From: an uncultured Gammaproteobacteria bacterium
GTDB taxonomy: Bacteria; Pseudomonadota; Gammaproteobacteria; Pseudomonadales; Azotimanducaceae
Assembly: GCA_942491135.1 (NCBI GenBank)
Contig: CALNZS010000005.1
Location: 58,260-122,259, forward strand
Direction: 5' to 3'
DNA: 64,000 nucleotides
Under the pieces are notes generated by a model. That model saw nothing but the letters and a program-made list of their open reading frames with translations. It made no database searches and was not told where the DNA came from. This document shows, piece by piece, positions 1 through 64,000 of the stretch. How positions within the stretch are numbered: position 1 is the first letter of the stretch; every line of letters starts with the position of its first letter. A program made the translations under genes and the position numbers.

Positions 1-1267
1 CCGGGTTGTGGTCAACATGGAAACCACCGAACAGATCGGGCGCCTGGACGACGGCGTGGAGTACGTATTCTGGACCTTCGGCGGCACCGTGCCCGGCTCC
101 TTCATCCGGGTGCGCGTGGGCGACCTGGTGGAGTTCCACCTGAACAACCGGGCCGACAGCAGGATGCCGCACAACATCGACCTGCACGCGGTGACCGGCC
201 CTGGCGGCGGCGCCACGTCCTCGTTCACCGCGCCGGGCCACACGACGCAGTTCTCCTTCACGGCCCTGAACCCGGGCCTGTACGTGTATCACTGCGCCAC
301 GGCCCCGGTGGGTATGCACATCGCCAACGGCATGTACGGCCTGATCCTGGTGGAGCCGGAGGACGGCTACCCGCAAGTGGACCGGGAGTTCTACGTCATG
401 CAGAGCGAGTTCTACACCGAAGGCGACTACGGCGAGCGCGGCCTGCGTCCCTTCGACATGGCCGAAGCCCTGGCCGAAAACCCGGACTACGTGGTGTTCA
501 ACGGATCCGTTGGCGCACTGCGCGGCGACAACGCCATTCAGGCCGAAGTGGGGGAGACCATCCGGCTGTACGTCGGCAACGGCGGCCCCAACCTGGTGTC
601 GTCGTTCCACGTGATCGGCGAGATCTTCGACACCGTCTACATCGAAGGCGGCACCGCCATCAATCACAACGTGCAGTCCACCCTGGTGCCGGCCGGCGGC
701 TCCGCCATCGTCGAATTCAAGCTGGAAGCCCCGGGCGATCTGCACCTGGTGGACCACTCGATCTTCCGCGCCTTCAACAAGGGTGCGCTGGGCACCATTT
801 CAGTGGGCGGTGCCAACGATCTCGAGGTGTACTCCGGCCAGCAGTACGAAGGCATCTACCTGCCGGAAGGCCAGGCCACCCAGGTGGTCGGCGATCCCCA
901 CAGCGGGCCGCCGCAAATTGCCGCCGCCAACCGCGAGGAACGCATCCTGTTCGGCCAGCGGGTCTACGAACGCAACTGCATGGCCTGCCATCAATCGACC
1001 GGTGCGGGTATACCCGGGGCGTTTCCGCCGCTGGCCGGCGCCGACTACCTGCTCGACGACCCCCGGCACGCCATCAGCGTGCTGCTCGACGGCCTGTCCG
1101 GCGAGATCAGCGTCAACGGCGTGACCTACAACGGGGTCATGCCGGCGGTGCGGCTGTCGGATGAAGACACGGCCAACGTCCTGACTTACGTTCTGAATAC
1201 CTGGGGCAACGACGGCGGGGTGATCGAACCGGCGGACGTGGCCGCCCATCGGAGCAGCCGCAACTGA
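1..1267 (+). CDS. nirK: Copper-containing nitrite reductase NirK with fused C-terminal cytochrome c domain; N-terminus lies upstream of the window
   Basis: ORF 8..1267, with the frame open back to nt 2. Cu-ligand blocks PHNIDLHAVTG and YVYHCATAPVGMHIANGMYG. C-terminal CMACH haem-c motif. Confidence 0.9.
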   Translation, partial: RVVVNMETTEQIGRLDDGVEYVFWTFGGTVPGSFIRVRVGDLVEFHLNNRADSRMPHNIDLHAVTGPGGGATSSFTAPGHTTQFSFTALNPGLYVYHCATAPVGMHIANGMYGLILVEPEDGYPQVDREFYVMQSEFYTEGDYGERGLRPFDMAEALAENPDYVVFNGSVGALRGDNAIQAEVGETIRLYVGNGGPNLVSSFHVIGEIFDTVYIEGGTAINHNVQSTLVPAGGSAIVEFKLEAPGDLHLVDHSIFRAFNKGALGTISVGGANDLEVYSGQQYEGIYLPEGQATQVVGDPHSGPPQIAAANREERILFGQRVYERNCMACHQSTGAGIPGAFPPLAGADYLLDDPRHAISVLLDGLSGEISVNGVTYNGVMPAVRLSDEDTANVLTYVLNTWGNDGGVIEPADVAAHRSSRN

Positions 1268-2142
1268 TGGGACTGCCGGCGGGTTGGACCCGGCAGCGTG
1301 TTCCCGCGGCCGGACCGGTGCTGCTCTGCCTCGCCGCCCTGGCGGCGGCGCCGGAGCGGCTGGCCGATACCCCCGGCGGGACGTCCGTCGCGGCCGCGGC
1401 CGAGGACCACAGCGATATGGTGCTGGTCCGGGCCGGGTCCTATGCGCCGCTGTTCCGCGACCCGGGCCAGGCATCGCGCATCCCGGTGGACGCTTTCCTG
1501 ATGGACCGGTATCTGGTCAGCAACGCCGACTTCGCAGCCTTCGTCGCCGGCCATCCCGGCTGGGCGCCAGCGCGAGTGAAACCGGTGTTTGCCGACCCTA
1601 ACTACCTGAATCAGTGGCAGGGTTCGGATCCCAGCGACCCCACCGGCATCGGTCCGCAACCGGTGACCGAAGTGTCCTGGTTCGCCGCACGCGCCTACTG
1701 TCGCGCGCAAGGCAAACGCCTGCCCGGGGTCGACGAGTGGGAATACGCGGCCGGCGCCAACGAGCACAGCCCGGAAGCCCGGGACGACCCGGAGTTCCGG
1801 CAGCGGGTGCTGACCTGGTACTCGCGGCCCGCCATCACGCATCTGCCGGACGTCCGGGACACCTGGACGAACTACTGGGGCATCCAGGGTATGCATGGGG
1901 TCGTGTGGGAACTGGTCAACGACTTCAACAGCGCGCTGGTCAGCGGCGAGTCACGCGGCGACAGCGCCCTGGAGACCAGTCTCTATTGCGGCGCCGGCGC
2001 CGCGGCGTCGGCGGACCCGTCCGACTACGCGGCCTTCATGCGCTACGCCCTGCGCAGCAGCTACCAGGCCACCTCGACCATGCGATCCCTGGGATTCCGC
2101 TGCGCCAGGGACCTGCCCGACGCCGGCGCCCGGCCATCATGA
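1267..2142 (+). CDS. nirV: NirV-like FGE-sulfatase (SUMF1) domain protein
   Basis: Blocks VSWFAARAYC, DEWEYAA, WELVNDF and RSLGFRCARD are typical of the formylglycine-generating-enzyme fold. The start abuts the nirK stop, the usual nirK-nirV arrangement. Confidence 0.75.
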   Translation: MGLPAGWTRQRVPAAGPVLLCLAALAAAPERLADTPGGTSVAAAAEDHSDMVLVRAGSYAPLFRDPGQASRIPVDAFLMDRYLVSNADFAAFVAGHPGWAPARVKPVFADPNYLNQWQGSDPSDPTGIGPQPVTEVSWFAARAYCRAQGKRLPGVDEWEYAAGANEHSPEARDDPEFRQRVLTWYSRPAITHLPDVRDTWTNYWGIQGMHGVVWELVNDFNSALVSGESRGDSALETSLYCGAGAAASADPSDYAAFMRYALRSSYQATSTMRSLGFRCARDLPDAGARPS

Positions 2143-2723
2143 CGCACCCGGCGCTGCAGGTTCTGTTGGCGACGGTACTGGCAACGCTGGCCGGCATCTG
2201 CCCCGCCGCCTCCGGCGAGACGCTGCCGGACGACTCGGTCTACCACCTGGACGGGACCTGGCAGGATCAGAACGGCACCTCACTGCGCCTGCCCGACCTG
2301 AGCGGGCGGCCGCGCCTGCTCAGTTTCGTCTACACCTACTGCGAGCATACCTGCCCGACCATCGTCGCGCGCCTGAAGGACACCGTCAGCGAACTCGGTG
2401 ACCAAGCGCCTGCTGGACTCCAGATCACCCTGGTGTCACTCGACCCGGAACGCGACACCCCGCAGCGCATGAATGCCTGGATGACCGAGCGCGGCCTGGA
2501 TCCCCGGCAGTGGCGCATGCTGCACGGTTCACCGGACGACGTGCGCGGCTTCGCCGCCATGATCGGCGTGCGTTACCGTCCCATGGGCGACTCCGACATC
2601 GCCCACTCCAACATGATCACCGTGCTCGACCACGACGGCGTGATCCGCTATCAGTCCCAGGGACTGAACGACGATCCGGCCGCGGCCCGGGCCGCTCTCA
2701 GAGCATTGCCAGCGCCACCCTGA
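2139..2723 (+). CDS. SCO1/SenC family copper chaperone
   Basis: Internal ATG of ORF 1614..2723 (MTHPALQVLL...) forms an ATGA overlap with the nirV stop. Signal-like N-terminus and a thioredoxin-fold CEHTCP (CxxxCP) copper site. Confidence 0.85.
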   Translation: MTHPALQVLLATVLATLAGICPAASGETLPDDSVYHLDGTWQDQNGTSLRLPDLSGRPRLLSFVYTYCEHTCPTIVARLKDTVSELGDQAPAGLQITLVSLDPERDTPQRMNAWMTERGLDPRQWRMLHGSPDDVRGFAAMIGVRYRPMGDSDIAHSNMITVLDHDGVIRYQSQGLNDDPAAARAALRALPAPP

Positions 2724-2753
2724 CCGGCCTGTCCGGCAAGGCCCCGGAAATTA

Positions 2754-2774
2754 ACCGTCAGTGTTGACTTTTTC
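2754..2774 (+). promoter_or_regulatory. Copy of recurrent motif ACCGTCA-N4-TGAYTGT-TTT (candidate operator)
   Basis: ACCGTCA GTGT TGACTTT TTC, about 80 nt upstream of the MFS start at 2855. Confidence 0.45.
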
Positions 2775-2854
2775 TGCCCGCCACCAGAAGCTTCCCTGGG
2801 CATCTGGACGGCAGGGGAGATCCGAGTGCGGCCATTTCTCAGGATGTACGGGAC

Positions 2855-4192
2855 ATGAGCCGCCCGCTGAAGCGCTCGACCCTGTTCTACTACAGCCTCA
2901 CCGATCTGCCGGTGGCCATGTCGCTGTTTCCGGTGATGGTGTTCATCCCCCGGTTCTATGCCAGCGAAATCGGCGTGTCCCTGGCCACGATCGGCACGAT
3001 CATGTTCGTGGTCCGGATCTTCGACGTGGTCACCGATCCGTTCATGGGCTACCTGAGCGATCACACCCGGAGCCGCTTCGGGCGCCGCCGCCCTTGGATC
3101 CTGGCCGCGACGCCGATTCTGATGCTGTCGATCTACCAGCTCTTCATGCCGCCGGAGGGCGCCGGCGCGGCGCACATGATGATCTGGAGCATGGCGCTGT
3201 CCATCGGCACCACCATGATGCTCATCCCCTACTATGCCTGGGGCGCCGAGCTGTCCACCGACTACAACGAGCGCTCCCGTATCACCGGCGCCCGCGCCAT
3301 GGCCGGCATGCTGGGCAGCCTGTCGGCACAACTGGTGCCGGCGCTGGCGCTGATCCTGTTCGGCATCGGCGGCAGCTCCGCGGTGCTGCAGATCGTCGGC
3401 ATCACGATGCTGGTCGTCATGCCCATCAGCGTCCTGCTGACCCTCTGGGGCACGCCGGAAGCGCTGGTGGAGAAGCGTTCCACCCTGCCGGTGCTCCTGG
3501 GACTCAAACTGATGTGGCAGAACCGGCCGTTCAAGCAGCTCGTGGTCGCGTTCATGATCGGCTCGCTGGGTCTGAACGTCACCACGCCGCTGTACATCTT
3601 CTTCGTCGCCGACGTGCTCGGCGCCGAGGACAAAGCCATATTCATGCTCGCGTTCTTCTATCTGACGAGCTTCGCGTCGGTACCCTTCTGGGTCTGGTTC
3701 TCCGGGCGCATCGGCAAACACCGGGCCTACATCGCTTCCTTCGTCACGATTTCCTGTGCACACCCGTTCTATCTGCTGCTCGGCGAAGGAGACTTCTGGT
3801 GGATGCTGCCGGTCACGCTGGCCACCGGGTTCGCTGCCGGAGGTTTCGCGCAGACACTCCCCAACTCCATGAAGGCCGATGTCATCGACCTCGACACCGC
3901 GGCCAGTTCGGAGAATCGGGCCGCGCTGTTCTTCTCCGCCTGGTCGTTCGCCCAGAAGGCCACCTCTTCCCTGGGCGCGGTGATTGCCATGTTCGGCCTG
4001 GCGCTGCTCGGCTTCGACGCCGCACAGGGGGCCAACAACGGGCCCGACGAGCTGTTCGGTCTGCGCTTCCTGTTCTCCACCTTCCCGTCGCTGTTCTTCC
4101 TGCTGGGCGCCGCGATAGTCTGGAACTACCCCATCACGGAAGCGCGCCATGCCGAAATCCGGCGGGAGATCGAAGCCAAGTCGATGGCCTGA
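2855..4192 (+). CDS. MFS transporter, glycoside-pentoside-hexuronide (MelB-like) type
   Basis: 445-aa polytopic ORF. N-terminal YYSLTDLP...DPFMGYLSDHTRSRFGRRRPW block is typical of GPH/MFS_2. Confidence 0.8.
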   Translation: MSRPLKRSTLFYYSLTDLPVAMSLFPVMVFIPRFYASEIGVSLATIGTIMFVVRIFDVVTDPFMGYLSDHTRSRFGRRRPWILAATPILMLSIYQLFMPPEGAGAAHMMIWSMALSIGTTMMLIPYYAWGAELSTDYNERSRITGARAMAGMLGSLSAQLVPALALILFGIGGSSAVLQIVGITMLVVMPISVLLTLWGTPEALVEKRSTLPVLLGLKLMWQNRPFKQLVVAFMIGSLGLNVTTPLYIFFVADVLGAEDKAIFMLAFFYLTSFASVPFWVWFSGRIGKHRAYIASFVTISCAHPFYLLLGEGDFWWMLPVTLATGFAAGGFAQTLPNSMKADVIDLDTAASSENRAALFFSAWSFAQKATSSLGAVIAMFGLALLGFDAAQGANNGPDELFGLRFLFSTFPSLFFLLGAAIVWNYPITEARHAEIRREIEAKSMA

Positions 4193-4199
4193 CGGCGCC

Positions 4200-5021
4200 A
4201 TGCCGATGCGCAACGGCCAGCTGGTGGTGGAACCCGCCGTTGGCGCGCTGGGTGCCTTCGTCAGCGGCATCGACCTGAGCGCGCCACTGCCAGCGCCGGA
4301 CATCGACGACCTGCGGCGTCTCTGGCTGCATTATCAGGTGCTGTTCTTCCGCGATCAGTCCCTGGAGCCGGCGCAGCTCATGCGGGTCGCGCGTGCCTTC
4401 GGAGAGCCGATCCCATACCCCTTTCTTCCCGGTCTGGCGGGTCACGAAGCCATTACGGTGGTCGAGAAACGACCTGAAGACCGGGTCGCGTTCGGCGAGG
4501 TCTGGCACACCGACATGGCATACCTGGACACGCCGCCCAGCGCCACCCTGCTGCTGGCGCGGCAGACCCCGGCACAGGGCGGCGACACCCTGTGGGCCAG
4601 CCTGTACCAGGCTTTCGACGCCCTGTCGCCGGCACTGCAGGCCTGGCTCGGCACCCTGACCGTGATCAACCGTTCCGACCGGCCGGCGGTCAGCGCCACC
4701 CGCAGGCCGCCAGGCGCAGACGCCCACCGTGCACCGGTACTGGAGGCAGAGCACCCGCTGATCACCCGCCATCCCGAATCGGGTCGGCCCCTGCTGTACC
4801 TGAGTCCGGCACACGCATGCCGTTTCGGCGGCATGACCGACGCCGAAAGCCAGCCCATGATCGCCTGGCTGGCCGCGCACGCCATACGGCCGGAGTTCAC
4901 CTGCCGGCTGCGCTGGGCGCCAGGCACCCTGGCGCTCTGGGACAACCGCTGCTGCCTGCACTTCCCGGTCAACGACTACCCGGGCCAGGCGCGGGTCATG
5001 CACCGGGTAACGTTGGCCTGA
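4200..5021 (+). CDS. TauD/TfdA family Fe(II)/2-oxoglutarate dioxygenase
   Basis: WHTDMAY (HxD) and C-terminal LWDNRCCLH...R motifs. Start moved to the ATG at 4200 (MPMRNGQL), just after the MFS stop. Confidence 0.85.
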   Translation: MPMRNGQLVVEPAVGALGAFVSGIDLSAPLPAPDIDDLRRLWLHYQVLFFRDQSLEPAQLMRVARAFGEPIPYPFLPGLAGHEAITVVEKRPEDRVAFGEVWHTDMAYLDTPPSATLLLARQTPAQGGDTLWASLYQAFDALSPALQAWLGTLTVINRSDRPAVSATRRPPGADAHRAPVLEAEHPLITRHPESGRPLLYLSPAHACRFGGMTDAESQPMIAWLAAHAIRPEFTCRLRWAPGTLALWDNRCCLHFPVNDYPGQARVMHRVTLA

Positions 5022-5049
5022 CCCGATCCGCCCCTGCCGCCGGCGCCGT

Positions 5050-6162
5050 TCAGAGCAGCGCGCCGAGCTGTTCGCGATGCCAGACGCCATCGCCCAGCAG
5101 GAACTGACCGTGCATCTGCCGTTTGTGAAAGATCTGCACGTCCGCTTCCCAGGTGAAGCCGATGCCGCCGTGAAGCTGCGTTGCGCGATTGGAACAGAAC
5201 GAGGCGGTGTCGGACGCGCTGGCCTGGGCCATGTGAGCACAGCGCCGGGCGTCGTCCGGGTCGTGGTCGTAGGCGCAGGCCGCGTTATAGACCAGCGACC
5301 GGGTCTCGTCGGCCATGATCATCATGTTCACGATGGGGTGCTTGACCGCCTGGAAGAAACCGATGGGCCGATCGAACTGCCGGCGCACGGTGGCGTACTC
5401 CGCCGTGGACTGAAGCTGCCGCTCCGCCGCGCCGGCCATGTCCGCGGCCAGCAGGGTCCAGACCGCGGGCATGGCGCGGGCCAGCACTGCTTCGCCCGCA
5501 CCGGGCGCAGCAATCTCCTCTGCGGCAACGTCATCGAAGTTCAAGCGCCCCTGGTCCCGGGTCAGATCGACGATGCGGTCGCGCTGCAGCGAGGCGGCCT
5601 CCGCCTCCACGTGATACAGGCCGATGCCGGCATCCCCGCGGGCGGCAACCACGAAGCCGGCGGCCTTCTGCGGATCCTGTACGAACCAGCTGGTACCGGA
5701 CAGGCGGCCGTCCCGTACCTGCACGTCGGTGGAGTCGATCCCCGGCGAACCCTCCTGACCCGTGATGGCCAGGGCCAGACGGTGGCCCTGGGCCACCCGG
5801 GCCAACAGATCCGCGGCCGCGGCTTCGCGCAACACGAAAGTCGCCTGCAGGGTGCTGGTCAACGGGGTCGGGCAGGCAGCCCGGCCGACCTCCTCCTGGA
5901 TGGCCGCGGCCGCCACCAGCCCCATGCCGGCGCCGCCGGCTGCTTCCGGAACCGCCAGCAGGGTCCAGCCCAGGTTGACCATCTCGCTCCAGGCTTCCGG
6001 GTCGTACCAGCCCTCCCGCAGCTTGCCGCGGTAGGGGTCCTCGGTGCCCTCGATCTGTGGCCGCAGCGCGGTCAGCGGTTTCAGATCATCGAAGAAGCGC
6101 CGTGCGGCGTCCTTCAACATGCCGGTTTCGGCATCAAAGCCGAAGTCTCTCGGTTGGGTCAT
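5050..6162 (-). CDS. Acyl-CoA dehydrogenase family protein (second gene of an adjacent ACAD pair)
   Basis: 370-aa ORF with ACAD middle and C-terminal domain blocks (QLHGGIGFTWE). 15 nt downstream of the preceding ACAD gene. Confidence 0.85.
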   Translation of the reverse strand: MTQPRDFGFDAETGMLKDAARRFFDDLKPLTALRPQIEGTEDPYRGKLREGWYDPEAWSEMVNLGWTLLAVPEAAGGAGMGLVAAAAIQEEVGRAACPTPLTSTLQATFVLREAAAADLLARVAQGHRLALAITGQEGSPGIDSTDVQVRDGRLSGTSWFVQDPQKAAGFVVAARGDAGIGLYHVEAEAASLQRDRIVDLTRDQGRLNFDDVAAEEIAAPGAGEAVLARAMPAVWTLLAADMAGAAERQLQSTAEYATVRRQFDRPIGFFQAVKHPIVNMMIMADETRSLVYNAACAYDHDPDDARRCAHMAQASASDTASFCSNRATQLHGGIGFTWEADVQIFHKRQMHGQFLLGDGVWHREQLGALL

Positions 6163-6177
6163 GGTGTTCTCCCTGAA

Positions 6178-7386
6178 CTACTTGGTCTTGGGCAGGCCCA
6201 GAACCCGCTCGCCGAGAATGTTGCGCTGAATTTCGCTGCTGCCGCCGGAGATGGTTCCGGTGTAGCTGTTCATGTAAGCCAGCGCCCAGCGGCCATCTTC
6301 CACCGCGTGTTCGTCACCCACGTACAGACTGCTGCTCATGCCGAGCACGCCGAGCGCCGTCTCGTTGAGCGCCTGGCCGATTTCACTGCCCACCAGCTTG
6401 CCCTGCAGCGGCAGCCGCATCGGGCCGTCGGTGAGGGCCTCGACCCGGGCCCGGCGGCCGTTCTGCATGGCCGCTTCGATGCGCACGTACAGACTGACGA
6501 TGCGGTCACGCCACACCGGATCGTCCCAGACCGGCCGTCCATTGCGCCGCGTCGTTTTCGCCAGCTCGATGAGCTGAAGCACCCCGGACAGCGGCGACTC
6601 GCTGCTGGCCACGGCGCCAACCCCGGTGCCGGCGCCGCGTTCGTTGGTCAGGGTCGACATGGCCACCTTCCAGCCGGCGCCGACTTCGTCGACACGCAGA
6701 TCGTCGGGTACCACCACGTTTTCGAGAAACACCTCGTTGAAGCCGGCTTCCCCGGTCATCTTGTGAATCGGCCGCACGGTGACCCCGGGCTGATCCATGG
6801 ACGCCAGGAAGTAGGTGATGCCGTTGTATTTGTCGTTCTTGTCCGTTCTTGCCAGCAGCAACATCCAGCTCGCCAGGGCGCCGAGGCTGGTCCACACCTT
6901 GCTGCCGTTGATGATCCAGCCATCACCGTCTTTGACGGCCGACGTCTGCAGGGATACCAGATCGGAGCCGGCGCCGGGCTCACTGAAGCCCTGGCACCAG
7001 ATCTCCTCGGCGCTGAAGATGGGCGGCAGAAAACGCTGCTTCTGCGCCTCCGTGCCATGAATCAGCAGCGTCGGCGCGGTCATGCCGAGACCGATCCAGT
7101 TGATGAAATATGGCACCTTGGCGCGCCGCACCTCGGCACTGGCGATCGCCTGCAGATCGGTGTGACCGTGCCCGCCGTAGGCCCGCGGCACGTCGGTGGC
7201 AATGAGCCCCGCCTCGTAACAGCGCGCCTGCCAGTCGCACAGATAACGCCGGTGGTCGTCGTAGGTCACCTCGTAGGCGGCCTGGGGTAACGGCGTCTCC
7301 GTCGGCGGCGGCCGGTTCTCTTCCAGCCAGCGCCGGCAATAGTCGCGGAACTCGTCCTGCTCCGGTGAAGTTACTTTCTCTGTCAT
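6178..7386 (-). CDS. Acyl-CoA dehydrogenase family protein (first gene of the ACAD pair)
   Basis: Internal ATG of ORF 6178..8013 (MTEKVTSPEQDEF...). Blocks CQGFSEPGAGSD, GSKVWTS and GGSSEIQRNILGERVLGLP. Confidence 0.9.
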   Translation of the reverse strand: MTEKVTSPEQDEFRDYCRRWLEENRPPPTETPLPQAAYEVTYDDHRRYLCDWQARCYEAGLIATDVPRAYGGHGHTDLQAIASAEVRRAKVPYFINWIGLGMTAPTLLIHGTEAQKQRFLPPIFSAEEIWCQGFSEPGAGSDLVSLQTSAVKDGDGWIINGSKVWTSLGALASWMLLLARTDKNDKYNGITYFLASMDQPGVTVRPIHKMTGEAGFNEVFLENVVVPDDLRVDEVGAGWKVAMSTLTNERGAGTGVGAVASSESPLSGVLQLIELAKTTRRNGRPVWDDPVWRDRIVSLYVRIEAAMQNGRRARVEALTDGPMRLPLQGKLVGSEIGQALNETALGVLGMSSSLYVGDEHAVEDGRWALAYMNSYTGTISGGSSEIQRNILGERVLGLPKTK

Positions 7387-7456
7387 GCCTGCTCCCGACC
7401 CTCTATCTGCCGCGTTGCCCGACTGGGACCGCTTATGCTTGCATTTGCCCGCCGGA

Positions 7457-7477
7457 GAAACAATCATACATGACGGT
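7457..7477 (-). promoter_or_regulatory. Copy of recurrent motif (candidate operator)
   Basis: Minus strand reads ACCGTCA TGTA TGATTGT TTC. Lies in the divergent region between the ACAD start (7386) and the PPOX start (7522). Confidence 0.45.
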
Positions 7478-7521
7478 TTCGATTTTCTGCGCACCCGCGG
7501 CGCAATCAGGGGGAGAAAAAC

Positions 7522-8115
7522 TTGGTTCAGACTCACGACCACGAAATCGTCTCGATCTACCCGTTCAGTGACGACGAGGTGGATGCGCTGATGACTCATG
7601 CCGCAGAAGCGGTGCTGATGTGGGGAACCCGGGATGGGTGGCCCGTTGGCGTGACCCACGCCTTCTACTGGAAGGACGGCAAAATCTGGCTGACCTTCGC
7701 CGCCCACCGGCATCGCGCCGCGGCCATCCGCCGTGACCCGCGTGTGTCGGTCAACGTCAGCAGCGCCAGCTACCCGGCGGGTGCGCCCGAGGACCTGCCC
7801 CATGGCGCCATCACCTTCAAGGGCACCGTCGAGTTCTTCGACGACGACGCCACCAAAGCCTGGTTCTATCCGGCTCTGGCGAAGAAGGTCAGTCCGAGTG
7901 ACGCCGGCTTCGAGGAGTACTTCAACAATCTGCTGGACTCCCCGCTGCGGGTCATCATCGCCGTCACGCCGGTCAAGAAAATCATGTACAACTCCGCGAC
8001 CGCGGGCCGGCACATGGCCGGCACCATCAGCGAGGACGAACTCGGTGAGCGGCTCGAGGCCGACCGGGAACGCATGAACAAGCTCAGGGCCGAACGCGGC
8101 CTGGAGGAGCGCTGA
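7522..8115 (+). CDS. Pyridoxamine 5'-phosphate oxidase (PPOX) family flavin/deazaflavin-binding protein
   Basis: TTG start behind AGGGGGAG. Close paralog of 44628..45221 with shared blocks HEIVSIYPFSD, GKIW.TFAAHRHRA.AIRRD and LDSPLRVI.AVTPVKKIMYN. Confidence 0.75.
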   Translation: MVQTHDHEIVSIYPFSDDEVDALMTHAAEAVLMWGTRDGWPVGVTHAFYWKDGKIWLTFAAHRHRAAAIRRDPRVSVNVSSASYPAGAPEDLPHGAITFKGTVEFFDDDATKAWFYPALAKKVSPSDAGFEEYFNNLLDSPLRVIIAVTPVKKIMYNSATAGRHMAGTISEDELGERLEADRERMNKLRAERGLEER

Positions 8116-8218
8116 GCGACCGAGTCGGGCAAATCAATCACCAGTGAATCAATGGCCCTGCCTGAGACCACCGACGGCAAGGCCGGGGTCGAAAGCTTCG
8201 ATACGCACAGGAGGCGTC

Positions 8219-9577
8219 ATGGCAGAGCGAATTCCAATCGTTGAAGACTGGCCTGAGCAGCGCACCCGCGGTCACCGGATTCCCGGAGAACGCTACACAT
8301 CCCGCGAGTTCTTTGCCAAAGAATGGGAAGGAATGTGGACCAAGGTCTGGCTCCTGCTTGGCCGTGAAGCAGAGCTGCCGAACCCGGGTGACTGGCAGAT
8401 GGAGCCGGTGGGCGCCGAGGAAATCCTGATGGTCCGCCAGAAGGACCGCACGGTGAAGGCGTTCTACAACGTCTGTCAGCACCGCGCCAATCCGCTGGTC
8501 TCCGAGCCCAAGGGCACCATCAAGCAGCGCTTCGTCTGCAAGTATCACAGCTGGGCTTACCTGCCGGACGGCACCCTGAACTTCGCACCCGACAAGGAGG
8601 ATTTCCCCGAGGGTAATCCTTGCGAAAACGTGCGCCTGGCGGAAATTCCCTGCGAGACCTTCGCCGGCTTCGTGTTTATCAACATGGACCCGGACTGCAT
8701 GAGCCTGCGCGAATACCTGGGCCCGATCTGGGACGACTGGGAACGGCGCGAGATCCACACCTGGCAGCGCACCATGGCCAACACCATGTGGCTGCCGTGT
8801 AACTGGAAAGTCGTGCTGGACAACTTCAACGAGTCCTATCACGTGCCGACCGTGCACATGGCCGCCACCCCCGATACCGATCGCACCCAGATCCGCGGCG
8901 CCATCAATACCTACTTCAAGGAAACCAAGTTCGATCTGTCGAACGAAGGTCACAACCGCATGATCATGAAGGGCGGTTTCGGAGTGGGCGCGACGGACAA
9001 GGAAGGCAACATCCAGGAGCCGCTGGCCAGCCAGCTCCGTTACTGGGAAATCGATCCCGACGAGTACAAAGGGCGTCCGGAGGACACCCGGGAAGCCATC
9101 CAGGAAGCCAAGCGGCGCCTGGGGCCGGACCGCGGATTCACCCACTACGCCAAGGTACCGGACGAGCAGCTCACCGACGCCTTCCACTACACGCTGTTTC
9201 CCAACTTCGCCGTTTCCCTGTGGTCGGATGGGTTCCACTTCCTGCGGGCACGACCGCACCGCGAAGACCCGGAACAATGCCTGTTCGACAACTGGTGGTA
9301 CGCAAGCCCTGCCTCCGTGGCGGAAGGGCCGGAGTCCACGGATCGCATGCGCGGCTCACACACCGACGGTGAGGCGCCGGTCCAGGAACTGACCTTCGGT
9401 AAGGACTCCATCGGCCCGGCCATCGAAGAAGACGTGGAAGTGTTCGTGACTCAACAGCGGGGTTTCCGCTCGCGGGGATTCACCGGCGTCTACCTGTCCA
9501 ACCAGGAGACCCGCATCCGCCGCTATCACGAACTGATCGACGACTACATCGAAGGTCGGCTGCCGCAGAACGACTGA
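8219..9577 (+). CDS. Rieske [2Fe-2S] aromatic-ring-hydroxylating oxygenase, alpha subunit
   Basis: ATG behind CAGGAGG (MAERIPIV...). Rieske motif CQHR...CKYHSWAY. Large catalytic C-terminal domain. Confidence 0.9.
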   Translation: MAERIPIVEDWPEQRTRGHRIPGERYTSREFFAKEWEGMWTKVWLLLGREAELPNPGDWQMEPVGAEEILMVRQKDRTVKAFYNVCQHRANPLVSEPKGTIKQRFVCKYHSWAYLPDGTLNFAPDKEDFPEGNPCENVRLAEIPCETFAGFVFINMDPDCMSLREYLGPIWDDWERREIHTWQRTMANTMWLPCNWKVVLDNFNESYHVPTVHMAATPDTDRTQIRGAINTYFKETKFDLSNEGHNRMIMKGGFGVGATDKEGNIQEPLASQLRYWEIDPDEYKGRPEDTREAIQEAKRRLGPDRGFTHYAKVPDEQLTDAFHYTLFPNFAVSLWSDGFHFLRARPHREDPEQCLFDNWWYASPASVAEGPESTDRMRGSHTDGEAPVQELTFGKDSIGPAIEEDVEVFVTQQRGFRSRGFTGVYLSNQETRIRRYHELIDDYIEGRLPQND

Positions 9578-9593
9578 TCCGGCGACCCTGGCG

Positions 9594-9611
9594 CGCCGCC
9601 TTCCGGCGGCG
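9594..9611. terminator. Hairpin between convergent genes (possible bidirectional terminator)
   Basis: CGCCGCC-ttcc-GGCGGCG, a perfect 7-bp stem between stops at 9577 (+) and 9626 (-). No clear U-tract. Confidence 0.4.
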
Positions 9612-9625
9612 TCAGGGCGTCAGGG

Positions 9626-10624
9626 TCAAGGTGTCACCAGCATCTTCCCCATGTGACCGCCGGTGAGCAGGGTGATCAGCGCCGCTGGAAAGCGCTCGAT
9701 GCCCTGCTCGATGTGCTCCGGCAGGTGCAGCCGTCCTTCCGCCAACCACCCGGCCAGCCTGGCGCCGGCTTCCCCGAACCGATCTGCGTAGTGGTCCACC
9801 GTGAACCCGCACATGCAGGCGTTACGCTCCGCCAGGCGCAGGTATCGCTTGGGGCCACGCACGTCGTTCAGGTCGTCGTACTGCGAAATGGCGCCGCAGA
9901 TGGACACGCGCCCACCCATCCGCAGGCGCTCGAGCACCACATCGAGTAATTCGCCCCCCACGTTGTCGAAGAACACATCCACCCCCTGCGGCGCCAGTTC
10001 ATCGAGCCGTGCCCCGACATCCTCGTTCCGGTAGTCGATGCCCGCGTCGGCGCCGAGGGTTTCGGTGAGGTAGCGGCGTTTTTCCGGCCCACCCGCGATC
10101 CCGATGACGCGCGCACCCTGGATGGTGGCGAGCTGACACACCACACTGCCCACCGCGCCAGCGGCGCCGGAGACCACCACGGTGTCCCCCGCGTCGACGT
10201 GAACCACCTCGAGCAGACCGACGTAGGCGGTGAGACCCGTGGTCAGCCCCAGCACCCCCAGATAGGCCGACGGCGGGGCCAGGCGGGTGTCGATCTTATG
10301 AACCATGGACGCCGGAAGTTGGGCATGGGTCTGCGCCATGAGAGGACCGGTCACCCAGTCGCCGGCAGCCAGCGTAGCACTGGTACTGTCGATGACCTCG
10401 CCCACGCCGAGCGCCACCACGGGCGCGCCCAACGGCACGGTGGCATGAATGCCGCCGTCCTCGAGGGTAGTGCGGATGAAGGCGTCGACCGACAGATGGG
10501 ACACCGCAATGGTCACCTGGTCTTCGCCCAATGGCAGCAGCTCCGACTCCTCGAGCCGGAAGTCGGACTCCCGGGGACGGCCCTCCGGGCGCTTGTCCAG
10601 AACGATGCGCCGATTGCGGGTCAA
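9626..10624 (-). CDS. NADP-dependent oxidoreductase, MDR family (alkenal/enone reductase, PTGR/YncB-like)
   Basis: 332 aa. N-terminus RRIVLDKRPEGRPRESDFRLEE and nucleotide site VSGAAGAVGSVVCQLA. Confidence 0.8.
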   Translation of the reverse strand: MTRNRRIVLDKRPEGRPRESDFRLEESELLPLGEDQVTIAVSHLSVDAFIRTTLEDGGIHATVPLGAPVVALGVGEVIDSTSATLAAGDWVTGPLMAQTHAQLPASMVHKIDTRLAPPSAYLGVLGLTTGLTAYVGLLEVVHVDAGDTVVVSGAAGAVGSVVCQLATIQGARVIGIAGGPEKRRYLTETLGADAGIDYRNEDVGARLDELAPQGVDVFFDNVGGELLDVVLERLRMGGRVSICGAISQYDDLNDVRGPKRYLRLAERNACMCGFTVDHYADRFGEAGARLAGWLAEGRLHLPEHIEQGIERFPAALITLLTGGHMGKMLVTP

Positions 10625-10625
10625 T

Positions 10626-11384
10626 TCAGGCCCCTCCCGAAATACGAATGCACTGACCGGTCACCCAGGCCGATGCCGGAGAACACAGATACAAGGCGGC
10701 CGCACCCAGATCCTCCGGGGTGCCGAGCCGGCCGGCCGGCAGCCGGATCATTTTCTCGAACCCGGGCAGGTCGGCGTCCGACAGGTTCATGGCTTTCATC
10801 ATGATCTCCGTGGGCACGGCCCCCGGCATGATGCAGTTGACCCGGATGCGCGGGCCCAGCTCCTGGGCGAAGGTGCGGGTCAGCATGTTCACGCCGGCCT
10901 TGGCGGCGCTGTAGTGACCGCTGCCGGGGATCACGGTGTCCGCGGCAATCGACGAGATGTTGAGTATCCGCCCGCCGTCCTCCATCAGACCGGCAGCAAC
11001 CCGGGTCGACTCGAAGATGGCGCTGAGGTTCAGGGCTACGGTCGCGTCCCATTCTTCACGAGGCAGTTCCGTGAGCGGTACCTGCAGCGGCGACCCGCCC
11101 GCGTTGTTGACCCAGATGTCGAGGCGGCCGAAAGCTTCGACCGCGCTTCGGCCGAGACGGGCCAGCGAGTCAGGGTCGGTCACGTCGGTGGTGACGGCCA
11201 CGGCGCGGCCATTGCTGGCGACAATCTCCGAAGCGACCCGTTCAATTTCCTCCGTGCGGCGGGCGGCGCACACCACGTGAGCACCCGCCGCGGCCAGCAC
11301 CCTGGCAATGCCTTCGCCGATACCCCGGCCCGCGCCGGTTACCACCGCCACCTGGCCGTTCAGCCCAAACAACTCATCCAGCAT
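10626..11384 (-). CDS. SDR family oxidoreductase
   Basis: TGAGRGIGEG nucleotide motif, NNAG, YSAAK catalytic motif. Paralog of 22589..23368 and 31005..31781. Confidence 0.9.
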   Translation of the reverse strand: MLDELFGLNGQVAVVTGAGRGIGEGIARVLAAAGAHVVCAARRTEEIERVASEIVASNGRAVAVTTDVTDPDSLARLGRSAVEAFGRLDIWVNNAGGSPLQVPLTELPREEWDATVALNLSAIFESTRVAAGLMEDGGRILNISSIAADTVIPGSGHYSAAKAGVNMLTRTFAQELGPRIRVNCIMPGAVPTEIMMKAMNLSDADLPGFEKMIRLPAGRLGTPEDLGAAALYLCSPASAWVTGQCIRISGGA

Positions 11385-11397
11385 CGCGACTCTCCCT

Positions 11398-12528
11398 TCA
11401 GATCAGTTCCTTCAGTTCCACCCCGGCCAGGCGGCGCGCCAGGCGGTCGCGCCAGCGACTCATCATGGCCTGGCCGCGCCCCGGGTCGATGGTGACATCG
11501 GCGCTCGGCGCCACCGCGGCCAGGGCCAGCACCAGGCCCCGCTGATAGTCGCGGCGCAAGTGCTCGAATTCATACCCGGTAACATTCAGCGCCGTATGGT
11601 AGCGACGGAGAATGTGCTCCACAGCAGCGGCGTCCGCCGCCTCGTGCAGGGCGCTGCCGAGAAAGTAGGCCACGTCGTAGGCCGCAGGGCCGGCGCGCAC
11701 CAGTTGCCAGTCGAGGTAGGCGCAATCGGTGCCGTTGAAACACACGTTGTCCAGCCGCAGGTCGTTGTGCATGAGGGTCGCTGGCACCTCCCGGGTCAGC
11801 ACCCGGGCAAGCTGCGCGTAGTGGTCGCCCAGCCACGCCACGTACGGCCGCAGACCCGGCCCGACCTCGTCAAGAAACGCCGGCACGTTGCGCTGCAGAA
11901 TGCCCTCGCGCATGCGCGCGTCGATATCCATGGGCAACAGCCAGAACTGTTCATCGAGCGCGGGATGAGCCCAGAACCGGCGGTGTGCCGGCGCAAACTG
12001 TTCCAGCACCCGGGCACAGGCCTCGGTGTCCGCGCCGGCGAGCTGGTCCCCCGGCCGGTAGGCTTCGAGGTCTTCCATCACCACCAGGTAACGGCGTTTC
12101 TTGGCGGCGGCGACCCGCATGCCCAGGTAACCGACCATGGGTGACAACAGCCGCGGCAGGCGATCCACAGCGCGCAGAATTTCCTTCTGCCGCGCCGAAC
12201 CCGCGTCCGGATCGTAATGACTGAAGTAGATGCGCGGGATCCGCACCGGGAAATCGGCGCCGTAAGCCTGAAAGAACAGCACCTCGCGCTCGTACACACC
12301 GAGCATCTCGCCCATCGGCCGGTTGGCCTTCTTGGGCAGCTTGGCGATGACGCTGGCCGGCGTCGCCGGATCCGCGCCATCGAGCCTGAGGCGGACGATG
12401 TCGCCGAGAAACCCCTGGCCCTGGCCCAGCAGTTCGCGCTCGGCGCCGTTCACCTTCCAGCCCAGGGCCTGGCCGAGCCACTCGGTGGTCAGCGCTTCCG
12501 GAGTCTCCGGAACGTCAGCCGGGCTCAT
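11398..12528 (-). CDS. Phosphotransferase family protein (APH/EcKL-like small-molecule kinase)
   Basis: 376 aa. Kinase catalytic loop LMHNDLRLDN followed by LDWQ. Overlaps the stop of the upstream HAD gene by 14 nt. Confidence 0.8.
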   Translation of the reverse strand: MSPADVPETPEALTTEWLGQALGWKVNGAERELLGQGQGFLGDIVRLRLDGADPATPASVIAKLPKKANRPMGEMLGVYEREVLFFQAYGADFPVRIPRIYFSHYDPDAGSARQKEILRAVDRLPRLLSPMVGYLGMRVAAAKKRRYLVVMEDLEAYRPGDQLAGADTEACARVLEQFAPAHRRFWAHPALDEQFWLLPMDIDARMREGILQRNVPAFLDEVGPGLRPYVAWLGDHYAQLARVLTREVPATLMHNDLRLDNVCFNGTDCAYLDWQLVRAGPAAYDVAYFLGSALHEAADAAAVEHILRRYHTALNVTGYEFEHLRRDYQRGLVLALAAVAPSADVTIDPGRGQAMMSRWRDRLARRLAGVELKELI

Positions 12529-13294
12529 GCATGCCGTCCACGATGGCGATCAACTCGATCAAGGCCGCAATTTCGAAGTCCGGCTGCGCGGTTGCGGTCA
12601 ACCCGCTGGTCAGCGGAGTGACGACACCTTCCTCGACGATACGCGCCGAGCGGATGCCCGCGGCCGCCGCGCCGGCCACGTCGTGGTGCAGCGAATCACC
12701 GACGAACAGGACCTCGTCGGCGCCGAGCCCGGCTTTGCCCAGAGCATAGTGGTAGATCCGGGTATCGGGCTTGCACGACTGCGCCTCCTCGGAGCTGGTC
12801 CAGTGGTCGAGCAGTTCATCCAACCCATGCCTTTGCACCAGCGGCAGCAGGTAGTCGTCGTCGATGTTGGAAACGATGGCCAGGTACAGCCCCCGGGCCT
12901 TGAGCGCGCGCAGGGCCTCGTGACAGTCGTCGCGCAGCGGCAGGTGATCGATGACCGACTGGCGCTGAGCGGCCTCGAAGCGCAGCGCCAGCGCCTCCGG
13001 CAGCGGCCGGCCGAACCCCTTGGCGAACACCGACAGGGTGTCCCGGAAAAGGTCCCGGTGCAGGAAATAGCCCTGGCTGGCGTAGCGCCGCATGGCCGTG
13101 TCGTTGGCGTTCTTCCAGGCACGTCCCAGCTCCTCGGGCCGGGTCTCGATCCCGAGCGCCTGCGCCACCTCCAGCACAGCGCCGCCCAGGCTGCCCCCTC
13201 GACGCGGATAACTGAACAGAGTGCCCCCCAGATCGAAGAGCACGCCCCTGAGCGGAGTGGCCGGCACCGGCGGGCGGCCGCTCACAGCCGCCAC
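12515..13294 (-). CDS. HAD family hydrolase (start uncertain)
   Basis: HAD motif I VLFDLGGTL and motif IV VGDSLHHDV. The longest ORF reaches 13420, but that would overlap the divergent gene at 13401. A GTG at 13294 or 13284 is preferred. Confidence 0.7.
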   Translation of the reverse strand: MAAVSGRPPVPATPLRGVLFDLGGTLFSYPRRGGSLGGAVLEVAQALGIETRPEELGRAWKNANDTAMRRYASQGYFLHRDLFRDTLSVFAKGFGRPLPEALALRFEAAQRQSVIDHLPLRDDCHEALRALKARGLYLAIVSNIDDDYLLPLVQRHGLDELLDHWTSSEEAQSCKPDTRIYHYALGKAGLGADEVLFVGDSLHHDVAGAAAAGIRSARIVEEGVVTPLTSGLTATAQPDFEIAALIELIAIVDGMHEPG

Positions 13295-13400
13295 CAGGCC
13301 GAGCCATCTTTGCTGGCGAACGTTTTCATGGTCGTCATCGGATCCCCCAGGCCATTTGAACACGCTACACTGCGCCGATACCAGCACAGGTGAATGTAAC

Positions 13401-14264
13401 ATGAAGATCGGCATCTCCACGTTTCCGACCGACTACGCCATTTCCCCGACGGTACTGGCGGCGGCCCTCGAGGAACGCGGCTTCGAGTCGCTCTGGGTCG
13501 TGGAGCACACCCACATCCCCGCTTCACGGCGGACCCCTTACCCTCTGGGTACGGAGCTGCCCAGCATCTACTGGGAATCCTACGAGCCATTCACCTATCT
13601 GGCCCAGGTTGCCGCGGTCACCTCACGGCTGCGCATCGGCACCGGCATCTGTCTGGTGCCTGAACACCACCCCATCGCGCTGGCCAAGCGGGTGGCGTCC
13701 CTGGACTCACTCAGTGGCGGCCGCTTCCTGTTCGGCATCGGCGCCGGCTGGAACGCCGAAGAACTGGAGAACCATGGCGTCGCCTACGCCGACCGCTGGA
13801 AAGTGCTGCGCGAACACGTACTGGCGATGAAGGCCTGCTGGACCGAGAAGAACGCCGAGTTTCACGGCGACTTCGTCGACTTCGACCCGGTCTGGGTCGA
13901 GCCCGAACCCGTGAGCCGGCCACACCCGCCGATCTATCTGGGCGCCTCGTCCCGCTGGGCCATGGAACGGATCGTCGACTACGCGGACGGCTGGCTGCCG
14001 GTGGCGGTTCCGGAATTCGATACCCGACTGGCCGAACTGACTGCCCTGTGCGAGGCGCGCGGGCGCGATCGCAGCGAAATCGACGTCAGCCTGCTGACCG
14101 CGGTGGAGACACCCGATCAGCTCGCGGCCCTGGCCGACAAGGGGGTCAACCGGGTCATTCTGTCGCTGCCGACACTGCCTGAAGCGGAATCCCTGGCGGT
14201 ACTGGACCGACTGGCCCCGGTCACCCAATGGGCACTCGAGCATCAGGGAGCCGCTTCCCGGTGA
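13401..14264 (+). CDS. LLM class (luciferase-like) oxidoreductase, F420-dependent-type subfamily
   Basis: MKIGISTFPTD..., SLWVVEHTHIP, SGGRFLFGIGAGWN. Paralog of 48586..49470. Confidence 0.8.
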   Translation: MKIGISTFPTDYAISPTVLAAALEERGFESLWVVEHTHIPASRRTPYPLGTELPSIYWESYEPFTYLAQVAAVTSRLRIGTGICLVPEHHPIALAKRVASLDSLSGGRFLFGIGAGWNAEELENHGVAYADRWKVLREHVLAMKACWTEKNAEFHGDFVDFDPVWVEPEPVSRPHPPIYLGASSRWAMERIVDYADGWLPVAVPEFDTRLAELTALCEARGRDRSEIDVSLLTAVETPDQLAALADKGVNRVILSLPTLPEAESLAVLDRLAPVTQWALEHQGAASR

Positions 14265-14271
14265 GCCGGAC

Positions 14272-15051
14272 TCAGCGGTCGGCCACCCAGGCTACCGCGT
14301 TGCTGATCAGGCGGCGGAAGTGCGGATTGGCGTAAGCCTCGGGGCCATCACCGCATTGCAGATAGACGATGCGGCTTGCACCCTGCTCCCGGCACCAGCC
14401 GATGAGATTGCTGCCCGGCGGGTGCTGCCAGCCTTCGTTGTCGAACATCTTTCCTTCCAGAACCACCCGGGCCGCGGAGTAGAAGTTGTCAGCCACGAAC
14501 TGGTGGCCGCTGGCCAGCAGCGGCGTGACGTCGGACTCGAAGACCTCGTACAGATACAACTCGTCGGTAATGGTGAACGACTCCGGTATGCCGGCGGTCA
14601 CGGGGTGATCACGTAACACCCGGACCTGGTGCGCCACATCGTGCCGGTAACCGGAGTCCTGCCGTTGCTCGCCGCGCAGTTCCCCGGGCAAGTAGAGAAA
14701 CCGGCCGCCGACGATGTCGGCGTACTCCGGCCAGGCCGGCCATCCGGCGATGGCATGATGCAGGAACACGAAGCCGTGCCCCTGTTCCAGCAGGGCCTCG
14801 AAGCGCGCCCGGAACGCCGGCGGAGGGGTCTGGAATTCGGGCGCCTGACCCGGCCGGAAGCGGATGCCCGGCATGTCGTAGAGCACGAAGGCGTCATAGG
14901 CCGACGCATGTTCGACATCGAACAGAGCCTGGGCCGCCGGCTGTTCCACGTGCGTCCAGTCGACCTCCGGCAGCGCGTCGAACAGGGCGAAGAACGGCTC
15001 CCGTTCGAACGGGTGGCCCTTGGTCACCAGCAGTATTTCGTGACCCGCCAT
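14272..15051 (-). CDS. ThuA domain-containing protein
   Basis: 259 aa, ILLVTKGHPFE...FVFLHHAI, consistent with the ThuA-like (class I amidotransferase-like) fold. Confidence 0.7.
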   Translation of the reverse strand: MAGHEILLVTKGHPFEREPFFALFDALPEVDWTHVEQPAAQALFDVEHASAYDAFVLYDMPGIRFRPGQAPEFQTPPPAFRARFEALLEQGHGFVFLHHAIAGWPAWPEYADIVGGRFLYLPGELRGEQRQDSGYRHDVAHQVRVLRDHPVTAGIPESFTITDELYLYEVFESDVTPLLASGHQFVADNFYSAARVVLEGKMFDNEGWQHPPGSNLIGWCREQGASRIVYLQCGDGPEAYANPHFRRLISNAVAWVADR

Positions 15052-15089
15052 GGTTTTCCCTCCGCCTCTCCTCGGTTGCCCGGAAGAAT

Positions 15090-15110
15090 ACCGTCAATGT
15101 AGACTGTTTT
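15090..15110 (+). promoter_or_regulatory. Copy of recurrent motif (candidate operator)
   Basis: ACCGTCA ATGT AGACTGT TTT in the divergent region between the ThuA start (15051) and the CMD start (15139). Confidence 0.45.
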
Positions 15111-15138
15111 CATCGGGGAGCGGACAGGGCCTGGCCCC

Positions 15139-15630
15139 TTGAGCTGGATCACCGGAAACGACACCCACTGGAATGCGCTGCTGGCGCAACAGCCGACGCT
15201 GGCACCGGGCTATCGGGCTTTCTACCGCGCGTTGTGGCAGGACGGCGGCCTCGACCGCCGCGTGCTCGAATGCTGCCGGCTGCGTATCGCCGCCATTCAC
15301 GACTGCGACGTCGAGTGGCGTCTCCGCGACCCCGCCGTCCCCGTGACCGACACCGAAGAGGCGGCACTGCGCCGCGGCGAGAGAACGCCGTTCCCAGCCG
15401 ATCAGCAGGCGGCGCTCGAGCTCGCCGAACGGATGCCGTTCGATCAACACGGCATCGAAGATGTCGAAGTGGCTGCCGCCCGCCGGCATTTCGGCGAAGC
15501 CGGCACCGTGCAGCTCATGCTGGCGCTGGCCTTCTTCGACGCCACCTGCCGCATGAAGCTGGTCAGCGGGGTGACGCCGACTCCGTCCGGATCCAACGCC
15601 CCGCCATCGCGGCGTGGCCGGGCGCCGTGA
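15139..15630 (+). CDS. Carboxymuconolactone decarboxylase (AhpD-like) family protein
   Basis: 163 aa with a TTG start. The RLRIAAIHDC block is typical of the CMD fold. Confidence 0.7.
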   Translation: MSWITGNDTHWNALLAQQPTLAPGYRAFYRALWQDGGLDRRVLECCRLRIAAIHDCDVEWRLRDPAVPVTDTEEAALRRGERTPFPADQQAALELAERMPFDQHGIEDVEVAAARRHFGEAGTVQLMLALAFFDATCRMKLVSGVTPTPSGSNAPPSRRGRAP

Positions 15631-15661
15631 CGCCGGCCCGCTCAGTCACAGGAGAGCAACC

Positions 15662-16186
15662 ATGTCCACGCACCCGCGCCTGCCCGCCGCCGTTCCGGGT
15701 CAAGCAGAGACCCTGGCCAGCGTTCTGGCCCACACGCCGGATTCGCTGCGCCGGTTTTTTGAGCTCTACGGAGAGTTCTGGCAGCACGGGGCCGTGGATC
15801 CAGCGCTCAAGGAAATGACCCGCCTGCGCAACGCGCGCATCACCGACTGCGGTTTCTGACGCAACGTACGCTTCGACTCCGCCCGTGCGGCGGGGCTGAC
15901 CGAACAGCAGGCCGAGCGGGTGACCGACGGCTACGAGGACACACTGGCGCCGCGGGAGGTGGCCGCGCTGGCGCTGACCGATGCCCTGGTCGGCGACCCC
16001 CGGAACCTGGACCTGGCCGCGAAGGACCACCTGCTGGCGCACTTCACCCCGGAGCAGATCGTCGAGTTGCTGCTCGGCGTGGGCCTGTTCCTGGGTATGT
16101 CCAAGGTACTGATCACCCTCGGACTGGAGCCGGAAGACATGGCGGTGACGGTCATACCGACACCGGGCAGTCCTCCGGCGCGCTGA
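15662..16186 (+). CDS. AhpD/CMD family protein with in-frame TGA at 15857..15859: candidate CxxU selenoprotein (alternative: pseudogene)
   Basis: ORFs 15614..15859 and 15920..16186 share a frame, with a single TGA and no other stop between them. ATG 15662 follows AGGAGA. The TGA aligns with the second Cys of CxxC in paralog 54452..55042. Confidence 0.6.
15877..15895 (+). other. SECIS-like hairpin downstream of the in-frame TGA
   Basis: CUCCGCC-CGUGC-GGCGGGG. 7-bp stem (one G.U) and a 5-nt loop with G at position 2. The stem starts 18 nt after the TGA. Confidence 0.4.
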
Positions 16187-16213
16187 CGCCATCCTCCGCC
16201 CGCTGGAGCGCGT

Positions 16214-16954
16214 TCAGTCGAACGCCGGCGCGGGCACGGACAGCGGCTCGCGGTCGCCGCCCGGACACAGGCGAATCTCGCCGTTGCCGCCATCCGTCAG
16301 CAGAGTGATGACCTGCTCCGCCAGGCCATCGGCCGACATCAGGTCCATGCCTGCCGCGCGCAGAGCCTGGGGCACGATGGCAGTGTCCACACCCCCCGGA
16401 CAGATCGCGTTGATGCGCAATGGCGCGTCGGGGTCGGCGGCTGCCAGACTGCGAACCAGCCCGACCAGGGCGTGTTTGGTGGCCGAGTACATCGGATCCA
16501 CGGGTAACGGTACCAGCCCCACCATCGAGGCCGTTACGCAGATGGCCCCGGGGCGCCCGCGCAGGTGCGGCAGCAACGCCTGCAAGGCGAACACCACGCC
16601 GCCGAGGTTGACGTCTACGATCCGCCGATAGGCGCTTTCCGGCAGATCCTCCAGAGCCACGAACGACGCGTCGGCGGGCACGCTCATGATCCCGGCGTTG
16701 AGGTGCACGAAGTCGGGCGTCCCGACGGCATCCAGGCAGGTGGTGACGGCGTCGAACCACGCCTCGCGGCTCGACACGTCGCAGCGGATGAAGTGGGCGT
16801 TTAATTCGCCGGCAAGCGCCTGCCCCGGCGCCTCGGCGATGTCCAGCAACACCACCTGCGCACCCAGGCTGCTCAGTCGCCGCGCGACGGCGGCGCCGAT
16901 TCCGGACGCTGCGCCGGTCACCAGCGCGATTCGATCATGCATCCTGTCGGCCAT
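16214..16954 (-). CDS. SDR family oxidoreductase
   Basis: TGAASGIGAA, YSATKHAL. Confidence 0.9.
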   Translation of the reverse strand: MADRMHDRIALVTGAASGIGAAVARRLSSLGAQVVLLDIAEAPGQALAGELNAHFIRCDVSSREAWFDAVTTCLDAVGTPDFVHLNAGIMSVPADASFVALEDLPESAYRRIVDVNLGGVVFALQALLPHLRGRPGAICVTASMVGLVPLPVDPMYSATKHALVGLVRSLAAADPDAPLRINAICPGGVDTAIVPQALRAAGMDLMSADGLAEQVITLLTDGGNGEIRLCPGGDREPLSVPAPAFD

Positions 16955-17730
16955 CAGTATTGCGCCGTGCCGCCATCGACACTGATCGCAGCGCCGGTTA
17001 TGCCGCTGCCGGACTCCCCCGCCAGCAGCAGCGCCACCGCCGCAACCTCCTCGACGGTCACCGGCCGTTCGATGGCCGAGTCCCTGGCATAGGCATCGAT
17101 CATCTCATCCAGGGTCATGCCCATGGCGGCCGCCGTGGCCGGTCCCGACTCGCGCACGATGTCGGTGATGACCAGTCCCGGACAGATGGCGTTCACCGTT
17201 ACTCCGGAGGTCCCCACTTCTCGCGCCACCGATTTGGTGAACCCGTTCACCGCATGTTTGGCGGTGGTATAGGCCGTCACCACCGGCTTGCCGTGTTTGC
17301 CCTCGACGGACGATATGTTGATGACCCGTCCCCAGCCCCGCTCCACCATGGCCGGCAGCACCCGGCGCGTGGCCCAGAACGTGGAATAGAGATTCCACCT
17401 GATGACGTTGTCCCACTCTGCATCCGGCAGTTCCACCAGCGGCTTCAGATTGCTGGCGCCGCCGGCATTGTTGACCAGGATGTCCACCGGACCGAGCCGT
17501 TCTGCCACGGCGTCGACAAATCCTTCCACGTCGGCCTGTACCGTGGCGTCGCCGGCAATGAACAACGCCCGGTCGCCGACCCCCAGTTCTTCGACCACCT
17601 GACGCCCGCGATCGGCCCGGCGCGCCATCAGCGCCACCCGGGCGCCCTGGTCCAGGAATGCCCTGGCGATGCCGAGGCCGATGCCGGCGGTCCCGCCGGT
17701 GATGGCCGCAACTCTGTCTGCTAACTGCAT
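16954..17730 (-). CDS. SDR family oxidoreductase (3-hydroxyacyl/3-hydroxybutyrate dehydrogenase-like)
   Basis: TGGTAGIGLG, NNAG, YTTAKHAV. Its stop overlaps the next SDR start by 1 nt. Confidence 0.9.
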   Translation of the reverse strand: MQLADRVAAITGGTAGIGLGIARAFLDQGARVALMARRADRGRQVVEELGVGDRALFIAGDATVQADVEGFVDAVAERLGPVDILVNNAGGASNLKPLVELPDAEWDNVIRWNLYSTFWATRRVLPAMVERGWGRVINISSVEGKHGKPVVTAYTTAKHAVNGFTKSVAREVGTSGVTVNAICPGLVITDIVRESGPATAAAMGMTLDEMIDAYARDSAIERPVTVEEVAAVALLLAGESGSGITGAAISVDGGTAQY

Positions 17731-17919
17731 GATGACCCTCCCCTGTTCCGTCCTGTAGGCCGATTACGGATTTCGTGGAACGGCAGCCTATCACCAGCAC
17801 CCATGAAGGTCCCAGCACGCCCCGCCGGCCGCGGCAGCGTGTCGGCCGTGGAAGTCGTGTCAGAGAACGGGCAAAGGCGATAAAGTAGCGGATTGCACAC
17901 CGACAAACCGAGGGTAGCC

Positions 17920-18786
17920 GTGACCGAAGCCAGCGCCGAGTTCGCCACCATCCGATACGAATCACCGGACCAACACATCGCCCGCGTGGTGCTGAACCGG
18001 CCGGACAAGGCCAATGCTCAGAATACCCGGTTGCTCTACGAACTCAACGCGGCGCTGGATCAGGCGTCCCAGGACCCGGACGTGAAAGTGATCATCGTGG
18101 CCGCCGAAGGCGAACACTTTTCGTCCGGTCACGACCTGTCCAGGGACGAAGACTGGCGTCTGAGCGACGTGGCCATCGGCCCCTGGGCGGAGTTCAAGGC
18201 GCCGGGCATCGAAGGCAACTGGGGGCGGGAGGAGGAAATCTACTTCGGCCTCTGCTGGCGCTGGCGCAACATCCCCAAACCGACCATCGCCGCGGTGCAG
18301 GGCAAGGTGATTGCCGGCGGCCTGATGCTGGTGTGGCCGTTCGACCTGGTCGTGGCCAGCGAAGACGCCACCTTCCAGGACCCGGTGGTCGCGTTCGGGG
18401 TGAACGGCGTGGAGTACTTCGGCCACCCGTGGGAGTTCGGTGTCCGGCGGGCCAAGGAAATGCTGTTCACCGGCCGCGCCATCACCGCAGAAGTGGCCCG
18501 TCAGGTCGGCATGGTCAATCGGGTGGTTGCGCGCACCGACCTGGAATCGGAAGCGCTGGAACTGGCTCGGGAGATCGCCGCCCAGCCGCTGATGGGCCTC
18601 AAACTGGCCAAGGAATCGGTGAACCAGAGTCAGAACGCCCAGGGCCTGTACCAGGCGCTGCGCAGCGCCATGGGCCACCAGCAGCTCGGTCACGCCAACA
18701 ACTCGATCGTCCATGGCATCCCGGTGGACCCGGCCGGCATGAAGATCATCCGCGACCTGGCCAAGAAGCCGCCGCTGGAGCGCTGA
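17920..18786 (+). CDS. Enoyl-CoA hydratase/isomerase (crotonase) family protein
   Basis: VLNRPDKANAQN and AAVQGKVIAGGLML blocks. GTG at 17920 follows GAGGGTAG; the alternative TTG at 17893 is the track start. Confidence 0.85.
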   Translation: MTEASAEFATIRYESPDQHIARVVLNRPDKANAQNTRLLYELNAALDQASQDPDVKVIIVAAEGEHFSSGHDLSRDEDWRLSDVAIGPWAEFKAPGIEGNWGREEEIYFGLCWRWRNIPKPTIAAVQGKVIAGGLMLVWPFDLVVASEDATFQDPVVAFGVNGVEYFGHPWEFGVRRAKEMLFTGRAITAEVARQVGMVNRVVARTDLESEALELAREIAAQPLMGLKLAKESVNQSQNAQGLYQALRSAMGHQQLGHANNSIVHGIPVDPAGMKIIRDLAKKPPLER

Positions 18787-18807
18787 GCGTGCCCCCCGAG
18801 CGGCCGG

Positions 18808-20130
18808 TCAGGCGGCCGGCTGCTCGGCCTGCCAGTCGGCGGCGGCCGCCAGGGCCTGGCGCAGCGGCTTCAGGCTCAGCGCCAACGCGACGATGGCAAT
18901 GCCGTAATTGACCGCGGCCAGGCTCGACAGTGACAGGTCGATAGCGTCTTCGCGCCCGAACACGTAGTCGTTGGTGAGGCCGATGATCAGCGGCGCCAGC
19001 AGATAGGACAGGAACGACACGCAGATCAGGTAGATGGCGATGAGCTGACCACGCATGCGGTTCGGTGCGATGGCCTGCAGGGCCGCATTGCTGAGGCCCG
19101 GCGGCATCGACATGCAGAACGTGATGGGGATCAGCAGCAGCGCCGCCAGCCGGTCGTCATCCAGCAGCGGCATACCGACCGCCACCGGCGCCAGCGCCAG
19201 CGAGCCCCACAGGGTCAGCCGCATGGGCGCGTCCGGGCGCCCGGCGCCGATCATACGGCCGGCGTAGTAGCCGGCGACGACGCTGCCGATGAAGCCGACG
19301 ATCATGGCGATCAGACCATAGGTGATACCGATCTCGGTGCGCGACCAGTCGTGTTTGCGCACGAAGAACTCGACGATCCAGGTCAGAAAAGCGAATCCCT
19401 GAATCGACAGGCACAGGTAGGCGAGAAAATGCAGTGACAGGTAGCGGCTCCGCTCCCGGCAGAAACGCCAGACTTGCGCATAGCCGTAGCCGCGCTCCGG
19501 CTCCGTGAGCCCGCTCAGGCGCGCCGGCTCGCGAATCGTGAACATGGCGGCGGCCAGCAGCACCCCGGGCAGCCCCACCGCCATCAGCACTGCCTGCCAG
19601 GAATAGACCTGGCCGAACAGCGGCAGCACCAGATCCGGACGCGCCTCCAGGTAATCCACCAGTGGTCCGCCGACCAGCGACGCCAGGCCTGTGCCCAGAA
19701 ACGGTGCCGTTGCAACGATCCCGTAGGCCAGCGGCAATCGAGTCTGAGGCAGATAGTCCGCCAGGATCGACGTGGTCGCCGGGCCCAGCGACGCCTCGCC
19801 GATGCCGACCCCCATGCGGGCCAGAAAGAGTTGCCAGTAGGTGGACGCCAGCCCCGCCAACGCCGTCATGGCACTCCAGCTGAAGATACCGGCCGCGATC
19901 AGGTTACGGCGGCTGTAGCGATCCGCCAGCCGCGCCAGCGGCAGCGTCGACAGGGAGTAGACCAGGGAAAACGCCAGGCCGACGATGAGCGAGATCTCGG
20001 TGTCGGACAGACCGCCGAGGTCCCGTTTGATCGGCCCGATCATCACCGCCAGGATCTGCCGGTCGATGAACGATAGCGTGCCGGCCAGGGTCAGCAGCAC
20101 GATGACCCACCACAGGCGCGCCGGGCTCAA
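18808..20130 (-). CDS. MFS transporter
   Basis: Polytopic ORF with an LADRYSRRN loop. TTG start at 20130 ([13 protein letters not shown]) overlaps the rubredoxin stop (GTTGA). The track start at 20208 would overlap rubredoxin by ~80 nt. Confidence 0.8.
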
Positions 20131-20294
20131 CCCACTTCCACCATCTCGAAGTCTGACTTGGGTGTGCCGCACTCCGGGCACAGCCAGTCTTCCGGCACAT
20201 CGGCCCACCGGGTTCCCGGGGCGATGCCGTCATCCGGCCAGCCCTCCTCCTCGTCGTAGATGAACCCGCAGGTCAGGCATTGCCACTTTTTCAC
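20127..20294 (-). CDS. Rubredoxin (55 codons, GTG start; not in the supplied ORF track)
   Basis: Own translation: [55 protein letters not shown]. Two CxxCG knuckles. GGAGGA lies 4 nt upstream of the GTG. Confidence 0.85.
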
Positions 20295-20354
20295 GTCGTC
20301 CTCCCCGCGCCGCGCGCTCCCGCCGCCGGCGCTGCCGAGCCGGCCCCCGGCCTG

Positions 20355-21185
20355 TCAGCCAGTGCGTCCTTCGAGCTGTGCCCGCTGCGCATAAGGCGGC
20401 GGGCGGTTGCCGTTCTCGTCGACGATGTCGAATTGTTCGGCCAGGTCTTCGACCCACTGGATCTTGCCGGACCGCTCGCTGAGGTCTGCGGCGCCGAGCA
20501 GGGCCGCGGTGGCGCGGCCGACGAACAGCGGGGTCTGGGACTGGGACAGATCGGTGCCCCGGGCCTCGGCAAAGCTGCGCACGAACTCTGTGGCAACCGA
20601 ACCCGGGTACAGGGTTACCGCCGCCACCCCCTTGGGGGCCAGTTCGATGGCCATGTCCGCCGTCAACCGGTCCAGGCCCGCCTTGCCGGCGCCGTACGAA
20701 CTGGAGAAGTGGTAGCCGAGCCCACCCGGCGAGGAAACGTTGACGATGGCGGCGCCGGGGCCGGCCTTGAACAGCAGCGGCGCCGCATGCCAGCTCGCCA
20801 CGTAGTGGGCGCGCAGGCCGATGCCGACCTGATCGTCCCAGACCTGAATCGGGTGGTCCCAGAAACCCCCGCCCCAGGCCGGCGGATCGGGGATCTTGTA
20901 GACGTTGTTGATCAGGAAGTCGATGTGGTCTACCGACTCCCCGATCTGCTTGAACAGCGCTTCGATCTGGGCATCGTCGCCGTGATCGCAGCGAATGGCG
21001 TGACCCTTGCCGCCGGCTTCGGTCACCAGAGCGGCGGTGGTATCGATGGTGTGCTCCCCATCTCCGGTGGTGCGGCCGCTGACGAAAACCTCGCAGCCCT
21101 GCTCCCCGAGGGCAATGGCGATGCCCTTACCGATACCGCGACTGGCCCCCGTGACCACGGCGACCTTTCCTCGTAGATCCGACAT
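20355..21185 (-). CDS. SDR family oxidoreductase
   Basis: TGASRGIGKG, YGAGKAGL. Confidence 0.9.
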   Translation of the reverse strand: MSDLRGKVAVVTGASRGIGKGIAIALGEQGCEVFVSGRTTGDGEHTIDTTAALVTEAGGKGHAIRCDHGDDAQIEALFKQIGESVDHIDFLINNVYKIPDPPAWGGGFWDHPIQVWDDQVGIGLRAHYVASWHAAPLLFKAGPGAAIVNVSSPGGLGYHFSSSYGAGKAGLDRLTADMAIELAPKGVAAVTLYPGSVATEFVRSFAEARGTDLSQSQTPLFVGRATAALLGAADLSERSGKIQWVEDLAEQFDIVDENGNRPPPYAQRAQLEGRTG

Positions 21186-21230
21186 GACTTCCCCATCTGT
21201 TTGGCGTGACCGGCGGCCATCATAGCAAAT

Positions 21231-21251
21231 ACCGGCACACTTGATTGTTTT
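21231..21251 (+). promoter_or_regulatory. Copy of recurrent motif (candidate operator)
   Basis: ACCGGCA CACT TGATTGT TTT in the divergent region between SDR (21185) and P450 (21299). Confidence 0.4.
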
Positions 21252-21298
21252 TAGCGGTCGGGCAAACTGGGCAGAAGACAGCGGGGAGGAAAAGGACC

Positions 21299-22555
21299 AT
21301 GGTCAGCTCGGCGCCGGACGAACTGTTGCGTGACGCGACGCTGCTGGACCCCGCCGTGCAGCAGGACCCCACCGCCTATCACCACGCACTGCACAGCCGG
21401 CCGCTCCACTTCGACCACCGTCTCGGCTGCTACATCTGCGCCAGCTACCCGTTGATGCGCACGATCCTGCGTGACACCGGCACCTTTTCTAGCGTCGACA
21501 GCCAGGCCGCCCACGCCCTGCGGGCCGTGCCGGATGCGGTAAAAGCACTGCGGGCCGACGGCTACCCCCAGGTCAATACGCTGGTTACCAACGACCCGCC
21601 GTCGCACACGCGTTTCCGGCGCATGGTGGACGATGCCTTCCGGCCGAAGCGCATCGAAGGCATGGCCGGCGCCATCCGCCAGATCGTCGACGACAGCATC
21701 GACCGGTTCATCGAGCGCGGCCGTTTCGACGCCGTCACCGATCTGGCCGTGCCCGTGCCTGTCACCGTGATCGCCGACATGCTGGGCCTGGAACGCGGCC
21801 TGGCGCCGCGTATCAAGATCTGGTCGGATGCCTCGGTGGAACCCCTGGGCATGATGGCCGACGAAGCCCGGCTGATCGAATGCGCCCGGCTGATCAGGGA
21901 GTTCCAGGACTTCATTGCCGGCGAACTGGAACGACGCCGGCACGATCCGCGGGACGACCTGCTGACCAGTCTGGTCACGGCCCGGGACGTCGACGGCGCC
22001 GGTTTCTCCCTCCCCGAGATGCTGTCGCTGACCCAGCAGTTTCTGGTGGCCGGCAACGAAACCACCACCAACGGCATCGCCGCCGGGGTGCGTCTGCTGA
22101 TCGAACAGCCGGATCACGCGGCCCGGCTGCGGGACAGCGCGGACCCCGGTCTGATGAGAACCTTCGTCAACGAGGTGCTGCGTCTCGAGTCGCCGGTCCA
22201 GGGCCTGTTCCGCATCGTCACCCGGCCGGTCACCCTGGCGGGCGTCGAGTTGCCTGCCGGCAGCCGGGTCATGCTGCGGTTCGCGGCCGCCAACCGCGAC
22301 CCGGAACAATACGCCGACCCGGACCAGCTGCACCTCGAGCGCAACAACGCCGGCACCCACCTGGCCTTCGGCGCCGGCATTCACCATTGCATCGGCGCCA
22401 GCCTGGCACGCGAGGAGATGTACCAGACCTTCGACGCACTGCTGCAGCGCACCCGGTCGCTCGCTTTCAGCCCCGGCCAGGACCGGTTCGAGCATCACCC
22501 CTCGCTGATCCTGCGCGGGCTGAAAACGTTACCGGTCGAATTCGGGAAACGCTGA
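21299..22555 (+). CDS. Cytochrome P450
   Basis: ATG behind GGGGAGGA. Haem-thiolate loop FGAGIHHCIGASLA, I-helix AGNETT, ExxR. Confidence 0.92.
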   Translation: MVSSAPDELLRDATLLDPAVQQDPTAYHHALHSRPLHFDHRLGCYICASYPLMRTILRDTGTFSSVDSQAAHALRAVPDAVKALRADGYPQVNTLVTNDPPSHTRFRRMVDDAFRPKRIEGMAGAIRQIVDDSIDRFIERGRFDAVTDLAVPVPVTVIADMLGLERGLAPRIKIWSDASVEPLGMMADEARLIECARLIREFQDFIAGELERRRHDPRDDLLTSLVTARDVDGAGFSLPEMLSLTQQFLVAGNETTTNGIAAGVRLLIEQPDHAARLRDSADPGLMRTFVNEVLRLESPVQGLFRIVTRPVTLAGVELPAGSRVMLRFAAANRDPEQYADPDQLHLERNNAGTHLAFGAGIHHCIGASLAREEMYQTFDALLQRTRSLAFSPGQDRFEHHPSLILRGLKTLPVEFGKR

Positions 22556-22588
22556 AGCCCAGGCAATCTCATCACTCGAGGGACTCAC

Positions 22589-23368
22589 ATGAACCAGCAA
22601 CCCAGTGTCACCCGGCGCTTCGATCTGACCGGTCACGTTGCGGTGATCACCGGCGGCGGCCGGGGCATCGGCGAGGGCATCGCGCTCGGCTTCGCCGAAG
22701 CCGGCGCCGCCGTGGTGGTAGCGGCCCGCCGCAGCGCCGAAATCGAGGGGGTGGCGGAGCGGATCCGTCAGTCCGGCGGGCAGGCTCTGGCGGTGACCAC
22801 GGACGTAACGGACGACGACGCCCTGGAAGGACTGGCCCGGGCTGCGGTGGACACCTTCGGCAAGCTGACCATCTGGGTCAACAACGCCGGCGGTTCGCCG
22901 CTGCGCATGCCGCTGGCGGACCTGCCACGAGAGGAGTGGGACCGCACCATCGCCTTGAACCTGACGGCCGTTTACCGCGGCGCCATGGCGGCACAGCGCC
23001 ACATGACCCAGGGTTCCATCATCAACATCACTTCCGGCGCCGGGTCCGGACCGGTGCCGGGCAGCGCGCACTACGGCGCCGCCAAGGCCGGCACCAATTC
23101 CCTGACCTGGACCCTGGCAGCGGAGCTGGCGCCGCACATCCGGGTCAACGCGGTGGCCCCCGGCGCCATCCCCACGGAAGTCATGCTGAAGGCCATCGGC
23201 AAGACCGAGGACCAGCTCGACGAGGTGCTGGAAGACTGGCGCATCCCCCTCGGCCGCCTCGGCACGCCTCAGGACATCGCCGCCGCGTGTATCTACCTGG
23301 CATCCGACGCGGCAAGCTGGGTGAGCGGGGAGATTCTACGGGTCGGGGGCGGGGCGCGGCCGCGCTGA
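22589..23368 (+). CDS. SDR family oxidoreductase
   Basis: TGGGRGIGEG, NNAG, YGAAKAG. Paralog of 10626..11384 and 31005..31781. Confidence 0.9.
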   Translation: MNQQPSVTRRFDLTGHVAVITGGGRGIGEGIALGFAEAGAAVVVAARRSAEIEGVAERIRQSGGQALAVTTDVTDDDALEGLARAAVDTFGKLTIWVNNAGGSPLRMPLADLPREEWDRTIALNLTAVYRGAMAAQRHMTQGSIINITSGAGSGPVPGSAHYGAAKAGTNSLTWTLAAELAPHIRVNAVAPGAIPTEVMLKAIGKTEDQLDEVLEDWRIPLGRLGTPQDIAAACIYLASDAASWVSGEILRVGGGARPR

Positions 23369-23375
23369 GCGGCAC

Positions 23376-24431
23376 TCAGCGCAGCAGCCGGAAGGCCTCC
23401 AGCTCGTCCAGCGCCGACAGCGATCCATCGAGCATGTCGGAGGCCAGCCGGACCCCACGCTCGTTGCCCATGTCCAGGGTGCCGGCGATGACCACGGCGT
23501 AACACAGCAGATACAGCGCGGCGACCTCATAGCGCCGGCTCGACGCCGCCAGGTCGTAGTCGATGCCGCGGCCCGCCAGCTCCTGGCTCAGCACCTGCTG
23601 ATAATGGGCCAGCAGATCCTGCTGGGACCGCACCGCCCTGGGCACGCTCTGGGTAACGAAGTAGGCCACGTCGTGCTCCGGCGCCGACCGGCACACGGCC
23701 TGCCAGTCCACCAGCGCAATCCGGCCATCACCCTGCGCACCCGGAAAGAACACATTGTCGATCCGCAGGTCACCGTGAATGACACACACCGGCGCCGCGC
23801 ACATTTCCTTCATGAGCCGGGGGACGTTGTCGGCGAATCCTGCGCCGATGTCCCGGGCGGACGCGGGAATCAACTCCGCAAAGCGCTCCAGGCAGGCCGG
23901 CCAGCCGGCCTGGAACCCGGCCATCATGCCGTCCCGCTGCATGGGATTGTCGTGCAGAATGATGTGATCGAGGTCCGCCGGAGCCCAGGCGCTGGCATGG
24001 AATCGGGCCAGGGTCGCCAGAATTTCCCGGGCCTCTTCCAGCGTACACCCAGCGACCTGATCGCCGACCCGAAAGCCCTTGAGATCCTCCAGCAGCAGAA
24101 CGAAATCGTGGCTGGCGGCGTCGAAATCGCCGAAGTAACAGGTGGGCGTACGGAGCTGCACCCGGGCCGCGACGTCCCGGTAGAAGCGCACCTCACGGCC
24201 GTACATGTCGTAGGTCTGTGCCACCTCGCGATTGACCGCGGCCGCCGATGGGAACTTGGCGATCACCGATGACGGACCGCCGGCCGCGTCCAGGTGCAGG
24301 CGCACGACCATGCCGATCAGCCCGGCACCTTCGCCGAAGCGCTCCACCTGGAACCCCCGTACGTCAGTCTGAAGCGCATCACTCAGCCACTGGGGCGTCA
24401 GCGCCTCGACCGACGTGGGAAAGCCGGCCAT
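23376..24431 (-). CDS. Phosphotransferase family protein (APH/EcKL-like small-molecule kinase)
   Basis: 351 aa. Catalytic loop VIHGDLRIDN followed by VDWQ. Confidence 0.8.
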   Translation of the reverse strand: MAGFPTSVEALTPQWLSDALQTDVRGFQVERFGEGAGLIGMVVRLHLDAAGGPSSVIAKFPSAAAVNREVAQTYDMYGREVRFYRDVAARVQLRTPTCYFGDFDAASHDFVLLLEDLKGFRVGDQVAGCTLEEAREILATLARFHASAWAPADLDHIILHDNPMQRDGMMAGFQAGWPACLERFAELIPASARDIGAGFADNVPRLMKEMCAAPVCVIHGDLRIDNVFFPGAQGDGRIALVDWQAVCRSAPEHDVAYFVTQSVPRAVRSQQDLLAHYQQVLSQELAGRGIDYDLAASSRRYEVAALYLLCYAVVIAGTLDMGNERGVRLASDMLDGSLSALDELEAFRLLR

Positions 24432-24802
24432 CAGGTCCCGTCACCTCCGGGCGCCGAGAAGAAATCGGCGCGCGGAACCCCCTGGTCGTCGTAGACCGGC
24501 TCGGTCAGGTCGACCCGGTATTTGGCCGTCTCGGCACCCCGCAGGCCGAAGGCGCCAAGGGTGTCGCGCATCCGCGTGTACCAGGTGTTCTGAAAATGTG
24601 CCGCCAGCGCGGCTTCGCTCTCCCAGCGTTCGAAGACCCGTAGCCGTCCCGGGTGCCGGGGATCCGGACACCAGTCGTAATCCAGGCATCCGGGCTGCTC
24701 GAGGGCGCCTTCGATCAGCGGCCGGGCCGCTTCCAGGGCGTCGTCCAGACGCTCCGGCGCCAGATCGATGGTGCCGGATATGATGATGCGGGTCTCGTTC
24801 AT
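24431..24802 (-). CDS. Antibiotic-biosynthesis-monooxygenase (ABM) domain protein
   Basis: 123 aa, ferredoxin-like ABM pattern (RVFERWESEAALAAH). 1-nt overlap with the kinase start. Confidence 0.7.
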   Translation of the reverse strand: MNETRIIISGTIDLAPERLDDALEAARPLIEGALEQPGCLDYDWCPDPRHPGRLRVFERWESEAALAAHFQNTWYTRMRDTLGAFGLRGAETAKYRVDLTEPVYDDQGVPRADFFSAPGGDGT

Positions 24803-24868
24803 CAGGTATCGTCCCAGGTCGGAGGTAACGCCACGCCGGCTGTCGTCGCGAGCTTAGGTGACGCCAAA

Positions 24869-24889
24869 ACCGTCAGTCAAGACGGCTTT
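24869..24889 (+). promoter_or_regulatory. Copy of recurrent motif (candidate operator)
   Basis: ACCGTCA GTCA AGACGGC TTT, the first of two copies upstream of the E1alpha gene. Confidence 0.45.
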
Positions 24890-24912
24890 TCCCGTGGCCA
24901 GCCGGAGCAATT

Positions 24913-24933
24913 TCAAGCAGACTTGACTGTTTT
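24913..24933 (+). promoter_or_regulatory. Half-conserved copy of recurrent motif
   Basis: TCAAGCA GACT TGACTGT TTT, 60 nt upstream of the E1alpha start. Confidence 0.35.
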
Positions 24934-24992
24934 CTTCGATCGGTCAAACTGCGCCGCGGGCACTCTCGCGGATTCACAGGGGGAACGGCAAC

Positions 24993-25964
24993 TTGACGGC
25001 ACAGATATCGGACGAGACGCTGCTGGACATCCATCGCCGCATGGTTCGAATTCGAATCTTCGAAGAGACCGCGGGCAAACTGATGGAGGACGGCAAGATC
25101 CCGGGGGCCCTGCACCTGTACGTTGGCCAGGAGGCCGTCGCTTCCGGGGTCATGGTGCATCTCAGCAACGAAGACTGGATCACCTCCACCCACCGGGGGC
25201 ACGGCCACCTGATCGCCAAGGGCGGCGCATTCGACCGCATGTTCGCCGAACTGTTCGGACGCGCCACCGGCTACTGCAAGGGCAAGGGCGGCAGCATGCA
25301 CATCTCCAACATGGAGCTCGGCATGCTCGGTGCCAACGGTATCGTCGGCGGCGGACCACCCATTGCGGTGGGCGCCGGGTTCTCCAACAAGTTCCGCAAG
25401 ACCCGCAACGTCGCGGTGCCGTTCTTCGGTGACGGGGCCAGCAACGAGGGCGCCTTCCACGAAGCCGCCAACATGGCTGCGCTGTTCAAGCTGCCGGTGG
25501 TCTTCGTCTGCGAGAACAACGGCTACGGCGAGTACACGGCGCAGGCCAATCATCAGGCCATCGTCGACGTCGCGGACCGGGCCGCCGGCTACGGCATGCC
25601 CGGGGTGGTGGTGGACGGCATGGACGCGGTGGCGGTGTACGAGGCCGCCGGCGAGGCCATCGAGCGGGCGCGCAACGGCGACGGCCCGACCCTGCTCGAG
25701 TGCAAGACCTACCGCTTCTACGACCACGTGGGCATTCGCGGCATGGGGCTGACCTACCGCACCGACGAGGAGGTCGCCTACTGGAAAGGCCGCGACCCGA
25801 TCAAGCTGCTGGAGGGCCGCCTGGCCGAACAGGGCATTCTGTCGGCGGACGCCGCCAAAGCCGTGCACGACGAGGTTGCGGCCGACGTGAAGGCCGGGGT
25901 CGAGTTCGCCGAATCCAGTCCCATGCCCGAGCCGGATGCCCTGCTCGAAGACGTCTACGCCTGA
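24993..25964 (+). CDS. Thiamine-diphosphate-dependent dehydrogenase E1 component, alpha subunit (acetoin/pyruvate dehydrogenase type)
   Basis: TTG start behind CAGGGGGAA. Blocks HLYVGQEA, GDGASNEG and FVCENNGYG. Confidence 0.9.
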   Translation: MTAQISDETLLDIHRRMVRIRIFEETAGKLMEDGKIPGALHLYVGQEAVASGVMVHLSNEDWITSTHRGHGHLIAKGGAFDRMFAELFGRATGYCKGKGGSMHISNMELGMLGANGIVGGGPPIAVGAGFSNKFRKTRNVAVPFFGDGASNEGAFHEAANMAALFKLPVVFVCENNGYGEYTAQANHQAIVDVADRAAGYGMPGVVVDGMDAVAVYEAAGEAIERARNGDGPTLLECKTYRFYDHVGIRGMGLTYRTDEEVAYWKGRDPIKLLEGRLAEQGILSADAAKAVHDEVAADVKAGVEFAESSPMPEPDALLEDVYA

Positions 25965-25975
25965 CCGGAGGAAAC

Positions 25976-26974
25976 ATGGCAGAAGCACAGGTACAAGCGC
26001 GTAAGCTCCCCTATGTCTCCGCGATCACCGACGGCGTACGCGCGGTGCTGCGGGAACAGGACAACAGTTTCGTCATCGGCGAGGACGTAGCCGGTGCCGG
26101 TAGCGTCTATGGCTACTACAAGGGCCTGCTCGAAGAGTTCGGTCCCGAGCGCATCTACGACACACCGATCTCCGAGGAAGGCATCATGGGTCTCGGGGTC
26201 GGCGCGGCCGCTACCGGCTGCCGGCCCATCGTCGACCTCATGTTCATGGACTTCATCGGCGAGTGCATGGACGAAATCGCCAACCAGCTCGCCAAGATGC
26301 GCTACATGTTCGGTGGACATGCCAAGCTGCCGGTGACGGTGCTGACCATGGCCGGCGCCGGCGCCAGCCTGGCCGCCCAGCACAGCCAGAGCCTGGAGTC
26401 CTGGCTGTGCCATCTGCCGGGCCTGAAGGTGGTGATGCCCACCACGCCCTACGACGCCAAGGGTCTGATCATCGCCGCCGCCCGGGACGACAATCCGGTG
26501 TTCGTGGTACTGAACAAGGTGTCACTGGCGATGTCCGGCGAGGTCCCCGAGGAGGTCTACGAAATTCCGCTCGGCGAGGCCAATGTCGTGCGCCAGGGCG
26601 GTGACTACACCATCGTGGCCACCGGGCGCATGCTGCACGAAGCGTTGAAAGCCGCCGAGGAGCTCAAGTCCCTGGGAGTCGACACGGAAGTGATCGACCC
26701 GCGCACCCTGCAGCCGTTCGACATCGATACGGTGGCCGAGTCGGTGCGCAAGACTCATCGCGTCATGGTCGTGCACGAGGCAGTCCGCACCGGCGGCCTC
26801 GGCGCCGAAATTGCAGCACAGATCCAGGAAGTGGCGTTCGACTATCTGGACGCCCCGGTCGCCCGGGTCGGCGCGCCGTTCTCGCCGGTGCCGTTCAGCC
26901 CGGCGCTGGAAGCCCACTACGTGCCGAACGCCGCGCGCATCGTCGCCGAGGCGCGCCAGCAACTGGCCATCTGA
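25976..26974 (+). CDS. 2-oxoacid dehydrogenase E1 component, beta subunit
   Basis: Internal ATG of ORF 25700..26974 behind GGAGGAAAC. Transketolase-like blocks IGEDV, DTPISEEG and HSQS. Confidence 0.9.
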   Translation: MAEAQVQARKLPYVSAITDGVRAVLREQDNSFVIGEDVAGAGSVYGYYKGLLEEFGPERIYDTPISEEGIMGLGVGAAATGCRPIVDLMFMDFIGECMDEIANQLAKMRYMFGGHAKLPVTVLTMAGAGASLAAQHSQSLESWLCHLPGLKVVMPTTPYDAKGLIIAAARDDNPVFVVLNKVSLAMSGEVPEEVYEIPLGEANVVRQGGDYTIVATGRMLHEALKAAEELKSLGVDTEVIDPRTLQPFDIDTVAESVRKTHRVMVVHEAVRTGGLGAEIAAQIQEVAFDYLDAPVARVGAPFSPVPFSPALEAHYVPNAARIVAEARQQLAI

Positions 26975-27004
26975 CTCCGGCCCGCAGGCGCTGCCAGCGG
27001 CATC

Positions 27005-28039
27005 ATGAGTGTCATCGGCATCATCGCCAATCCAGCCTCCGGCAAGGACATCCGGCGGCTGGTGGCCCGCGCCTCGGTGTTCGACAACCAGGAGAAGCAG
27101 GCCATCATCCGCCGCGCCCTGGCGGGTATTCAGGCCACCGCCGGCGACAACTGCCGGATCGCCTACCTGGACGATCCCCAGGGCATCTGCCGGCGGGCTC
27201 TGGCCGAGGTCTCCGGCGTGGACAGCCACGCAGTGACGGCCACCCGCACGGCCAGCGCGCTGGATACCCGGACTGCCGCCATGGCGCTCCGGGACGACGG
27301 CTGTCGAGTGGTCATGGTGCTGGGCGGCGACGGCACCAACCGGGCGGTTGCCTCGGTGTGGCCGGACGTGCCCGTCATCGCGTTGTCGACCGGCACCAAC
27401 AACGTCTTTCCCAGCCTCCAGGAAGCCACCATCGCGGGCGCCGCCGCCGGCCTCATTGCAAGCGATCAGGTAGCCCTGTCGGAGGTCGCAAGCCGCTGCA
27501 AGTGCATTCGGGTGGAGATCGACGGCGAGGACGACGACATCGCCCTGATCGACGCCGTGCACAGCCGCGAACGCTTCGTTGGTGCCCGGGCCCTGCTGTC
27601 GCCGGACAGTCTGCAGACCGTGTGCCTGACCCGGGCCGACCCGGCGGCGGTGGGTATGACCGCCATCGGCGGCCTGCTCGACCCGCTTGACGATGCCGCC
27701 GACGAAGGCCAGATCATCCACATCGGCCCGGGCGGGGTGACGGTCAATGCACCTATCGCCCCCGGACATTACACGCGGATCGGCATTGCCGGCTGGCGCC
27801 GTCTGCCGCTGGGGGAGTGGGTCGAGCTGCAGGGGCCGGGCGTTCTCGCCTTCGACGGCGAACGGGAACGGGTCCTGCGCCCGGACGGCCGGGCCCGGCT
27901 GCGGGTGGTGCGCGAAGGGCCCCGGGTGATCGACGTGCAGCGGACACTGTGGCTCGGCGCCCGACACCACGCTTTCCGGCAGAACCCATCGCGCGGGCCA
28001 GCGGATCCCGCACCGAACCGTCGTAGAGATTCAGCATAA
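27005..28039 (+). CDS. acoX: ATP-NAD kinase family protein (AcoX-like)
   Basis: 344 aa. The GGDGT motif (VLGGDGTNRAV) and its position inside an E1/E2 cluster match acetoin-catabolism acoX genes. Confidence 0.7.
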   Translation: MSVIGIIANPASGKDIRRLVARASVFDNQEKQAIIRRALAGIQATAGDNCRIAYLDDPQGICRRALAEVSGVDSHAVTATRTASALDTRTAAMALRDDGCRVVMVLGGDGTNRAVASVWPDVPVIALSTGTNNVFPSLQEATIAGAAAGLIASDQVALSEVASRCKCIRVEIDGEDDDIALIDAVHSRERFVGARALLSPDSLQTVCLTRADPAAVGMTAIGGLLDPLDDAADEGQIIHIGPGGVTVNAPIAPGHYTRIGIAGWRRLPLGEWVELQGPGVLAFDGERERVLRPDGRARLRVVREGPRVIDVQRTLWLGARHHAFRQNPSRGPADPAPNRRRDSA

Positions 28040-28048
28040 GGAGCACAG

Positions 28049-29440
28049 ATGCCCACCGAGATTTACCTGGTGAAGGTCGGCATGAACATGACCGAAGGCG
28101 TCATCGACGAGTGGTATGTCCCTGACGGCGGCACCGTGGAGAAAGGCGACATGCTCTATCGCCTGGAAACGGAAAAGGTGAACCTGGACGTGGATGCCGA
28201 GGTTTCCGGCACCGTCCGCCACCTGGTCGCCGAGGGCATCACCATGGAGCCGGGTGACATCGTGGGCTACGTTTACGCCGCCGGCGAGGACATCCCCGAC
28301 ACGTTGCCCGGCAGCAGCGCCCAGCCGCCGGCCAGCGCGCCGGAACCGAGCGCGAGCGGACCGGAATCCGGGGCCAGCGCCGCAGGCGCGGCCTCGAGCA
28401 CGCCGGCAACCCCGTCCACCGGCGCCGGCGGGCGCGTTCTCTCGTCCCCGGCCGCACGACGCCTCGCTGGTGAGCTCGACGTCGACTACACCCAGCTCAA
28501 TGGCTCCGGCCCGGGGGGTCGGATCGTCGAGGCCGACGTGCGCGCCGCGGCCGATGCGCCCCAGGCCGCGCGGACCGCCCGCTCCTCGCCCATCGCCCGC
28601 AAACTGGCCCGTGAGCTGGAAGTGGACATCGACTCGGTCGCCGGAACCGGCCCCGGCGGACGGATCACCAAAGAGGACGTGGAGCGGACCGCCCGGCAGA
28701 ACGCGCAGGCGGGCGCCACGGCACAACCGCGCCGCACGGCGGCCGCGGCGGCCGAGGACCGGGTCGTCCCGGTCAAAGGCATGCGCCGCACCATCGCGAC
28801 GCGCATGCACGAAAGCCTGATGTCCATGGCCCAACTCACCATGGACATGGACGTGGACATGGGCGAAGCGGTGGCGCTGCGCGCCAAGCTGGTGGACGCC
28901 TGGGCCGACGATGACGTGCGTCCGGGCTACACGGACCTGGTGATCCGCGCGGTGGCGCGCGCCCTCGAGGCTCATCCGCAGATGAACGCGACGTTCACCG
29001 ATACGGAAATCACCCTGCTCGGCTCGGTGCACGTCGGCATGGCGGTGGCCCTGGACGACGGCCTGATCGTCCCGGTGATCCGCGACGCCAACCGGCTGAG
29101 CCTGGCCGACCTGTGCCGGGAATCGGCCCGCCTGGCGGCCGCTGCCCGGGACGGCACCCTCGGCATCGACGACCTGCAGGACGGCACCTTCACGGTGTCT
29201 GCCCTGGGCATGTTCGGCGTCGATTCCTTCACACCCATCATCAACTCGCCCCAGGTGGGCATCCTGGGGGTGAACCGGCTGCGCGACGACACCGGCTGGG
29301 ACGGGGACACGCCGATCAAGCAGAAGCGCATGAAACTGTCCCTCACCTGGGATCACCGGGCTCTGGACGGCGCCCCCGCCGCCCGGTTCCTGGCAACCAT
29401 CAAGGAACTTCTCGAATCTCCCTACCGGCTGCTTTCCTGA
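28049..29440 (+). CDS. Dihydrolipoamide acyltransferase (E2 component)
   Basis: N-terminal lipoyl domain (LETEKVNLDV), Ala/Pro-rich linkers, two subunit-binding-domain-like segments (PAARRLA..., PIARKLA...), catalytic DHRALDGA. Confidence 0.9.
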   Translation: MPTEIYLVKVGMNMTEGVIDEWYVPDGGTVEKGDMLYRLETEKVNLDVDAEVSGTVRHLVAEGITMEPGDIVGYVYAAGEDIPDTLPGSSAQPPASAPEPSASGPESGASAAGAASSTPATPSTGAGGRVLSSPAARRLAGELDVDYTQLNGSGPGGRIVEADVRAAADAPQAARTARSSPIARKLARELEVDIDSVAGTGPGGRITKEDVERTARQNAQAGATAQPRRTAAAAAEDRVVPVKGMRRTIATRMHESLMSMAQLTMDMDVDMGEAVALRAKLVDAWADDDVRPGYTDLVIRAVARALEAHPQMNATFTDTEITLLGSVHVGMAVALDDGLIVPVIRDANRLSLADLCRESARLAAAARDGTLGIDDLQDGTFTVSALGMFGVDSFTPIINSPQVGILGVNRLRDDTGWDGDTPIKQKRMKLSLTWDHRALDGAPAARFLATIKELLESPYRLLS

Positions 29441-29472
29441 AGCCGCAGCGCTGACGGAAACCCTGCTCCGGT

Positions 29473-29500
29473 CCGGCCGGCGCGCTGGCGTGCCGGCCGG
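29473..29500 (+). terminator. Strong GC hairpin after the E2 gene (possible terminator)
   Basis: CCGGCCGGCGCG-ctgg-CGTGCCGGCCGG, a 12-bp stem with one G.U. No clean U-tract. Confidence 0.45.
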
Positions 29501-29547
29501 CTTCGCGCCCGGCTGCCCGCGCCTTTTCCATTCACCAGCGCTGGATT

Positions 29548-29568
29548 AAAACAATCACGCATGACGGA
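29548..29568 (-). promoter_or_regulatory. Copy of recurrent motif (candidate operator)
   Basis: Minus strand reads TCCGTCA TGCG TGATTGT TTT. About 60 nt upstream of the P450 start at 29630. Confidence 0.45.
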
Positions 29569-29629
29569 AACTCTTGGCAAGCTTCCGTGGTTGGAGTAAT
29601 GTCGATCGGGAACTGGGGAGAGGGCTTCG

Positions 29630-30970
29630 ATGACTGCAAAAAGCGGCGGCAGTTCGACGACGACCGGTCCGGGCGCGGACCAGAAGGTCCCCTATGAGCC
29701 GGTCCGGCCGGCCTGCCCCGCTGACATCAACTTCCTCGATGCGGACCTGCAGAACTGCCCCTATCCTGCCTACCAGGTGCTGCGCGACCAGGCGCCGGTA
29801 TGGCAGGACCCGCGCACCGGTTTCTACGTGATCAGTCAGTTCGACGATCTGCGTGACATCCTGCTCAACACCGAAGACTTCAACAACAGCGCCCGCGGCG
29901 GCCACGGCGGCGCCCGTGACTCACTCGACTCGGATCGCGCCGGGCGCATGCAGCAGCTCTATCGCGACAAGGGCTGGCTGCCGGCGCCAACCCTGGCCGG
30001 ACGCGACGACCCCAATCACAAACAGATGCGCGCGATGTTCAACGAGGCCTTCCGCCCGAAGAAGATCGAGGCCATGGATCCGTTCGTGGAAACCACCGCC
30101 TACCGGCTGATCGACGACTTCCTCGGGGACGGCCATTGCGACTGGGTGGCTCGCATGGCGGTGCCATTGCCGCTCATCGTCATCGGCCATCAGATGGGGG
30201 TTCCGGAGGCCGACATCTGGAAGATCAAGGCCTGGACCGACGCCTGGGTGCAGCGCCTCGGCATGATGCAGACCGAAGACGAAGAGCGCTGGTCCGTGGA
30301 AATGGAGATCGAGGCCCAGCACTACTTCCAACCGATCTTCGAACGGCTGCGGCGCGAACCGGACGACACGCTGCTTTCCGACCTGGTGAACCGGGTGATT
30401 CCGGAATGGGGCCGGCCCCTCAACGACAACGAACTGCACGCCGAGATGATGGCCGACACCTTCGTCGGCGGGTCCGAAACCACCACCAACGCCATCGCCT
30501 ACGGGGTCAAACTGCTGATCGAGAATCCCGATGCCTGGAACAAGTTGAAGGCCGAGCCGGACCGCTACCTGCGGACCTTCATCGAAGAGGTGGTGCGGCT
30601 GGAAAGCCCTGTGCAAGGCCTGTTCCGCTGGGCTGCCCGGGACTTCGAACTGCAGGGTGTGACCATTCCCAAAGGCGCGATGCTGAACGTTCGTTATGCC
30701 GCTGCCAATCGCGACGACGGCGAGTTTCAGGAAGCGGCAACGCTCGATCTGGAGCGGGAAAAACCGGGCCGGCACCTGGGCTTCGGTTCCGGCATCCATC
30801 ATTGCCTGGGCGCGCCGCTGGCGCGCCGGGAGATGTACTGGGCCTTCAAGGCCCTGATCGACCGGGTCGACAGCATGTGGTTCGCCCCGGGCCGGAACGA
30901 CTTCCGTGTGGTCCCCAACTTCGCGCTCCGGGCCCTCAAGGAACTGCACATCGAGTTCAAGCCAAGTTGA
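29630..30970 (+). CDS. Cytochrome P450
   Basis: ATG behind GGGGAGAGGG. FGSGIHHCLGAPLA haem loop, GGSETT I-helix, ExxR. Confidence 0.92.
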   Translation: MTAKSGGSSTTTGPGADQKVPYEPVRPACPADINFLDADLQNCPYPAYQVLRDQAPVWQDPRTGFYVISQFDDLRDILLNTEDFNNSARGGHGGARDSLDSDRAGRMQQLYRDKGWLPAPTLAGRDDPNHKQMRAMFNEAFRPKKIEAMDPFVETTAYRLIDDFLGDGHCDWVARMAVPLPLIVIGHQMGVPEADIWKIKAWTDAWVQRLGMMQTEDEERWSVEMEIEAQHYFQPIFERLRREPDDTLLSDLVNRVIPEWGRPLNDNELHAEMMADTFVGGSETTTNAIAYGVKLLIENPDAWNKLKAEPDRYLRTFIEEVVRLESPVQGLFRWAARDFELQGVTIPKGAMLNVRYAAANRDDGEFQEAATLDLEREKPGRHLGFGSGIHHCLGAPLARREMYWAFKALIDRVDSMWFAPGRNDFRVVPNFALRALKELHIEFKPS

Positions 30971-31004
30971 TGGGCGCCGCATCGCGCCTTTGAGGAGCAC
31001 CTGC

Positions 31005-31781
31005 ATGTCCCTTCTGGAGCGATTCAGACTCGACGGCCAGGTCGCCGTCGTCACCGGCGGCGGCCGTGGCATCGGCGAAGGCCTGGCGTTGGGCCTGGCC
31101 GAGGCTGGCGCCGACGTGGTGGTCGCCGCGCGCCGCACCGAAGAGGTGGAAGCCGTCGCGGAACGGGTCCGTTCGCTCGGCCGCCGCGCGCTGGCAGTCA
31201 CCTGCGACGTCATGCAGATCGACCAGGTCCAGGCCCTGGCGCGCACGACGGTCGAACAGATGGGGCGTCTGGACTGCTGGGTGAGCAATGCCGGCGGCGC
31301 CGACGACCGGGTGCCCCGGACCTTTCTGGACATGCCGGAAAGGCAGTGGGACTTCCAGCTCAATCTCAATCTGAAAGCGGTGTGGACCGGCGCCCAGGCC
31401 GCGGCGCGCCTGATGGCGGAACAGGGCGGCGGCACCATCATCAACATCTCGTCCGTGGCGGCCGGACGCGCTTCGCCCTACAACGGGCCTTACGCGGTGG
31501 CCAAGAGCGGGGTCGACAACCTGACCCAGACCCTGGCGGCGGAACTGGCTGCGTCGGGGATCCGGGTCAACGGGGTGGCACCCGGCCCCATCCCTACCGA
31601 GGTGTTCCTCGAGTTCCTGCAACTCGAGGAAAAGGATATTCCGGAGCTTGGCGAGCGCTTCCAGATACCCCTGGGTCGCGTCGGCACGCCCGAGGACATT
31701 GCGCCGGCCGTGGTTTACCTGGCCTCGGACGCTTCTTCGTGGATGACCGGACAAACCATCCGGATCTGCGGCGGCCCCTGA
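31005..31781 (+). CDS. SDR family oxidoreductase
   Basis: Internal ATG behind GAGGAG (MSLLERFRLDG). TGGGRGIGEG, YAVAKSG. Confidence 0.9.
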   Translation: MSLLERFRLDGQVAVVTGGGRGIGEGLALGLAEAGADVVVAARRTEEVEAVAERVRSLGRRALAVTCDVMQIDQVQALARTTVEQMGRLDCWVSNAGGADDRVPRTFLDMPERQWDFQLNLNLKAVWTGAQAAARLMAEQGGGTIINISSVAAGRASPYNGPYAVAKSGVDNLTQTLAAELAASGIRVNGVAPGPIPTEVFLEFLQLEEKDIPELGERFQIPLGRVGTPEDIAPAVVYLASDASSWMTGQTIRICGGP

Positions 31782-31800
31782 TTCCCAGCCGGAGAAGAAC

Positions 31801-32325
31801 ATGACTCTGACTCACTATCCCCTGTTCCAGCAGGCCTATCTGGTGAACGACGTGGAGCAGGCCTGTCACGACTGGAATCAGCTGTTCAACGCAGGCCCCT
31901 TCGTGGTCGTTCCGCACCATCAGACGGACCGGTTCACATACCGGGGTACCGACCAGGAAGCCGACGTGTCCTACGCATTCGGCTACCTGGGCGACATGAT
32001 GATCCAGTTCATCCAGCAGCACGACGAGACCCCGTCCATCTACCGCGACATGTACCAGGCCGGCGAAGAAGGCTTCCATCACGTCGGCGTGCTGGTCCAC
32101 GACTTCGAGGCCGAGTTCGAGCGCCTGGAGTCCATGGGCTTCGAGTGCGCGTGCCGGCTGTGGGCGGACAACGTCGATGCCGCCTACTTCGATACCCGCC
32201 GCGCCAACGGCTGCTTCACCGAAATTCACGGGGATCCGAATCACATTCTCGCGACCTTCGCGACCTGGAAACGGTCTCACGAGCTGTGGCAGGCAGGCGA
32301 TCCGGTCATCGTACCGAGAACCTGA
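31801..32325 (+). CDS. VOC (glyoxalase/bleomycin-resistance/dioxygenase) family protein
   Basis: 174 aa. Blocks AYLVNDVEQA and GFHHVGVLV. Paralog of 43123..43653. Confidence 0.75.
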   Translation: MTLTHYPLFQQAYLVNDVEQACHDWNQLFNAGPFVVVPHHQTDRFTYRGTDQEADVSYAFGYLGDMMIQFIQQHDETPSIYRDMYQAGEEGFHHVGVLVHDFEAEFERLESMGFECACRLWADNVDAAYFDTRRANGCFTEIHGDPNHILATFATWKRSHELWQAGDPVIVPRT

Positions 32326-32339
32326 CGCCACCACGACAC

Positions 32340-32357
32340 GGCGGCCTCACGGCCGCC
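32340..32357 (+). terminator. Hairpin after the VOC gene
   Basis: GGCGGCC-tcac-GGCCGCC, a perfect 7-bp stem, followed by cggTTgaTTcgaTT. Confidence 0.4.
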
Positions 32358-32384
32358 CGGTTGATTCGATTAGGGAGAGAATCG

Positions 32385-34940
32385 ATGCAGAGCTTCAGGA
32401 ATTCACCATTGTGCCGGGGCGTACGCCAGTCCGGACCACACTCCGCCGGCGCTGGCCGGCGACTGCTCGCCACTTCCGCGCTGCTGTGCTGCGCCCTGCC
32501 GGCGGCATCCGCGCTGGCGGCGGAAGACGTCAACGCCCGCATCATCGAAGAGATTCTGGTGACCGGCACCAAACGCGAGACCTCGGCCCAGGACGTGCCC
32601 ATTGCCGTCACGGCCATCTCCGACGAAATGCTGCAGCGTCAGTTCCGCAACGACATCCTGGCCCTCGGCGAACTGTCACCGGGTGTGGCGCTCGGCCAGC
32701 AGCCGGGCTTCCGGGCCATCGCCGGCGGGGTGCGCGGAACCGGCCAGAACTCCATTCTGGTGACCCAGGACTCCTCGGTGGTGGTGCTGGTGGACGATTT
32801 CGCTCTGTCCAGCGTTCAGTCCCAGTTCGTGGAAATGTTCGACGTCGACCGGATCGAGGTCTATCGCGGCCCCCAGGGCACGCTGTTCGGCAAGAGCGCC
32901 ACCGGCGGCGCCATTTCGATCATCACCAAGCGCCCGGACCTCACGGAGTACGGGGCCGACCTGTCCTATCAGTACGGACGCTTCGATGGTGACGACGGTT
33001 CGCCCGCTGACATCCAGAAGTTCAACGCCGCGGTCAACATTCCGCTGATTCCGGAAAAGCTGGGCCTGCGTGTGGTCGGTATCTGGGATCAGGACGACGG
33101 TTACTACACCAACGACAAAGCGACCGCCACATGGCCGGATTTCGCCCCGCTGTATGGCGGTCCCGCGCCGGTACCGGACGGGATCAGCACCCGGACCGTC
33201 GGTTCCGGAGAGAACCTGAACGACACCGACGTGTTCGCCGGTAAGGTCAAGCTGCTGTGGCAGCCCAACGACCGTTACGAAGCGTACTTCCTGTTCGACT
33301 ACCTGAACGACGATTCCGGCACCGTACCCGGGGTCAACGAGAGCGAATCGGACATGCTGCTGCCGCTGCTGGGCTTTCCATCCATCCAGGATGCCGGCAA
33401 CGACAACGAGTTCAGCACCGGGGTGACCAACCAATGTGTCGAAGGTAACCCCGACGGTCTGTGCCTGACTGCCGGCAGCCGGGTCAACGTCGAATCCTAC
33501 ATGCTGCACCAGGCCCTGGAACTCGAGGACTACAGTATCAAGCTGATCCTGGCGACCCGGGAAATGACCGAACGGCTGCCGGACACCTACACCGGCGAAG
33601 CTTTCACGTCGCTGTTCGACGCCGCGCGCAACACCACCCGGGATCAGGACCAGTACGAGTTGCGGGTCAATTCCAACTACGACGGACCGTTCAACTTCGT
33701 GGCCGGCGCCTCCTACGCCACCGACGACGTCAGCATGCTGGCCTATGCCACGGTCGGACTTTCAGCGCTGTTGCCGCCATTCGACACCGACTTCATCACC
33801 GACCCGGCCACCTCCGGCGCCGACCAGGACCGGGAAACCACGGCTTTCTACGCGGACGCCAGTTTCGACATCACCGAGCGCCTGACCCTGTCCGGCGGTA
33901 TCCGCTACACGGATGACGAAAAGACCTTTTTCCGCCGCGCCAACCCGGGCGGCCCGTGTACCGCGCTGACCCCGGCCAAGGATCAGGCCCTCATCGACGG
34001 TGAATGTCTGGATGCACGTTCCAACGCCATATCGCGGGTGGGTGACGACTTCAGCGCCAAGGATCTGCAGGCCTACGAGATCCCCCTGCCGGACAGCGCC
34101 TTCGGCATCGCCGACACCTTCAGCGACAGCTGGAACGAAACCACCTACCGGGTGGTGCTGGACTACGACGTAGCGGACGCCATGATGGTCTACGCCAGCT
34201 ACGCCACCGGATTCATTCCCGGCGGATTCACCGAGACCTGCTCGAGCCTCCAGACCTGCCAGCCCTTCCAGTCGGAGACCAACTGGAATTTCGAAGTCGG
34301 CATGAAGGGTCAGTTCATGGACAACACCCTGCAGACCAACCTCGCGGTGTTCTTCACCGAGTACAAGGATCTGATCCGCTCCCAGGTCGTACCCTTCACC
34401 AACGCCTTTGGCGTCACGACCCAGGAAACCATCAACATCAACGCCGGGGTGTCCGAAGCCTGGGGCGTCGAGGGCGAGGTGACCTGGCTGGCCACCACCA
34501 ATCTGCAACTCTCGCTGGTGTTCGGCTATCTCGACCACGAATACAAGGAATTCGAGCTCGATACCGACCTCGACGGTACCCTGGAAGACCTGTCCGGCCT
34601 CACGGTGCCGTTCTCTCCAGAGTGGAAGGTGGGCGCGTCGGCGACTTACGACCAGATCCTGCCCGCGGGCCGGCTCACCTACAACGTCAATGCCAACTAC
34701 CAGGACGAAGCCGAGATGTCGGTGTTCAACTCGCCTCTGACCCAGATGGAAGAGCGCACCCTGGTCGACGCCAACGTCACCTACTGGGCACCGGAGGACC
34801 GCTACTACGTCACCCTGTGGGGCAAGAACCTGACTGACGAGCGCAACCGTTTCGGGGCCAACTCGGTAGCCGGGTTGTGGAACTTCACCATGTACGGCCG
34901 GCCCCGGTCCTACGGGATCGAAGTCGGCGTGTCCCTGTAA
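32385..34940 (+). CDS. TonB-dependent receptor
   Basis: Internal ATG behind AGGGAGAGA. Signal peptide ending ASALA-AED. Plug block EEILVTGTKRE...DVPIAVTAIS and RIEVYRGPQGTLFGKSATGGAISIITKRP. Confidence 0.92.
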   Translation: MQSFRNSPLCRGVRQSGPHSAGAGRRLLATSALLCCALPAASALAAEDVNARIIEEILVTGTKRETSAQDVPIAVTAISDEMLQRQFRNDILALGELSPGVALGQQPGFRAIAGGVRGTGQNSILVTQDSSVVVLVDDFALSSVQSQFVEMFDVDRIEVYRGPQGTLFGKSATGGAISIITKRPDLTEYGADLSYQYGRFDGDDGSPADIQKFNAAVNIPLIPEKLGLRVVGIWDQDDGYYTNDKATATWPDFAPLYGGPAPVPDGISTRTVGSGENLNDTDVFAGKVKLLWQPNDRYEAYFLFDYLNDDSGTVPGVNESESDMLLPLLGFPSIQDAGNDNEFSTGVTNQCVEGNPDGLCLTAGSRVNVESYMLHQALELEDYSIKLILATREMTERLPDTYTGEAFTSLFDAARNTTRDQDQYELRVNSNYDGPFNFVAGASYATDDVSMLAYATVGLSALLPPFDTDFITDPATSGADQDRETTAFYADASFDITERLTLSGGIRYTDDEKTFFRRANPGGPCTALTPAKDQALIDGECLDARSNAISRVGDDFSAKDLQAYEIPLPDSAFGIADTFSDSWNETTYRVVLDYDVADAMMVYASYATGFIPGGFTETCSSLQTCQPFQSETNWNFEVGMKGQFMDNTLQTNLAVFFTEYKDLIRSQVVPFTNAFGVTTQETININAGVSEAWGVEGEVTWLATTNLQLSLVFGYLDHEYKEFELDTDLDGTLEDLSGLTVPFSPEWKVGASATYDQILPAGRLTYNVNANYQDEAEMSVFNSPLTQMEERTLVDANVTYWAPEDRYYVTLWGKNLTDERNRFGANSVAGLWNFTMYGRPRSYGIEVGVSL

Positions 34941-34979
34941 GCCCATGACGGATCGCCGGAGGCGGACATTCGACGGGCC

Positions 34980-36185
34980 TTGAGGACACCGTGGTACTAC
35001 GGCTGGAACATCCTTGCCGCCGGCATCGTGTTCCAGGCCGTGTCCTTCGGCATCGGCATCTACTGCTTCACCTTCTGGGTCGACCCATGGTCCCGGGAGT
35101 TCGCGGTCGGCCGCAGCCAGGTCATGACCGTGTTCGTGACCCTGCAGGTGGCCATGGGCGCCCTGGCGCCGTTTGCCGGACGGGCCATGGACCGTCTGTC
35201 GATCCGCGCCCTGGTGGTCGCCGGGGCCCTCTCCCTGGCGCTGGCCCTGGCCCTGGCGGCCCGGGTCAGCGCGTTGTGGCAGCTCAACGTCGTGTACGGC
35301 ACGCTCGTCGTCGGCGGCATGCTGCTGTGCGGCCCGCTGGCAGCCCAGACCCTGGCTGCCCGCTGGTTCGAGTCCCGCCGGGGCCTGGCGCTCGGCATCT
35401 CGACCGTCGGCACCTCCGTAGGTGGGTTTGTCATGCCGCCTCTGGTCACGACACTGCAGGCTCAGATCGGCTGGCGTGACGCCAACGACCTGCTGGCCAT
35501 CGGCGTCGTCCTCAGCGTGGTGCCGCTGGTCTGGCTGGTGGTACGCAACGCGCCGCCGGTCGCGGAACCGACGGCTGTGACGGCGCATGGCGGCCCTGAT
35601 CCGGCGGCACCCCTGACGGTACTGCGGGACCGCAGCTTCTGGCTTCTGGTTCTGGCCTTCACCCCCATGATCACCGCCGTTGGCGCAGCCCAGCAGAACC
35701 TCGCCCCGTTTGCCGACGACAACGGCACGTCGCCTCAGGTGACGGCCTATCTGGTCTCCCTGATGGCACTGACCATGATCGCCGCCAAGGTCGCGTTCGG
35801 CGCCCTGGTGGACCGCTGGGACCTGCGCTGGCTGTTCTTCTTCGTGCTGGCGGTGCTGGCGACGGCGCTGTCGCTGATGCTGGGCGCCGTGAACGGACCC
35901 ACCCTGATGCTGGCGTGCGCACTACTGGGAATCGCGGCGGGCGGGTTCCTGCCGCTGCTGGCGTCCGCGGTCAGCACCCGCTTCGGTGTTGCCGCGTTCG
36001 GCAGGGTCATGGGGATGGTCGGCCCATTCACCACCCTGGCGGCCCTGGGACCGTGGCTTGCGGGCTACCTGAGAGACGTCAGCGGCAACTACGATCTGGC
36101 CTGGATCGCCATGGGCCTGCTTCTGCTGCCATCCGCGGTATGCATGGCGCTGCTGCGGCCCAGACCGGCCGCCGCCGCCGTGTGA
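34980..36185 (+). CDS. MFS transporter
   Basis: 401 aa, 12-TM-like pattern, TTG start. Confidence 0.8.
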   Translation: MRTPWYYGWNILAAGIVFQAVSFGIGIYCFTFWVDPWSREFAVGRSQVMTVFVTLQVAMGALAPFAGRAMDRLSIRALVVAGALSLALALALAARVSALWQLNVVYGTLVVGGMLLCGPLAAQTLAARWFESRRGLALGISTVGTSVGGFVMPPLVTTLQAQIGWRDANDLLAIGVVLSVVPLVWLVVRNAPPVAEPTAVTAHGGPDPAAPLTVLRDRSFWLLVLAFTPMITAVGAAQQNLAPFADDNGTSPQVTAYLVSLMALTMIAAKVAFGALVDRWDLRWLFFFVLAVLATALSLMLGAVNGPTLMLACALLGIAAGGFLPLLASAVSTRFGVAAFGRVMGMVGPFTTLAALGPWLAGYLRDVSGNYDLAWIAMGLLLLPSAVCMALLRPRPAAAAV

Positions 36186-36197
36186 GTGATGCATGAC

Positions 36198-36256
36198 GCA
36201 GCGCCGCAGGAGCGGCAGCGCCGCAGGAGCGGCAGCGCCGCAGGAGCGGCGGCGCT
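36198..36256. repeat. Three perfect tandem copies of a 17-bp unit plus a terminal hairpin, between convergent genes
   Basis: GCAGCGCCGCAGGAGCG x3 (36198..36248), followed by GCGGCGCT. This pairs with AGCGCCGC of the last unit (8-bp stem, 7-nt loop). Confidence 0.85.
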
Positions 36257-36912
36257 CACCAGCCGAGAACCGTCTCCTCGGCCGCCAGGAACAGCACCAC
36301 CCCATCGGGATCGGCAAAGTTTCTGGCGTCCGTCGCCTGATCCTCGCGCATCTGGCGCGAGGCCATGGCGGCACGGGCCGCGGCGGCGTCCGGCCAGTAG
36401 ATCTCCGTCAGACCGTGGTAGACGGGCACGGTCTGGTACCAGACCGCGGGCGGATGGCTCTGCACATAGCACGTCGCCCCCTCGGTGCGGGCCGCGATGG
36501 GCCCATGGGTGTGCAGCCAGTGACGCTGAAACGCCTCGGGCGCGATGTCCGGCCGGCAGCGGAACGGAAAAACCCCTTTGATGAACGTGCCATCGTAGTG
36601 TTCCGGACGCCGCATGATGACGTGATCGCGGCCCACGATGGCGGCCGCAACCGTCGTCTGCGCGCCCCACAGCGCCGCCAGCGCCGACGGATCGCGAGCC
36701 AGCGCCAGCGCGCGTTCGGCATCCTCGAAGGAGATTTCCGCCACCCCGGCATGAGTCGGTGCCGCGCCCGCCTCGATCTGCTCGTCCAGCGCGCGGCTCT
36801 GGCTGTAAAGCAGCGCGCCTTCGAGCGCGGATTCCAGGGCCTCGCGCGCCTGGCCACCGGAGAAGCGGAACGGATCGGCCAGGGCGTTGAGGAACAGGCA
36901 GGTGCGGAACAT
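36256..36912 (-). CDS. EthD domain-containing protein (apparently two EthD-like halves)
   Basis: 218 aa. The second half carries the EthD-type block PEAFQRHWLHTHGPIAARTEGATCYVQSH. Confidence 0.55.
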   Translation of the reverse strand: MFRTCLFLNALADPFRFSGGQAREALESALEGALLYSQSRALDEQIEAGAAPTHAGVAEISFEDAERALALARDPSALAALWGAQTTVAAAIVGRDHVIMRRPEHYDGTFIKGVFPFRCRPDIAPEAFQRHWLHTHGPIAARTEGATCYVQSHPPAVWYQTVPVYHGLTEIYWPDAAAARAAMASRQMREDQATDARNFADPDGVVLFLAAEETVLGW

Positions 36913-36992
36913 GGGCTTGCCTCGAGAATCGCAGGAGTCAGAATCATGACACGGGGAAACCCGCCACGCAGTAACCGGAAGGGAAATCGAAC

Positions 36993-37874
36993 ATGTTGAG
37001 ATTGGACGGCAGACGTATCGTGATCACGGGTTCGTCCCGCGGCCTCGGGCGCGCCTTTGCAGAAGCCTCGGCCGCCCGTGGCGCCAGCGTCGTCATCAAC
37101 GGCACCAACACCGGTGCCCTGGGCGAGGTCGAGGCCAGCATCCGCGGCGACGGCGGATCGGTGGTGGCGGTCGCCGGGTCGGTGGCGGACGATGCCGTGT
37201 GCCGGAACCTGGTGGACACCTGCGTCGCCGAGTTCGGCGGCATCGATGTCATGATCAACAACGCCGGCATCGTGCGCGACCGCACCCTGATGAAGATGAC
37301 CGTCGACGACTTCGACGCGGTACTGGCCGTTAACCTGCGCGGCGCTTTTTCGTGCACCCGCTACGCCGCCCTGGCCATGCGCGAATCCGGTGGGCAGATC
37401 GTCCAGGTCATCTCCGCATCCGGTCTGTCGGGCGGATTCGGCCAGGGCAACTACGCCGCGGCCAAGGCCGGCATGATGGGACTGCTGCGTACCGCGGTGC
37501 TGGAGTTCAGCCGCCACCAGATCCGCTGCAACGCCTTCTGGCCCATCGCCGAAACCGACATGACCCAGGTGGTGTTCGAGCGCGCGCGGCAGAGCGCCGG
37601 CGGCGATGGGGCGGCGCCGGAACCGCGGGACATGGGGTTCGGCAAGCCCCGGGAGGTCGCCGAAGGCATGGTGTGGTTGTGCAGCGACGCGGCGGCCGGC
37701 CTGAACGGGCAGTGCGTAACCTTCAACGGGCGCAAGACCGCGCTGTGGACCCACCCCAGCGAGATGCACGTCAGCTTTCGGGACCAGCCATTCAGCGCCG
37801 AGGACCTGGAAGCCCACTACCGCGGGATCGAGCCGCTGCCGATCCATCGACCCAGAATGGTCGACGCCGGCTGA
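36993..37874 (+). CDS. SDR family oxidoreductase with C-terminal extension (MFE-2/Hsd4A-type hydroxyacyl-CoA dehydrogenase-like)
   Basis: TGSSRGLGRA, NNAG, YAAAKAGMMG. About 40 extra C-terminal residues. Confidence 0.8.
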   Translation: MLRLDGRRIVITGSSRGLGRAFAEASAARGASVVINGTNTGALGEVEASIRGDGGSVVAVAGSVADDAVCRNLVDTCVAEFGGIDVMINNAGIVRDRTLMKMTVDDFDAVLAVNLRGAFSCTRYAALAMRESGGQIVQVISASGLSGGFGQGNYAAAKAGMMGLLRTAVLEFSRHQIRCNAFWPIAETDMTQVVFERARQSAGGDGAAPEPRDMGFGKPREVAEGMVWLCSDAAAGLNGQCVTFNGRKTALWTHPSEMHVSFRDQPFSAEDLEAHYRGIEPLPIHRPRMVDAG

Positions 37875-37966
37875 GAATCCTGCACGCCCGCTGGTTTTTC
37901 TCGCGCCCCGCGTCCACTTCTGCGACGATGCGGCAAACCCCGTCGAGCTACCCAAGGAGGTTGTGC

Positions 37967-38395
37967 ATGATCAGCCAAGGCCCCATAGAAGATCGTCTTG
38001 CAATCCGCGAACTCGTCGAGTCCTACAATGACGCCGTCATGCGTTTCGATGCCGAGGCGTGGGGCGCCAACTGGTCGGAGGATGCCACCTGGTCCCTGCC
38101 CGGCGCCGGCGACGTGAACGGCCGCGACAATGTGGTCAACGTTTGGAAGCAGGCCATGTCGACGTTCTCGTTCGTCGGCTTCTTCGCCTCCGCCGGACCC
38201 ATCGTAGTGGACGGCGACAGCGCCACCGGCACCTGGTATCAGCAGGAATTTCTGCACCAGAAGGACGGGGTCAACCGCAACATCACCGGCCTCTACCAGG
38301 ACGAATACGTCAAAAGCGGCGGGCGCTGGCTGTTCCGCAAACGCGCCTACTCGATTCTGAACGCGGAGGAAACGCCTGCCGCCGCGGCCGGCTGA
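37967..38395 (+). CDS. NTF2/SnoaL-like family protein
   Basis: ATG behind AAGGAGG (MISQGPIEDRLAIRELVESYN...), 142 aa. Confidence 0.75.
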   Translation: MISQGPIEDRLAIRELVESYNDAVMRFDAEAWGANWSEDATWSLPGAGDVNGRDNVVNVWKQAMSTFSFVGFFASAGPIVVDGDSATGTWYQQEFLHQKDGVNRNITGLYQDEYVKSGGRWLFRKRAYSILNAEETPAAAAG

Positions 38396-38418
38396 GGCCA
38401 CGCCGGCAGACCCGGCGA

Positions 38419-38868
38419 TCAGTCGCGTAGTCCGTAGAATTCCCGCCGTGGCCACAGAAAGTCGATGCGCGTCAGCTCGATCTTCCAGGCGCCGTCCACC
38501 TTGCGGTAAACGTCGTCGTAGATGCCGAACAGGGTCAGTGGATTCTCGGCCCCTTCGGCGACGTTCAGATTGAGCTGATACCAGCGGCCATTGGCGCGAT
38601 CGTCGCCCAGCAGCCGGATCCACGGGTTGGTCACGGCGTGCATCTGGGAATGGACCGCGCGGCCGCTGCCAATGAGAAACTCGTGGTAACGGGCCCGGAT
38701 CTCTTCCTTGCCGGTCCAGTTACCGCCGAAGGCGGGACCGTATTCGCACACCGCGTCGTCGGTGAACAGGTCCACGAGCTCGTCCAGCATGTTGCCGTCG
38801 TAATAGTGCGAATACAGATAACGCATCTGCTTGATCGCCTCGATCTCCAGCAGTTCTTCGACCGTCAT
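38419..38868 (-). CDS. NTF2/SnoaL-like family protein
   Basis: Internal ATG behind GGGGAGA (MTVEELLEIEAIKQMRYLYSHY...), 149 aa. Confidence 0.75.
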   Translation of the reverse strand: MTVEELLEIEAIKQMRYLYSHYYDGNMLDELVDLFTDDAVCEYGPAFGGNWTGKEEIRARYHEFLIGSGRAVHSQMHAVTNPWIRLLGDDRANGRWYQLNLNVAEGAENPLTLFGIYDDVYRKVDGAWKIELTRIDFLWPRREFYGLRD

Positions 38869-38900
38869 GATGTTCTCCCCTGCGAGTTCGGCTTCAGTCG

Positions 38901-38929
38901 TTGACATTCTGCCCAGCGAACAAAACAAT
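38901..38929 (+). promoter_or_regulatory. Candidate sigma70-type promoter of the Rieske operon
   Basis: TTGACA, 17-nt spacer, AACAAT. The -10 element overlaps the motif copy at 38922..38942. Confidence 0.35.
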
Positions 38930-38942
38930 CACCAGATCCGGT
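38922..38942 (-). promoter_or_regulatory. Copy of recurrent motif (candidate operator)
   Basis: Minus strand reads ACCGGAT CTGG TGATTGT TTT. Lies in the divergent region between NTF2 (38868) and Rieske (38993). Confidence 0.4.
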
Positions 38943-38992
38943 TTTGGTTCGAACGGAATCCGGTTTCATTCCAGTTGCATGGGGGGAGGACG

Positions 38993-40285
38993 ATGTTCGA
39001 CGCCAGCGAAATTGCCACGTTGCGCCAGCTCATGGAGTACGAGGCCGCCCGCCGCGAGCCGCCGAAGGATTTTCCGGTGTTGCCTGAGATACCCGGCGGC
39101 CGCTACACCGACCCGCGATTCTACGAACTGGAGCAGCGTTACCTGTGGCGAAAGTCATGGCTGCTGGCCGCCCACCTGGACGAGTTGCCCGAACCGGGTT
39201 GTTTCCGGCTCTGGGAGACCGCCGGGCAGCCGGTGATTCTGGTGCACGGTGACAGCGGCCGCATCAAGGCCTTCTACAATACCTGCCGGCATCGCGGCGC
39301 GCCCATCGTGACCGAACAATCCGGTCAACGGCCGCGCCTGGTGTGCCGCTACCACGGCTGGACCTACAGCCACGACGGCGACCTGATCGCCGTGCGCGAC
39401 CCGGAAGACTTCCGCGGGCTGGACTTTTCCTGCCATGGACTCAAGGAGATCCGCTGCGAGCGCTTCGGCAATCTGATCTTCGTGAACTTCGACGACGAAG
39501 CGCCGTCCCTCGTGGACTGGCTCGGGCCCATCGCCGACGAGTGGGCGGAATTCCAGTTCGACCGCTGCCGCCTCGCCGCGCGCCATATCTTCGATCTCAA
39601 CTGCAACTGGAAGGTCGCCATGGAGGCCAATACCGAGGTCTACCACGTGCGCAGCATTCACCCGAAGACCGTGGCGCCCATCGTCGACGACCGGCGCAAC
39701 GTCAACACCCTGTATCGAAACGGCCATGGACGCATGATTGCGCCGCCACCGCGGCGCGCCGGGCCATCCGAACATGTGCGCCAGGCCGGCCCGGAAATCG
39801 ACAGCGTCGGAGAGATCGGCCGGACCTGCACGCAGTCCTACGGCATCTTTCCCAACTGGGTGTCACCGCTCAGCCACCGCGGCATCCCGCCGCTCCTGTT
39901 CTGGCCCAACGGCATCAACCGCTGCCGGCTGGAAACCTGGACCATGACCCCCGACTGGGGCGACGGCCCCCGCCCCGATCACTGGACCGTCAACGACGGC
40001 GAGAGCCTCAATCAGGTGCTGCTGGAAGACACCCAGTTCGGCGAATGGATCCAGAAGTCCATCGAGTCCTACGGCTTCCAGGGCGTTCGCTTGAGCTACC
40101 AGGAGGCGCGCATCTATCACTGGAACCAGTGGGCGGACCGGATCATCGGCCCCGACAACATTCCACCCGAGCTGCGCGTCGATCCGGTGATCGGTGACGC
40201 CTGGCTGTACCCGAACGATCCCCGCCTGGAGGAGATGCAGACCATGGAAACCGGACAACGAACCGCCGCGGAGGGCAACGCATGA
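38993..40285 (+). CDS. Rieske [2Fe-2S] oxygenase, alpha subunit
   Basis: ATG behind GGGGGGAGGA (MFDASEIATL...). CRHRGAPI...CRYHGWTY. Confidence 0.9.
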   Translation: MFDASEIATLRQLMEYEAARREPPKDFPVLPEIPGGRYTDPRFYELEQRYLWRKSWLLAAHLDELPEPGCFRLWETAGQPVILVHGDSGRIKAFYNTCRHRGAPIVTEQSGQRPRLVCRYHGWTYSHDGDLIAVRDPEDFRGLDFSCHGLKEIRCERFGNLIFVNFDDEAPSLVDWLGPIADEWAEFQFDRCRLAARHIFDLNCNWKVAMEANTEVYHVRSIHPKTVAPIVDDRRNVNTLYRNGHGRMIAPPPRRAGPSEHVRQAGPEIDSVGEIGRTCTQSYGIFPNWVSPLSHRGIPPLLFWPNGINRCRLETWTMTPDWGDGPRPDHWTVNDGESLNQVLLEDTQFGEWIQKSIESYGFQGVRLSYQEARIYHWNQWADRIIGPDNIPPELRVDPVIGDAWLYPNDPRLEEMQTMETGQRTAAEGNA

Positions 40286-40698
40286 GCAACACAGCAGATC
40301 CAGCCGATCGCATCGCCCTGCAGGACGTCATGGAGCGTTACGCGGCCGGCGTCGACGAACGGGACCTCGAGCTCTACGCCTCGGTGTTCTGCGACGACGT
40401 CGAAGTGGTGGGCTTCGGCCCGGAGACCATTAACGGCCGGGAGGCCTGGGTCGACTATGTGCGCACCGCTCTCGAACGGTTCGGGCCCACTCAGCATCTG
40501 ATGGGGCCTCAGCTCGCTGACGTCGACGGCGATCAGGCCCATTGCCGGACCAACGTGCAGGCTACCCACTTCCTCAAGGAGCCGGAGGGCGAAATGCTGA
40601 TCCTCTGGGCCTGTTACCTGTCGGACATGCGGCGCACCGGCGACGGCTGGAAGATCGCCCGGCACGAGCTGGTCGCCCGCGGCACCCGGCAGAGCTGA
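40282..40698 (+). CDS. NTF2/SnoaL-like family protein (possible divergent oxygenase beta subunit)
   Basis: 138 aa. ATGA overlap with the stop of the Rieske alpha gene. Confidence 0.75.
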   Translation: MSNTADPADRIALQDVMERYAAGVDERDLELYASVFCDDVEVVGFGPETINGREAWVDYVRTALERFGPTQHLMGPQLADVDGDQAHCRTNVQATHFLKEPEGEMLILWACYLSDMRRTGDGWKIARHELVARGTRQS

Positions 40699-40702
40699 GG
40701 CC

Positions 40703-41239
40703 GTGTCCGCCGCCACCGGTACCGGCCGCATTCCCGACGCCGCCGAGGTCGCCGACCGGCTGGCCATCATGGACGTGCTGGCCCAGCACAGCCGCGGCGT
40801 CGATCGTGCCGATGGTGCGATCCTCAAGTCCGCCTACTGGCCCGAAGCCACCGTGGCGTACGGCGCCTTCGAAGGCAACGCGCACGCCTTCTGTGACTTT
40901 CTGCCGGATGCGATCCGCCACTACGCGCGCACGCAGCACAGCGTGACCAACATCCGAATGGAAATCGAGGGCGACCAGGCCAGGGTGGAGAGCTACGTTA
41001 CCGCCTACCACTACCTGGCCGTGGACGAAGGACCGGACCAGGAGATGACCTATCTGGGCCGCTACCTGGACACTCTGCGGCGCCAGGGCGGCTACTGGAA
41101 GATCCAGCACCGTCAGGTGGTCATGGACTGGAACCAGAACACCGCCGCCAGCGCCATTCTGGAAGGCCCGCCATTCGACGGCCTGGCCCGCGGCGGCCGC
41201 GGGCCTGACGACCCCCTGTACCCGTTCCTGGCGCTCTAA
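40703..41239 (+). CDS. NTF2/SnoaL-like family protein
   Basis: 178 aa with a GTG start 4 nt after the preceding stop. DRLAIMDVLAQHSRGVD block. Confidence 0.7.
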   Translation: MSAATGTGRIPDAAEVADRLAIMDVLAQHSRGVDRADGAILKSAYWPEATVAYGAFEGNAHAFCDFLPDAIRHYARTQHSVTNIRMEIEGDQARVESYVTAYHYLAVDEGPDQEMTYLGRYLDTLRRQGGYWKIQHRQVVMDWNQNTAASAILEGPPFDGLARGGRGPDDPLYPFLAL

Positions 41240-41242
41240 GGG

Positions 41243-42433
41243 CTACTTACCCGGCGCCGGACCGCCGGTGCCGGCAAACTCCGGTGAGGCCTCGTGACCG
41301 AGCAGGATCTTGCCGAGCTCCTGATACAGCGGATGGGCCACCCAGCGGTGGGTGGCGCAGGCGCGTGAGTCCCGGAGCTTGCGTTCCAGGGCACTGGTCA
41401 TGCGCATACCGCTGGTGCCGGCGGCATTGTGCAGGCTGTCCACCACCGTCATGCAGGTGTTGGCCGCGTGCACGCACGCCAGCCGGGCATTCTGGGTGGT
41501 TGCCGCCGACGGCGCCTCGGCCCCGGCCGCGAGCTCTTCCTCGATGTCGCGCATGGCCGCCATGACCCAGGACCGGGCCGCGCGGTAAGTGGCGGTCGCT
41601 TCGCCCATGCGGTACTGGGCGATGGGCCGGTCCGCCAGCGAGGACAGCGACAGCATGGGAATCTTGTTGCGCGCAATGTCCGAGAACGCCTGCAGCGCCC
41701 CGCGTGCCACTCCCAGCGCCACCGCCGCCTTGTTATAGGACAGACGCAGGGGCACCGGCATCCGGTACACCGGGTTCGGATAAAGCGGCGGCACCACCAT
41801 CAGGTCCACCGGGACGAATCGGGGTTCCACGTAGGCGCCCTCGGCCCGCACGTCGTGGCTGCCGGAACCGCGGAGCCCGGCGACGTCCCAGGTGTCGAGA
41901 ATCTCCCACTGATCCCGCGGCAGCATCCACAGCTTGAAGATCGGCGCGCCGTTTTCGTCCGTGTCCGGTTCCTCACCGCGCATCAGCGGCGCGCCCATGA
42001 AGCACCAGTGAGCCTGATGGCAACCGCTGATGAACGTGGTCTGACCCCAGACCCGGACGCCGCCGTCTTCCTGCCGTTCGGCGCGCGGCGGCGTGCTGCC
42101 GGGCCCGCCGCCGCCGCACATGATCACGCCAGGATTGTCCACATAGACTTCCCGGGCCAGTTCCGCCGGCATGCCGCCGGCCGCCATGGCGTTGATCTCG
42201 GAACCGATCATCACGTTCCAGGCCACGGAAGCATCCACCGCCGCCACCGCCTCGAGGATCTCGATGGTCTGGGTAGCGCTGGCGTCTTCGCCGCCCAGTT
42301 CCGGCGGCAGGGTGAAACGGAAGAAGCCCTCATCGACCAGCGTTTCGACGATGCCGTTCGGCAATCGCCGAAGCTGCTGGGCCTCGTCCCCGGCCGCTTC
42401 GATCTGCGGCGTCAGACGCTCGATGGTGTTCAT
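41243..42433 (-). CDS. Acyl-CoA dehydrogenase family protein (possibly flavin-dependent monooxygenase type)
   Basis: Internal ATG (MNTIERLTPQIEAAGDEAQQLRRLP...). ACAD N, middle and C-terminal domain pattern without an obvious CoA-ester signature. Confidence 0.7.
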   Translation of the reverse strand: MNTIERLTPQIEAAGDEAQQLRRLPNGIVETLVDEGFFRFTLPPELGGEDASATQTIEILEAVAAVDASVAWNVMIGSEINAMAAGGMPAELAREVYVDNPGVIMCGGGGPGSTPPRAERQEDGGVRVWGQTTFISGCHQAHWCFMGAPLMRGEEPDTDENGAPIFKLWMLPRDQWEILDTWDVAGLRGSGSHDVRAEGAYVEPRFVPVDLMVVPPLYPNPVYRMPVPLRLSYNKAAVALGVARGALQAFSDIARNKIPMLSLSSLADRPIAQYRMGEATATYRAARSWVMAAMRDIEEELAAGAEAPSAATTQNARLACVHAANTCMTVVDSLHNAAGTSGMRMTSALERKLRDSRACATHRWVAHPLYQELGKILLGHEASPEFAGTGGPAPGK

Positions 42434-42540
42434 CCGGCTTTCGAACTGAGTGGCGTTCTGCACGACTGTTCCCCTTCTCCCGCGAGTCACTCGCGTCGCT
42501 GCGCTACCAAGGCCCACGAGCCTACACAGCGACGGCAATT

Positions 42541-42561
42541 ACCGTCAAGCATGACTGTTTT
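42541..42561 (+). promoter_or_regulatory. Copy of recurrent motif (candidate operator)
   Basis: ACCGTCA AGCA TGACTGT TTT, ~110 nt upstream of the start at 42433. Its TCA is the stop codon of the VOC gene 42545..43015. Confidence 0.5.
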
Positions 42562-43015
42562 TCCGCTGCGGAAGCTGCGGCGCGTCCGGGTCACGGATCT
42601 CATAGAGCTCGATGACGTTGCCGAACGGGTCACGTCCGTAGATGGCCGACGACCGGCCGAAATCCACCGGCTCGCCGACGAACACCATCCCGGCTGCGCT
42701 CAAGCGCCGGTGTTCCGCCTCGATGTCCTGCACCTGCAGGGCCATGTGCGGATAGCCGAGGTCACAGGGCCGCGAGGTGGTGTCCCTGGGTTCGGGGTGG
42801 CGGTACTGCCAGAGTTCGACGAACACGTTGGGCGCCTCAAGCATGGCCATGCGGGCCGCGGTGTGATCGAGCCCGATGGCCCGGTCCGCACCCTCGAAAT
42901 CGCCGTCCCAGGCGCTCTCGCTGACACAGCGGAAGCCGAGCAGGCCGCAGTAGAACGACAGCGCCCGATCCAGATCGGGCACTGAAACCGCCACGTGATG
43001 AACCCCGATGATCAT
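42545..43015 (-). CDS. VOC (glyoxalase) family protein
   Basis: MIIGVHHVAVSVPDLDRALSFY..., 156 aa. Confidence 0.8.
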   Translation of the reverse strand: MIIGVHHVAVSVPDLDRALSFYCGLLGFRCVSESAWDGDFEGADRAIGLDHTAARMAMLEAPNVFVELWQYRHPEPRDTTSRPCDLGYPHMALQVQDIEAEHRRLSAAGMVFVGEPVDFGRSSAIYGRDPFGNVIELYEIRDPDAPQLPQRKNSHA

Positions 43016-43122
43016 GGACGAGCCCCTTCACAGATCCAGGTGCGGCTGGCATCTTGAGTCCGATCGGAGCCACCGGGGTCCGATCGTTTCCAGCACGCGT
43101 GAATGCTACCACGAGGCAGAAC

Positions 43123-43653
43123 ATGACGAACGTCCCCGATTTTCTGGGCGCGCCGGTGCAGATCGCTTATTTCGTCAACGACGTGGTCAGTGCCGCCAGC
43201 CGCATGCATCGGCTGTTCGGCGCTGGGCCATTCTTCGTGATCGAGCGCATCGAGCTGGCATGGGGCGAACACCGGGGCCGGTCCTGCCCGTTCGTTCACT
43301 CTTCCGCCTACGGACAGTGGGGCGAGGTGATGCTGGAGCTGGTGCAGCAGGACGAGGACGGGCCCTCGCCTTTCCGCGACCTGTTCCCGCCCGGCGCCGA
43401 GGGCCTGCACCACGTGGCCTGCCTGATCGACGATCTGGACACGGCCATAGCGGGCTGCAACGCAGCAGGCTGGCCACTGGCTGCCCGCGCCGCGACCCGA
43501 ACCGGCGTCGAGTTCGCCTTCGCCGACGCATCTCAGGCGCTCGGCCACATGATCGAACTCTACGAGCCCACGGATTCCCTGCGCGACTTCTACCGTTTCG
43601 TACGCGAGTCTGCCGCGGGCTGGGACCGCGCCGATCCGGTGCGCCGGCTGTAA
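43123..43653 (+). CDS. VOC family protein
   Basis: Internal ATG (MTNVPDFLGAPVQIAYFVNDV...). Paralog of 31801..32325. Confidence 0.75.
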   Translation: MTNVPDFLGAPVQIAYFVNDVVSAASRMHRLFGAGPFFVIERIELAWGEHRGRSCPFVHSSAYGQWGEVMLELVQQDEDGPSPFRDLFPPGAEGLHHVACLIDDLDTAIAGCNAAGWPLAARAATRTGVEFAFADASQALGHMIELYEPTDSLRDFYRFVRESAAGWDRADPVRRL

Positions 43654-43667
43654 CGGTACCCGACAAA

Positions 43668-43688
43668 ACCATCTACGTTGACTGTTTT
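43668..43688 (+). promoter_or_regulatory. Copy of recurrent motif (candidate operator)
   Basis: ACCATCT ACGT TGACTGT TTT, ~55 nt upstream of the SDR start at 43744. Confidence 0.4.
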
Positions 43689-43743
43689 GCCCGTTTGGGA
43701 TTGAATCGTTTCCTGCCAAGACGACACAGATCCGGGGGAGCAC

Positions 43744-44580
43744 ATGGGCGATCGATTGACCGGCAAGGTAGCCGCCATTACCGGTGCGGCCAGCGGCTTC
43801 GGTACCACCACCGCCCGACGCTTCGTCGACGAAGGCTGCCGGGTAGTGCTCGGCGATATTCAGGATGGCCCCGGCGAGGAACTCGCAAAGTCTCTCGGTG
43901 ATGCGGCCCGCTTCGTTCACTGTGACGTCACCCGCGAAGAGGACGTGGCGGCGCTGGTGGACCTCGCCGTCTCCGAGTTCGGCCAGCTCGACATCATGTT
44001 CAACAACGCCGGTATCGTGGGGGCGGTGGGGCCGATCGATACCACGCCTGCCGATGAGTGGAAGTTCACCGTGGATGTTCTGCTGAACGGCGTCTTCTAT
44101 GGCATGAAGCACGCCGCCCGGGTCATGAAACCCCGCGGCAGCGGATCCATCGTCAGCATGTCCAGCACCGCCGGGTTGATGGGCGGCCTCGGGCCCCACA
44201 CCTACGCCGCCTGCAAACACGCCGTGATCGGCCTGACCAAGAACGTCGGCGCCGAGTTGTGTCACTTCGGCATCCGGGTCAATGCCATCGCCCCGGCCGG
44301 CATGGCCACGGCCATGGTGGCCAACGTCATGACCGGTGACCCGGAGGCCCTCGAGCGGGCACGCGAGATGCTGGCGCAGTCGTCACCACTGAAAGGTCGC
44401 GCCGGCCTGCCTGAAGACGTTGCCAATGCTGCCCTGTGGCTGGCCAGTGACGAGTCCGGCTATACCACCGGCCACGTGCTGACCACCGACGCCGGCACCA
44501 CCACCGGCGCCAGCACCAGTGCGCCGGCGTTCGCCGAGTACGAACCGCTGTTCCGTGAAGCCGGACGCAAAGGACTCTGA
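43744..44580 (+). CDS. SDR family oxidoreductase
   Basis: TGAASGFGTT, NNAG, YAACKHAV. Confidence 0.9.
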   Translation: MGDRLTGKVAAITGAASGFGTTTARRFVDEGCRVVLGDIQDGPGEELAKSLGDAARFVHCDVTREEDVAALVDLAVSEFGQLDIMFNNAGIVGAVGPIDTTPADEWKFTVDVLLNGVFYGMKHAARVMKPRGSGSIVSMSSTAGLMGGLGPHTYAACKHAVIGLTKNVGAELCHFGIRVNAIAPAGMATAMVANVMTGDPEALERAREMLAQSSPLKGRAGLPEDVANAALWLASDESGYTTGHVLTTDAGTTTGASTSAPAFAEYEPLFREAGRKGL

Positions 44581-44627
44581 CGCTCCCGACCCCGAACCGA
44601 CGCACACTCAGACGCGAGGCAATCCCT

Positions 44628-45221
44628 ATGGCCAGGACCGACGATCACGAAATCGTCTCCATCTACCCGTTCTCGGACCAGGAAACCGAGCAGCTCATGA
44701 ACCACTCCAACGAGTGTGTGCTCATGTGGGCAACCCAGGACGGCTGGCCGGTGGGGGTGGTGCACGCTTTCGTCTGGCACGAGGGGAAGATCTGGATCAC
44801 GTTCGCCGCCCACCGCCACCGCGCGACGGCCATCCGCCGCGACAACCGGGTCTCGGTCTGCGTCAGCTCCGGCGGATACCCGGACGGCGCCGATGAAACG
44901 CTGCCCCGGGGCGCCATCACGTTCAAGGGGCACGGCGAACTGTTCGACGACGATGCGACGAAAGCGTGGTTCTACCCCGCTCTGTCGAAGAAGCTGAATC
45001 CAACCGACAGCGGCGGCGAAGCATTCTTCAACAACCTGCTGGATTCGCCGCTGCGCGTCATCCTGGCGGTGACCCCGGTCAAGAAGATCATGTACAACGG
45101 CGGCCTGGCCAATCGCCACATGGCCGGCACCGTCACCGAGGACGAACTCGGCGAGCGCCTCGAGGGGGATGCCGAACGGATGAACCGCGAGCGCGCCCGC
45201 CGCGGCCTGGAGCCACGCTGA
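44628..45221 (+). CDS. PPOX family flavin/deazaflavin-binding protein
   Basis: Close paralog of 7522..8115. Confidence 0.75.
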   Translation: MARTDDHEIVSIYPFSDQETEQLMNHSNECVLMWATQDGWPVGVVHAFVWHEGKIWITFAAHRHRATAIRRDNRVSVCVSSGGYPDGADETLPRGAITFKGHGELFDDDATKAWFYPALSKKLNPTDSGGEAFFNNLLDSPLRVILAVTPVKKIMYNGGLANRHMAGTVTEDELGERLEGDAERMNRERARRGLEPR

Positions 45222-45985
45222 TGGGCCGGCTGGACGGAAAGGTCGCCATCGTCACCGGCGCCGCCTCCAACCCGGGTCTGGGCTGGACAACGGCCCACAC
45301 CCTGGCGCACGAAGGCGCCCGGCTGGTGGTGACGGACATCGACGAGGCCGGAGCCGAGCGCTGCGCCGAATCGATTCGCGCTACCGGAGGCGACGCACTG
45401 GCGCTGGCTCAGGACGTGGTCAGCGAATCCGCCTGGGACAACGTGGTCGAGCGGGCCCTGAGCGCGTTCGACCGCGTCGACATACTGGTCAACAACGCGG
45501 GTATCGCGGTCCTCAAGCCGCTGGAGCAGCTTTCGCTGGCGGACTGGAACCGTCAGATCGAGGTGAACCTGACCAGCGTCTTTCTGGGCTGCCGGGCCAT
45601 CATGCCCGTCATGCGCAAGGGCGGCGGCGGATCCATCGTCAACCTGTCGTCGGTCGCCGGGCTGGTCGGCCTCCAGACCTGCAGCGCCTACGGGGCAGCC
45701 AAGGGCGGCGTGAGGATCATGTCCAAGACCATCGCCGTGGAGGGCGCCGCCGACGGAATCCGTTGCAACAGTGTCCACCCCGGCGTGATCTGGACCAACA
45801 TGCAGGCCCAGGCCACCGGTCAGCGCGATCCGGCCAAGGTGGCAACCGGACCGGACCGGGTACCCCTCGGCCGTGTCGGCGAGGCCCAGGACATCGCCAA
45901 CTGCGTGCTGTACCTGGCCTCGGACGAGTCGAACTACGTCACCGGCGCGGAATTCACGGTCGACGGCGGTATGACCAGCCAATGA
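45221..45985 (+). CDS. SDR family oxidoreductase
   Basis: The ATG overlaps the preceding stop (TGATG). TGAASNPGLG, YGAAKGG. Confidence 0.9.
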   Translation: MGRLDGKVAIVTGAASNPGLGWTTAHTLAHEGARLVVTDIDEAGAERCAESIRATGGDALALAQDVVSESAWDNVVERALSAFDRVDILVNNAGIAVLKPLEQLSLADWNRQIEVNLTSVFLGCRAIMPVMRKGGGGSIVNLSSVAGLVGLQTCSAYGAAKGGVRIMSKTIAVEGAADGIRCNSVHPGVIWTNMQAQATGQRDPAKVATGPDRVPLGRVGEAQDIANCVLYLASDESNYVTGAEFTVDGGMTSQ

Positions 45986-46025
45986 GCGGCGCTGCAATCG
46001 ACCACGTCCGCACCGTGGTGCCGAA

Positions 46026-46050
46026 ACATTCATGCTTGCTTGACTCTTTT
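46026..46050 (+). promoter_or_regulatory. Variant copy of recurrent motif (8-nt spacer)
   Basis: ACATTCA TGCTTGCT TGACTCT TTT, ~55 nt upstream of the TonB-dependent receptor start. Confidence 0.3.
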
Positions 46051-46103
46051 TTGCCGGTGGTCTAATACTCTCCCCGCGCTACATCGCTCTGGGAGAGAGA
46101 AAG

Positions 46104-48578
46104 ATGACTCGAAAGCGAATTCCGGCTGCCGTCACGGCTGCCGTCACCGCCCTGTCCGCATTCTGGATACACCCCGCGTCCGCCGCCGAAAGATCGGCGA
46201 TCATCGAAGAAGTCATCGTCACCGCACAGAAGCGGGAAGAGGCAGCCCAGGACGTTCCATTACCCATCACCGCGCTGTCACAGGAGCTGCAGCAGGCCAG
46301 CATCCGCAGCCTCACCGACCTGAACGGGTTCGCGCCCAACGTGAACATCGCCCGTGACCCGTCCCGGGCCGGCGGTTCGTCCATCACCATTCGCGGCATC
46401 AGCCCGACCCGCACCGACGACAACTCTTTCGACTCTCCCATCGCGGTGATGATCGACGGCATCTACCTGGGCACCCTGGCCGGCCAGGTTCTGGAGAACT
46501 TCGACCTGGAACGGGTAGAAGTGCTGCGCGGGCCGCAGGGAACGCTGTTCGGCAAGAACACCGTCGGCGGCGTGATCAACGTGATCCGCAGCCGCCCTAC
46601 CGGGGAACTGGGCGCCCGACTGAACCTGACCGTTGGTGAATGGGGCCAGCAGGAGTTTCGCGGCGTCTTCAACACCCCGGTGATCGAGGACAAACTGGCC
46701 GCCAAGTTCTTCTACACCAATCTGCAGGGTGACGGCTACATCGAAAACGAGTTCGCCGGCGGCGACATGCCGGAGAAGGACTATCAGAACTACGGCCTGA
46801 CCCTGCTGGCCAATCCCACCGATTCGTTCGAAGCCCTGTTCACCATCGAGAAGTTCGAAGACGACAGTCAGGGCGGGGCCAACCTCACCAACTTCAACCT
46901 GGCGCCGGGGGTAGTACCACCGCCCACGGATCCGCGGGAACAGGATCTGTCCAACGGGTTCTTGTCCTGCACCCTGTTCGCCAGCATGGCCATTCCCAAC
47001 TGGAACTCCGACGTGCCGTGCCGCACCAGCCTGGACGAACCGTCGAAGATCTCCACCGACCTGAAGAATCCGTCGGAACTGGACACCGACGCCTACACGC
47101 TGACCATGAGTTGGGACGTGTCCGAGGCGCTCCGGCTGGTATCGGTAACCGGCTACCGTGACATGGTCGAGAACCGCCAACTCGATTTCGACGGCAGCTC
47201 CGGTGACTTCATCACCATCGAACGCAGGAACGACTTCGACCAGTTCAGTCAGGAACTGCGTGTGGAAGGGGCCTGGGACAATTTCACGGTGGTCGCCGGC
47301 GGCTACTACTGGGACAGCGAGTTCACCCAGGACTGGGTCACCGGCGGTGAATTCTGGAGCTACATCAACTCGCTGAGCGGCTACGACCTGTCCAACAATA
47401 CCTGGATCTTCGGCGGGGCTCTGGTGCCGCCCGGCGGCGGCGAAGCGCTGGCGCTCGGCATGGGTCTGACCCCGCTGGAAGGCTGTCTGGCGGAGATGTT
47501 CGGCAACGTCCGCTGCGACACCCGCACCCCGGTAACGGGAATGGGCCCGGGACTGATCCAGGAACTGTGGGAAACCCAGCGCACCAAGTCTACGGCGGTG
47601 TTCGCTCAAGCCGACTGGACGTTCGCCGAAGACTGGACCCTGACCGCGGGAATCCGCTACACCACCGAAGAGAAGGATTTCCAGGCCGGACAGGCCTACC
47701 TGGCTCCGGTCGAAAACTCGTTCAGCCGCAACTTTCCGGCCATTGCGGACCTGGACAACGACTGGAACGACACCTCGCCCAAGCTGGGCCTGGCCTATCG
47801 CATGACCCCGGACGTGATGTTCTATGCTTCCTACTCGGAAGGCTTTCACTCCGGCGGGTTCTTCGGCGTCAATCAGAACGTCGCCGACTTCGAGCGCGAC
47901 CAGTACGACCCGGAGTATTCCAAGAACTGGGAGTTGGGCATGAAAAGCCAGCTCTTCGAGGACCGGGTGCAGCTCAACCTGGCGTACTTCTACAACGATT
48001 TCGAGGACAAGCAGGAGCAGTCGATTCAGTTCGACGCGTCCACTAACACGGTTGCCACGGTATTCAGCAACGCCGCGTCCGTGATCTACCAGGGCATCGA
48101 GGTGGAAACGCAGTGGGCGGTCACCAACTATCTGCGCCTGTTCGCATCCTTCGGCTGGCTGGATGCCGAGTACGACGAGTTCGAGACCGACATCAATCCC
48201 AACGACGATGCCATCGGTGGTCCAACCATCGAGGATGCGAGCTTCCTCACGCCGAGGAACGCGCCCGAGTACACCTACGGACTCGGCGGTGACCTGTCGA
48301 TACCGGTGGGCGCTGGCTTCTTCGAAGCCTTCGCCAAGTACGCGTACACCGACGATGTAGAGACCAACCTGCTGAACCTGCAGGTCGGTCACATCGACAG
48401 CCGGGAGGACCTGAGCGCGTCCGTCGGCTACCGCTACCAGAACTTCCAGATCACCGTGTTCGGCCGCAACCTGACCGACGAGGTCATCGAGGTTCCAACC
48501 CTGATTCAGCCCCTGTTCGCGTCCGGCACCATCAGCCCCGGCCGCTCCTGGGGGGTGGAATTGCTGGCGGAGTTCTGA
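46104..48578 (+). CDS. TonB-dependent receptor
   Basis: Signal peptide ending ASA-AER. Plug block EEVIVTAQKREE...DVPLPITALS and RVEVLRGPQGTLFGKNTVGGVINVIRSRP. Terminal Phe. Confidence 0.92.
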   Translation: MTRKRIPAAVTAAVTALSAFWIHPASAAERSAIIEEVIVTAQKREEAAQDVPLPITALSQELQQASIRSLTDLNGFAPNVNIARDPSRAGGSSITIRGISPTRTDDNSFDSPIAVMIDGIYLGTLAGQVLENFDLERVEVLRGPQGTLFGKNTVGGVINVIRSRPTGELGARLNLTVGEWGQQEFRGVFNTPVIEDKLAAKFFYTNLQGDGYIENEFAGGDMPEKDYQNYGLTLLANPTDSFEALFTIEKFEDDSQGGANLTNFNLAPGVVPPPTDPREQDLSNGFLSCTLFASMAIPNWNSDVPCRTSLDEPSKISTDLKNPSELDTDAYTLTMSWDVSEALRLVSVTGYRDMVENRQLDFDGSSGDFITIERRNDFDQFSQELRVEGAWDNFTVVAGGYYWDSEFTQDWVTGGEFWSYINSLSGYDLSNNTWIFGGALVPPGGGEALALGMGLTPLEGCLAEMFGNVRCDTRTPVTGMGPGLIQELWETQRTKSTAVFAQADWTFAEDWTLTAGIRYTTEEKDFQAGQAYLAPVENSFSRNFPAIADLDNDWNDTSPKLGLAYRMTPDVMFYASYSEGFHSGGFFGVNQNVADFERDQYDPEYSKNWELGMKSQLFEDRVQLNLAYFYNDFEDKQEQSIQFDASTNTVATVFSNAASVIYQGIEVETQWAVTNYLRLFASFGWLDAEYDEFETDINPNDDAIGGPTIEDASFLTPRNAPEYTYGLGGDLSIPVGAGFFEAFAKYAYTDDVETNLLNLQVGHIDSREDLSASVGYRYQNFQITVFGRNLTDEVIEVPTLIQPLFASGTISPGRSWGVELLAEF

Positions 48579-48585
48579 CGGCCCG

Positions 48586-49470
48586 ATGAAGTTCGGCATC
48601 AGCCTGTTCCCCACGGACACCTCCGCCGGACCGGCGGAGGTGGCGCTGGAAGCGGAAGCGCGGGGATTCGCCAGCTTCTGGGTTTCCGAGCACTCGCACA
48701 TGCCCCTGACCACCCGGTTCCCGCTGGCGGACACGGTGCCGAGAGAGTATGCCAGCATGCTCGATCCGTTCGTGGCGCTGGCCGCTGCCGCCACCGTCAC
48801 GGCTCGAATTCGGTTGGGAACCGCCATCGTCATTCTGCCCCAGCACGATCCCATCAACTGTGCCAAGGCGATTGCGAGTCTGGATCTCATCTCCGGTGGG
48901 CGTATTCTCTTCGGCATCGGCGCCGGCTGGAACGAGCCCGAACTCGTGAATCATGGCACTGATCCCCGCACCCGCTTCAAACTGATGCGCGAACGGATTG
49001 AAGCCATGCGTGTGCTCTGGACCCGCGAAACGGCCGAGTATCACGGCGAGTTGGTGGACTTCGACCCGGTGTGGCAATGGCCGAAGCCCGTGCAGAAGCC
49101 TCATCCCCCGGTCTTCGTTGCCGGTGCGGGACCGCGGGTCATCAACCGCGTCGCCCGCTACGGTGACGGATGGCTTCCCGTCGTGGTGCCGGAGGCCAGT
49201 GAGATCACGCCCGGGCGCATGACGCCGCTGGCCGAGTTCGAAACTCTGGTTCCCCGGCTCAACGCGCTGGCGGAGGCCGCAGGCCGGCCGCCGCCAAGAC
49301 TCGTTGTGTCCGGCTATCTGGACGAGCAATCGTTCGAGACCTATTCGGCCCTGGGTGTGGAGAGCGTGACCTTCCGCGTACCTTCGTCACCGTTCGATGA
49401 AGTGCGCCGCGCGATGGATGACGTGCAGACCCGAATCGAATCCGTGGGCGGACATCTCGAGCCGACCTGA
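48586..49470 (+). CDS. LLM class (luciferase-like) oxidoreductase, F420-dependent-type subfamily
   Basis: MKFGISLFPTD..., SFWVSEHSHMP, SGGRILFGIGAGWN. Paralog of 13401..14264. Confidence 0.8.
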   Translation: MKFGISLFPTDTSAGPAEVALEAEARGFASFWVSEHSHMPLTTRFPLADTVPREYASMLDPFVALAAAATVTARIRLGTAIVILPQHDPINCAKAIASLDLISGGRILFGIGAGWNEPELVNHGTDPRTRFKLMRERIEAMRVLWTRETAEYHGELVDFDPVWQWPKPVQKPHPPVFVAGAGPRVINRVARYGDGWLPVVVPEASEITPGRMTPLAEFETLVPRLNALAEAAGRPPPRLVVSGYLDEQSFETYSALGVESVTFRVPSSPFDEVRRAMDDVQTRIESVGGHLEPT

Positions 49471-49529
49471 ATCAGCCCTGGCGCGCCGTCCGGACACCTT
49501 GAGCCGATCAACCGAGGACGCCCAGCCAC

Positions 49530-49991
49530 ATGACGACAGAAGCAGTATCCGCACCGTCCGAGGCGGAAATCGAGGCACTGGTCGGGCACCGTTTTCCCGG
49601 CGGCTACTACACCATTGCCCACTGGGAGAACTTTCTCCTGACCGAGTGTACCGGCGCCCCGCCGCTGCCGAACGATCTGGCTCATCCGGTGGCCCTGTTC
49701 CATATGCCGATTCTCGGCTGTGGAACCAGCATCGCCGAGATGTTCGCGCTGGGCCAGGCGGATTCGGATGCATCCATCGGCATCGAGAGCTACGACTGGG
49801 AGATGTTCCAGCCACTGCGCGAGGAGCATCGCTACCGGGTAGATGGCGGGATCACCGAGGCTGGCCGCCGCAACCACGACGGCCGCGTGTTCGACCGGAT
49901 TCAGTTCCGTTTCGATCTGAAAGATGACGCCGGCCAGCCGGCCGCCCGCTGCACCATCACCTGGCACTACAACCGACGGAGGGCGACATGA
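49530..49991 (+). CDS. Hotdog-fold protein, MaoC-dehydratase N-terminal-like (partner of the next gene)
   Basis: 153 aa. ATGA overlap with the downstream MaoC gene. Confidence 0.55.
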   Translation: MTTEAVSAPSEAEIEALVGHRFPGGYYTIAHWENFLLTECTGAPPLPNDLAHPVALFHMPILGCGTSIAEMFALGQADSDASIGIESYDWEMFQPLREEHRYRVDGGITEAGRRNHDGRVFDRIQFRFDLKDDAGQPAARCTITWHYNRRRAT

Positions 49992-50395
49992 AGGTTTCGC
50001 CTGGAGACGACATCCCACCCTGGGACATGCCCAGCGTGCGAGCCGAACGGATGCAGACCATGGCGGCAATCCTGCGCGACCCGAATCCCGTGCACTGGGA
50101 CCGACGGGTGGTGGCCGCCATGGGATTCGGGGAGCACACCATCAACCAGGGGCCGCTGGGCCTCAGCTACATGCTCAACATGCTGCATGAATGGGCCGGC
50201 CACGGCAGCGTTCGCCGGCTGGTCATGCGCTTTCCCATGGTGGTGCTGGACGGCGACCACATCGTCGCCCGCGGCCGGGTCACGGAGATCCGGAAGGAAG
50301 CCGGCCGCACCCTGGCCGATTGTGCCGTGTGGCTCGACCGGGACGGCACCGACCGGCCGCTGGAAGGTGAAGCGACGGTGGTGCTTCCCGACTGA
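49988..50395 (+). CDS. MaoC family dehydratase (R-specific enoyl-CoA hydratase type)
   Basis: 135 aa. Hydratase-motif-like RDPNPVHWD. Confidence 0.7.
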   Translation: MKVSPGDDIPPWDMPSVRAERMQTMAAILRDPNPVHWDRRVVAAMGFGEHTINQGPLGLSYMLNMLHEWAGHGSVRRLVMRFPMVVLDGDHIVARGRVTEIRKEAGRTLADCAVWLDRDGTDRPLEGEATVVLPD

Positions 50396-50416
50396 CCCGG
50401 CGCGGCCGGATGTGCT

Positions 50417-50905
50417 TCAGCGGCAACTCGGATCGTCGGGCGCCCTGGCGCCGCGCAGCGCGTCCGGCTGCTGGCGGAAGAAGTCGTCCGCCGCCGGCTC
50501 GGTTCGCGCCCAGTCGTTGACTTCCGCGCGCGCGGCAATTTTCCACGCACCGTCGCGCTTCTGGTAACGGTCCACATAGCGGCCGGCGATGAACAGGTCT
50601 TCGGGACCGGATGCGCCGCTGATCCGGTGATAGGCCTGAAAGTAGACCTCACCGAAGGCCTGATCGCCGTCCAGGGTGATCAGAATCTGTCCGAGCATGT
50701 GATGGTTGGCGGCATGGTCACCCAGCGCCGCAAAGGCCATGTCGACGAACTCGTCCGGACCGCCTCTGAAGAACCCGTAGTCGGCATCGGCATCGTCGTG
50801 AAAGACGCTGCGCAGCGCCTGCCGGTCGAGCCGGTCGAGACCGCGCATGTAGGTCGCGGACAGGTCTTCGATTTCCTTACGATCCAGCAGTTCCTCAAGC
50901 GTCAT
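50417..50905 (-). CDS. NTF2/SnoaL-like family protein
   Basis: Internal ATG (MTLEELLDRKEIEDLSATYMRGLD...), 162 aa. Confidence 0.75.
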   Translation of the reverse strand: MTLEELLDRKEIEDLSATYMRGLDRLDRQALRSVFHDDADADYGFFRGGPDEFVDMAFAALGDHAANHHMLGQILITLDGDQAFGEVYFQAYHRISGASGPEDLFIAGRYVDRYQKRDGAWKIAARAEVNDWARTEPAADDFFRQQPDALRGARAPDDPSCR

Positions 50906-51002
50906 GGGCCCTCCGCAAAATCCAGCATCAATGACGGAAAGTATGCGGATTCCCTCCGGTCGCGGCCAGCAGCACAGGGACAAGCCGCACCGCTGCCGAC
51001 AA

Positions 51003-51023
51003 AAAACAGTCATAGTTGACGGT
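51003..51023 (-). promoter_or_regulatory. Copy of recurrent motif (candidate operator)
   Basis: Minus strand reads ACCGTCA ACTA TGACTGT TTT, between NTF2 (50905) and Rieske (51072). On the plus strand, TTGACG, 18-nt spacer, TAATCT could be the Rieske promoter. Confidence 0.5.
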
Positions 51024-51071
51024 AATCTCCCGCGCTGTGTAATCTCTCCCCGAGCCCGAGGGGAGTTTCGA

Positions 51072-52493
51072 ATGGCAGTCGATCTGACCCGATCCCGTGA
51101 CGGTGGCCCACCGCCCGGCGCGGCCCGATGTCCCGGGCCGAGCACTCGTGACATCATCCTGCGTGATGGCGACGCCACGCCGCCGGCCTTCACCGCCGAG
51201 TCGTACCAGTTTCTGGGTGATCAGGACATTCCGTTCGCGCGCTACACCAGCGACGCGATCTATCGCGCCGAGATCGAGCACCTGTGGCCGAAGACCTGGC
51301 AGTGGGCGTGCCGCGAGGAACACATCCCCGCCCCGGGTGACTACGTGGTGTACGACGTCGGCCCCTACTCCGCTCTGGTGCTCCGCGACAAGAGCGGCAC
51401 GATCCGGGCGTTCGTGAACTCCTGTCCCCATCGGGGCATGCAGTTCTGCGAGGCCGGGTCTTCAGGGACGGGCAAACAGTTCCTGCGCTGCCCGTTTCAC
51501 GGCATGGCCTGGGAACTCGACGGCGCCCTGCGCGACGTACCCTGCCAGTGGGACTTCCCGCACGTCGACCCGGAAACCTTCGGGCTGGCCGCCATCTCCG
51601 TCGCCACCTGGGGCGGGTTCGTGTTCGTGAACTTCGATCCCCACGCCGGTCCGCTGGACGATTACCTGGGCGTGCTGCCCGAACACTTCGCCCAGTGTGC
51701 CTGGCCCCTGGAGGACCGCTTCGTCAGCCTGCACATGAGCAAGGTCCTGCCAGGCAACTGGAAGATGTGCATGGAGGGCTTCCTGGAGGCCTTCCACGTG
51801 CTGGCGACCCATCCCGAGGGCCTGCGCACCGCGGGCGACGCCAATGCCCAGTACGACGTGTTCGGCGACCATGTGTCCCGCTTCATCCATACCATCGGTT
51901 ACCCGAGCCCGCACCTGCCCAAGCCGCTGGACCAGCGTGAACTGTTCGCGGCCCTGGGCCACGACCCGGCCGACCTGCCGGAAGGCGTCGGCGCGCGCCA
52001 GCGCCACGCCGATCTGATGCGCGAGCGGCTCGGCGCCGAATACGGCGTCGACCTGCAGGGGGTCAGCAACTCCCAGATGCTCGACTCCATCGAGTACTTC
52101 CTGTTTCCCAACGCCTGTTTCTTTCCCGGCATCAACATTCCCCTGGTCTACCGCTTCCGGCCGCTGGATGTGGATCACTGTCTGCACGAAATCCTGCTGC
52201 TGCAGCCGGTACCCGAAGGCCGTCCGCGGCCGGCGCCGGCGCCCGTCATCGAGCTTGGCCTGGACGATTCCTACCAGTCGGTGGATGAATTCGTTGCCAC
52301 CGGGCTCGCCTACGTGCTGGACCAGGACACCGAGAACTTCCGCCGCCAGCGTGCCGGCATCAAGGCCGCGAGCAAACCGGGACAGACCCTGGGCAACTAT
52401 CAGGAGGTGCGCATTCGACACTTCCACCGGACACTCGACGGGTACCTCGACGGGACCCGTTCGGACAAACCCAACGCGATGGAAACCGGTTGA
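51072..52493 (+). CDS. Rieske [2Fe-2S] oxygenase, alpha subunit
   Basis: ATG behind GAGGGGAG (MAVDLTRS...). CPHRGMQF...CPFHGMAW. Confidence 0.9.
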   Translation: MAVDLTRSRDGGPPPGAARCPGPSTRDIILRDGDATPPAFTAESYQFLGDQDIPFARYTSDAIYRAEIEHLWPKTWQWACREEHIPAPGDYVVYDVGPYSALVLRDKSGTIRAFVNSCPHRGMQFCEAGSSGTGKQFLRCPFHGMAWELDGALRDVPCQWDFPHVDPETFGLAAISVATWGGFVFVNFDPHAGPLDDYLGVLPEHFAQCAWPLEDRFVSLHMSKVLPGNWKMCMEGFLEAFHVLATHPEGLRTAGDANAQYDVFGDHVSRFIHTIGYPSPHLPKPLDQRELFAALGHDPADLPEGVGARQRHADLMRERLGAEYGVDLQGVSNSQMLDSIEYFLFPNACFFPGINIPLVYRFRPLDVDHCLHEILLLQPVPEGRPRPAPAPVIELGLDDSYQSVDEFVATGLAYVLDQDTENFRRQRAGIKAASKPGQTLGNYQEVRIRHFHRTLDGYLDGTRSDKPNAMETG

Positions 52494-54019
52494 TGACGAC
52501 ATTCGGGGGCCGGCTGGCCGCAGAGAATCCCGACCAGATCGCCCTGCGCGACGAGCAACAGGCGCTGACCTGGGCAGCCGTGGACGACGCCCTGAACCGG
52601 GTGGCCAACGGTCTGCAGGCCATGGACCTCGGACCGGCCCGGCGCATTGCGGTGTTTGCCGAAAATGCCGTCGAGACGGCGTTGGCAAACCTGGGCGGGC
52701 TCATCGGCGGCGCCAGTGTGGTGCCGGTGAACTTCCATCTGACCGCCGAAGAAGCCGCCTACATTCTTGGCGATTCCGACGCACGGGTGTTGTTCGTCGG
52801 GCCGGAGACCGCCGAGCGCGGGATCGAGGCCGCGCGCCAGAGCGGCGTTGTCACGGTGATCGGCTGGGGCGGCGCGCCGGGCGTGACCCCCTGGAGCGAC
52901 TGGCTGGCGCAGCAGAGCGGCGCGGAGCCGGATGGGACCGTGGCCCCGCGGCCGAACCTGCTCTACACCTCCGGCACCACGGGACGGCCCAAGGGCACGG
53001 AACTGCCGCCGACCATGTTCGCCGGGGGCAGCAGCGTCGCCGAACACCTGGAAAACCTGGCAGCCAATCCCATGGCCGGCTTCGGCACCCACCTGGTGGT
53101 CGGGCCCATGTATCACACCGGCCCGTTGTCCGGGGCCCGGATGCTCGCCGCCGGCGTGCCATCGGTGATCCTGGGGCGCTTCGACGCCCGCAAGACCCTG
53201 GAGGCAATCCATCAATACCGCATCGGCACCAGCGTCATGGTGCCCACCCACTTCGTCCGGCTGCTGGCTCTGCCGGACGAGGTCAAGGCCGGGTTCGACA
53301 TGAGCTCGCTGCAGCGGGTGAGTCACACGGGCGCCAAGTGCCCGCCGGAGGTGAAACGGGCCATGATCGACTGGTGGGGGCCGGTGTTCACCGAGGCCTA
53401 CGGCGCGAGCGAGGTCGGCACCACCTGCATGATCACTTCCGAGGAGTGGCTCGAGCACCCCGGCTCGGTCGGCCGCGCCGTGCCGCCCTTCGAAGCGCTG
53501 GTACTGGACGACGACGGCAGACCGCTGCCGGCCGGCCAGGAAGGACGCCTGTACTTCCGCGACAGTACCGGACGCGGCGTGATCTACCACAACGATCCGG
53601 AGAAGTCGGCGGCGGCGCATATCGAACCCGGCGTATTCACCCTGGGCGAAATCGCCTACATGGACGAAGACGGGTATGTGTTCATCACCGACCGGTTCAG
53701 CGACATGGTGGTGTCCGGCGGGGTCAACCTTTACCCGGCGGAGGCGGAGCAGGTTCTGATCGATCATCCTGACATCGTCGACGTGGCCTGCATCGGCATT
53801 CCGCACCCGGAAATGGGCGAGGAACTGCGGGCGCTGGCCATCCCCCGGAGCGCGGACGATCCACCGTCGGCGGAAGCGGTGCTGGACTGGTGCCGCGCCC
53901 GGCTGTCGCGCTACAAATGCCCGCGGTCCCTGGAATGGGTGGACGATCTCGGCCGCAATACCATGGGCAAGATCAACAAGCGCAAGCTCCGGGCACCGTA
54001 CTGGCAGGACGCGTCCTGA
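52493..54019 (+). CDS. AMP-binding acyl-CoA synthetase
   Basis: The ATG overlaps the preceding stop. LLYTSGTTGRPKG and YGASE motifs, C-terminal GKINKRKLR. Confidence 0.9.
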   Translation: MTTFGGRLAAENPDQIALRDEQQALTWAAVDDALNRVANGLQAMDLGPARRIAVFAENAVETALANLGGLIGGASVVPVNFHLTAEEAAYILGDSDARVLFVGPETAERGIEAARQSGVVTVIGWGGAPGVTPWSDWLAQQSGAEPDGTVAPRPNLLYTSGTTGRPKGTELPPTMFAGGSSVAEHLENLAANPMAGFGTHLVVGPMYHTGPLSGARMLAAGVPSVILGRFDARKTLEAIHQYRIGTSVMVPTHFVRLLALPDEVKAGFDMSSLQRVSHTGAKCPPEVKRAMIDWWGPVFTEAYGASEVGTTCMITSEEWLEHPGSVGRAVPPFEALVLDDDGRPLPAGQEGRLYFRDSTGRGVIYHNDPEKSAAAHIEPGVFTLGEIAYMDEDGYVFITDRFSDMVVSGGVNLYPAEAEQVLIDHPDIVDVACIGIPHPEMGEELRALAIPRSADDPPSAEAVLDWCRARLSRYKCPRSLEWVDDLGRNTMGKINKRKLRAPYWQDAS

Positions 54020-54029
54020 CCCGCCGGAG

Positions 54030-54440
54030 TCAGCCGCGGATCACACCGTGGATCCGCTCTGCGGCGATGCGCAGAATCACCCGCTGCTGATCGGCGAGCC
54101 ACTGCGCCAGATCCTCCGGCTCCTGGTAGCCCGTGTCGGCGATGTTCGCGAACACCAGGCGAGTGCGCCGCGTCAGGTCCTCGCTCTCCACCCGGGCCAG
54201 ACCTTCAATGGCCACGAAGTTGAAGGGTTCCGCGTTGCTGATCACACACAGGTTCACGCGCCCGTCCCGTTCGATGCTGGCGCGCTTGAAGGTTGCGCCC
54301 GGGGTGCTGACCACGAAGTCGTCACCGTCCCTGGCGTAGGCGACCACGGAGCTGACCGGCGCCCCGGACTGGCGCAGCGTGGTCAGCACGGCCCAGCGAT
54401 GGGCGCTCAGAAACGCGTCATGGCGCGGATCGACGTGCAT
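54030..54440 (-). CDS. PPOX class flavin/F420-type oxidoreductase
   Basis: Internal ATG (MHVDPRHDAFLSAHRWAVLTTLRQSGAPVSS...), 136 aa. Confidence 0.7.
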   Translation of the reverse strand: MHVDPRHDAFLSAHRWAVLTTLRQSGAPVSSVVAYARDGDDFVVSTPGATFKRASIERDGRVNLCVISNAEPFNFVAIEGLARVESEDLTRRTRLVFANIADTGYQEPEDLAQWLADQQRVILRIAAERIHGVIRG

Positions 54441-54451
54441 TGCGCCGGCCC

Positions 54452-55042
54452 TCAGCGGACCACGGTGGCTTCCTGACCCCACGGACTGATGGTCGAACCA
54501 TCGGTCCGGAAAGCCTCGGGAAGTTCGTCCACCATGTGATAGGTCGCCGCCAGGCGCCCGAATCCGACGAAGAACGCGCAGACCATGCCCAGTTCGACGA
54601 TCTCGGCTTCCGTGAAGTGCTCGTGCAGCCGCGCGTACATCGCGTCGTCGATGGCCAGGTGGTCGGTGGCCATGAGTTCGCCGTAGGCAATGGCGGTCTT
54701 CTCCGCTTCAGTCAGGTCCGCGGCCTCCTGGGGACGCTCCAGGGAACACACCAGATCCTCGGTCACACCATCGGCAACGGCATCCCGGTAGCGGATCGCC
54801 ATGCAGCTCCGGCACTGATTGAAGAAAGCGATGCGCAGCCGCACCAGCTCCACCAGCCGCTCCGGCAGCGTACGGGACACCTTCAGCGCGCGGCCGAAGG
54901 ACATCAGCCCCAGCGCCAGCTCGGGGCAGTGCGCGAAGTAGCGGCTCAGACCCTGCTCCAGGTCGGTGAGCTGTTCCGGATGAATCGCTTCACGCAGCCG
55001 CGGGTCCCAGTCGTCCGCAGCCACCTTGCTGATTCGGCCCAT
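54452..55042 (-). CDS. Carboxymuconolactone decarboxylase (AhpD-like) family protein, CxxC form
   Basis: 196 aa, RLRIAFFNQCRSCMAIRY. This is the Cys-containing paralog of 15662..16186. Confidence 0.8.
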   Translation of the reverse strand: MGRISKVAADDWDPRLREAIHPEQLTDLEQGLSRYFAHCPELALGLMSFGRALKVSRTLPERLVELVRLRIAFFNQCRSCMAIRYRDAVADGVTEDLVCSLERPQEAADLTEAEKTAIAYGELMATDHLAIDDAMYARLHEHFTEAEIVELGMVCAFFVGFGRLAATYHMVDELPEAFRTDGSTISPWGQEATVVR

Positions 55043-55099
55043 GATTCCTCCCCTCGACGAGTGTTGCGTGCCCCATCCAAACTAGAGAGACGGAGACTT

Positions 55100-55120
55100 A
55101 CCGTCAAGCGTGACGGATTT
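55100..55120 (+). promoter_or_regulatory. Copy of recurrent motif (candidate operator)
   Basis: ACCGTCA AGCG TGACGGA TTT, the most palindromic copy. 58 nt upstream of the start at 55042. Its TCA is the stop codon of 55104..56132. Confidence 0.5.
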
Positions 55121-56132
55121 CCAGATCGAGCAGGGTTCGGATCCCCGGCGCCGCCTTACAGACCGCGGGGATGGCATTCACCGCGTGCATGGCCGTGGCC
55201 AGCAGCCCGTCGGAAATCCAGGTCGGCGCGATGTCGAAGTGCATGCGCGGCTCGCCCTCGATGCTGACCGAGTGGGCGCCGGTGGGCCACGATGGCGCGA
55301 CCGAACCATGCATCCGCCAGACCGTCTCGTGCACCACCCGCACCTGCCCGTCGCGCACCCCGCGCCAGGTCCAGTGCTGCCCGGCCACGGTGCCGCGCCG
55401 GACCACCCCGGACGCGGTGTCCAGATCCGCCGGCGCGAGCGCGGTTTCCATCTCCGACTGCACCTCGTCCACGGCCAGGCCGGTGCCGTCGGCAAGCAAC
55501 TGGATGCTCTCGCGGAACAGCCCGTTCAGCCAGATCCGGCGCCTTTCGCCGCGCGCCTCGAAGGTCGCCTGATCGGAACCGAACCCCATGCTGTCGAACA
55601 TGATCTCCGGAGACGGGTAGTCCTGGAAGTTGGAGATTTCCCGGACCACGATGCGCTCGATGCGCCGGGACAGCGCGCTCATGGACAGCGGCAGCATGTC
55701 ACCCATCCAGCCCGGATTGAGTCCCGTCGAGTGGAAGGTGCTGGCGCCGGCCCGGCAGGCCGACTCCAGGGCGTCGACGACTGCCGGGCCATGGGACTTC
55801 GGGTACAGATAACCCACCACGGTGATGACGTTCTTGCCCGCGGCCAGCAGACGGCAGATGTCGTGCAGATCCTGGTCCGGATCGTCACCGTAGACCATGG
55901 AAGGCAGTGGTGCATGAATCACCACCTCGGCATCCGAACCGCAAACCGCGGCAAGATCGGTGGTGGTCTCGATGCCGAGGCGCTCGACCCCCAGAACCTC
56001 ACCGGCGTCGCGTCCGGCCTTGTCCGCCGATCGGACCTGCAGTCCTACCAGTTCAAGTTCCGGCCGCCGCAGGACTTCACGGGCGGCATGAGCGCCCACG
56101 GTACCGCTGGACCATTGAAAAACCCGCGTCAT
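55104..56132 (-). CDS. DapB-like NAD(P)-binding oxidoreductase (dihydrodipicolinate-reductase/amine-dehydrogenase-like family)
   Basis: 342 aa. N-terminal Rossmann block WSSGTVGAHAAREVLRRPELELVG. Confidence 0.55.
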   Translation of the reverse strand: MTRVFQWSSGTVGAHAAREVLRRPELELVGLQVRSADKAGRDAGEVLGVERLGIETTTDLAAVCGSDAEVVIHAPLPSMVYGDDPDQDLHDICRLLAAGKNVITVVGYLYPKSHGPAVVDALESACRAGASTFHSTGLNPGWMGDMLPLSMSALSRRIERIVVREISNFQDYPSPEIMFDSMGFGSDQATFEARGERRRIWLNGLFRESIQLLADGTGLAVDEVQSEMETALAPADLDTASGVVRRGTVAGQHWTWRGVRDGQVRVVHETVWRMHGSVAPSWPTGAHSVSIEGEPRMHFDIAPTWISDGLLATAMHAVNAIPAVCKAAPGIRTLLDLEIRHA

Positions 56133-56196
56133 GGAGTCCTCCCCTCAGGCAGATTGTCGATACACTGTTGATCCGTTCTCTAAACCCGGTGCGGTC

Positions 56197-56673
56197 ATGA
56201 CGGACAGTTCCCTGGCGCAGCGGCTGCAGCGACTCGAGGACATCGAGGCCATCCGGCAGCTCAAGGCGCGCTATTGCGCCGCCTGCGACGACGACCACAA
56301 CCCGGAAACCCTGGCCGCGCTGTTTCATGACGACGCCGTCTGGGAAGCCACCAGCAACGGCCGCTTCGAAGGGATTGCGGCCATTCGCGGGTTTTTCTCC
56401 GGATTGCGCGCCAGCGGCCGCATCCGGCGCTCGGCGCACCACGCCATCAACCCGGTCATCGAGGTCGACGGCGACCGGGCCAGCGGCCACTGGCGCCTCA
56501 TCATGCTGTACAGCACCATGACTTCGACCGGACAGCTTCAGCACCTGCGCATCATCGGCTGGTACCGGGAGCAGTACCGGCGCCACCTCGGGGAATGGCG
56601 CTTTCAGAGCCTGTACTGCGAGGTCGAGGAACACGACCCCTACCCGGTGTTCGCCCCGTCCGGGGATGACTGA
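56197..56673 (+). CDS. NTF2/SnoaL-like family protein
   Basis: Internal ATG (MTDSSLAQRLQRLEDIEAIRQLKARY...), 158 aa. Confidence 0.75.
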   Translation: MTDSSLAQRLQRLEDIEAIRQLKARYCAACDDDHNPETLAALFHDDAVWEATSNGRFEGIAAIRGFFSGLRASGRIRRSAHHAINPVIEVDGDRASGHWRLIMLYSTMTSTGQLQHLRIIGWYREQYRRHLGEWRFQSLYCEVEEHDPYPVFAPSGDD

Positions 56674-56791
56674 ACCCACTCCAGCCCGCTCCCATCACGT
56701 CTGACTCCTGCTTTCCGGTTTCCAGCGCCGGTGCTGGAAACGTGCACCCGGGACTGGACGATGCGCGCCGACCTTGGGCACAATGGCGGCG

Positions 56792-56812
56792 AAAACAGTC
56801 ATTTTGTCCGGT
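56792..56812 (-). promoter_or_regulatory. Copy of recurrent motif (candidate operator)
   Basis: Minus strand reads ACCGGAC AAAA TGACTGT TTT. About 25 nt upstream of the ADH start at 56837. Confidence 0.4.
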
Positions 56813-56836
56813 TTTCTCTGGAACGGCAAAACGCCT

Positions 56837-57868
56837 ATGCAGGTTGCTCTGGTCACCGGCCGCGAACGCATCGAACTCCGGGAGTTTCCGGAACCCCAAC
56901 CGTCCCCCGGCAAGGCGGTGGTGCAGATCGCCTACTGCGGCATCTGCGGCACGGACCTGCACGCCTTTCAATCCGGCGAACCCTACAATCCGGCCATCTG
57001 CGGCCACGAGTGGTGCGGCACCGTAGCCGCCACGGACAAGGATGCCAGCGTCCGTGAAGGCGACCGGGTGGCCATCGGCATTGCCGGCGCCTGCGGCCGC
57101 TGCGGGGCCTGCGCCCGCGGCGACCATGCCCGTTGCGAAAGCGCTTTCGCCGGCCTGATCGGGGTCGGCCCCATGGCCGCTGCTCACGGCGGGTTTGCTT
57201 CCGCCATCGCCATCGACGCGTCACGACTGTACCCGGTGGCCGATGCCATCGACGACCTGCATGCCGCCATGCTGGAGCCGGCCACCATCGCCCTGCACGC
57301 GGTCCGGCGCACGCCGCTGCGCCTGGGCGACAGCGTGGTGGTCATCGGCGGCGGCCCCATCGGACTGCTGGTGATGCAGTGCGCGCGGGCCGCCGGCGCC
57401 GGCCACCTGGTTCTGATCGAGCCACAGCCGGAACGGCGGGCCCTGGCGGCGCAGCTCGGCGCCGACTGCATCATCGACCCCTCAACCGAGGACAGCAGCG
57501 CCCGCATCACCGAAGCCACCGGCCAGGATGGCGCCGACGTGGTGTTCGAATGTGCCGGCATACCGGCAACCATCGATCAGGCGGTTACCCTGTGCCGGCG
57601 CGGCGGCGTGGTTTCCCTGGTCGGGGTGCCGAACGAACCGGCGCAGATCAACGGCGCCGGCTGGCTGATCAAGGAGGTACGCCTGGTCGCATCGCTCGGT
57701 TATCAGCGTGAAGAGTTCGAGCTCACCCAGGCGCTGGTGATGGACGGACGGTTGCAGCTCGCCCCGCTGCATACCGCGACCGTGGCGCTGACCGACATCG
57801 CCGGGGCATTCGAAACGCTGGCCCGGCAACCCCGCCAGGTCAAGGTGCTGGTCGAACCCGGCCATTGA
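56837..57868 (+). CDS. Zinc-binding alcohol dehydrogenase (MDR family)
   Basis: Internal ATG (MQVALVTGRERIEL...). CGICGTDLH and GHEWCG zinc motifs. GGGPIGLL nucleotide site. Confidence 0.88.
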   Translation: MQVALVTGRERIELREFPEPQPSPGKAVVQIAYCGICGTDLHAFQSGEPYNPAICGHEWCGTVAATDKDASVREGDRVAIGIAGACGRCGACARGDHARCESAFAGLIGVGPMAAAHGGFASAIAIDASRLYPVADAIDDLHAAMLEPATIALHAVRRTPLRLGDSVVVIGGGPIGLLVMQCARAAGAGHLVLIEPQPERRALAAQLGADCIIDPSTEDSSARITEATGQDGADVVFECAGIPATIDQAVTLCRRGGVVSLVGVPNEPAQINGAGWLIKEVRLVASLGYQREEFELTQALVMDGRLQLAPLHTATVALTDIAGAFETLARQPRQVKVLVEPGH

Positions 57869-57915
57869 CCCGGACGGCGCCGGGTTACGCTCAGGAATCG
57901 AAGGGAGGAGAACAG

Positions 57916-59130
57916 ATGAACCAGATCAACGGTAACGGCAGCGGTCGCAGCCAGCTCATAGACATGGCCCGGCACAACATGGAGGTGGTGCGGCGCGGCA
58001 CCATCGACCAGGCCGACGACGTGCTGCGCGTGCCGGCATCCCACTACTACGACCCCGAGCGCTGGCAGCGCGAGATGGATGGCGTATTCAAGCGCCTGCC
58101 ACTGATGCTCGCCATGAGCTGTGAGCTGCGCGAACCGGGTGACTTCAAGACCATGGAAGTGGCCGGGGTACCGGTGCTGCTGGTGCGCGACGCCGATCTG
58201 AAGGCCCGCGCCTACGTCAACTCCTGCAGCCATCGCGGCGCCGTGCTCGTAACCGCCGCATCGGGCAACCAGAAGCGCTTCACCTGCCCCTACCACGCCT
58301 GGAGCTACGATCACGGCGGTAACCTCATCGCGGTGTACAAAGAGGCGGACTTCGGCGAAATCGACAAGTCCTGTCACGGATTGACGGAACTGTCCGCCGG
58401 CGAGCGGGCCGGCATGATCTGGGTCAATCTGGATCCCGACACGCCACTGGAACTGGACACGTACCTGTGCGGCTACGATGCGGTACTGGAGCAGTTCGGC
58501 TTCGCCGACTGGACCCTGTATGCCTCACGGACCCTGCCCAGCCCCAACTGGAAGGTGGCTTACGACGGCTACATGGACCTTTACCACCTGCCGATCCTGC
58601 ACAAGGACACGTTCGGCTCGAACATGCCCAATCAGGCCCTCTACTACCCCTGGGGCCCGCACCAGCGGGTGTCGTCGCCCAACCCCGGGCTGCTGGAACT
58701 GGCGGAGAAGCCGGAGGCCGAATGGCCCACCCATGCGCTGCTCGACAGCGTCTGGACGATCTTTCCTCATGTGTCCATTGCCTCGTTCGACGGCGGCGGC
58801 GGCCGCGCGGTCATGATCTCGCAGCTGTTTCCCGGCGACGGGCCGCTGGAGTCACGCACCGTGCAGAACTACGTGATGCAGCAGCCGCCCGCCAACGACG
58901 AGGTGCGCGAAGCGGCCGATCAGCAGTTCAAACTGCTCGAATACGTGGTTCAGGAGGAAGACTACGCCACCGGTTTCCGCCAGCAGCGGGCGCTCATGAG
59001 CCGGCCCGGCGCCGAGGTTCTGTTCGGCCGCAACGAAGGCGGCGGCCAGTTCTTCCATGGTTTTCTCGACCGTCTGGTCGACTGCCCGACCCCGCAACTA
59101 CCCGACCTGTTTCAGGAGATGGCCCGATGA
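57916..59130 (+). CDS. Rieske [2Fe-2S] oxygenase, alpha subunit
   Basis: ATG behind GGGAGGAG (MNQINGNG...). CSHRGAVL...CPYHAWSY. Confidence 0.9.
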   Translation: MNQINGNGSGRSQLIDMARHNMEVVRRGTIDQADDVLRVPASHYYDPERWQREMDGVFKRLPLMLAMSCELREPGDFKTMEVAGVPVLLVRDADLKARAYVNSCSHRGAVLVTAASGNQKRFTCPYHAWSYDHGGNLIAVYKEADFGEIDKSCHGLTELSAGERAGMIWVNLDPDTPLELDTYLCGYDAVLEQFGFADWTLYASRTLPSPNWKVAYDGYMDLYHLPILHKDTFGSNMPNQALYYPWGPHQRVSSPNPGLLELAEKPEAEWPTHALLDSVWTIFPHVSIASFDGGGGRAVMISQLFPGDGPLESRTVQNYVMQQPPANDEVREAADQQFKLLEYVVQEEDYATGFRQQRALMSRPGAEVLFGRNEGGGQFFHGFLDRLVDCPTPQLPDLFQEMAR

Positions 59131-59453
59131 GCACCGAGTCCGTGATTCGACACCACGTCCAGGCGCTGGCCGACGGTGACCTGGAAGCGACCATGAGTGA
59201 CTACGCCGACGATTGCGTGTTCATCGGTAACGGTCACGTGGTCGAAGGCAAGGCCGGTATCCAGCAGATCTTCGCCGGAGCGCTGGCCAATGGGCCGTTT
59301 GCGGTCTCCATGAAAGACGAGCTCTATCACGGCAGCACCGGATTCATCACCTGGGAAGTCCCCGGCGTCATTGCGCTGGGCACGGACACCTTCGTGGTCG
59401 AGAACGACCTGATCGTGCTGCAGACCAACGCGGTGGCCATGGCCAGCGGTTGA
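59127..59453 (+). CDS. NTF2/SnoaL-like family protein (possible minimal oxygenase beta subunit)
   Basis: 108 aa (MSTESVIRHHVQALADGDLEA...). ATGA overlap with the Rieske alpha stop. Confidence 0.7.
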   Translation: MSTESVIRHHVQALADGDLEATMSDYADDCVFIGNGHVVEGKAGIQQIFAGALANGPFAVSMKDELYHGSTGFITWEVPGVIALGTDTFVVENDLIVLQTNAVAMASG

Positions 59454-59471
59454 ACCCGCTGGCCAGAACGG

Positions 59472-60323
59472 TCAGGGCAGTTCGACCCGCTCGCAGAAGC
59501 CGGTGATCCGCTCCCAGTCCGGCAGCCTCGGGCCCAGCGCGACGGGCACTCCGACCCAGGCGCCGATGTTCTCGCCGCTGCGTCCTCCCGGACCTTCGTC
59601 GATGACCGCCAGCATCAGGCCGGCGATCTGCTCGGGGGTCATGACCACGTCACGCAGCGTGTCCGGCAGTTCGCCGCCGAACAGGTTGCGCAGCATGGGC
59701 GTGTCCGTCGCGCCCATACACAGCCCGTTGACCCGGACGCCGGCCTCCGCCAGATGTCCGGCCCAGGCGTCGGTGAACCCGTTCAGCGCCCATTTGGAGG
59801 CGTTGTAAAGGTCGGTGTTCGGCGGGTTGGTGCCGTCGCTCCTGGCCGGCAGAACGTAGTAAGTGGAAACATTGAAGACGTTGGCATCGCCCCGGTGCTT
59901 CATGTGTGGAATGCAGGCCCGCGAGAGCATCAACACCCCTCTGAAGTTGGTGTCCATCACGTAGTCCCAGTCGCCTACGGCGTCCTCCCAGGACCCGTCC
60001 ACCGGGGTATCGCGCCAGACGCCTGCATTGTTGACCAGTACGTCGATGCCGCCGAGGTCAGCGGCCTGTGCGGCAATCCGTTCCACGTCCTGGCGTAACG
60101 AGACATCGGCCTCCGCGCTGACGATCCGCCCCATGGCCTGCGCCGGCCGGGAACCCGGCAACTCTTTCACCGCCGGATCGACGTCGAACGCCAGCACCGT
60201 GGCGCCCCGATCGGCGAGCGCGCGGGCGAACGCGGCGCCCAGACCCCGTGCCGCCCCACTGACCACGGCTACCCGGCCTTCAAGATTCGAAGCTTCAGGA
60301 TTGGAGTCTTCAGGGCTGGACAT
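59472..60323 (-). CDS. SDR family oxidoreductase
   Basis: SGAARGLGAA, NNAG, YNASKWAL. Paralog of the upstream gene. Confidence 0.88.
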   Translation of the reverse strand: MSSPEDSNPEASNLEGRVAVVSGAARGLGAAFARALADRGATVLAFDVDPAVKELPGSRPAQAMGRIVSAEADVSLRQDVERIAAQAADLGGIDVLVNNAGVWRDTPVDGSWEDAVGDWDYVMDTNFRGVLMLSRACIPHMKHRGDANVFNVSTYYVLPARSDGTNPPNTDLYNASKWALNGFTDAWAGHLAEAGVRVNGLCMGATDTPMLRNLFGGELPDTLRDVVMTPEQIAGLMLAVIDEGPGGRSGENIGAWVGVPVALGPRLPDWERITGFCERVELP

Positions 60324-61215
60324 GGCCGTCCTCCTGCAGGATGTAGATGGGTTTCAGCGGCGGTTCCAGCCGCGGCGGACGCCCGATGCACAGATTCATG
60401 TGTTCGCCGGTGCGCCCTTCCGGACCCTCCTTCAGCAGATCCACCAGCACCGCCGCGGAGTCTTCCGCCCGCATCCAGCTTGCGACCTCTTGGTCGGAAG
60501 GATTGAAATCATGGAAGCCCCGCAGCATGTGGGAGTCCGTGGCGCCCATGCAGATGGCATTGACCCGGATCCGGTGCGGCTTCAGCGCCTTGCACCAGGC
60601 CAGTGTGAGCCCGTGGATACCCCATTTGCCGGCGTCGTAGAGATCCATGGAGGTGCCGCCGCTGGTGGGCCGCGGGTGATCGCGCCACGGGCACGTCTCG
60701 AGCTTCGGGCACACGTGGTACGGGGTCCCGCAGGTGTTCACGTGGTCAGTGGAGATGTTGACGATTTCGCCGCCACGTCCGTCGCGCGCGCTGCTGCGCA
60801 CGCTGCTGCGCACGCGCTCGATCATGTGGGGTATGAGCGCGCGCCCGAACAGGTACACGCCTTTCAGATTGGTGCCCACCAGGCGCTCGTAGTCCTGCAG
60901 CGACTTGTCCAGATCATCGTCCGCGACGCTGCCCGCCCAGACCCCGGCATTGCTGACCAGGATGTCGATGCCACCGAACTCGTCGATCGCTTCGTCCACC
61001 ACCCGGCGCACGTCCTCCGGCCGTGACACGTCCGCGTTCCAGGCAGCCGCCCGCACGCCGGCGGACGTCACCTCCTGTACCAGACCGTCCACGTCGTCGC
61101 GGACGTCGCAGAATCCGACGTTGACACCTGCCCTGGCCAGAGCCCTGACGTAGGCACTTCCCAGACCCACGGCACCGCCCGTCACGAGGGCGTTCATTCC
61201 GCTCAGATCGGTCAT
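60310..61215 (-). CDS. SDR family oxidoreductase with Cys/His-rich insertion
   Basis: TGGAVGLGSA, SNAG, YDAGKWGI. Overlaps the next SDR by 14 nt. Confidence 0.88.
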   Translation of the reverse strand: MTDLSGMNALVTGGAVGLGSAYVRALARAGVNVGFCDVRDDVDGLVQEVTSAGVRAAAWNADVSRPEDVRRVVDEAIDEFGGIDILVSNAGVWAGSVADDDLDKSLQDYERLVGTNLKGVYLFGRALIPHMIERVRSSVRSSARDGRGGEIVNISTDHVNTCGTPYHVCPKLETCPWRDHPRPTSGGTSMDLYDAGKWGIHGLTLAWCKALKPHRIRVNAICMGATDSHMLRGFHDFNPSDQEVASWMRAEDSAAVLVDLLKEGPEGRTGEHMNLCIGRPPRLEPPLKPIYILQEDGHVQP

Positions 61216-61393
61216 CTTTCCCCGTTCCCTTCACTCGTGAAGGTAAAGACTACGCCTCGAACGCGACCCCGGACAAGGACAAAGACCAGCGGAGCCGGCG
61301 GCAGACGGGCGGGGCCCGCCGTGGACCGGCTGTTTTTCCTGCAGTAGACTCCGAGCCCGACAGCATCCACCAGATCCGGGAGGAACGGAGTCT

Positions 61394-62209
61394 TTGGCAG
61401 CCAAGACCAGCACCCGCGGCGCGGCCGCGAAGCGCACCAGCAGAGCCAGCAGCAATAAGGACAGCAGCGGGCCCGCCAGCCGCTCCCGCAAGACCACCGG
61501 CGCCAGGGCGAGCAAGGCCCCTTCCCGCAAGGCCGCCACCAGAAAGAAAGCGCCCCGCGCCAGCCAGAACGGCGGCCGGGCCTGGATCCGCAGCCCGGAG
61601 ACCTACCAGGCCATTCTCGACGCCACCGTCGACTGTTTCGTGGAGATCGGCTACGAGCGCACCACCACCACCGAGATCGCCCGCAAGGCCGGGTTCACCC
61701 GGGGTGCCGTCCAGTATTACTTTCCGACCACGGCACACGCCCTCGACGCCTCGATCCGCTACCTCACGGAGGAGTGGCTCAAGGAATACGCCGAAGCGGC
61801 GCGCAACGCCCCCGAGGGAACGGATTCCATCGACTACGCGGTGGATACGCTGTGGCGCTTCGTCAACGACCGGCTGTTCCTGGCCTGGCAGGAGCTGGTA
61901 TCGGCATCACGCACCCACGCCGAACTGCGGCGGATCATCAAACCGGCCGCCGCCAAATTCGAACGAATGCGGCGGGAGATGGGGGCGGATACGTTCCGGG
62001 ACTACTACGACGCCAACGCCGCCAAGTTCCAGCGCAACCGCGACACGCTGCGATTCGTCCTCGAAGGCATGACCAATACCATCATGACCTACGACAAGGA
62101 AGCCCGAATCCAGGCACAGCTCGACTGGCTGAAGGAGTGGTTTCACGCCAGCTGGCAGGAAGAGGTGAAAGCCAAGAAGGTCAAGACGCGACGCCGGACC
62201 CGGAGCTGA
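61394..62209 (+). CDS. TetR/AcrR family transcriptional regulator with basic low-complexity N-terminal tail
   Basis: TTG start behind GGGAGGAACGGAG. HTH block TTTEIARKAGFTRGAVQYYF. The first ~60 residues are rich in K, R, A, S and T. Confidence 0.85.
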   Translation: MAAKTSTRGAAAKRTSRASSNKDSSGPASRSRKTTGARASKAPSRKAATRKKAPRASQNGGRAWIRSPETYQAILDATVDCFVEIGYERTTTTEIARKAGFTRGAVQYYFPTTAHALDASIRYLTEEWLKEYAEAARNAPEGTDSIDYAVDTLWRFVNDRLFLAWQELVSASRTHAELRRIIKPAAAKFERMRREMGADTFRDYYDANAAKFQRNRDTLRFVLEGMTNTIMTYDKEARIQAQLDWLKEWFHASWQEEVKAKKVKTRRRTRS

Positions 62210-62230
62210 GGCCGCGCCCCGGCGCCGCCA

Positions 62231-62509
62231 TCAGGCCAGGTCGTCGACCTTTTTGCGGGCAGCGGCCGCGTCCTTGAACCACAGAGCGTTCACCGCGACG
62301 AACTCCGTCTGGTCCGAGGGCAGTTCCTTTTCGTCGTAGATGGCAGCAACCGGACAGGCCTCGACACAGACGCCGCAATCAATACATTCGTCCGGCTCGA
62401 TGTAGCACATCCGGTCCTCGTCCAGATGATAGATGCAATCTACCGGGCAGACCTCGATGCAGGACGCGTCGCGCACGTCGATACAGGCATGGGTAATGAC
62501 GAAAGTCAT
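62231..62509 (-). CDS. Ferredoxin (7Fe, [3Fe-4S][4Fe-4S] FdxA-like)
   Basis: 92 aa. CIDVRDASCIEVCP and CIDCGVCVEACP cluster motifs. Confidence 0.88.
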   Translation of the reverse strand: MTFVITHACIDVRDASCIEVCPVDCIYHLDEDRMCYIEPDECIDCGVCVEACPVAAIYDEKELPSDQTEFVAVNALWFKDAAAARKKVDDLA

Positions 62510-62520
62510 GATCGCCGCAA

Positions 62521-63270
62521 CTACTGTGCGCTGCCCGTTGCGCAGTAGCGGATGCCCCGCCGCAGCAGCTCGTAGTACTCCGGCTTGTCCCAGCTTCCGC
62601 GCTCGATCTGCGGGTAATAGTCGGTGACCGGACGCATGTCGTAGTGACCCCGGCAGTGACCAAGGTTCAGATACAACACCTCGCCCTGGCCCACCTGGTT
62701 GATGTAGTAGACGGGGCGCGGCTCGTCGTCATCCCAGTTCGCTTCAATGAACCCGGTCGCCTCACCGCTGAAGCGGGTGTCCAGCAGCACGTGCAGGTCA
62801 CCGTGAATGCGGCAGAGATAGAGCTCATCGTCGGTCTCGAACTCGTTGATGCCGGACACCAGTTCGTGCTCGGGATCGGCGAGGTGCACCTTGAACGGCT
62901 GGATGGGCGGATGGGCGATGAACTGGGTCCCCAGCACTTTCATCAGGGTCGGGGCCGTCTCCGGCGAGTTCACGCCCTTGTCGGTGAATTCGAGAATGGA
63001 GTTGGTGCCATGCAGGGCCAGCCAGCGCTTGCCCGACGCCACGTAGTCGCGCAGGGCGGCCTGCTCGGCCTCGCTCGGCACCAGGTTGCAGGTGTAGGTG
63101 ATCAGGAAATCGCTGGCGGCGATTGCTTCGACGTCGTGGTAGTCGGCGGCCACCCGGCAGCGGATGTTCTCGTGCTCGGCCAGCAGTTTCAGCAGCTCGC
63201 TGCGGGCGAAGTCGATGTCATGGTACTGGCCGGCAGCCACCATGTAGACGTCGATGATTGGATCGGCCAT
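62521..63270 (-). CDS. ThuA domain-containing protein
   Basis: Internal ATG behind AGGAA (MADPIIDVYMVAAGQYHD...), 249 aa. Confidence 0.65.
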   Translation of the reverse strand: MADPIIDVYMVAAGQYHDIDFARSELLKLLAEHENIRCRVAADYHDVEAIAASDFLITYTCNLVPSEAEQAALRDYVASGKRWLALHGTNSILEFTDKGVNSPETAPTLMKVLGTQFIAHPPIQPFKVHLADPEHELVSGINEFETDDELYLCRIHGDLHVLLDTRFSGEATGFIEANWDDDEPRPVYYINQVGQGEVLYLNLGHCRGHYDMRPVTDYYPQIERGSWDKPEYYELLRRGIRYCATGSAQ

Positions 63271-63304
63271 TTCCTGCGCTCCGGTGATTGATGGTTGTGC
63301 CGAC

Positions 63305-63328
63305 GGTGCCGCCGGCCCCGGCGGCACC
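63305..63328. terminator. Perfect 11-bp inverted repeat between SDR stop and ThuA start
   Basis: GGTGCCGCCGG-cc-CCGGCGGCACC. No U-tract. Confidence 0.4.
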
Positions 63329-63355
63329 CACTGCAGATCGGTAGGGTACCCGTTC

Positions 63356-64000
63356 CTAGAACTGAATCCGTTTGGTGAAGCCGCCGTCGATCACCAGGTT
63401 GGCACCGGTGGTGAACGCACCGCACGGGCTCGCCAGCAGGGCGATCTGCGCAGCGACCTCGTCCGCCGAGCCGAGGCGGCCGAGCGGAATCTCGGCGACG
63501 GTCTGGTCGTAGAACGGCGTCATGTGCTTCTTGATGTTGTCCCAGGCACCGCCCTCGATGAAGATCGGGCCCGGACAGATCGAATTGACCCGGATTCCCT
63601 TCGGTCCCAGATCCTGGGCCAGCGCGCCCGCATACTGAATCATCGCACCCTTCATGGCGTTGTAGGCATTGGCGGCGATGAACTTCTCCAGCGCGGCGGT
63701 CGACGAGATCATGACGATGCTGGCGTTCTTGGATTTCTCGAGATGCGGCAGAGTTGCTTCCACCAGCCGGACCGTGCCGAGCACGTCGTGCTCGAAGTTG
63801 GCCCGCCAGCCCGCTTCGCCGGGGGCGTTGCCGCCGCTGACGTTGGAAACCAGGCAGTCGATGCCGCCAAGAGCGTCGGCCGAGGCTTCCACCCAGTTTT
63901 TCAGGTCCTCCCCGTTGCCGACATCCACAGCCTGACCGAACGCTTTGACACCCTTGCCCTCGAGTGCCTTCACCGCCGCCTGGACATCGCTGTCCGTGCG
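63356..64000 (-). CDS. SDR family oxidoreductase; N-terminus beyond the window edge
   Basis: The frame is open to nt 64000. YNAMKGAM catalytic motif, C-terminal GANLVIDGG. Confidence 0.88.
   Translation of the reverse strand, partial: RTDSDVQAAVKALEGKGVKAFGQAVDVGNGEDLKNWVEASADALGGIDCLVSNVSGGNAPGEAGWRANFEHDVLGTVRLVEATLPHLEKSKNASIVMISSTAALEKFIAANAYNAMKGAMIQYAGALAQDLGPKGIRVNSICPGPIFIEGGAWDNIKKHMTPFYDQTVAEIPLGRLGSADEVAAQIALLASPCGAFTTGANLVIDGGFTKRIQF

Follow-up and report, generated by a model that had tools for sequence, protein, structure and literature searches.

The window (the whole 64-kb stretch of DNA that was analysed) is ~93% coding and carries a catabolic island whose genes encode transporters, P450s, Rieske oxygenases with NTF2-like partners, SDRs, heteromeric acyl-CoA dehydrogenases and a 2-oxoacid dehydrogenase complex. 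The gene assignments of an earlier, sequence-only reading were broadly borne out by Pfam, with the exception of 7522–8115, which is PNPOx-like and not CMD. That reading had named a TetR-family gene at 61394..62209 as the sole regulator, and indeed a Pfam scan of the ~65 ORFs of the window found no second one, nor was any found in the ~8 kb of further sequence beyond the window end covered by contig L120. The encoded protein starts with a basic tail of ~65 aa rich in K/R/A/S, followed by the HTH (aa 74–112). It has no NCBIfam equivalog, and its best PDB match is SmeT (E=2.6e-8).

The element ACCGTCA-N4-TGAYTGT recurs between these genes. All 13 copies listed previously and the loose copy at 46026 were found where they had been placed. 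The predicted operators and the regulator gene are given below, where the foreign-site model denotes scoring with half-sites taken from foreign TetR-proximal sites.

2754..2771, plus strand: predicted operator ACCGTCA-GTGT-TGACTTT upstream of the MFS_2-TauD operon; 32 bits
7460..7477, minus strand: predicted operator ACCGTCA-TGTA-TGATTGT in the divergent spacer of the ACAD pair (minus) and PNPOx1-RHO1 (plus)
13380..13397, plus strand: predicted variant operator ACCAGCA-CAGG-TGAATGT in the start region of HAD (minus) and luciferase-like (plus) genes; 18.4 bits, foreign-site model
15090..15107, plus strand: predicted operator in the divergent spacer of ThuA1 (minus) and CMD1 (plus); 37–39 bits
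17793..17810, plus strand: predicted variant operator ACCAGCA-CCCA-TGAAGGT in the spacer of SDR3 (minus) and enoyl-CoA hydratase (plus); 17.4 bits, foreign-site model
21231..21248, plus strand: predicted operator in the divergent spacer of SDR4-MFS1 (minus) and P450a-SDR5 (plus); 39 bits
24869..24886, plus strand: predicted operator, first of a tandem pair 44 bp apart, in the spacer of ABM-EcKL2 (minus) and E1alpha-E1beta-AcoX-E2 (plus)
24913..24930, plus strand: predicted operator TCAAGCA-GACT-TGACTGT, second of the tandem pair, same spacer
29551..29568, minus strand: predicted operator in inverted orientation upstream of the P450b-SDR6-Glyox1-TBDR1-MFS2 operon
38925..38942, minus strand: predicted operator in the spacer of SnoaL1 (minus) and RHO2-SnoaL2-SnoaL3 (plus)
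42541..42558, plus strand: predicted operator with the top score (43 bits), lying between the stop codon of Glyox2 and the start codon of ACAD2 (both genes minus)
43668..43685, plus strand: predicted operator upstream of SDR8-PNPOx2-SDR9
46026..46043, plus strand: predicted weak or variant operator ACATTCA-TGCT-TGCTTGA upstream of TBDR2
50921..50938, minus strand: weaker predicted operator TCCGTCA-TTGA-TGCTGGA in the SnoaL4/RHO3 spacer, absent from the earlier list
51006..51023, minus strand: predicted operator in the spacer of SnoaL4 (minus) and RHO3-AMP-ligase (plus), 85 bp from the preceding site
55100..55117, plus strand: almost perfect palindrome ACCGTCA-AGCG-TGACGGA, lying between the stop of the DAPDH-like gene and the start of CMD2
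56795..56812, minus strand: predicted operator upstream of Zn-ADH-RHO4
61227..61244, no strand assigned: variant palindrome CCCTTCA-CTCG-TGAAGGT in the divergent spacer of SDR11-SDR10 (minus) and TetR (plus); 17.8 bits, foreign-site model
61394..62209, plus strand: TetR-family regulator gene (Pfam TetR_N; homologues P0001–P0054; alignment)

The extra weak or variant sites seen across the window are thus those at 13380, 17793, 46026 and 50921, together with one more at 8134.

The recurrence of the motif in the island is genuine, non-random and intergenic. With up to three mismatches allowed, ACCGTCA-N4-TGAYTGT gave 24 strand-matches (~15 distinct sites), whereas dinucleotide shuffles averaged 6.6 ± 2.8 and none of 100 reached 24. 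A 26-nt PWM found 15 sites scoring at least 14 bits in the whole window, compared with 0–1 in whole-window shuffles and an average of 0.035 when intergenic sequence was shuffled. Thirteen of them lie entirely inside non-coding DNA, which makes up 7.2% of the window, and the other two (42541 and 55100) straddle a stop codon, so that every PWM site is intergenic or at a gene boundary.

The element had been described as ~21 nt long with a TTT tail. The tail stands but the length does not: together with the tail, a genuine A/T-rich 5′ flank makes the element a palindrome of 24–26 bp, in full (A/T)AAAC[C/A][G/A]TCA-N4-TGA[C/T][T/G]GTTTT, with invariant positions G13, A14, T19 and T20. A palindrome followed by TTTT also resembles an intrinsic terminator (7-bp stem, 4-nt loop, T-run) or a REP/MITE-like dispersed repeat, and sites 2754 and 43668 are correctly oriented, 15–30 nt past a stop codon. 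Such a structural role is highly improbable: hairpin stability is low and varies between sites (0 to −8 kcal/mol, mostly −3 to −5), the consensus stem contains a C.U mismatch, and a terminator scan called no stem-loop in the register of the motif at any of the 13 sites. Moreover, at least seven sites occupy divergent promoter spacers, where no transcripts end; it is the sequence and not the pairing that is conserved; and the flanks beyond ~26 nt are unrelated between sites.

Conservation upstream of orthologous genes, proposed earlier as a check, was observed in MAGs of Ca. Azotimanducaceae, Halieaceae and other Pseudomonadales. A scan of a genome collection returned exact motif matches upstream of window-gene orthologues in gammaproteobacterial MAGs; among the matches listed these are orthologues of ACAD_b, PNPOx1, MFS_2, Glyox3/RHO, RHO4/SDR1 and P450. 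Orthologous spacers have a mean identity of 51–54%, with the motif as an invariant block, as at 7460..7477 in alignments with L012, L092, L108, L118 and L010. The motif is also present at the orthologous MFS_2 loci of L118 and L108, upstream of the P450b orthologue in L087, in the Glyox3/RHO spacers of L064 and L091 (to be compared with site 51006..51023) and in the RHO4/SDR1 spacers of L044, L070 and L088 (to be compared with site 56795..56812). The multi-copy loci L118, L064 and L091 are 8-kb stretches. In a syntenic contig with a 96%-identical TetR the sites are kept and two more occur past the window end; sites 50921, 51006, 55100 and 56795 are kept in L120.

Orientation bears on whether the motif might instead belong to the core promoter or act as a class-II activator site, with the T-rich arm (T)TGACTGTTTT serving as the −35 box or an activating dimer centred near −40. 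In favour of this, TTGACT is a frequent right-arm sequence, 10 of 14 sites turn their T-rich arm towards the nearest start, and several sites are followed ~15–17 nt downstream by a −10-like CAAACT or CAGAAT. Four σ70-like promoters were predicted in 60 kb, two of which overlap motif sites: site 38925..38942 covers the −10 of TTGACA-17-AACAAT, and site 46026..46043 the −35 of TTGACT-18-AATACT, where TTGACT at 46040 is itself the predicted box. Overlap is seen at two sites only because consensus promoters are mostly undetectable here. However, four of the 13–14 sites face the other way with respect to the nearest start, the same count as originally reported, and the orientation flips between the orthologous PNPOx1 loci of L108 and L118, which is more easily explained by a symmetric operator than by a directional element. 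The left arm is conserved equally with the right, the Pfam scan found no CRP/FNR-type or other activator gene in the window, and in other genomes the palindrome covers the start codon or promoter of TetR genes, the classic autorepression arrangement. A promoter or activator role is accordingly unlikely. The original proposal of an operator for a dimeric repressor, uniting the island in one regulon, is supported by the intergenic sites, the phylogenetic footprinting and the orientation flips.

The motif is associated with TetR genes of this clade. Homologues elsewhere (33–71% identity) have a palindrome of the same architecture beside or upstream of their own genes. Orthologues with 63–71% identity have CAAGTCA-N4-TGACTTT, CCCTTCA-N4-TGACTTT or TCCAGCA-N4-TGAAGGT in spacers flanking the TetR gene or operon; homologues with 39–54% identity have ACCATCA-N4-TGA(T/C)... 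palindromes 55–110 bp upstream of their own start; and in a 33%-identical clade a TetR-FA_hydroxylase operon is preceded, in three genomes (mutual identity down to 45%), by two copies of the consensus spaced 36 bp apart. A symmetric model derived from the window gave 14 matches in 16 TetR-homologue loci against 2.85 expected, the top five all no further than 390 bp from the TetR gene, in a zone forming 11% of the sequence; this is the cleaner test, although it draws on ~3 independent lineages. Conversely, the foreign-site model found 12 sites scoring 16 bits or more in the window (0.12 expected), 61227 included, a result that is partly circular because the window motif supplied the skeleton by which the foreign sites were chosen.

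In the spacer of the window TetR, the sequence-only reading saw only a loose resemblance, GGCTGTTTTTCC, which in fact falls within the spacer of a conserved promoter-like TGGACC-N17-TAGACT, and missed the operator-like palindrome at 61227..61244. The latter is kept in L145, and in L120 both arms are altered together (CCATTCA-CTCG-TGAATGG). It is a candidate autoregulatory operator of TetR.

Our preferred reading is that a TetR-family repressor uses the motif as its operator, and that this repressor is most probably the one encoded at 61394–62209 (probability about 0.6). It is less likely, though of the alternatives this one carries most weight, that the operator belongs to a regulator encoded beyond the window, be it a TetR paralogue from this clade (e.g. 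nearer the L076 type) or an unrelated factor; the window TetR would then control only its SDR11-SDR10, ferredoxin and P450 neighbourhood via CCTTCA/AAGTCA variants. The TetR spacer counts against the window TetR, as it holds only a variant with CCTTCA arms and no island consensus, while the exact consensus is found at operators of L076-type TetRs. Further, the islands of the 63–71% orthologues have only 1–3 nearby sites, with AAGTCA/CCTTCA arms instead of ACCGTCA, and no ACCGTCA copies were found within 10–20 kb of these genes; expansion to more than 15 sites would therefore be lineage-specific, or served by a paralogue. On the other hand, arm types are mixed inside single sites (CCCTTCA with TGACTTT) and swap at orthologous positions (TGATTGT in L146 is TGCTGGT in L148), which argues for one degenerate specificity. 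In addition, tblastn with an L076-type TetR retrieved only the window TetR family across the loci compared, and the 64 kb and the L120 extension lack a second regulator. We infer that the binder is the window TetR and not a paralogue, and that it represses rather than activates.

Under the window-TetR reading, a dimer would recognise two inverted half-sites AC[C/A][G/A]TCA separated by 4 bp, with A/T tracts outside; alternatively, two dimers may bind the extended 24–26 bp site. Strong sites would serve the promoter regions of ~19 transcription units and weak variants ~7 more, one site in a divergent spacer serving both operons. When the pathway substrate or an early, possibly CoA-activated, intermediate is lacking, the repressor would occupy its sites and block RNA polymerase; a ligand bound by the C-terminal domain would release it, so that the whole island would be induced jointly. 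A TetR-type switch is of an ordinary kind, but its scale here, covering most operons of a large catabolic island, would be unusually large.

The motif had not been recognised as a described operator, and our literature and family searches likewise found no match. The PsrA box of gammaproteobacterial fatty-acid regulons, G/CAAAC-N2-4-GTTTG/C, is likewise bound by a gammaproteobacterial TetR-family regulator that controls acyl-CoA catabolic genes, and shares the outer AAAC...GTTT; here, however, these are 14 bp apart and enclose a specific core, [C/A][G/A]TCA-N4-TGA. The motif was tried as a PsrA box and failed the spacing test. FNR/FixK-type sites (TTGAT-N4-ATCAA) are similar as inverted repeats with a 4-bp central spacer and frequent −35 overlap, but half-site and register differ (..TCA-N4-TGA.. 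here), the window has no CRP/FNR-family gene, and the motif goes with TetR genes.

SimR and other TetR regulators bind the minor groove with basic N-terminal arms (PMC3241653). The window TetR and its orthologues have a long K/R-rich extension before the HTH, and the operator arms are flanked by A/T, the narrow minor groove type contacted by such arms; the tail is, however, much longer (~65 aa) and of low complexity, and its link to the flanks is speculative because L076-type TetRs without the tail have the same flanked motif.

The closest parallel is KstR (Rv3574), a TetR-type repressor of cholesterol/lipid catabolism in mycobacteria and rhodococci (PMC1995591; PMC3068626). Both systems would combine a TetR-family repressor with a short palindrome in tens of intergenic copies over a large catabolic cluster, single divergent-spacer sites serving both operons, a site in the regulator's own promoter, and control of P450s, Rieske oxygenases, heteromeric acyl-CoA dehydrogenases, MaoC hydratases, SDRs and CoA ligases. 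They differ in the motif (TnnAACnnGTTnnA, 14 bp with no N4 gap, against ACCGTCA-N4-TGACTGT with A/T flanks), the host (Actinobacteria against Gammaproteobacteria), the regulator (the window TetR is not a KstR orthologue by the NCBIfam and PDB comparisons above) and uptake (Mce4 against TonB-dependent receptors and MFS transporters). Judged from sequence, the island probably represents a KstR-like regulon from another phylum that is built on another motif.

The whole window was searched for ACCGTCA-N4-TGAYTGT with up to three mismatches. The search gave 24 strand-matches at about 15 distinct places, compared with 6.6 ± 2.8 matches in dinucleotide-shuffled controls; none of 100 shuffles reached 24. 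Pattern matching and flank alignment found each copy listed by the sequence-only reading at the coordinate it had given. That reading described a motif of about 21 nt; the copies and their TTT tail stand, but the aligned element is longer. The flanks are A/T-rich on the 5' side (A/T at positions −1 and 0, A at −2) and end in TTT(T) on the 3' side, and the full element is an imperfect palindrome of 24–26 bp, roughly (A/T)AAAC[C/A][G/A]TCA-N4-TGA[C/T][T/G]GTTTT, with a 7+4+7 core. Positions G13, A14, T19 and T20 are invariant in 13 of 13 copies. Ten of these 13 sites are heterotypic, combining a CCG-type arm with a CA-type arm (binomial P ~0.05, calculated by hand from arm counts).

A 26-nt matrix retrieved 15 window sites scoring at least 14 bits, against 0–1 in shuffles; it added a site at 50921–50938 and confirmed the copy at 46026 previously described as loose. 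Genes were mapped from GC3 and Pfam matches, and on this map coding sequence takes up 92.8% of the window. Of the 15 sites, 13 nevertheless fall entirely between genes and the remaining two straddle a stop codon; distances to the start codon are 40–120 nt. Shuffled intergenic sequence contained 0.035 sites on average. The length of the element falls within the range of inverted repeats in TetR operators (about 15–30 bp), and all 15 sites occupy the promoter or intergenic locations typical of such operators.

Several other types of elements were considered and rejected. An intrinsic terminator or hairpin disagrees with minimum free energies of 0 to −8 kcal/mol and with the location of at least seven sites between divergent starts; a terminator scan of the window gave no call in the motif's own register. 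The copies are not a REP- or MITE-like dispersed repeat, because their flanks beyond ~26 nt are unrelated. The PsrA box has the consensus GAAAC-N2-4-GTTTC, and its spacing is wrong for the motif, where AAAC and GTTT are 14 bp apart. CRP/FNR-type activator sites (TGTGA-N6-TCACA or TTGAT-N4-ATCAA) have different half-sites, and no cNMP-binding or HTH_Crp protein was found among the window ORFs scanned. The inverted ..TCA-N4-TGA.. arrangement is also unlike the Pho box, which consists of direct repeats, and unlike the consensus sequences of LexA, Fur and FadR (GntR).

Conservation was assessed by scanning a genome collection, one genome per species, for ACCGTCANNNNTGAYTGTTT, which yielded at least 119 loci. 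Among the matches listed, about 25 of 119 loci come from true relatives, the rest being chance matches in unrelated phyla. These approximately 25 loci belong to gammaproteobacterial MAGs of Ca. Azotimanducaceae, Halioglobus/Halieaceae and unclassified Pseudomonadales, and they retain the extended flanks as well. The closest relatives among the matches listed (82–86% amino-acid identity) are Azotimanducaceae-type genomes; the relatives found were all MAGs, and the window has no counterpart among the plasmids of PLSDB. Conservation upstream of orthologues, suggested earlier as a check of the regulon, was observed for the following genes.

Loci from other genomes (L-numbers) carrying the motif upstream of orthologues of window genes
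ACAD_b (acyl-CoA dehydrogenase; 82–85% amino-acid identity): L012, L092
PNPOx1 and MFS_2: L108, L118, L010
Glyox3/RHO (RHO, Rieske oxygenase): L064, L091
RHO4/SDR1: L044, L070, L088
P450s: L023, L079, L087

Several of the 8-kb loci contain two copies. In alignments of orthologous spacers with mean identity of 51–54%, the motif forms an invariant block.

The motif might also be read as a promoter element or an activator site. This reading is weakened by the presence of inverted copies, by flips of orientation between loci (relative to PNPOx1, it is reversed in L108 vs L118), and by the location of the motif over TetR gene starts in other genomes. An E. coli-type promoter scan of the window showed overlap of the operator with a −35 or −10 hexamer at two sites only (38901–38929 and 46040–46069). 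Otherwise the scan was nearly empty, the E. coli consensus being applied to 66% GC sequence, and it therefore says little about promoter geometry. We favor classical TetR-type repression, by extension from the TetR family: a dimer, or a pair of dimers, would bind the 24–26 bp site, operators would overlap promoters, and release by a pathway substrate or intermediate would induce the island as a unit.

The window has a GC content of 66%, and the dense catabolic island begins at 2.7 kb and runs onward through it. The island encodes five Rieske oxygenase alpha subunits, each adjoining SnoaL/NTF2-like genes, two P450s, about a dozen SDRs, a TauD-type dioxygenase, and PNPOx-like, CMD, ThuA, EthD and luciferase-like proteins. 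Also present are heteromeric acyl-CoA dehydrogenases, with one pair distantly similar to PimC/PimD and IpdE2, a MaoC hydratase, a CoA ligase, two EcKL/APH kinases, and an E1alpha/E1beta/NAD-kinase-like/E2 set constituting a 2-oxoacid dehydrogenase complex. Transport is represented by two TonB-dependent receptors and three MFS transporters. On an operon map inferred from runs of genes on one strand and the gaps between them, about 19 transcription units have a strong site in front of them, and variant sites with the ..CA-N4-TG.. skeleton precede about seven further units (13380, 17793, 8134, 46026, 61227). The few units on this map that have no site are EthD, Glyox2, Glyox3 and SnoaL5.

Individual features of the window
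8–2723, left end: multicopper-oxidase/cupredoxin–cytochrome c fusion, FGE-sulfatase-family protein and SCO1/SenC; a copper-enzyme maturation set, outside the regulon and unrelated to the island
2754: first operator, marking the island boundary
5050–7380 (−), 11398–12528 (−), 23376–24431 (−), 41243–42490 (−): two EcKL/APH-type kinases adjoining acyl-CoA dehydrogenase-family genes; they recall the kinase-plus-dehydrogenase logic of 4-hydroxyacyl-CoA catabolism (LvaA/LvaC, ACAD10/11)
24993–29440: E1alpha/E1beta/NAD-kinase-like/E2 in an order like acoABXC (acetoin-type 2-oxoacid dehydrogenase), inside the island, preceded by two tandem operators and not by a sigma-54 promoter
~37877: weak variant site ACCAGCG-GGCG-TGCAGGA, just upstream of the next feature
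37970–38395 (+): unlisted SnoaL/NTF2-like ORF within the apparent 545-bp gap after SDR7
61394–62209 (+): TetR-family regulator, divergent from SDR11–SDR10
62230–62521 (−): small FdxA-type ferredoxin gene, convergent with the TetR gene; every orthologous locus, to the most distant at 63% identity, keeps the pairing

The TetR gene matches PF00440 (E = 3.6e-11), which places a TetR_N regulator together with the regulon, and, as claimed from the sequence, it is the sole regulator in the window (ORFs scanned with Pfam). Homologue searches found its subfamily only in metagenomes. The best solved relative is SmeT (E = 2.6e-8; best 60 of 67 PDB matches at E ≤ 0.01); these 60 include no characterized close relative, and there is no NCBIfam equivalog. 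The ORF opens with a low-complexity basic tail of ~65 aa (61394–61590), rich in K/R/A/S/T (AAKTSTRGAAAKRTSRASSNKDSS...), and basic tails of variable sequence also occur in orthologues of 63–81% identity. The tail is nearer to histone-H1/AlgP-like tails than to the short "TFR arm". SimR uses a basic N-terminal arm for minor-groove binding, and such arms are frequent among TetR-family proteins (PMC3241653). By analogy, contact of the tail with the A/T flanks of the operator is plausible but speculative, because tailless proteins of the L076 type, a clade described below, share the same flanks.

The region upstream of the TetR gene had been thought to hold only a loose resemblance to the motif. 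In fact, the spacer between SDR11 and TetR contains a palindrome at 61227–61244, whose arms are a variant of the island consensus. It is conserved in L145, and in L120, a syntenic contig whose TetR is 96% identical, both arms are altered together (CCATTCA-CTCG-TGAATGG). Such a coordinated two-arm change is the signature that would be expected of a dimer-binding site. A promoter-like block, TGGACC-N17-TAGACT, is conserved at 61317–61346 and in the L120 and L145 equivalents. The resemblance 'GGCTGTTTTTCC' at 61330 falls within the spacer of this block, which is a better reading of it than an operator.

Palindromes at TetR genes
Window 61227–61244, SDR11/TetR divergent spacer: CCCTTCA-CTCG-TGAAGGT, 17.8 bits under the foreign-site model
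Loci of 63–71% TetR orthologues, ferredoxin/P450 spacer: CAAGTCA-N4-TGACTTT
L121 and L122, P450/TetR-operon spacer: CCCTTCA-N4-TGACTTT
L146 and L148, upstream of ABM-TetR: TCCAGCA-N4-TGAAGGT
L076 2176–2237, L151 9951–10012 and L153 9922–9983: paired operators of the L076 type, second copy over the start codon

The syntenic contig matches the right end of the window, keeps the sites, and adds two more past the window end. TetR orthologues of 63–71% identity reside in similar islands, adjoining ferredoxin and P450s. No ACCGTCA copies were found within 10–20 kb of them; same-geometry palindromes occupy the spacers flanking TetR or its operon. Arm types mix inside single sites, and at one orthologous position, where spacer and flanks are identical, L148 has TGCTGGT in place of the TGATTGT of L146. 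This mixing and swapping indicates a single half-site of degenerate sequence, AC[C/A]N[T/G]CA. Homologues of 39–54% identity have a palindrome 55–110 bp upstream of their own gene, ACCATCA-AGCC-TGATGGT in L138 and ACCATCA-CTTA-TGACTTT in L130 and L135. In the 33%-identical clade (L076 type), two full-consensus copies 36 bp apart overlap the start of the TetR-FA_hydroxylase operon, an arrangement seen in three genomes with mutual identity down to 45%. The TetR of this type is co-transcribed with a membrane protein of the fatty-acid-hydroxylase/sterol-desaturase family and occurs in Myxococcota and "Proteobacteria" MAGs. Overall, the autoregulatory position is clear in L130, L135, L138, L122, L146, L148, L076, L151 and L153.

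Two quantitative tests were made. A symmetric half-site model derived from the window only gave 14 matches in 16 TetR-homologue loci against 2.85 expected; none of the five best (18–20 bits) is farther than 390 bp from the TetR gene, and this zone comprises 11% of the sequence. Conversely, a model built from foreign TetR-proximal sites only gave 12 window matches of at least 16 bits vs 0.12 expected, a test that is partly circular since the foreign sites were picked with the window-motif skeleton. It is possible that the binder is instead a regulator from elsewhere in the genome, either a paralogue or an unrelated protein, given that the site near the window TetR and those of its orthologues are variants and not the consensus. 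In L091 a TetR gene (TetR_C_32, 4264–4968) lies inside the orthologous island; a palindrome of its own, TACTACCGGTAGA, immediately precedes it (4264–5010 for the two together). It was set aside as a counterpart of the window TetR, the proteins being unrelated; some relatives therefore have additional local regulators.

Judged from sequence, the regulon is real and conserved, and its putative mechanism is ordinary: a repressor of the TetR type acting at a palindromic operator would be conventional regulatory biology. We regard as tentative, with a probability of roughly 0.3, the fuller proposal that, in uncultured gammaproteobacteria of the Azotimanducaceae and Halieaceae type, a TetR clade with a histone-like K/R/A-rich N-terminal tail serves as master switch for a catabolic island exceeding 60 kb, having converged on a solution like that of KstR. 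If true, the main use of the regulon would be the operator as a computational tag delimiting the complete pathway for an alicyclic, terpenoid- or steroid-like compound in uncultured gammaproteobacteria, across many marine and soil MAGs. The island belongs to lineages represented mainly by MAGs; an operator conserved at nearly all of its operons tells which genes belong together, can be used to look for this pathway in further genomes, and points to a single candidate protein whose ligand would reveal the pathway substrate. The operator grammar is common to Myxococcota TetRs only 33% identical, and the recognition code would therefore be, if this holds, ancient and portable.

The motif had not been recognized as a described operator, and open-access literature on the motif strings likewise contained nothing relevant, nor did open-access text on the gene-content combination. 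By analogy, the closest counterpart is the KstR regulon of mycobacteria. KstR (Rv3574) is a TetR repressor controlling 74–83 lipid and steroid catabolic genes, and its palindrome, TnnAACnnGTTnnA, occurs in its own promoter and in 16–31 other intergenic regions (PMC1995591). The window TetR was rejected as an Rv3574 orthologue, there being no KstR chain among the best 60 of 67 PDB matches at E ≤ 0.01 and no NCBIfam equivalog. The window consensus, ACCGTCA-N4-TGACTGT, differs from TnnAACnnGTTnnA; since protein lineage, host phylum and uptake system differ as well, the window system is not a member of the KstR family, whereas its logic and much of its gene content are alike.

Follow-up and report, generated by a model that had tools for sequence, protein, structure and literature searches.

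An AhpD-like gene with a conserved in-frame TGA and a covarying hairpin, a predicted selenoprotein gene of an uncultured gammaproteobacterium

The locus, its active-site motif and its paralogs

In the 64-kb window, that is, the whole stretch of DNA that was analysed, the open reading frames 15614..15859 and 15920..16186 share a common frame on the plus strand and are separated solely by the TGA at 15857-15859. Read through from the ATG at 15662, which follows a Shine-Dalgarno-like AGGAGA read from the sequence 6 nt further 5' (15650..15655, plus strand), they form one gene of 174 codons including the predicted selenocysteine (Sec) codon 66, plus the terminator TGA at 16184-16186 (15662..16186, plus strand). 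The first-pass annotation had proposed this joint reading as an AhpD/CMD gene, and every detail of it that could be checked by translation and Pfam search was correct. The product passes the Pfam CMD model PF02627 (E 3.9e-10, 40 bits; gathering cut-off 23), scores just under the cut-off of NCBIfam TIGR00778, AhpD core domain (25.4 bits; cut-off 27.8), and stays under the curated cut-off of NCBIfam TIGR01926, peroxidase-related enzyme (32.5 bits; cut-off 81.8), the model to which a 2026 review ties the AhpD-like family.

The TGA (plus strand) is embedded in the context RLRNARITD-C-G-F-TGA-RNVRF and had been placed at the second Cys of the redox CxxC motif, a position confirmed by the alignment of C63-G-F-U66 with C48-A-Y-C51 of PA0269, in which E51/C63/F65(Y)/U66 stand opposite E36/C48/Y50/C51. 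Cys63 (codon TGC, 15848..15850, plus strand), the first residue of C-G-F-U, is invariant in all homologs, and Glu51 (15812..15814, plus strand), the relay Glu of the motif E-x11-C-x-x-C/U, is invariant in the homolog sets A3 and A4. Four positions past the second Cys, where members of the AhpD-like family are stated to have an invariant relay His (PMC3141380), the window protein has Arg70 (15869..15871, plus strand), which is itself invariant in A3 and A4 (59 homologs) and sits opposite His55 of PA0269 and His137 of Mycobacterium tuberculosis AhpD. Consequently, while the Glu and the CxxC(U) of the family are retained, the chemistry of classical AhpD may hold for this protein only in modified form. 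PDB profile searches returned PA0269 and Atu0492 among the best matches (E 4.5e-14 to 2e-12), and the AlphaFold model of the Cys homolog P0001, which is 60% identical to the window protein (pLDDT 93.7), has its best Foldseek matches in 2gmy, 2ijc and 2o4d with target-normalised TM values of 0.77-0.82, by which modelling assigns an all-helical AhpD-like fold to the predicted selenoprotein.

Next to the gene no ahpC is found in the window, the neighbours being ThuA-like and SDR genes, nor was ahpC present in the annotated flanks of the related loci L001, L002 and L083-L088. Instead, a diverged CMD/AhpD-like paralog of 163 aa with IHDC replacing the redox motif lies directly upstream (15139..15630, plus strand; the Pfam CMD model is matched weakly, at E 8e-4, and short of its cut-off), and its stop TGA at 15628-15630 is located 31 nt before the start of the selenoprotein gene. 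A homolog of this paralog directly precedes the gene at 78 of the 82 other loci, with L013, dropped by a filter, probably as the 79th, at distances of 8-100 nt from the start codon in the related loci. The same gene order recurs in the annotated flanks of the related loci, and the pair is kept as a unit in lineages ranging from Pseudomonadales to Chloroflexi and Myxococcales. In the upstream paralog the Cys is kept in about two thirds of the orthologs and the preceding His is nearly invariant. We propose that the two genes are co-transcribed, and their products probably work together, conceivably as a heteromer. A second paralog in the window (54452..55042; 32% identity over 113 aa, E 4e-11) is encoded on the minus strand, which the first-pass annotation did not state, and aligns as claimed there, with CRSC opposite CGF-TGA and HFTEAEIVEL opposite HFTPEQIVEL.

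A scan of the window for other in-frame TGA codons with high-GC3 coding sequence on both sides recovered the site at 15857-15859 and two cases that are not selenoproteins, one at 26972, which is a normal boundary between genes, and one short false match.

Conservation of the TGA codon and of the downstream hairpin

Among 80 orthologs, representing GTDB species of three phyla, the codon-66 position is occupied by TGA in 77 and by TGC in three, with neither TAA nor TAG in any, and further internal stops are absent from the whole set, as expected of the intact gene assumed at first pass; the closest relative, L001, carries TGA as well. In each of the 80 TGA-carrying sequences a single internal stop occurs, placed 65 codons (64 in L072) past the MST.PR start, and the true terminators of these genes are a mixture of TGA, TAG and TAA. 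At the motif that bears the TGA, full-length homologs of greater distance (41-60% identity) have CGFC or CGYC, which gives the Sec/Cys pair signature by which selenoproteins are defined (PMC1088965). For nine pairs of sequences, dN/dS ranged from 0.05 to 0.35 before the TGA and from 0.09 to 0.42 after it, indicating purifying selection equally strong on both sides, and since selection acts at the coding level after the TGA, translation is expected to continue past it. The base call of the TGA is reproduced in an independent assembly, the Logan contig L089 from run ERR9670067, which agrees with the window at every one of 501 nt, the TGA among them.

Behind the TGA, the hairpin put forward at first pass as a bacterial SECIS element is present as described at 15877..15895 (plus strand), with a 7-bp stem (15877-15883/15889-15895), the 5-nt loop CGUGC (15884-15888) and the sequence CUCCGCC-CGUGC-GGCGGGG, and constitutes the centroid structure at -12.5 kcal/mol. 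The bSECIS model demands a loop of 3-9 nt, an upper stem of 4-16 bp, a G in the first two loop positions, a distance of 16-37 nt between UGA and loop and an MFE <= -7.5 kcal/mol (PMC13188914). The candidate fits all of these: its second loop nucleotide is a G with a U behind it, and the apical loop begins 24 nt past the UGA. Folding of single sequences is uninformative in such GC-rich DNA (z between -1.7 and +1.4); the 54-nt hairpin region folds no better than its dinucleotide shuffles (z = -0.03), so that the hairpin taken alone is not above chance in DNA of 66% GC.

The comparative evidence is far above chance. In an alignment of 67 distinct orthologs, paired residues fill 94.5% of the stem cells, which collapses to 38-61% in slid-control stems, and 47 cells are changed on both sides of the stem as compared with 14.3 +/- 2.7 in shuffles. 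Three pairs covary among the 67 sequences (C-G 45/U-A 21; C-G 45/U-A 20; C-G 50/U-A 5, +1 A-U), the compensatory changes from C-G to U-A falling on synonymous third codon positions, and, on a neighbour-joining (NJ) tree built without the hairpin residues, these pairs must have changed on both sides independently at least 9, 7 and 4 times, respectively. RNAalifold recovers a 5-bp core of the stem from the orthologs. Over the same region, synonymous codon choice is narrowed at codons +6 to +13 after the TGA and dS is lowered over the first 33 codons 3' of the UGA: the loop Arg codon (+9) is CGT in 69 of 69 genes, other Arg positions being mostly CGC and CGG, Ser is encoded by TCC/TCT only, and Ala, depending on the side of the stem, by GCC/GCT or by GCG/GCA only. 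The hairpin is thus kept in the TGA-carrying orthologs, and these patterns of substitution argue that it is maintained by selection at the RNA level.

The pairs of a lower stem extension (15873-15875/15897-15899, with a bulged A at 15876) are compatible with folding; zero double changes, and hence no covariation, were found in this extension, and an extended stem is not claimed. No Rfam family matched at gathering scores, and at E<=10 over 15780-15980 a single match to a lncRNA, without meaning, was obtained. The orthologs of Chloroflexi and Myxococcales keep the TGA and form another hairpin, whose loop is of the CGUGGC type and lies 17 nt past the UGA, which fits lineage-specific SECIS elements.

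Decoding of the UGA codon

We consider 15662-16186 to be, with a probability of about 0.92, one functional gene for a 174-residue thiol-selenol oxidoreductase of the AhpD/CMD fold, in which UGA codon 66 is translated as selenocysteine. The SECIS hairpin within the coding sequence would recruit SelB-GTP-Sec-tRNA(Sec) to the ribosome, whereby Sec would be inserted and termination avoided. In the predicted protein, C63-G-F-U66 would open the active-site helix; Glu51 lies eleven residues ahead of this motif, and Sec66 would occupy the place of the second, relay-linked Cys of AhpD-like enzymes. Most likely, the protein would cycle between the selenol/thiol and the selenenylsulfide form and thereby reduce either a peroxide or a partner, protein or small molecule, in its oxidised form, probably in cooperation with the presumably co-transcribed diverged paralog encoded at 15139-15630.

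The components for decoding are expected elsewhere in the genome. The 64-kb window contains neither selA, selB, selD nor tRNA-Sec, no tRNA gene of any kind was detected in it by ARAGORN, and a Pfam search of the ten largest unassigned ORFs of the region 27-54 kb revealed catabolic and transport genes only and no sel genes. On the 82 related loci ARAGORN found tRNA-Val only and no tRNA-Sec, and sel genes were absent from the 10-kb flanks of further relatives, while our search of the literature on Azotimanducaceae yielded nothing on selenium. By the decoding of UGA66 proposed here, the source genome should possess Sec-decoding capacity, and selenocysteine would be used by this uncultured gammaproteobacterial lineage.

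The lack of Sec machinery in the 64-kb window would also agree with recoding independent of Sec, by which a near-cognate or suppressor tRNA for Trp, Cys, Gly or Arg reads the UGA and the hairpin acts as a generic stimulator, as downstream RNA structures can stimulate read-through in other systems. We regard this as very improbable, as the UGA falls exactly on the redox position at which homologs have Cys, the hairpin agrees with the bSECIS model in spacing, loop size and G-U loop, and an AhpD-like CxxU family has already been catalogued as selenoproteins. TGA is, moreover, the commonest ordinary stop in the window, which indicates a genome without global reassignment of TGA.

Equally improbable is a split gene, in which the TGA would be a true stop and the locus would yield an N-terminal peptide of 65 residues and, from a start of its own, a C-terminal polypeptide of about 100 residues, the two perhaps assembling non-covalently. 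Gene callers do favour such a division. As anticipated at first pass, pipelines split the locus, with an 88-aa fragment called in the NCBI record of the source contig and products of 65 aa and 102-109 aa, the latter from a GTG start at codon +3, called in many relatives; about 60 related protein clusters are annotated as 65-aa and ~100-aa fragments or as 'hypothetical protein', and JGI labels fragments of related loci 'alkylhydroperoxidase family enzyme', which we take to be the name of COG2128. Yet the restart codon is not conserved, codon +3 being GTG in just 28 of 69 genes and GTA in the window, where the next start, GTG at 15920, would drop 21 conserved residues including the invariant R70 and F71. 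A conserved Shine-Dalgarno sequence before the restart is absent, and the division would break the CxxC motif apart midway along the active-site helix. Furthermore, of the three stop codons TGA alone is used at codon 66 although the real stops vary, and a downstream hairpin with a conserved GU loop would be left without a role. Finally, a pseudogene or a sequencing or assembly error, although a single base change turns TGC or TGT into TGA and pipelines handle such loci as disrupted, has a negligible chance in view of the identical TGA in 77 of the 80 species-level relatives from three phyla, none of which has a second lesion, the downstream dN/dS and the same sequence in the independent assembly.

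If the UGA is read as selenocysteine, the Sec protein and the upstream, mostly Cys-less paralog might form an obligate hetero-oligomeric redox module and represent a functionally new selenoenzyme with a substrate other than that of AhpD, a proposal that we consider unlikely. In such a module, with Arg substituting for the relay His and AhpC missing as a partner, the substrate would differ from that of classical AhpD, and the module, if it exists, could serve, for example, small-molecule or xenobiotic reduction as in Bmp8 rather than act as another alkylhydroperoxidase.

The public contig record and the related clusters thus present a real, intact gene as fragments or as a 'hypothetical protein', and neither NCBIfam nor Rfam holds a curated model for the subfamily or its SECIS element. 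The 67-sequence SECIS alignment and the approximately 80 full-length sequences suffice to build HMM and SECIS models, with which the annotation of many metagenome-assembled genomes (MAGs) of Pseudomonadales, Chloroflexi and Myxococcales could be corrected. Existing knowledge of Sec decoding and of the existence of AhpD-like selenoproteins is unchanged. The locus points to a conserved AhpD-like module of two genes, in which the active site would unusually combine Sec and Arg-for-His.

Relation to known systems

The gene belongs to the known 'AhpD-like, CxxU' class of selenoproteins, to which the first-pass annotation had assigned it and which is described in two publications on marine metagenomes (PMC1088965, PMC2398784), with 27 sequences from the Sargasso Sea and 299 + 70 GOS sequences. 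The families, as named there, are the 'AhpD-like protein' of the Sargasso Sea and, for GOS, 'AhpD-like 1' (COG2128, CxxU) and 'AhpD-like 2' (PF02627, CxxU) (Zhang, Fomenko and Gladyshev, 2005; Zhang and Gladyshev, 2008). The window protein shares with them the AhpD/CMD fold, the CxxU motif, the Cys homologs and the SECIS hairpin directly past the UGA, the match to 'AhpD-like 1' as against 'AhpD-like 2' being read from the COG and Pfam labels only. In the accessible portions of these publications no mention of the upstream paralog or of the change from His to Arg was found. NCBIfam NF053654 (YciW-related (seleno)protein), NF041047 (distant AhpD homolog) and NF041238 (AhpD-related protein) have the CMD/AhpD superfamily and CxxU in common with the window protein, which is matched by NF053654 alone (18.9 bits; cut-off 310). 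Scores under the cut-offs indicate that the subfamily is without a curated model in this collection, which fits the labelling of its members as fragments or 'hypothetical protein'.

With the SECIS element of Escherichia coli fdhF, the hairpin has in common its location inside the ORF right past the UGA and a small loop with G followed by U; the sequences are unrelated, and an fdhF-like bulge is not established, with A 15876 as a candidate that lacks covariation. The debrominase Bmp8 (6ohi, 6ohj), a thiol-dependent dehalogenase of the CMD fold, demonstrates that reductive chemistry on small organic substrates is possible for this fold and is matched by Foldseek (E 6e-4) and by profile (E 1.1e-3), but it is a distant relative with 16% identity, and a halogenated substrate is not indicated by the evidence from the window.

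The mechanistic template of the family is AhpD of M. tuberculosis, with its CxxC and its Glu/His/water proton relay (PMC3141380). Although the window protein has a CxxC-type active site like this enzyme (1knc, 1gu9), it differs in chain topology, with a marginal Foldseek match only (E about 1, TM about 0.54), lacks the relay His, and its gene is without an adjacent ahpC. The best profile and fold matches are found in the Cys-type proteins PA0269 of Pseudomonas aeruginosa (2ijc, 2o4d, 7xw1), a hexamer with weak peroxidase activity (PMC3141380), and Atu0492 (2gmy), which share the two-helix active-site motif E-x11-C-x-x-C with an aromatic third motif residue. At an identity of only 20-24%, the window protein is distinguished from both by the predicted Sec in place of the second Cys, Arg70 in place of the relay His55, an N-terminal extension of about 40 residues and a TV[LIV]PTPG tail conserved at the C-terminus, and its gene is paired with a diverged paralog.

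A reading frame with one internal TGA

The selenoprotein gene, described in the first-pass annotation as one reading frame with a single internal TGA, starts on the forward strand with ATG at 15662 behind a Shine-Dalgarno-like AGGAGA (15650-15655), carries its sole in-frame TGA at 15857-15859 and ends at a terminator TGA at 16184-16186, giving 174 codons by read-through with the context ...RLRNARITD-C-G-F-[TGA]-R-N-V-R-F.... The CMD/AhpD-like assignment is borne out by a match to PF02627 (Pfam CMD, E 3.9e-10) with Cys put at the TGA, and the in-window paralog named alongside is real, a Cys-type gene on the reverse strand (54452-55042; Pfam CMD E 5.6e-11) with CRSC at the equivalent place and 32% identity over 113 residues. 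This sequence observation, together with the hairpin CUCCGCC-CGUGC-GGCGGGG present at 15877-15895, is confirmed, and its interpretation is supported: we put the probability of a selenoprotein gene with an intragenic SECIS at about 0.9.

A protein search returned two types of relatives, full-length Cys proteins (approximately 170-180 residues, 41-60% identical, motif CGFC or CGYC) versus about 60 short C-terminal clusters (101-114 residues, 60-81% identical), every one of which starts with M/V-RFDSARAAGL three codons past the TGA, as is typical of gene callers that restart beyond an internal stop. In two short-cluster members (L001 and L002) the DNA has the architecture of the window, a 65-codon ORF, TGA and the remaining gene in frame. 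Comparing orthologs for TGA or TGC/TGT at this codon had been proposed; in a scan with one genome per GTDB species, the best 80 of 158 relatives have TGA in 77 cases, TGC in three and TAA or TAG in none. Every TGA-carrying sequence holds exactly one internal stop and an MST.PR start 65 codons before it (64 in L072), with true terminators a mixture of TGA, TAG and TAA. Hosts among these 80 are mainly uncultured Pseudomonadales (Ca. Azotimanducaceae / Azophilus, OM182), besides Dehalococcoidia and other Chloroflexi, and Myxococcales. One locus labelled as a Klebsiella pneumoniae MAG (L004, CAMAVY010000151.1) carries a Pseudomonadales-type partner and Sec-AhpD pair at 64% identity, and this bin is probably mislabelled or contaminated. 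At the codon directly before the UGA (15854-15856 in the window, and orthologous codons), Tyr is encoded by TAC in 53 of 54 genes, a bias far stronger than at other two-fold codons nearby that may reflect an influence of context on how the UGA is decoded.

Across nine pairs, dN/dS values of 0.05-0.35 before the TGA compare with 0.09-0.42 after it, so the 3' part is translated under the same purifying selection as the 5' part. The TGA is the most frequent ordinary stop in the window, and the genetic code is therefore not globally reassigned. That the TGA is a real stop and the gene split into two polypeptides is very improbable, as just 28 of 69 genes have GTG as the third codon after it and the window has GTA there, which makes a separately initiated C-terminal protein no conserved option.

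The hairpin downstream of the TGA

When the 54 nt that follow the TGA are folded, the hairpin emerges as the centroid structure (-12.5 kcal/mol). Dinucleotide-preserving shuffles of this region fold just as well (z = -0.03), and in a 66% GC genome the hairpin by itself proves nothing. Covariation, suggested earlier as a check, speaks in its favour in a gap-free alignment, starting at the TGA, of 67 distinct gammaproteobacterial sequences: 94.5% of cells in the 7-bp stem are paired, and pairing falls to 38-61% in a control with the 3' arm slid by 1-3 columns. Pair 24/36 is C-G in 45 sequences, U-A in 21 and U-G in one; pair 27/33 is C-G in 45, U-A in 20, U-G in one and unpaired in one; pair 21/39 is C-G in 50, U-A in five, A-U in one and unpaired in 11. 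On a neighbour-joining tree of the protein alignment minus the hairpin residues, the C-G/U-A state switched at least nine, at least seven and at least four times for three pairs. Since covariation is confined to third codon positions, protein conservation is no explanation. RNAalifold independently recovers the inner five pairs; a lower stem extension with a bulged A can pair with no covariation support, and the hairpin region matches no Rfam family. All 69 genes use CGT for the loop Arg, although Arg elsewhere is mostly CGC and CGG, and, numbered from the TGA, Ser +7 is only TCC or TCT, Ala +8 only GCC or GCT, and Ala +10 and +11 only GCG or GCA except for one GCT at +10. Furthermore, dS is lowered across the first 33 codons past the UGA.

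The bacterial SECIS (bSECIS) model has a loop of 3-9 nt with a G within its first two positions and G or U as the usual next base, a stem of 4-16 bp, an MFE of at most -7.5 kcal/mol and a UGA-to-loop distance of 16-37 nt (PMC13188914). With a 5-nt loop (CGUGC), a 7-bp stem, a spacing of 24 nt and -12.5 kcal/mol, the window element lies inside these ranges for loop, stem, spacing and MFE; a fit of spacing and apical loop had been claimed. Ten Chloroflexi and Myxococcales orthologs (L059, L060, L063, L065, L068-L070, L077, L078, L082) keep the TGA with a different hairpin at TGA +12 to +34, CGCUUCGC-CGUGGC-GCGAAGCG, with an 8-bp stem and the loop 17 nt past the UGA; such differences fit lineage-specific SECIS elements and suggest that the SECIS was remodelled between phyla with the Sec codon retained.

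From the pairing of Cys and UGA at the redox position, the fit to bSECIS, family precedent and the invariant G-U of the loop, which implies a conserved binding factor, we infer that Sec and not another residue would be inserted. A Sec-independent read-through of the UGA is as improbable as the split gene. As for the Sec machinery, sel genes were found neither among the large ORFs of the window nor in the fetched flanks of relatives, tRNA-Sec neither in the window nor in the fetched loci, and the 64-kb window holds no tRNA gene and no second selenoprotein candidate. Least probable of all is a pseudogene or sequencing error, and L089, an independently assembled contig (sequencing run ERR9670067), equals the window over 501 nt, TGA included.

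The upstream partner gene and its surroundings

Directly upstream of the selenoprotein gene lies a partner gene (15139-15630, forward strand; 163 residues) with a Pfam CMD match below threshold, a distant paralog of the selenoprotein with 23-27% identity by tblastn, seen where the partner is absent. Homologs stand immediately upstream, 8-100 nt before the selenoprotein start, in 78 of 82 other loci, with those of Chloroflexi and Myxococcales among them, as well as two of the three loci of Cys type. Outside the 78, L013 has an upstream homolog whose tblastn match extended into the selenoprotein gene, L037 and L076 gave no upstream partner match by tblastn, and L003 has, instead of a partner, a divergently oriented 244-aa ORF (2077-2811, reverse strand), by eye presumably GntR-like. 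The partner motif is IH[DG]C, in which the His is nearly invariant but about a third of orthologs lack the Cys. Because AhpD-like proteins assemble as trimers or hexamers (PMC3141380), it would be reasonable to suppose that partner and selenoprotein may form a mixed oligomer.

Past the pair, gene context is not conserved among loci with annotated flanks. The window neighbours are a ThuA-like gene, a luciferase-like monooxygenase, two SDRs, an enoyl-CoA hydratase and an MFS transporter, with no ahpC near the selenoprotein gene. In one subgroup (L002, 10410-16864; L086-L088, 10345-15403), the pair is followed by gamma-glutamyltranspeptidase, CysD and CysN/C (sulfate activation), an order not seen in the window, which may hint at a link of the pair to glutathione or sulfur metabolism. 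In one clade (L047, L072, L073, L074, L079), a tRNA-Val(GAC) lies on the opposite strand approximately 0.1-1.7 kb downstream of the selenoprotein gene. Judged from gene lists, the gene order at 12-25 kb of the window appears common to Logan contig L001. Unlike the selenoprotein gene, the Cys-type paralog has no diverged CMD partner adjoining; the gene that follows it (54030-54482, reverse strand) overlaps it by 31 nt and encodes a PNPOx-like flavoprotein. The region 27000-54000 is a catabolic and transport island with Rieske ring-hydroxylating oxygenase alpha subunits (38831-40285; 50904-52493), a P450 (29630-30970), TonB-dependent receptors (32145-34940; 46104-48578), acyl-CoA dehydrogenase, AMP-ligase and 2-oxoacid dehydrogenase E2.

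Active site and known selenoprotein families

Against the PDB, the family profile matched PA0269 (2ijc and 2o4d, E 4.5e-14; 7xw1, 6.9e-14) and Atu0492 (2gmy; 2e-12), followed by the 'peroxidase-related' structures 3c1l, 2oyo, 2prr and 6k40. The AlphaFold model of P0001, a 60%-identical Cys homolog, is confident (pLDDT 93.7) and has the same AhpD-like proteins as top structural matches (target-normalised TM 0.77-0.82). E51, C63, F65 (Tyr in most orthologs) and U66 align to Glu36, Cys48, Tyr50 and Cys51 of the PA0269 proton-relay site, whereas the fifth relay residue, His55, described as invariant among AhpD-like proteins (PMC3141380), is replaced by Arg70, invariant in 59 homologs. With this replacement and scores that fall short of the curated cut-offs (TIGR01926, 32.5 versus 81.8; TIGR00778, 25.4 versus 27.8), the product, as predicted from its sequence, is a protein of AhpD-like fold with a redox motif and a putative Sec at the second position, and not a textbook AhpD; the selenoprotein model NF053654 is barely matched.

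Annotation pipelines had been expected to call a pseudogene or two fragments. The fragment call did occur, an 88-residue C-terminal piece (15920-16183, GTG at 15920) being already called as P0160 in the NCBI entry for the source contig (173,625 bp), so the locus is annotated as a fragment and not as a pseudogene. The analysis is of value mainly for correcting the annotation and as a basis for building a family HMM and a SECIS model, while the conserved partner gene and the Arg-for-His variant are leads toward function.

The short relatives bear the JGI label 'alkylhydroperoxidase family enzyme', which we take to be the COG2128 name. That the class was already known had been stated correctly: AhpD-like CxxU selenoproteins were first found in Sargasso Sea data with 27 sequences (PMC1088965), and the GOS study counts AhpD-like families among the most abundant selenoproteins, with AhpD-like 1 (COG2128, 299 sequences) and AhpD-like 2 (PF02627, 70 sequences) (PMC2398784). 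They also appear in a 2026 review and in BSepDB. The COG2128 label points to AhpD-like 1 for the window protein, a tentative assignment by label. The window gene thus adds one more member, so far unannotated, to a selenoprotein class that is already known, and represents neither a new kind of recoding nor a new family.
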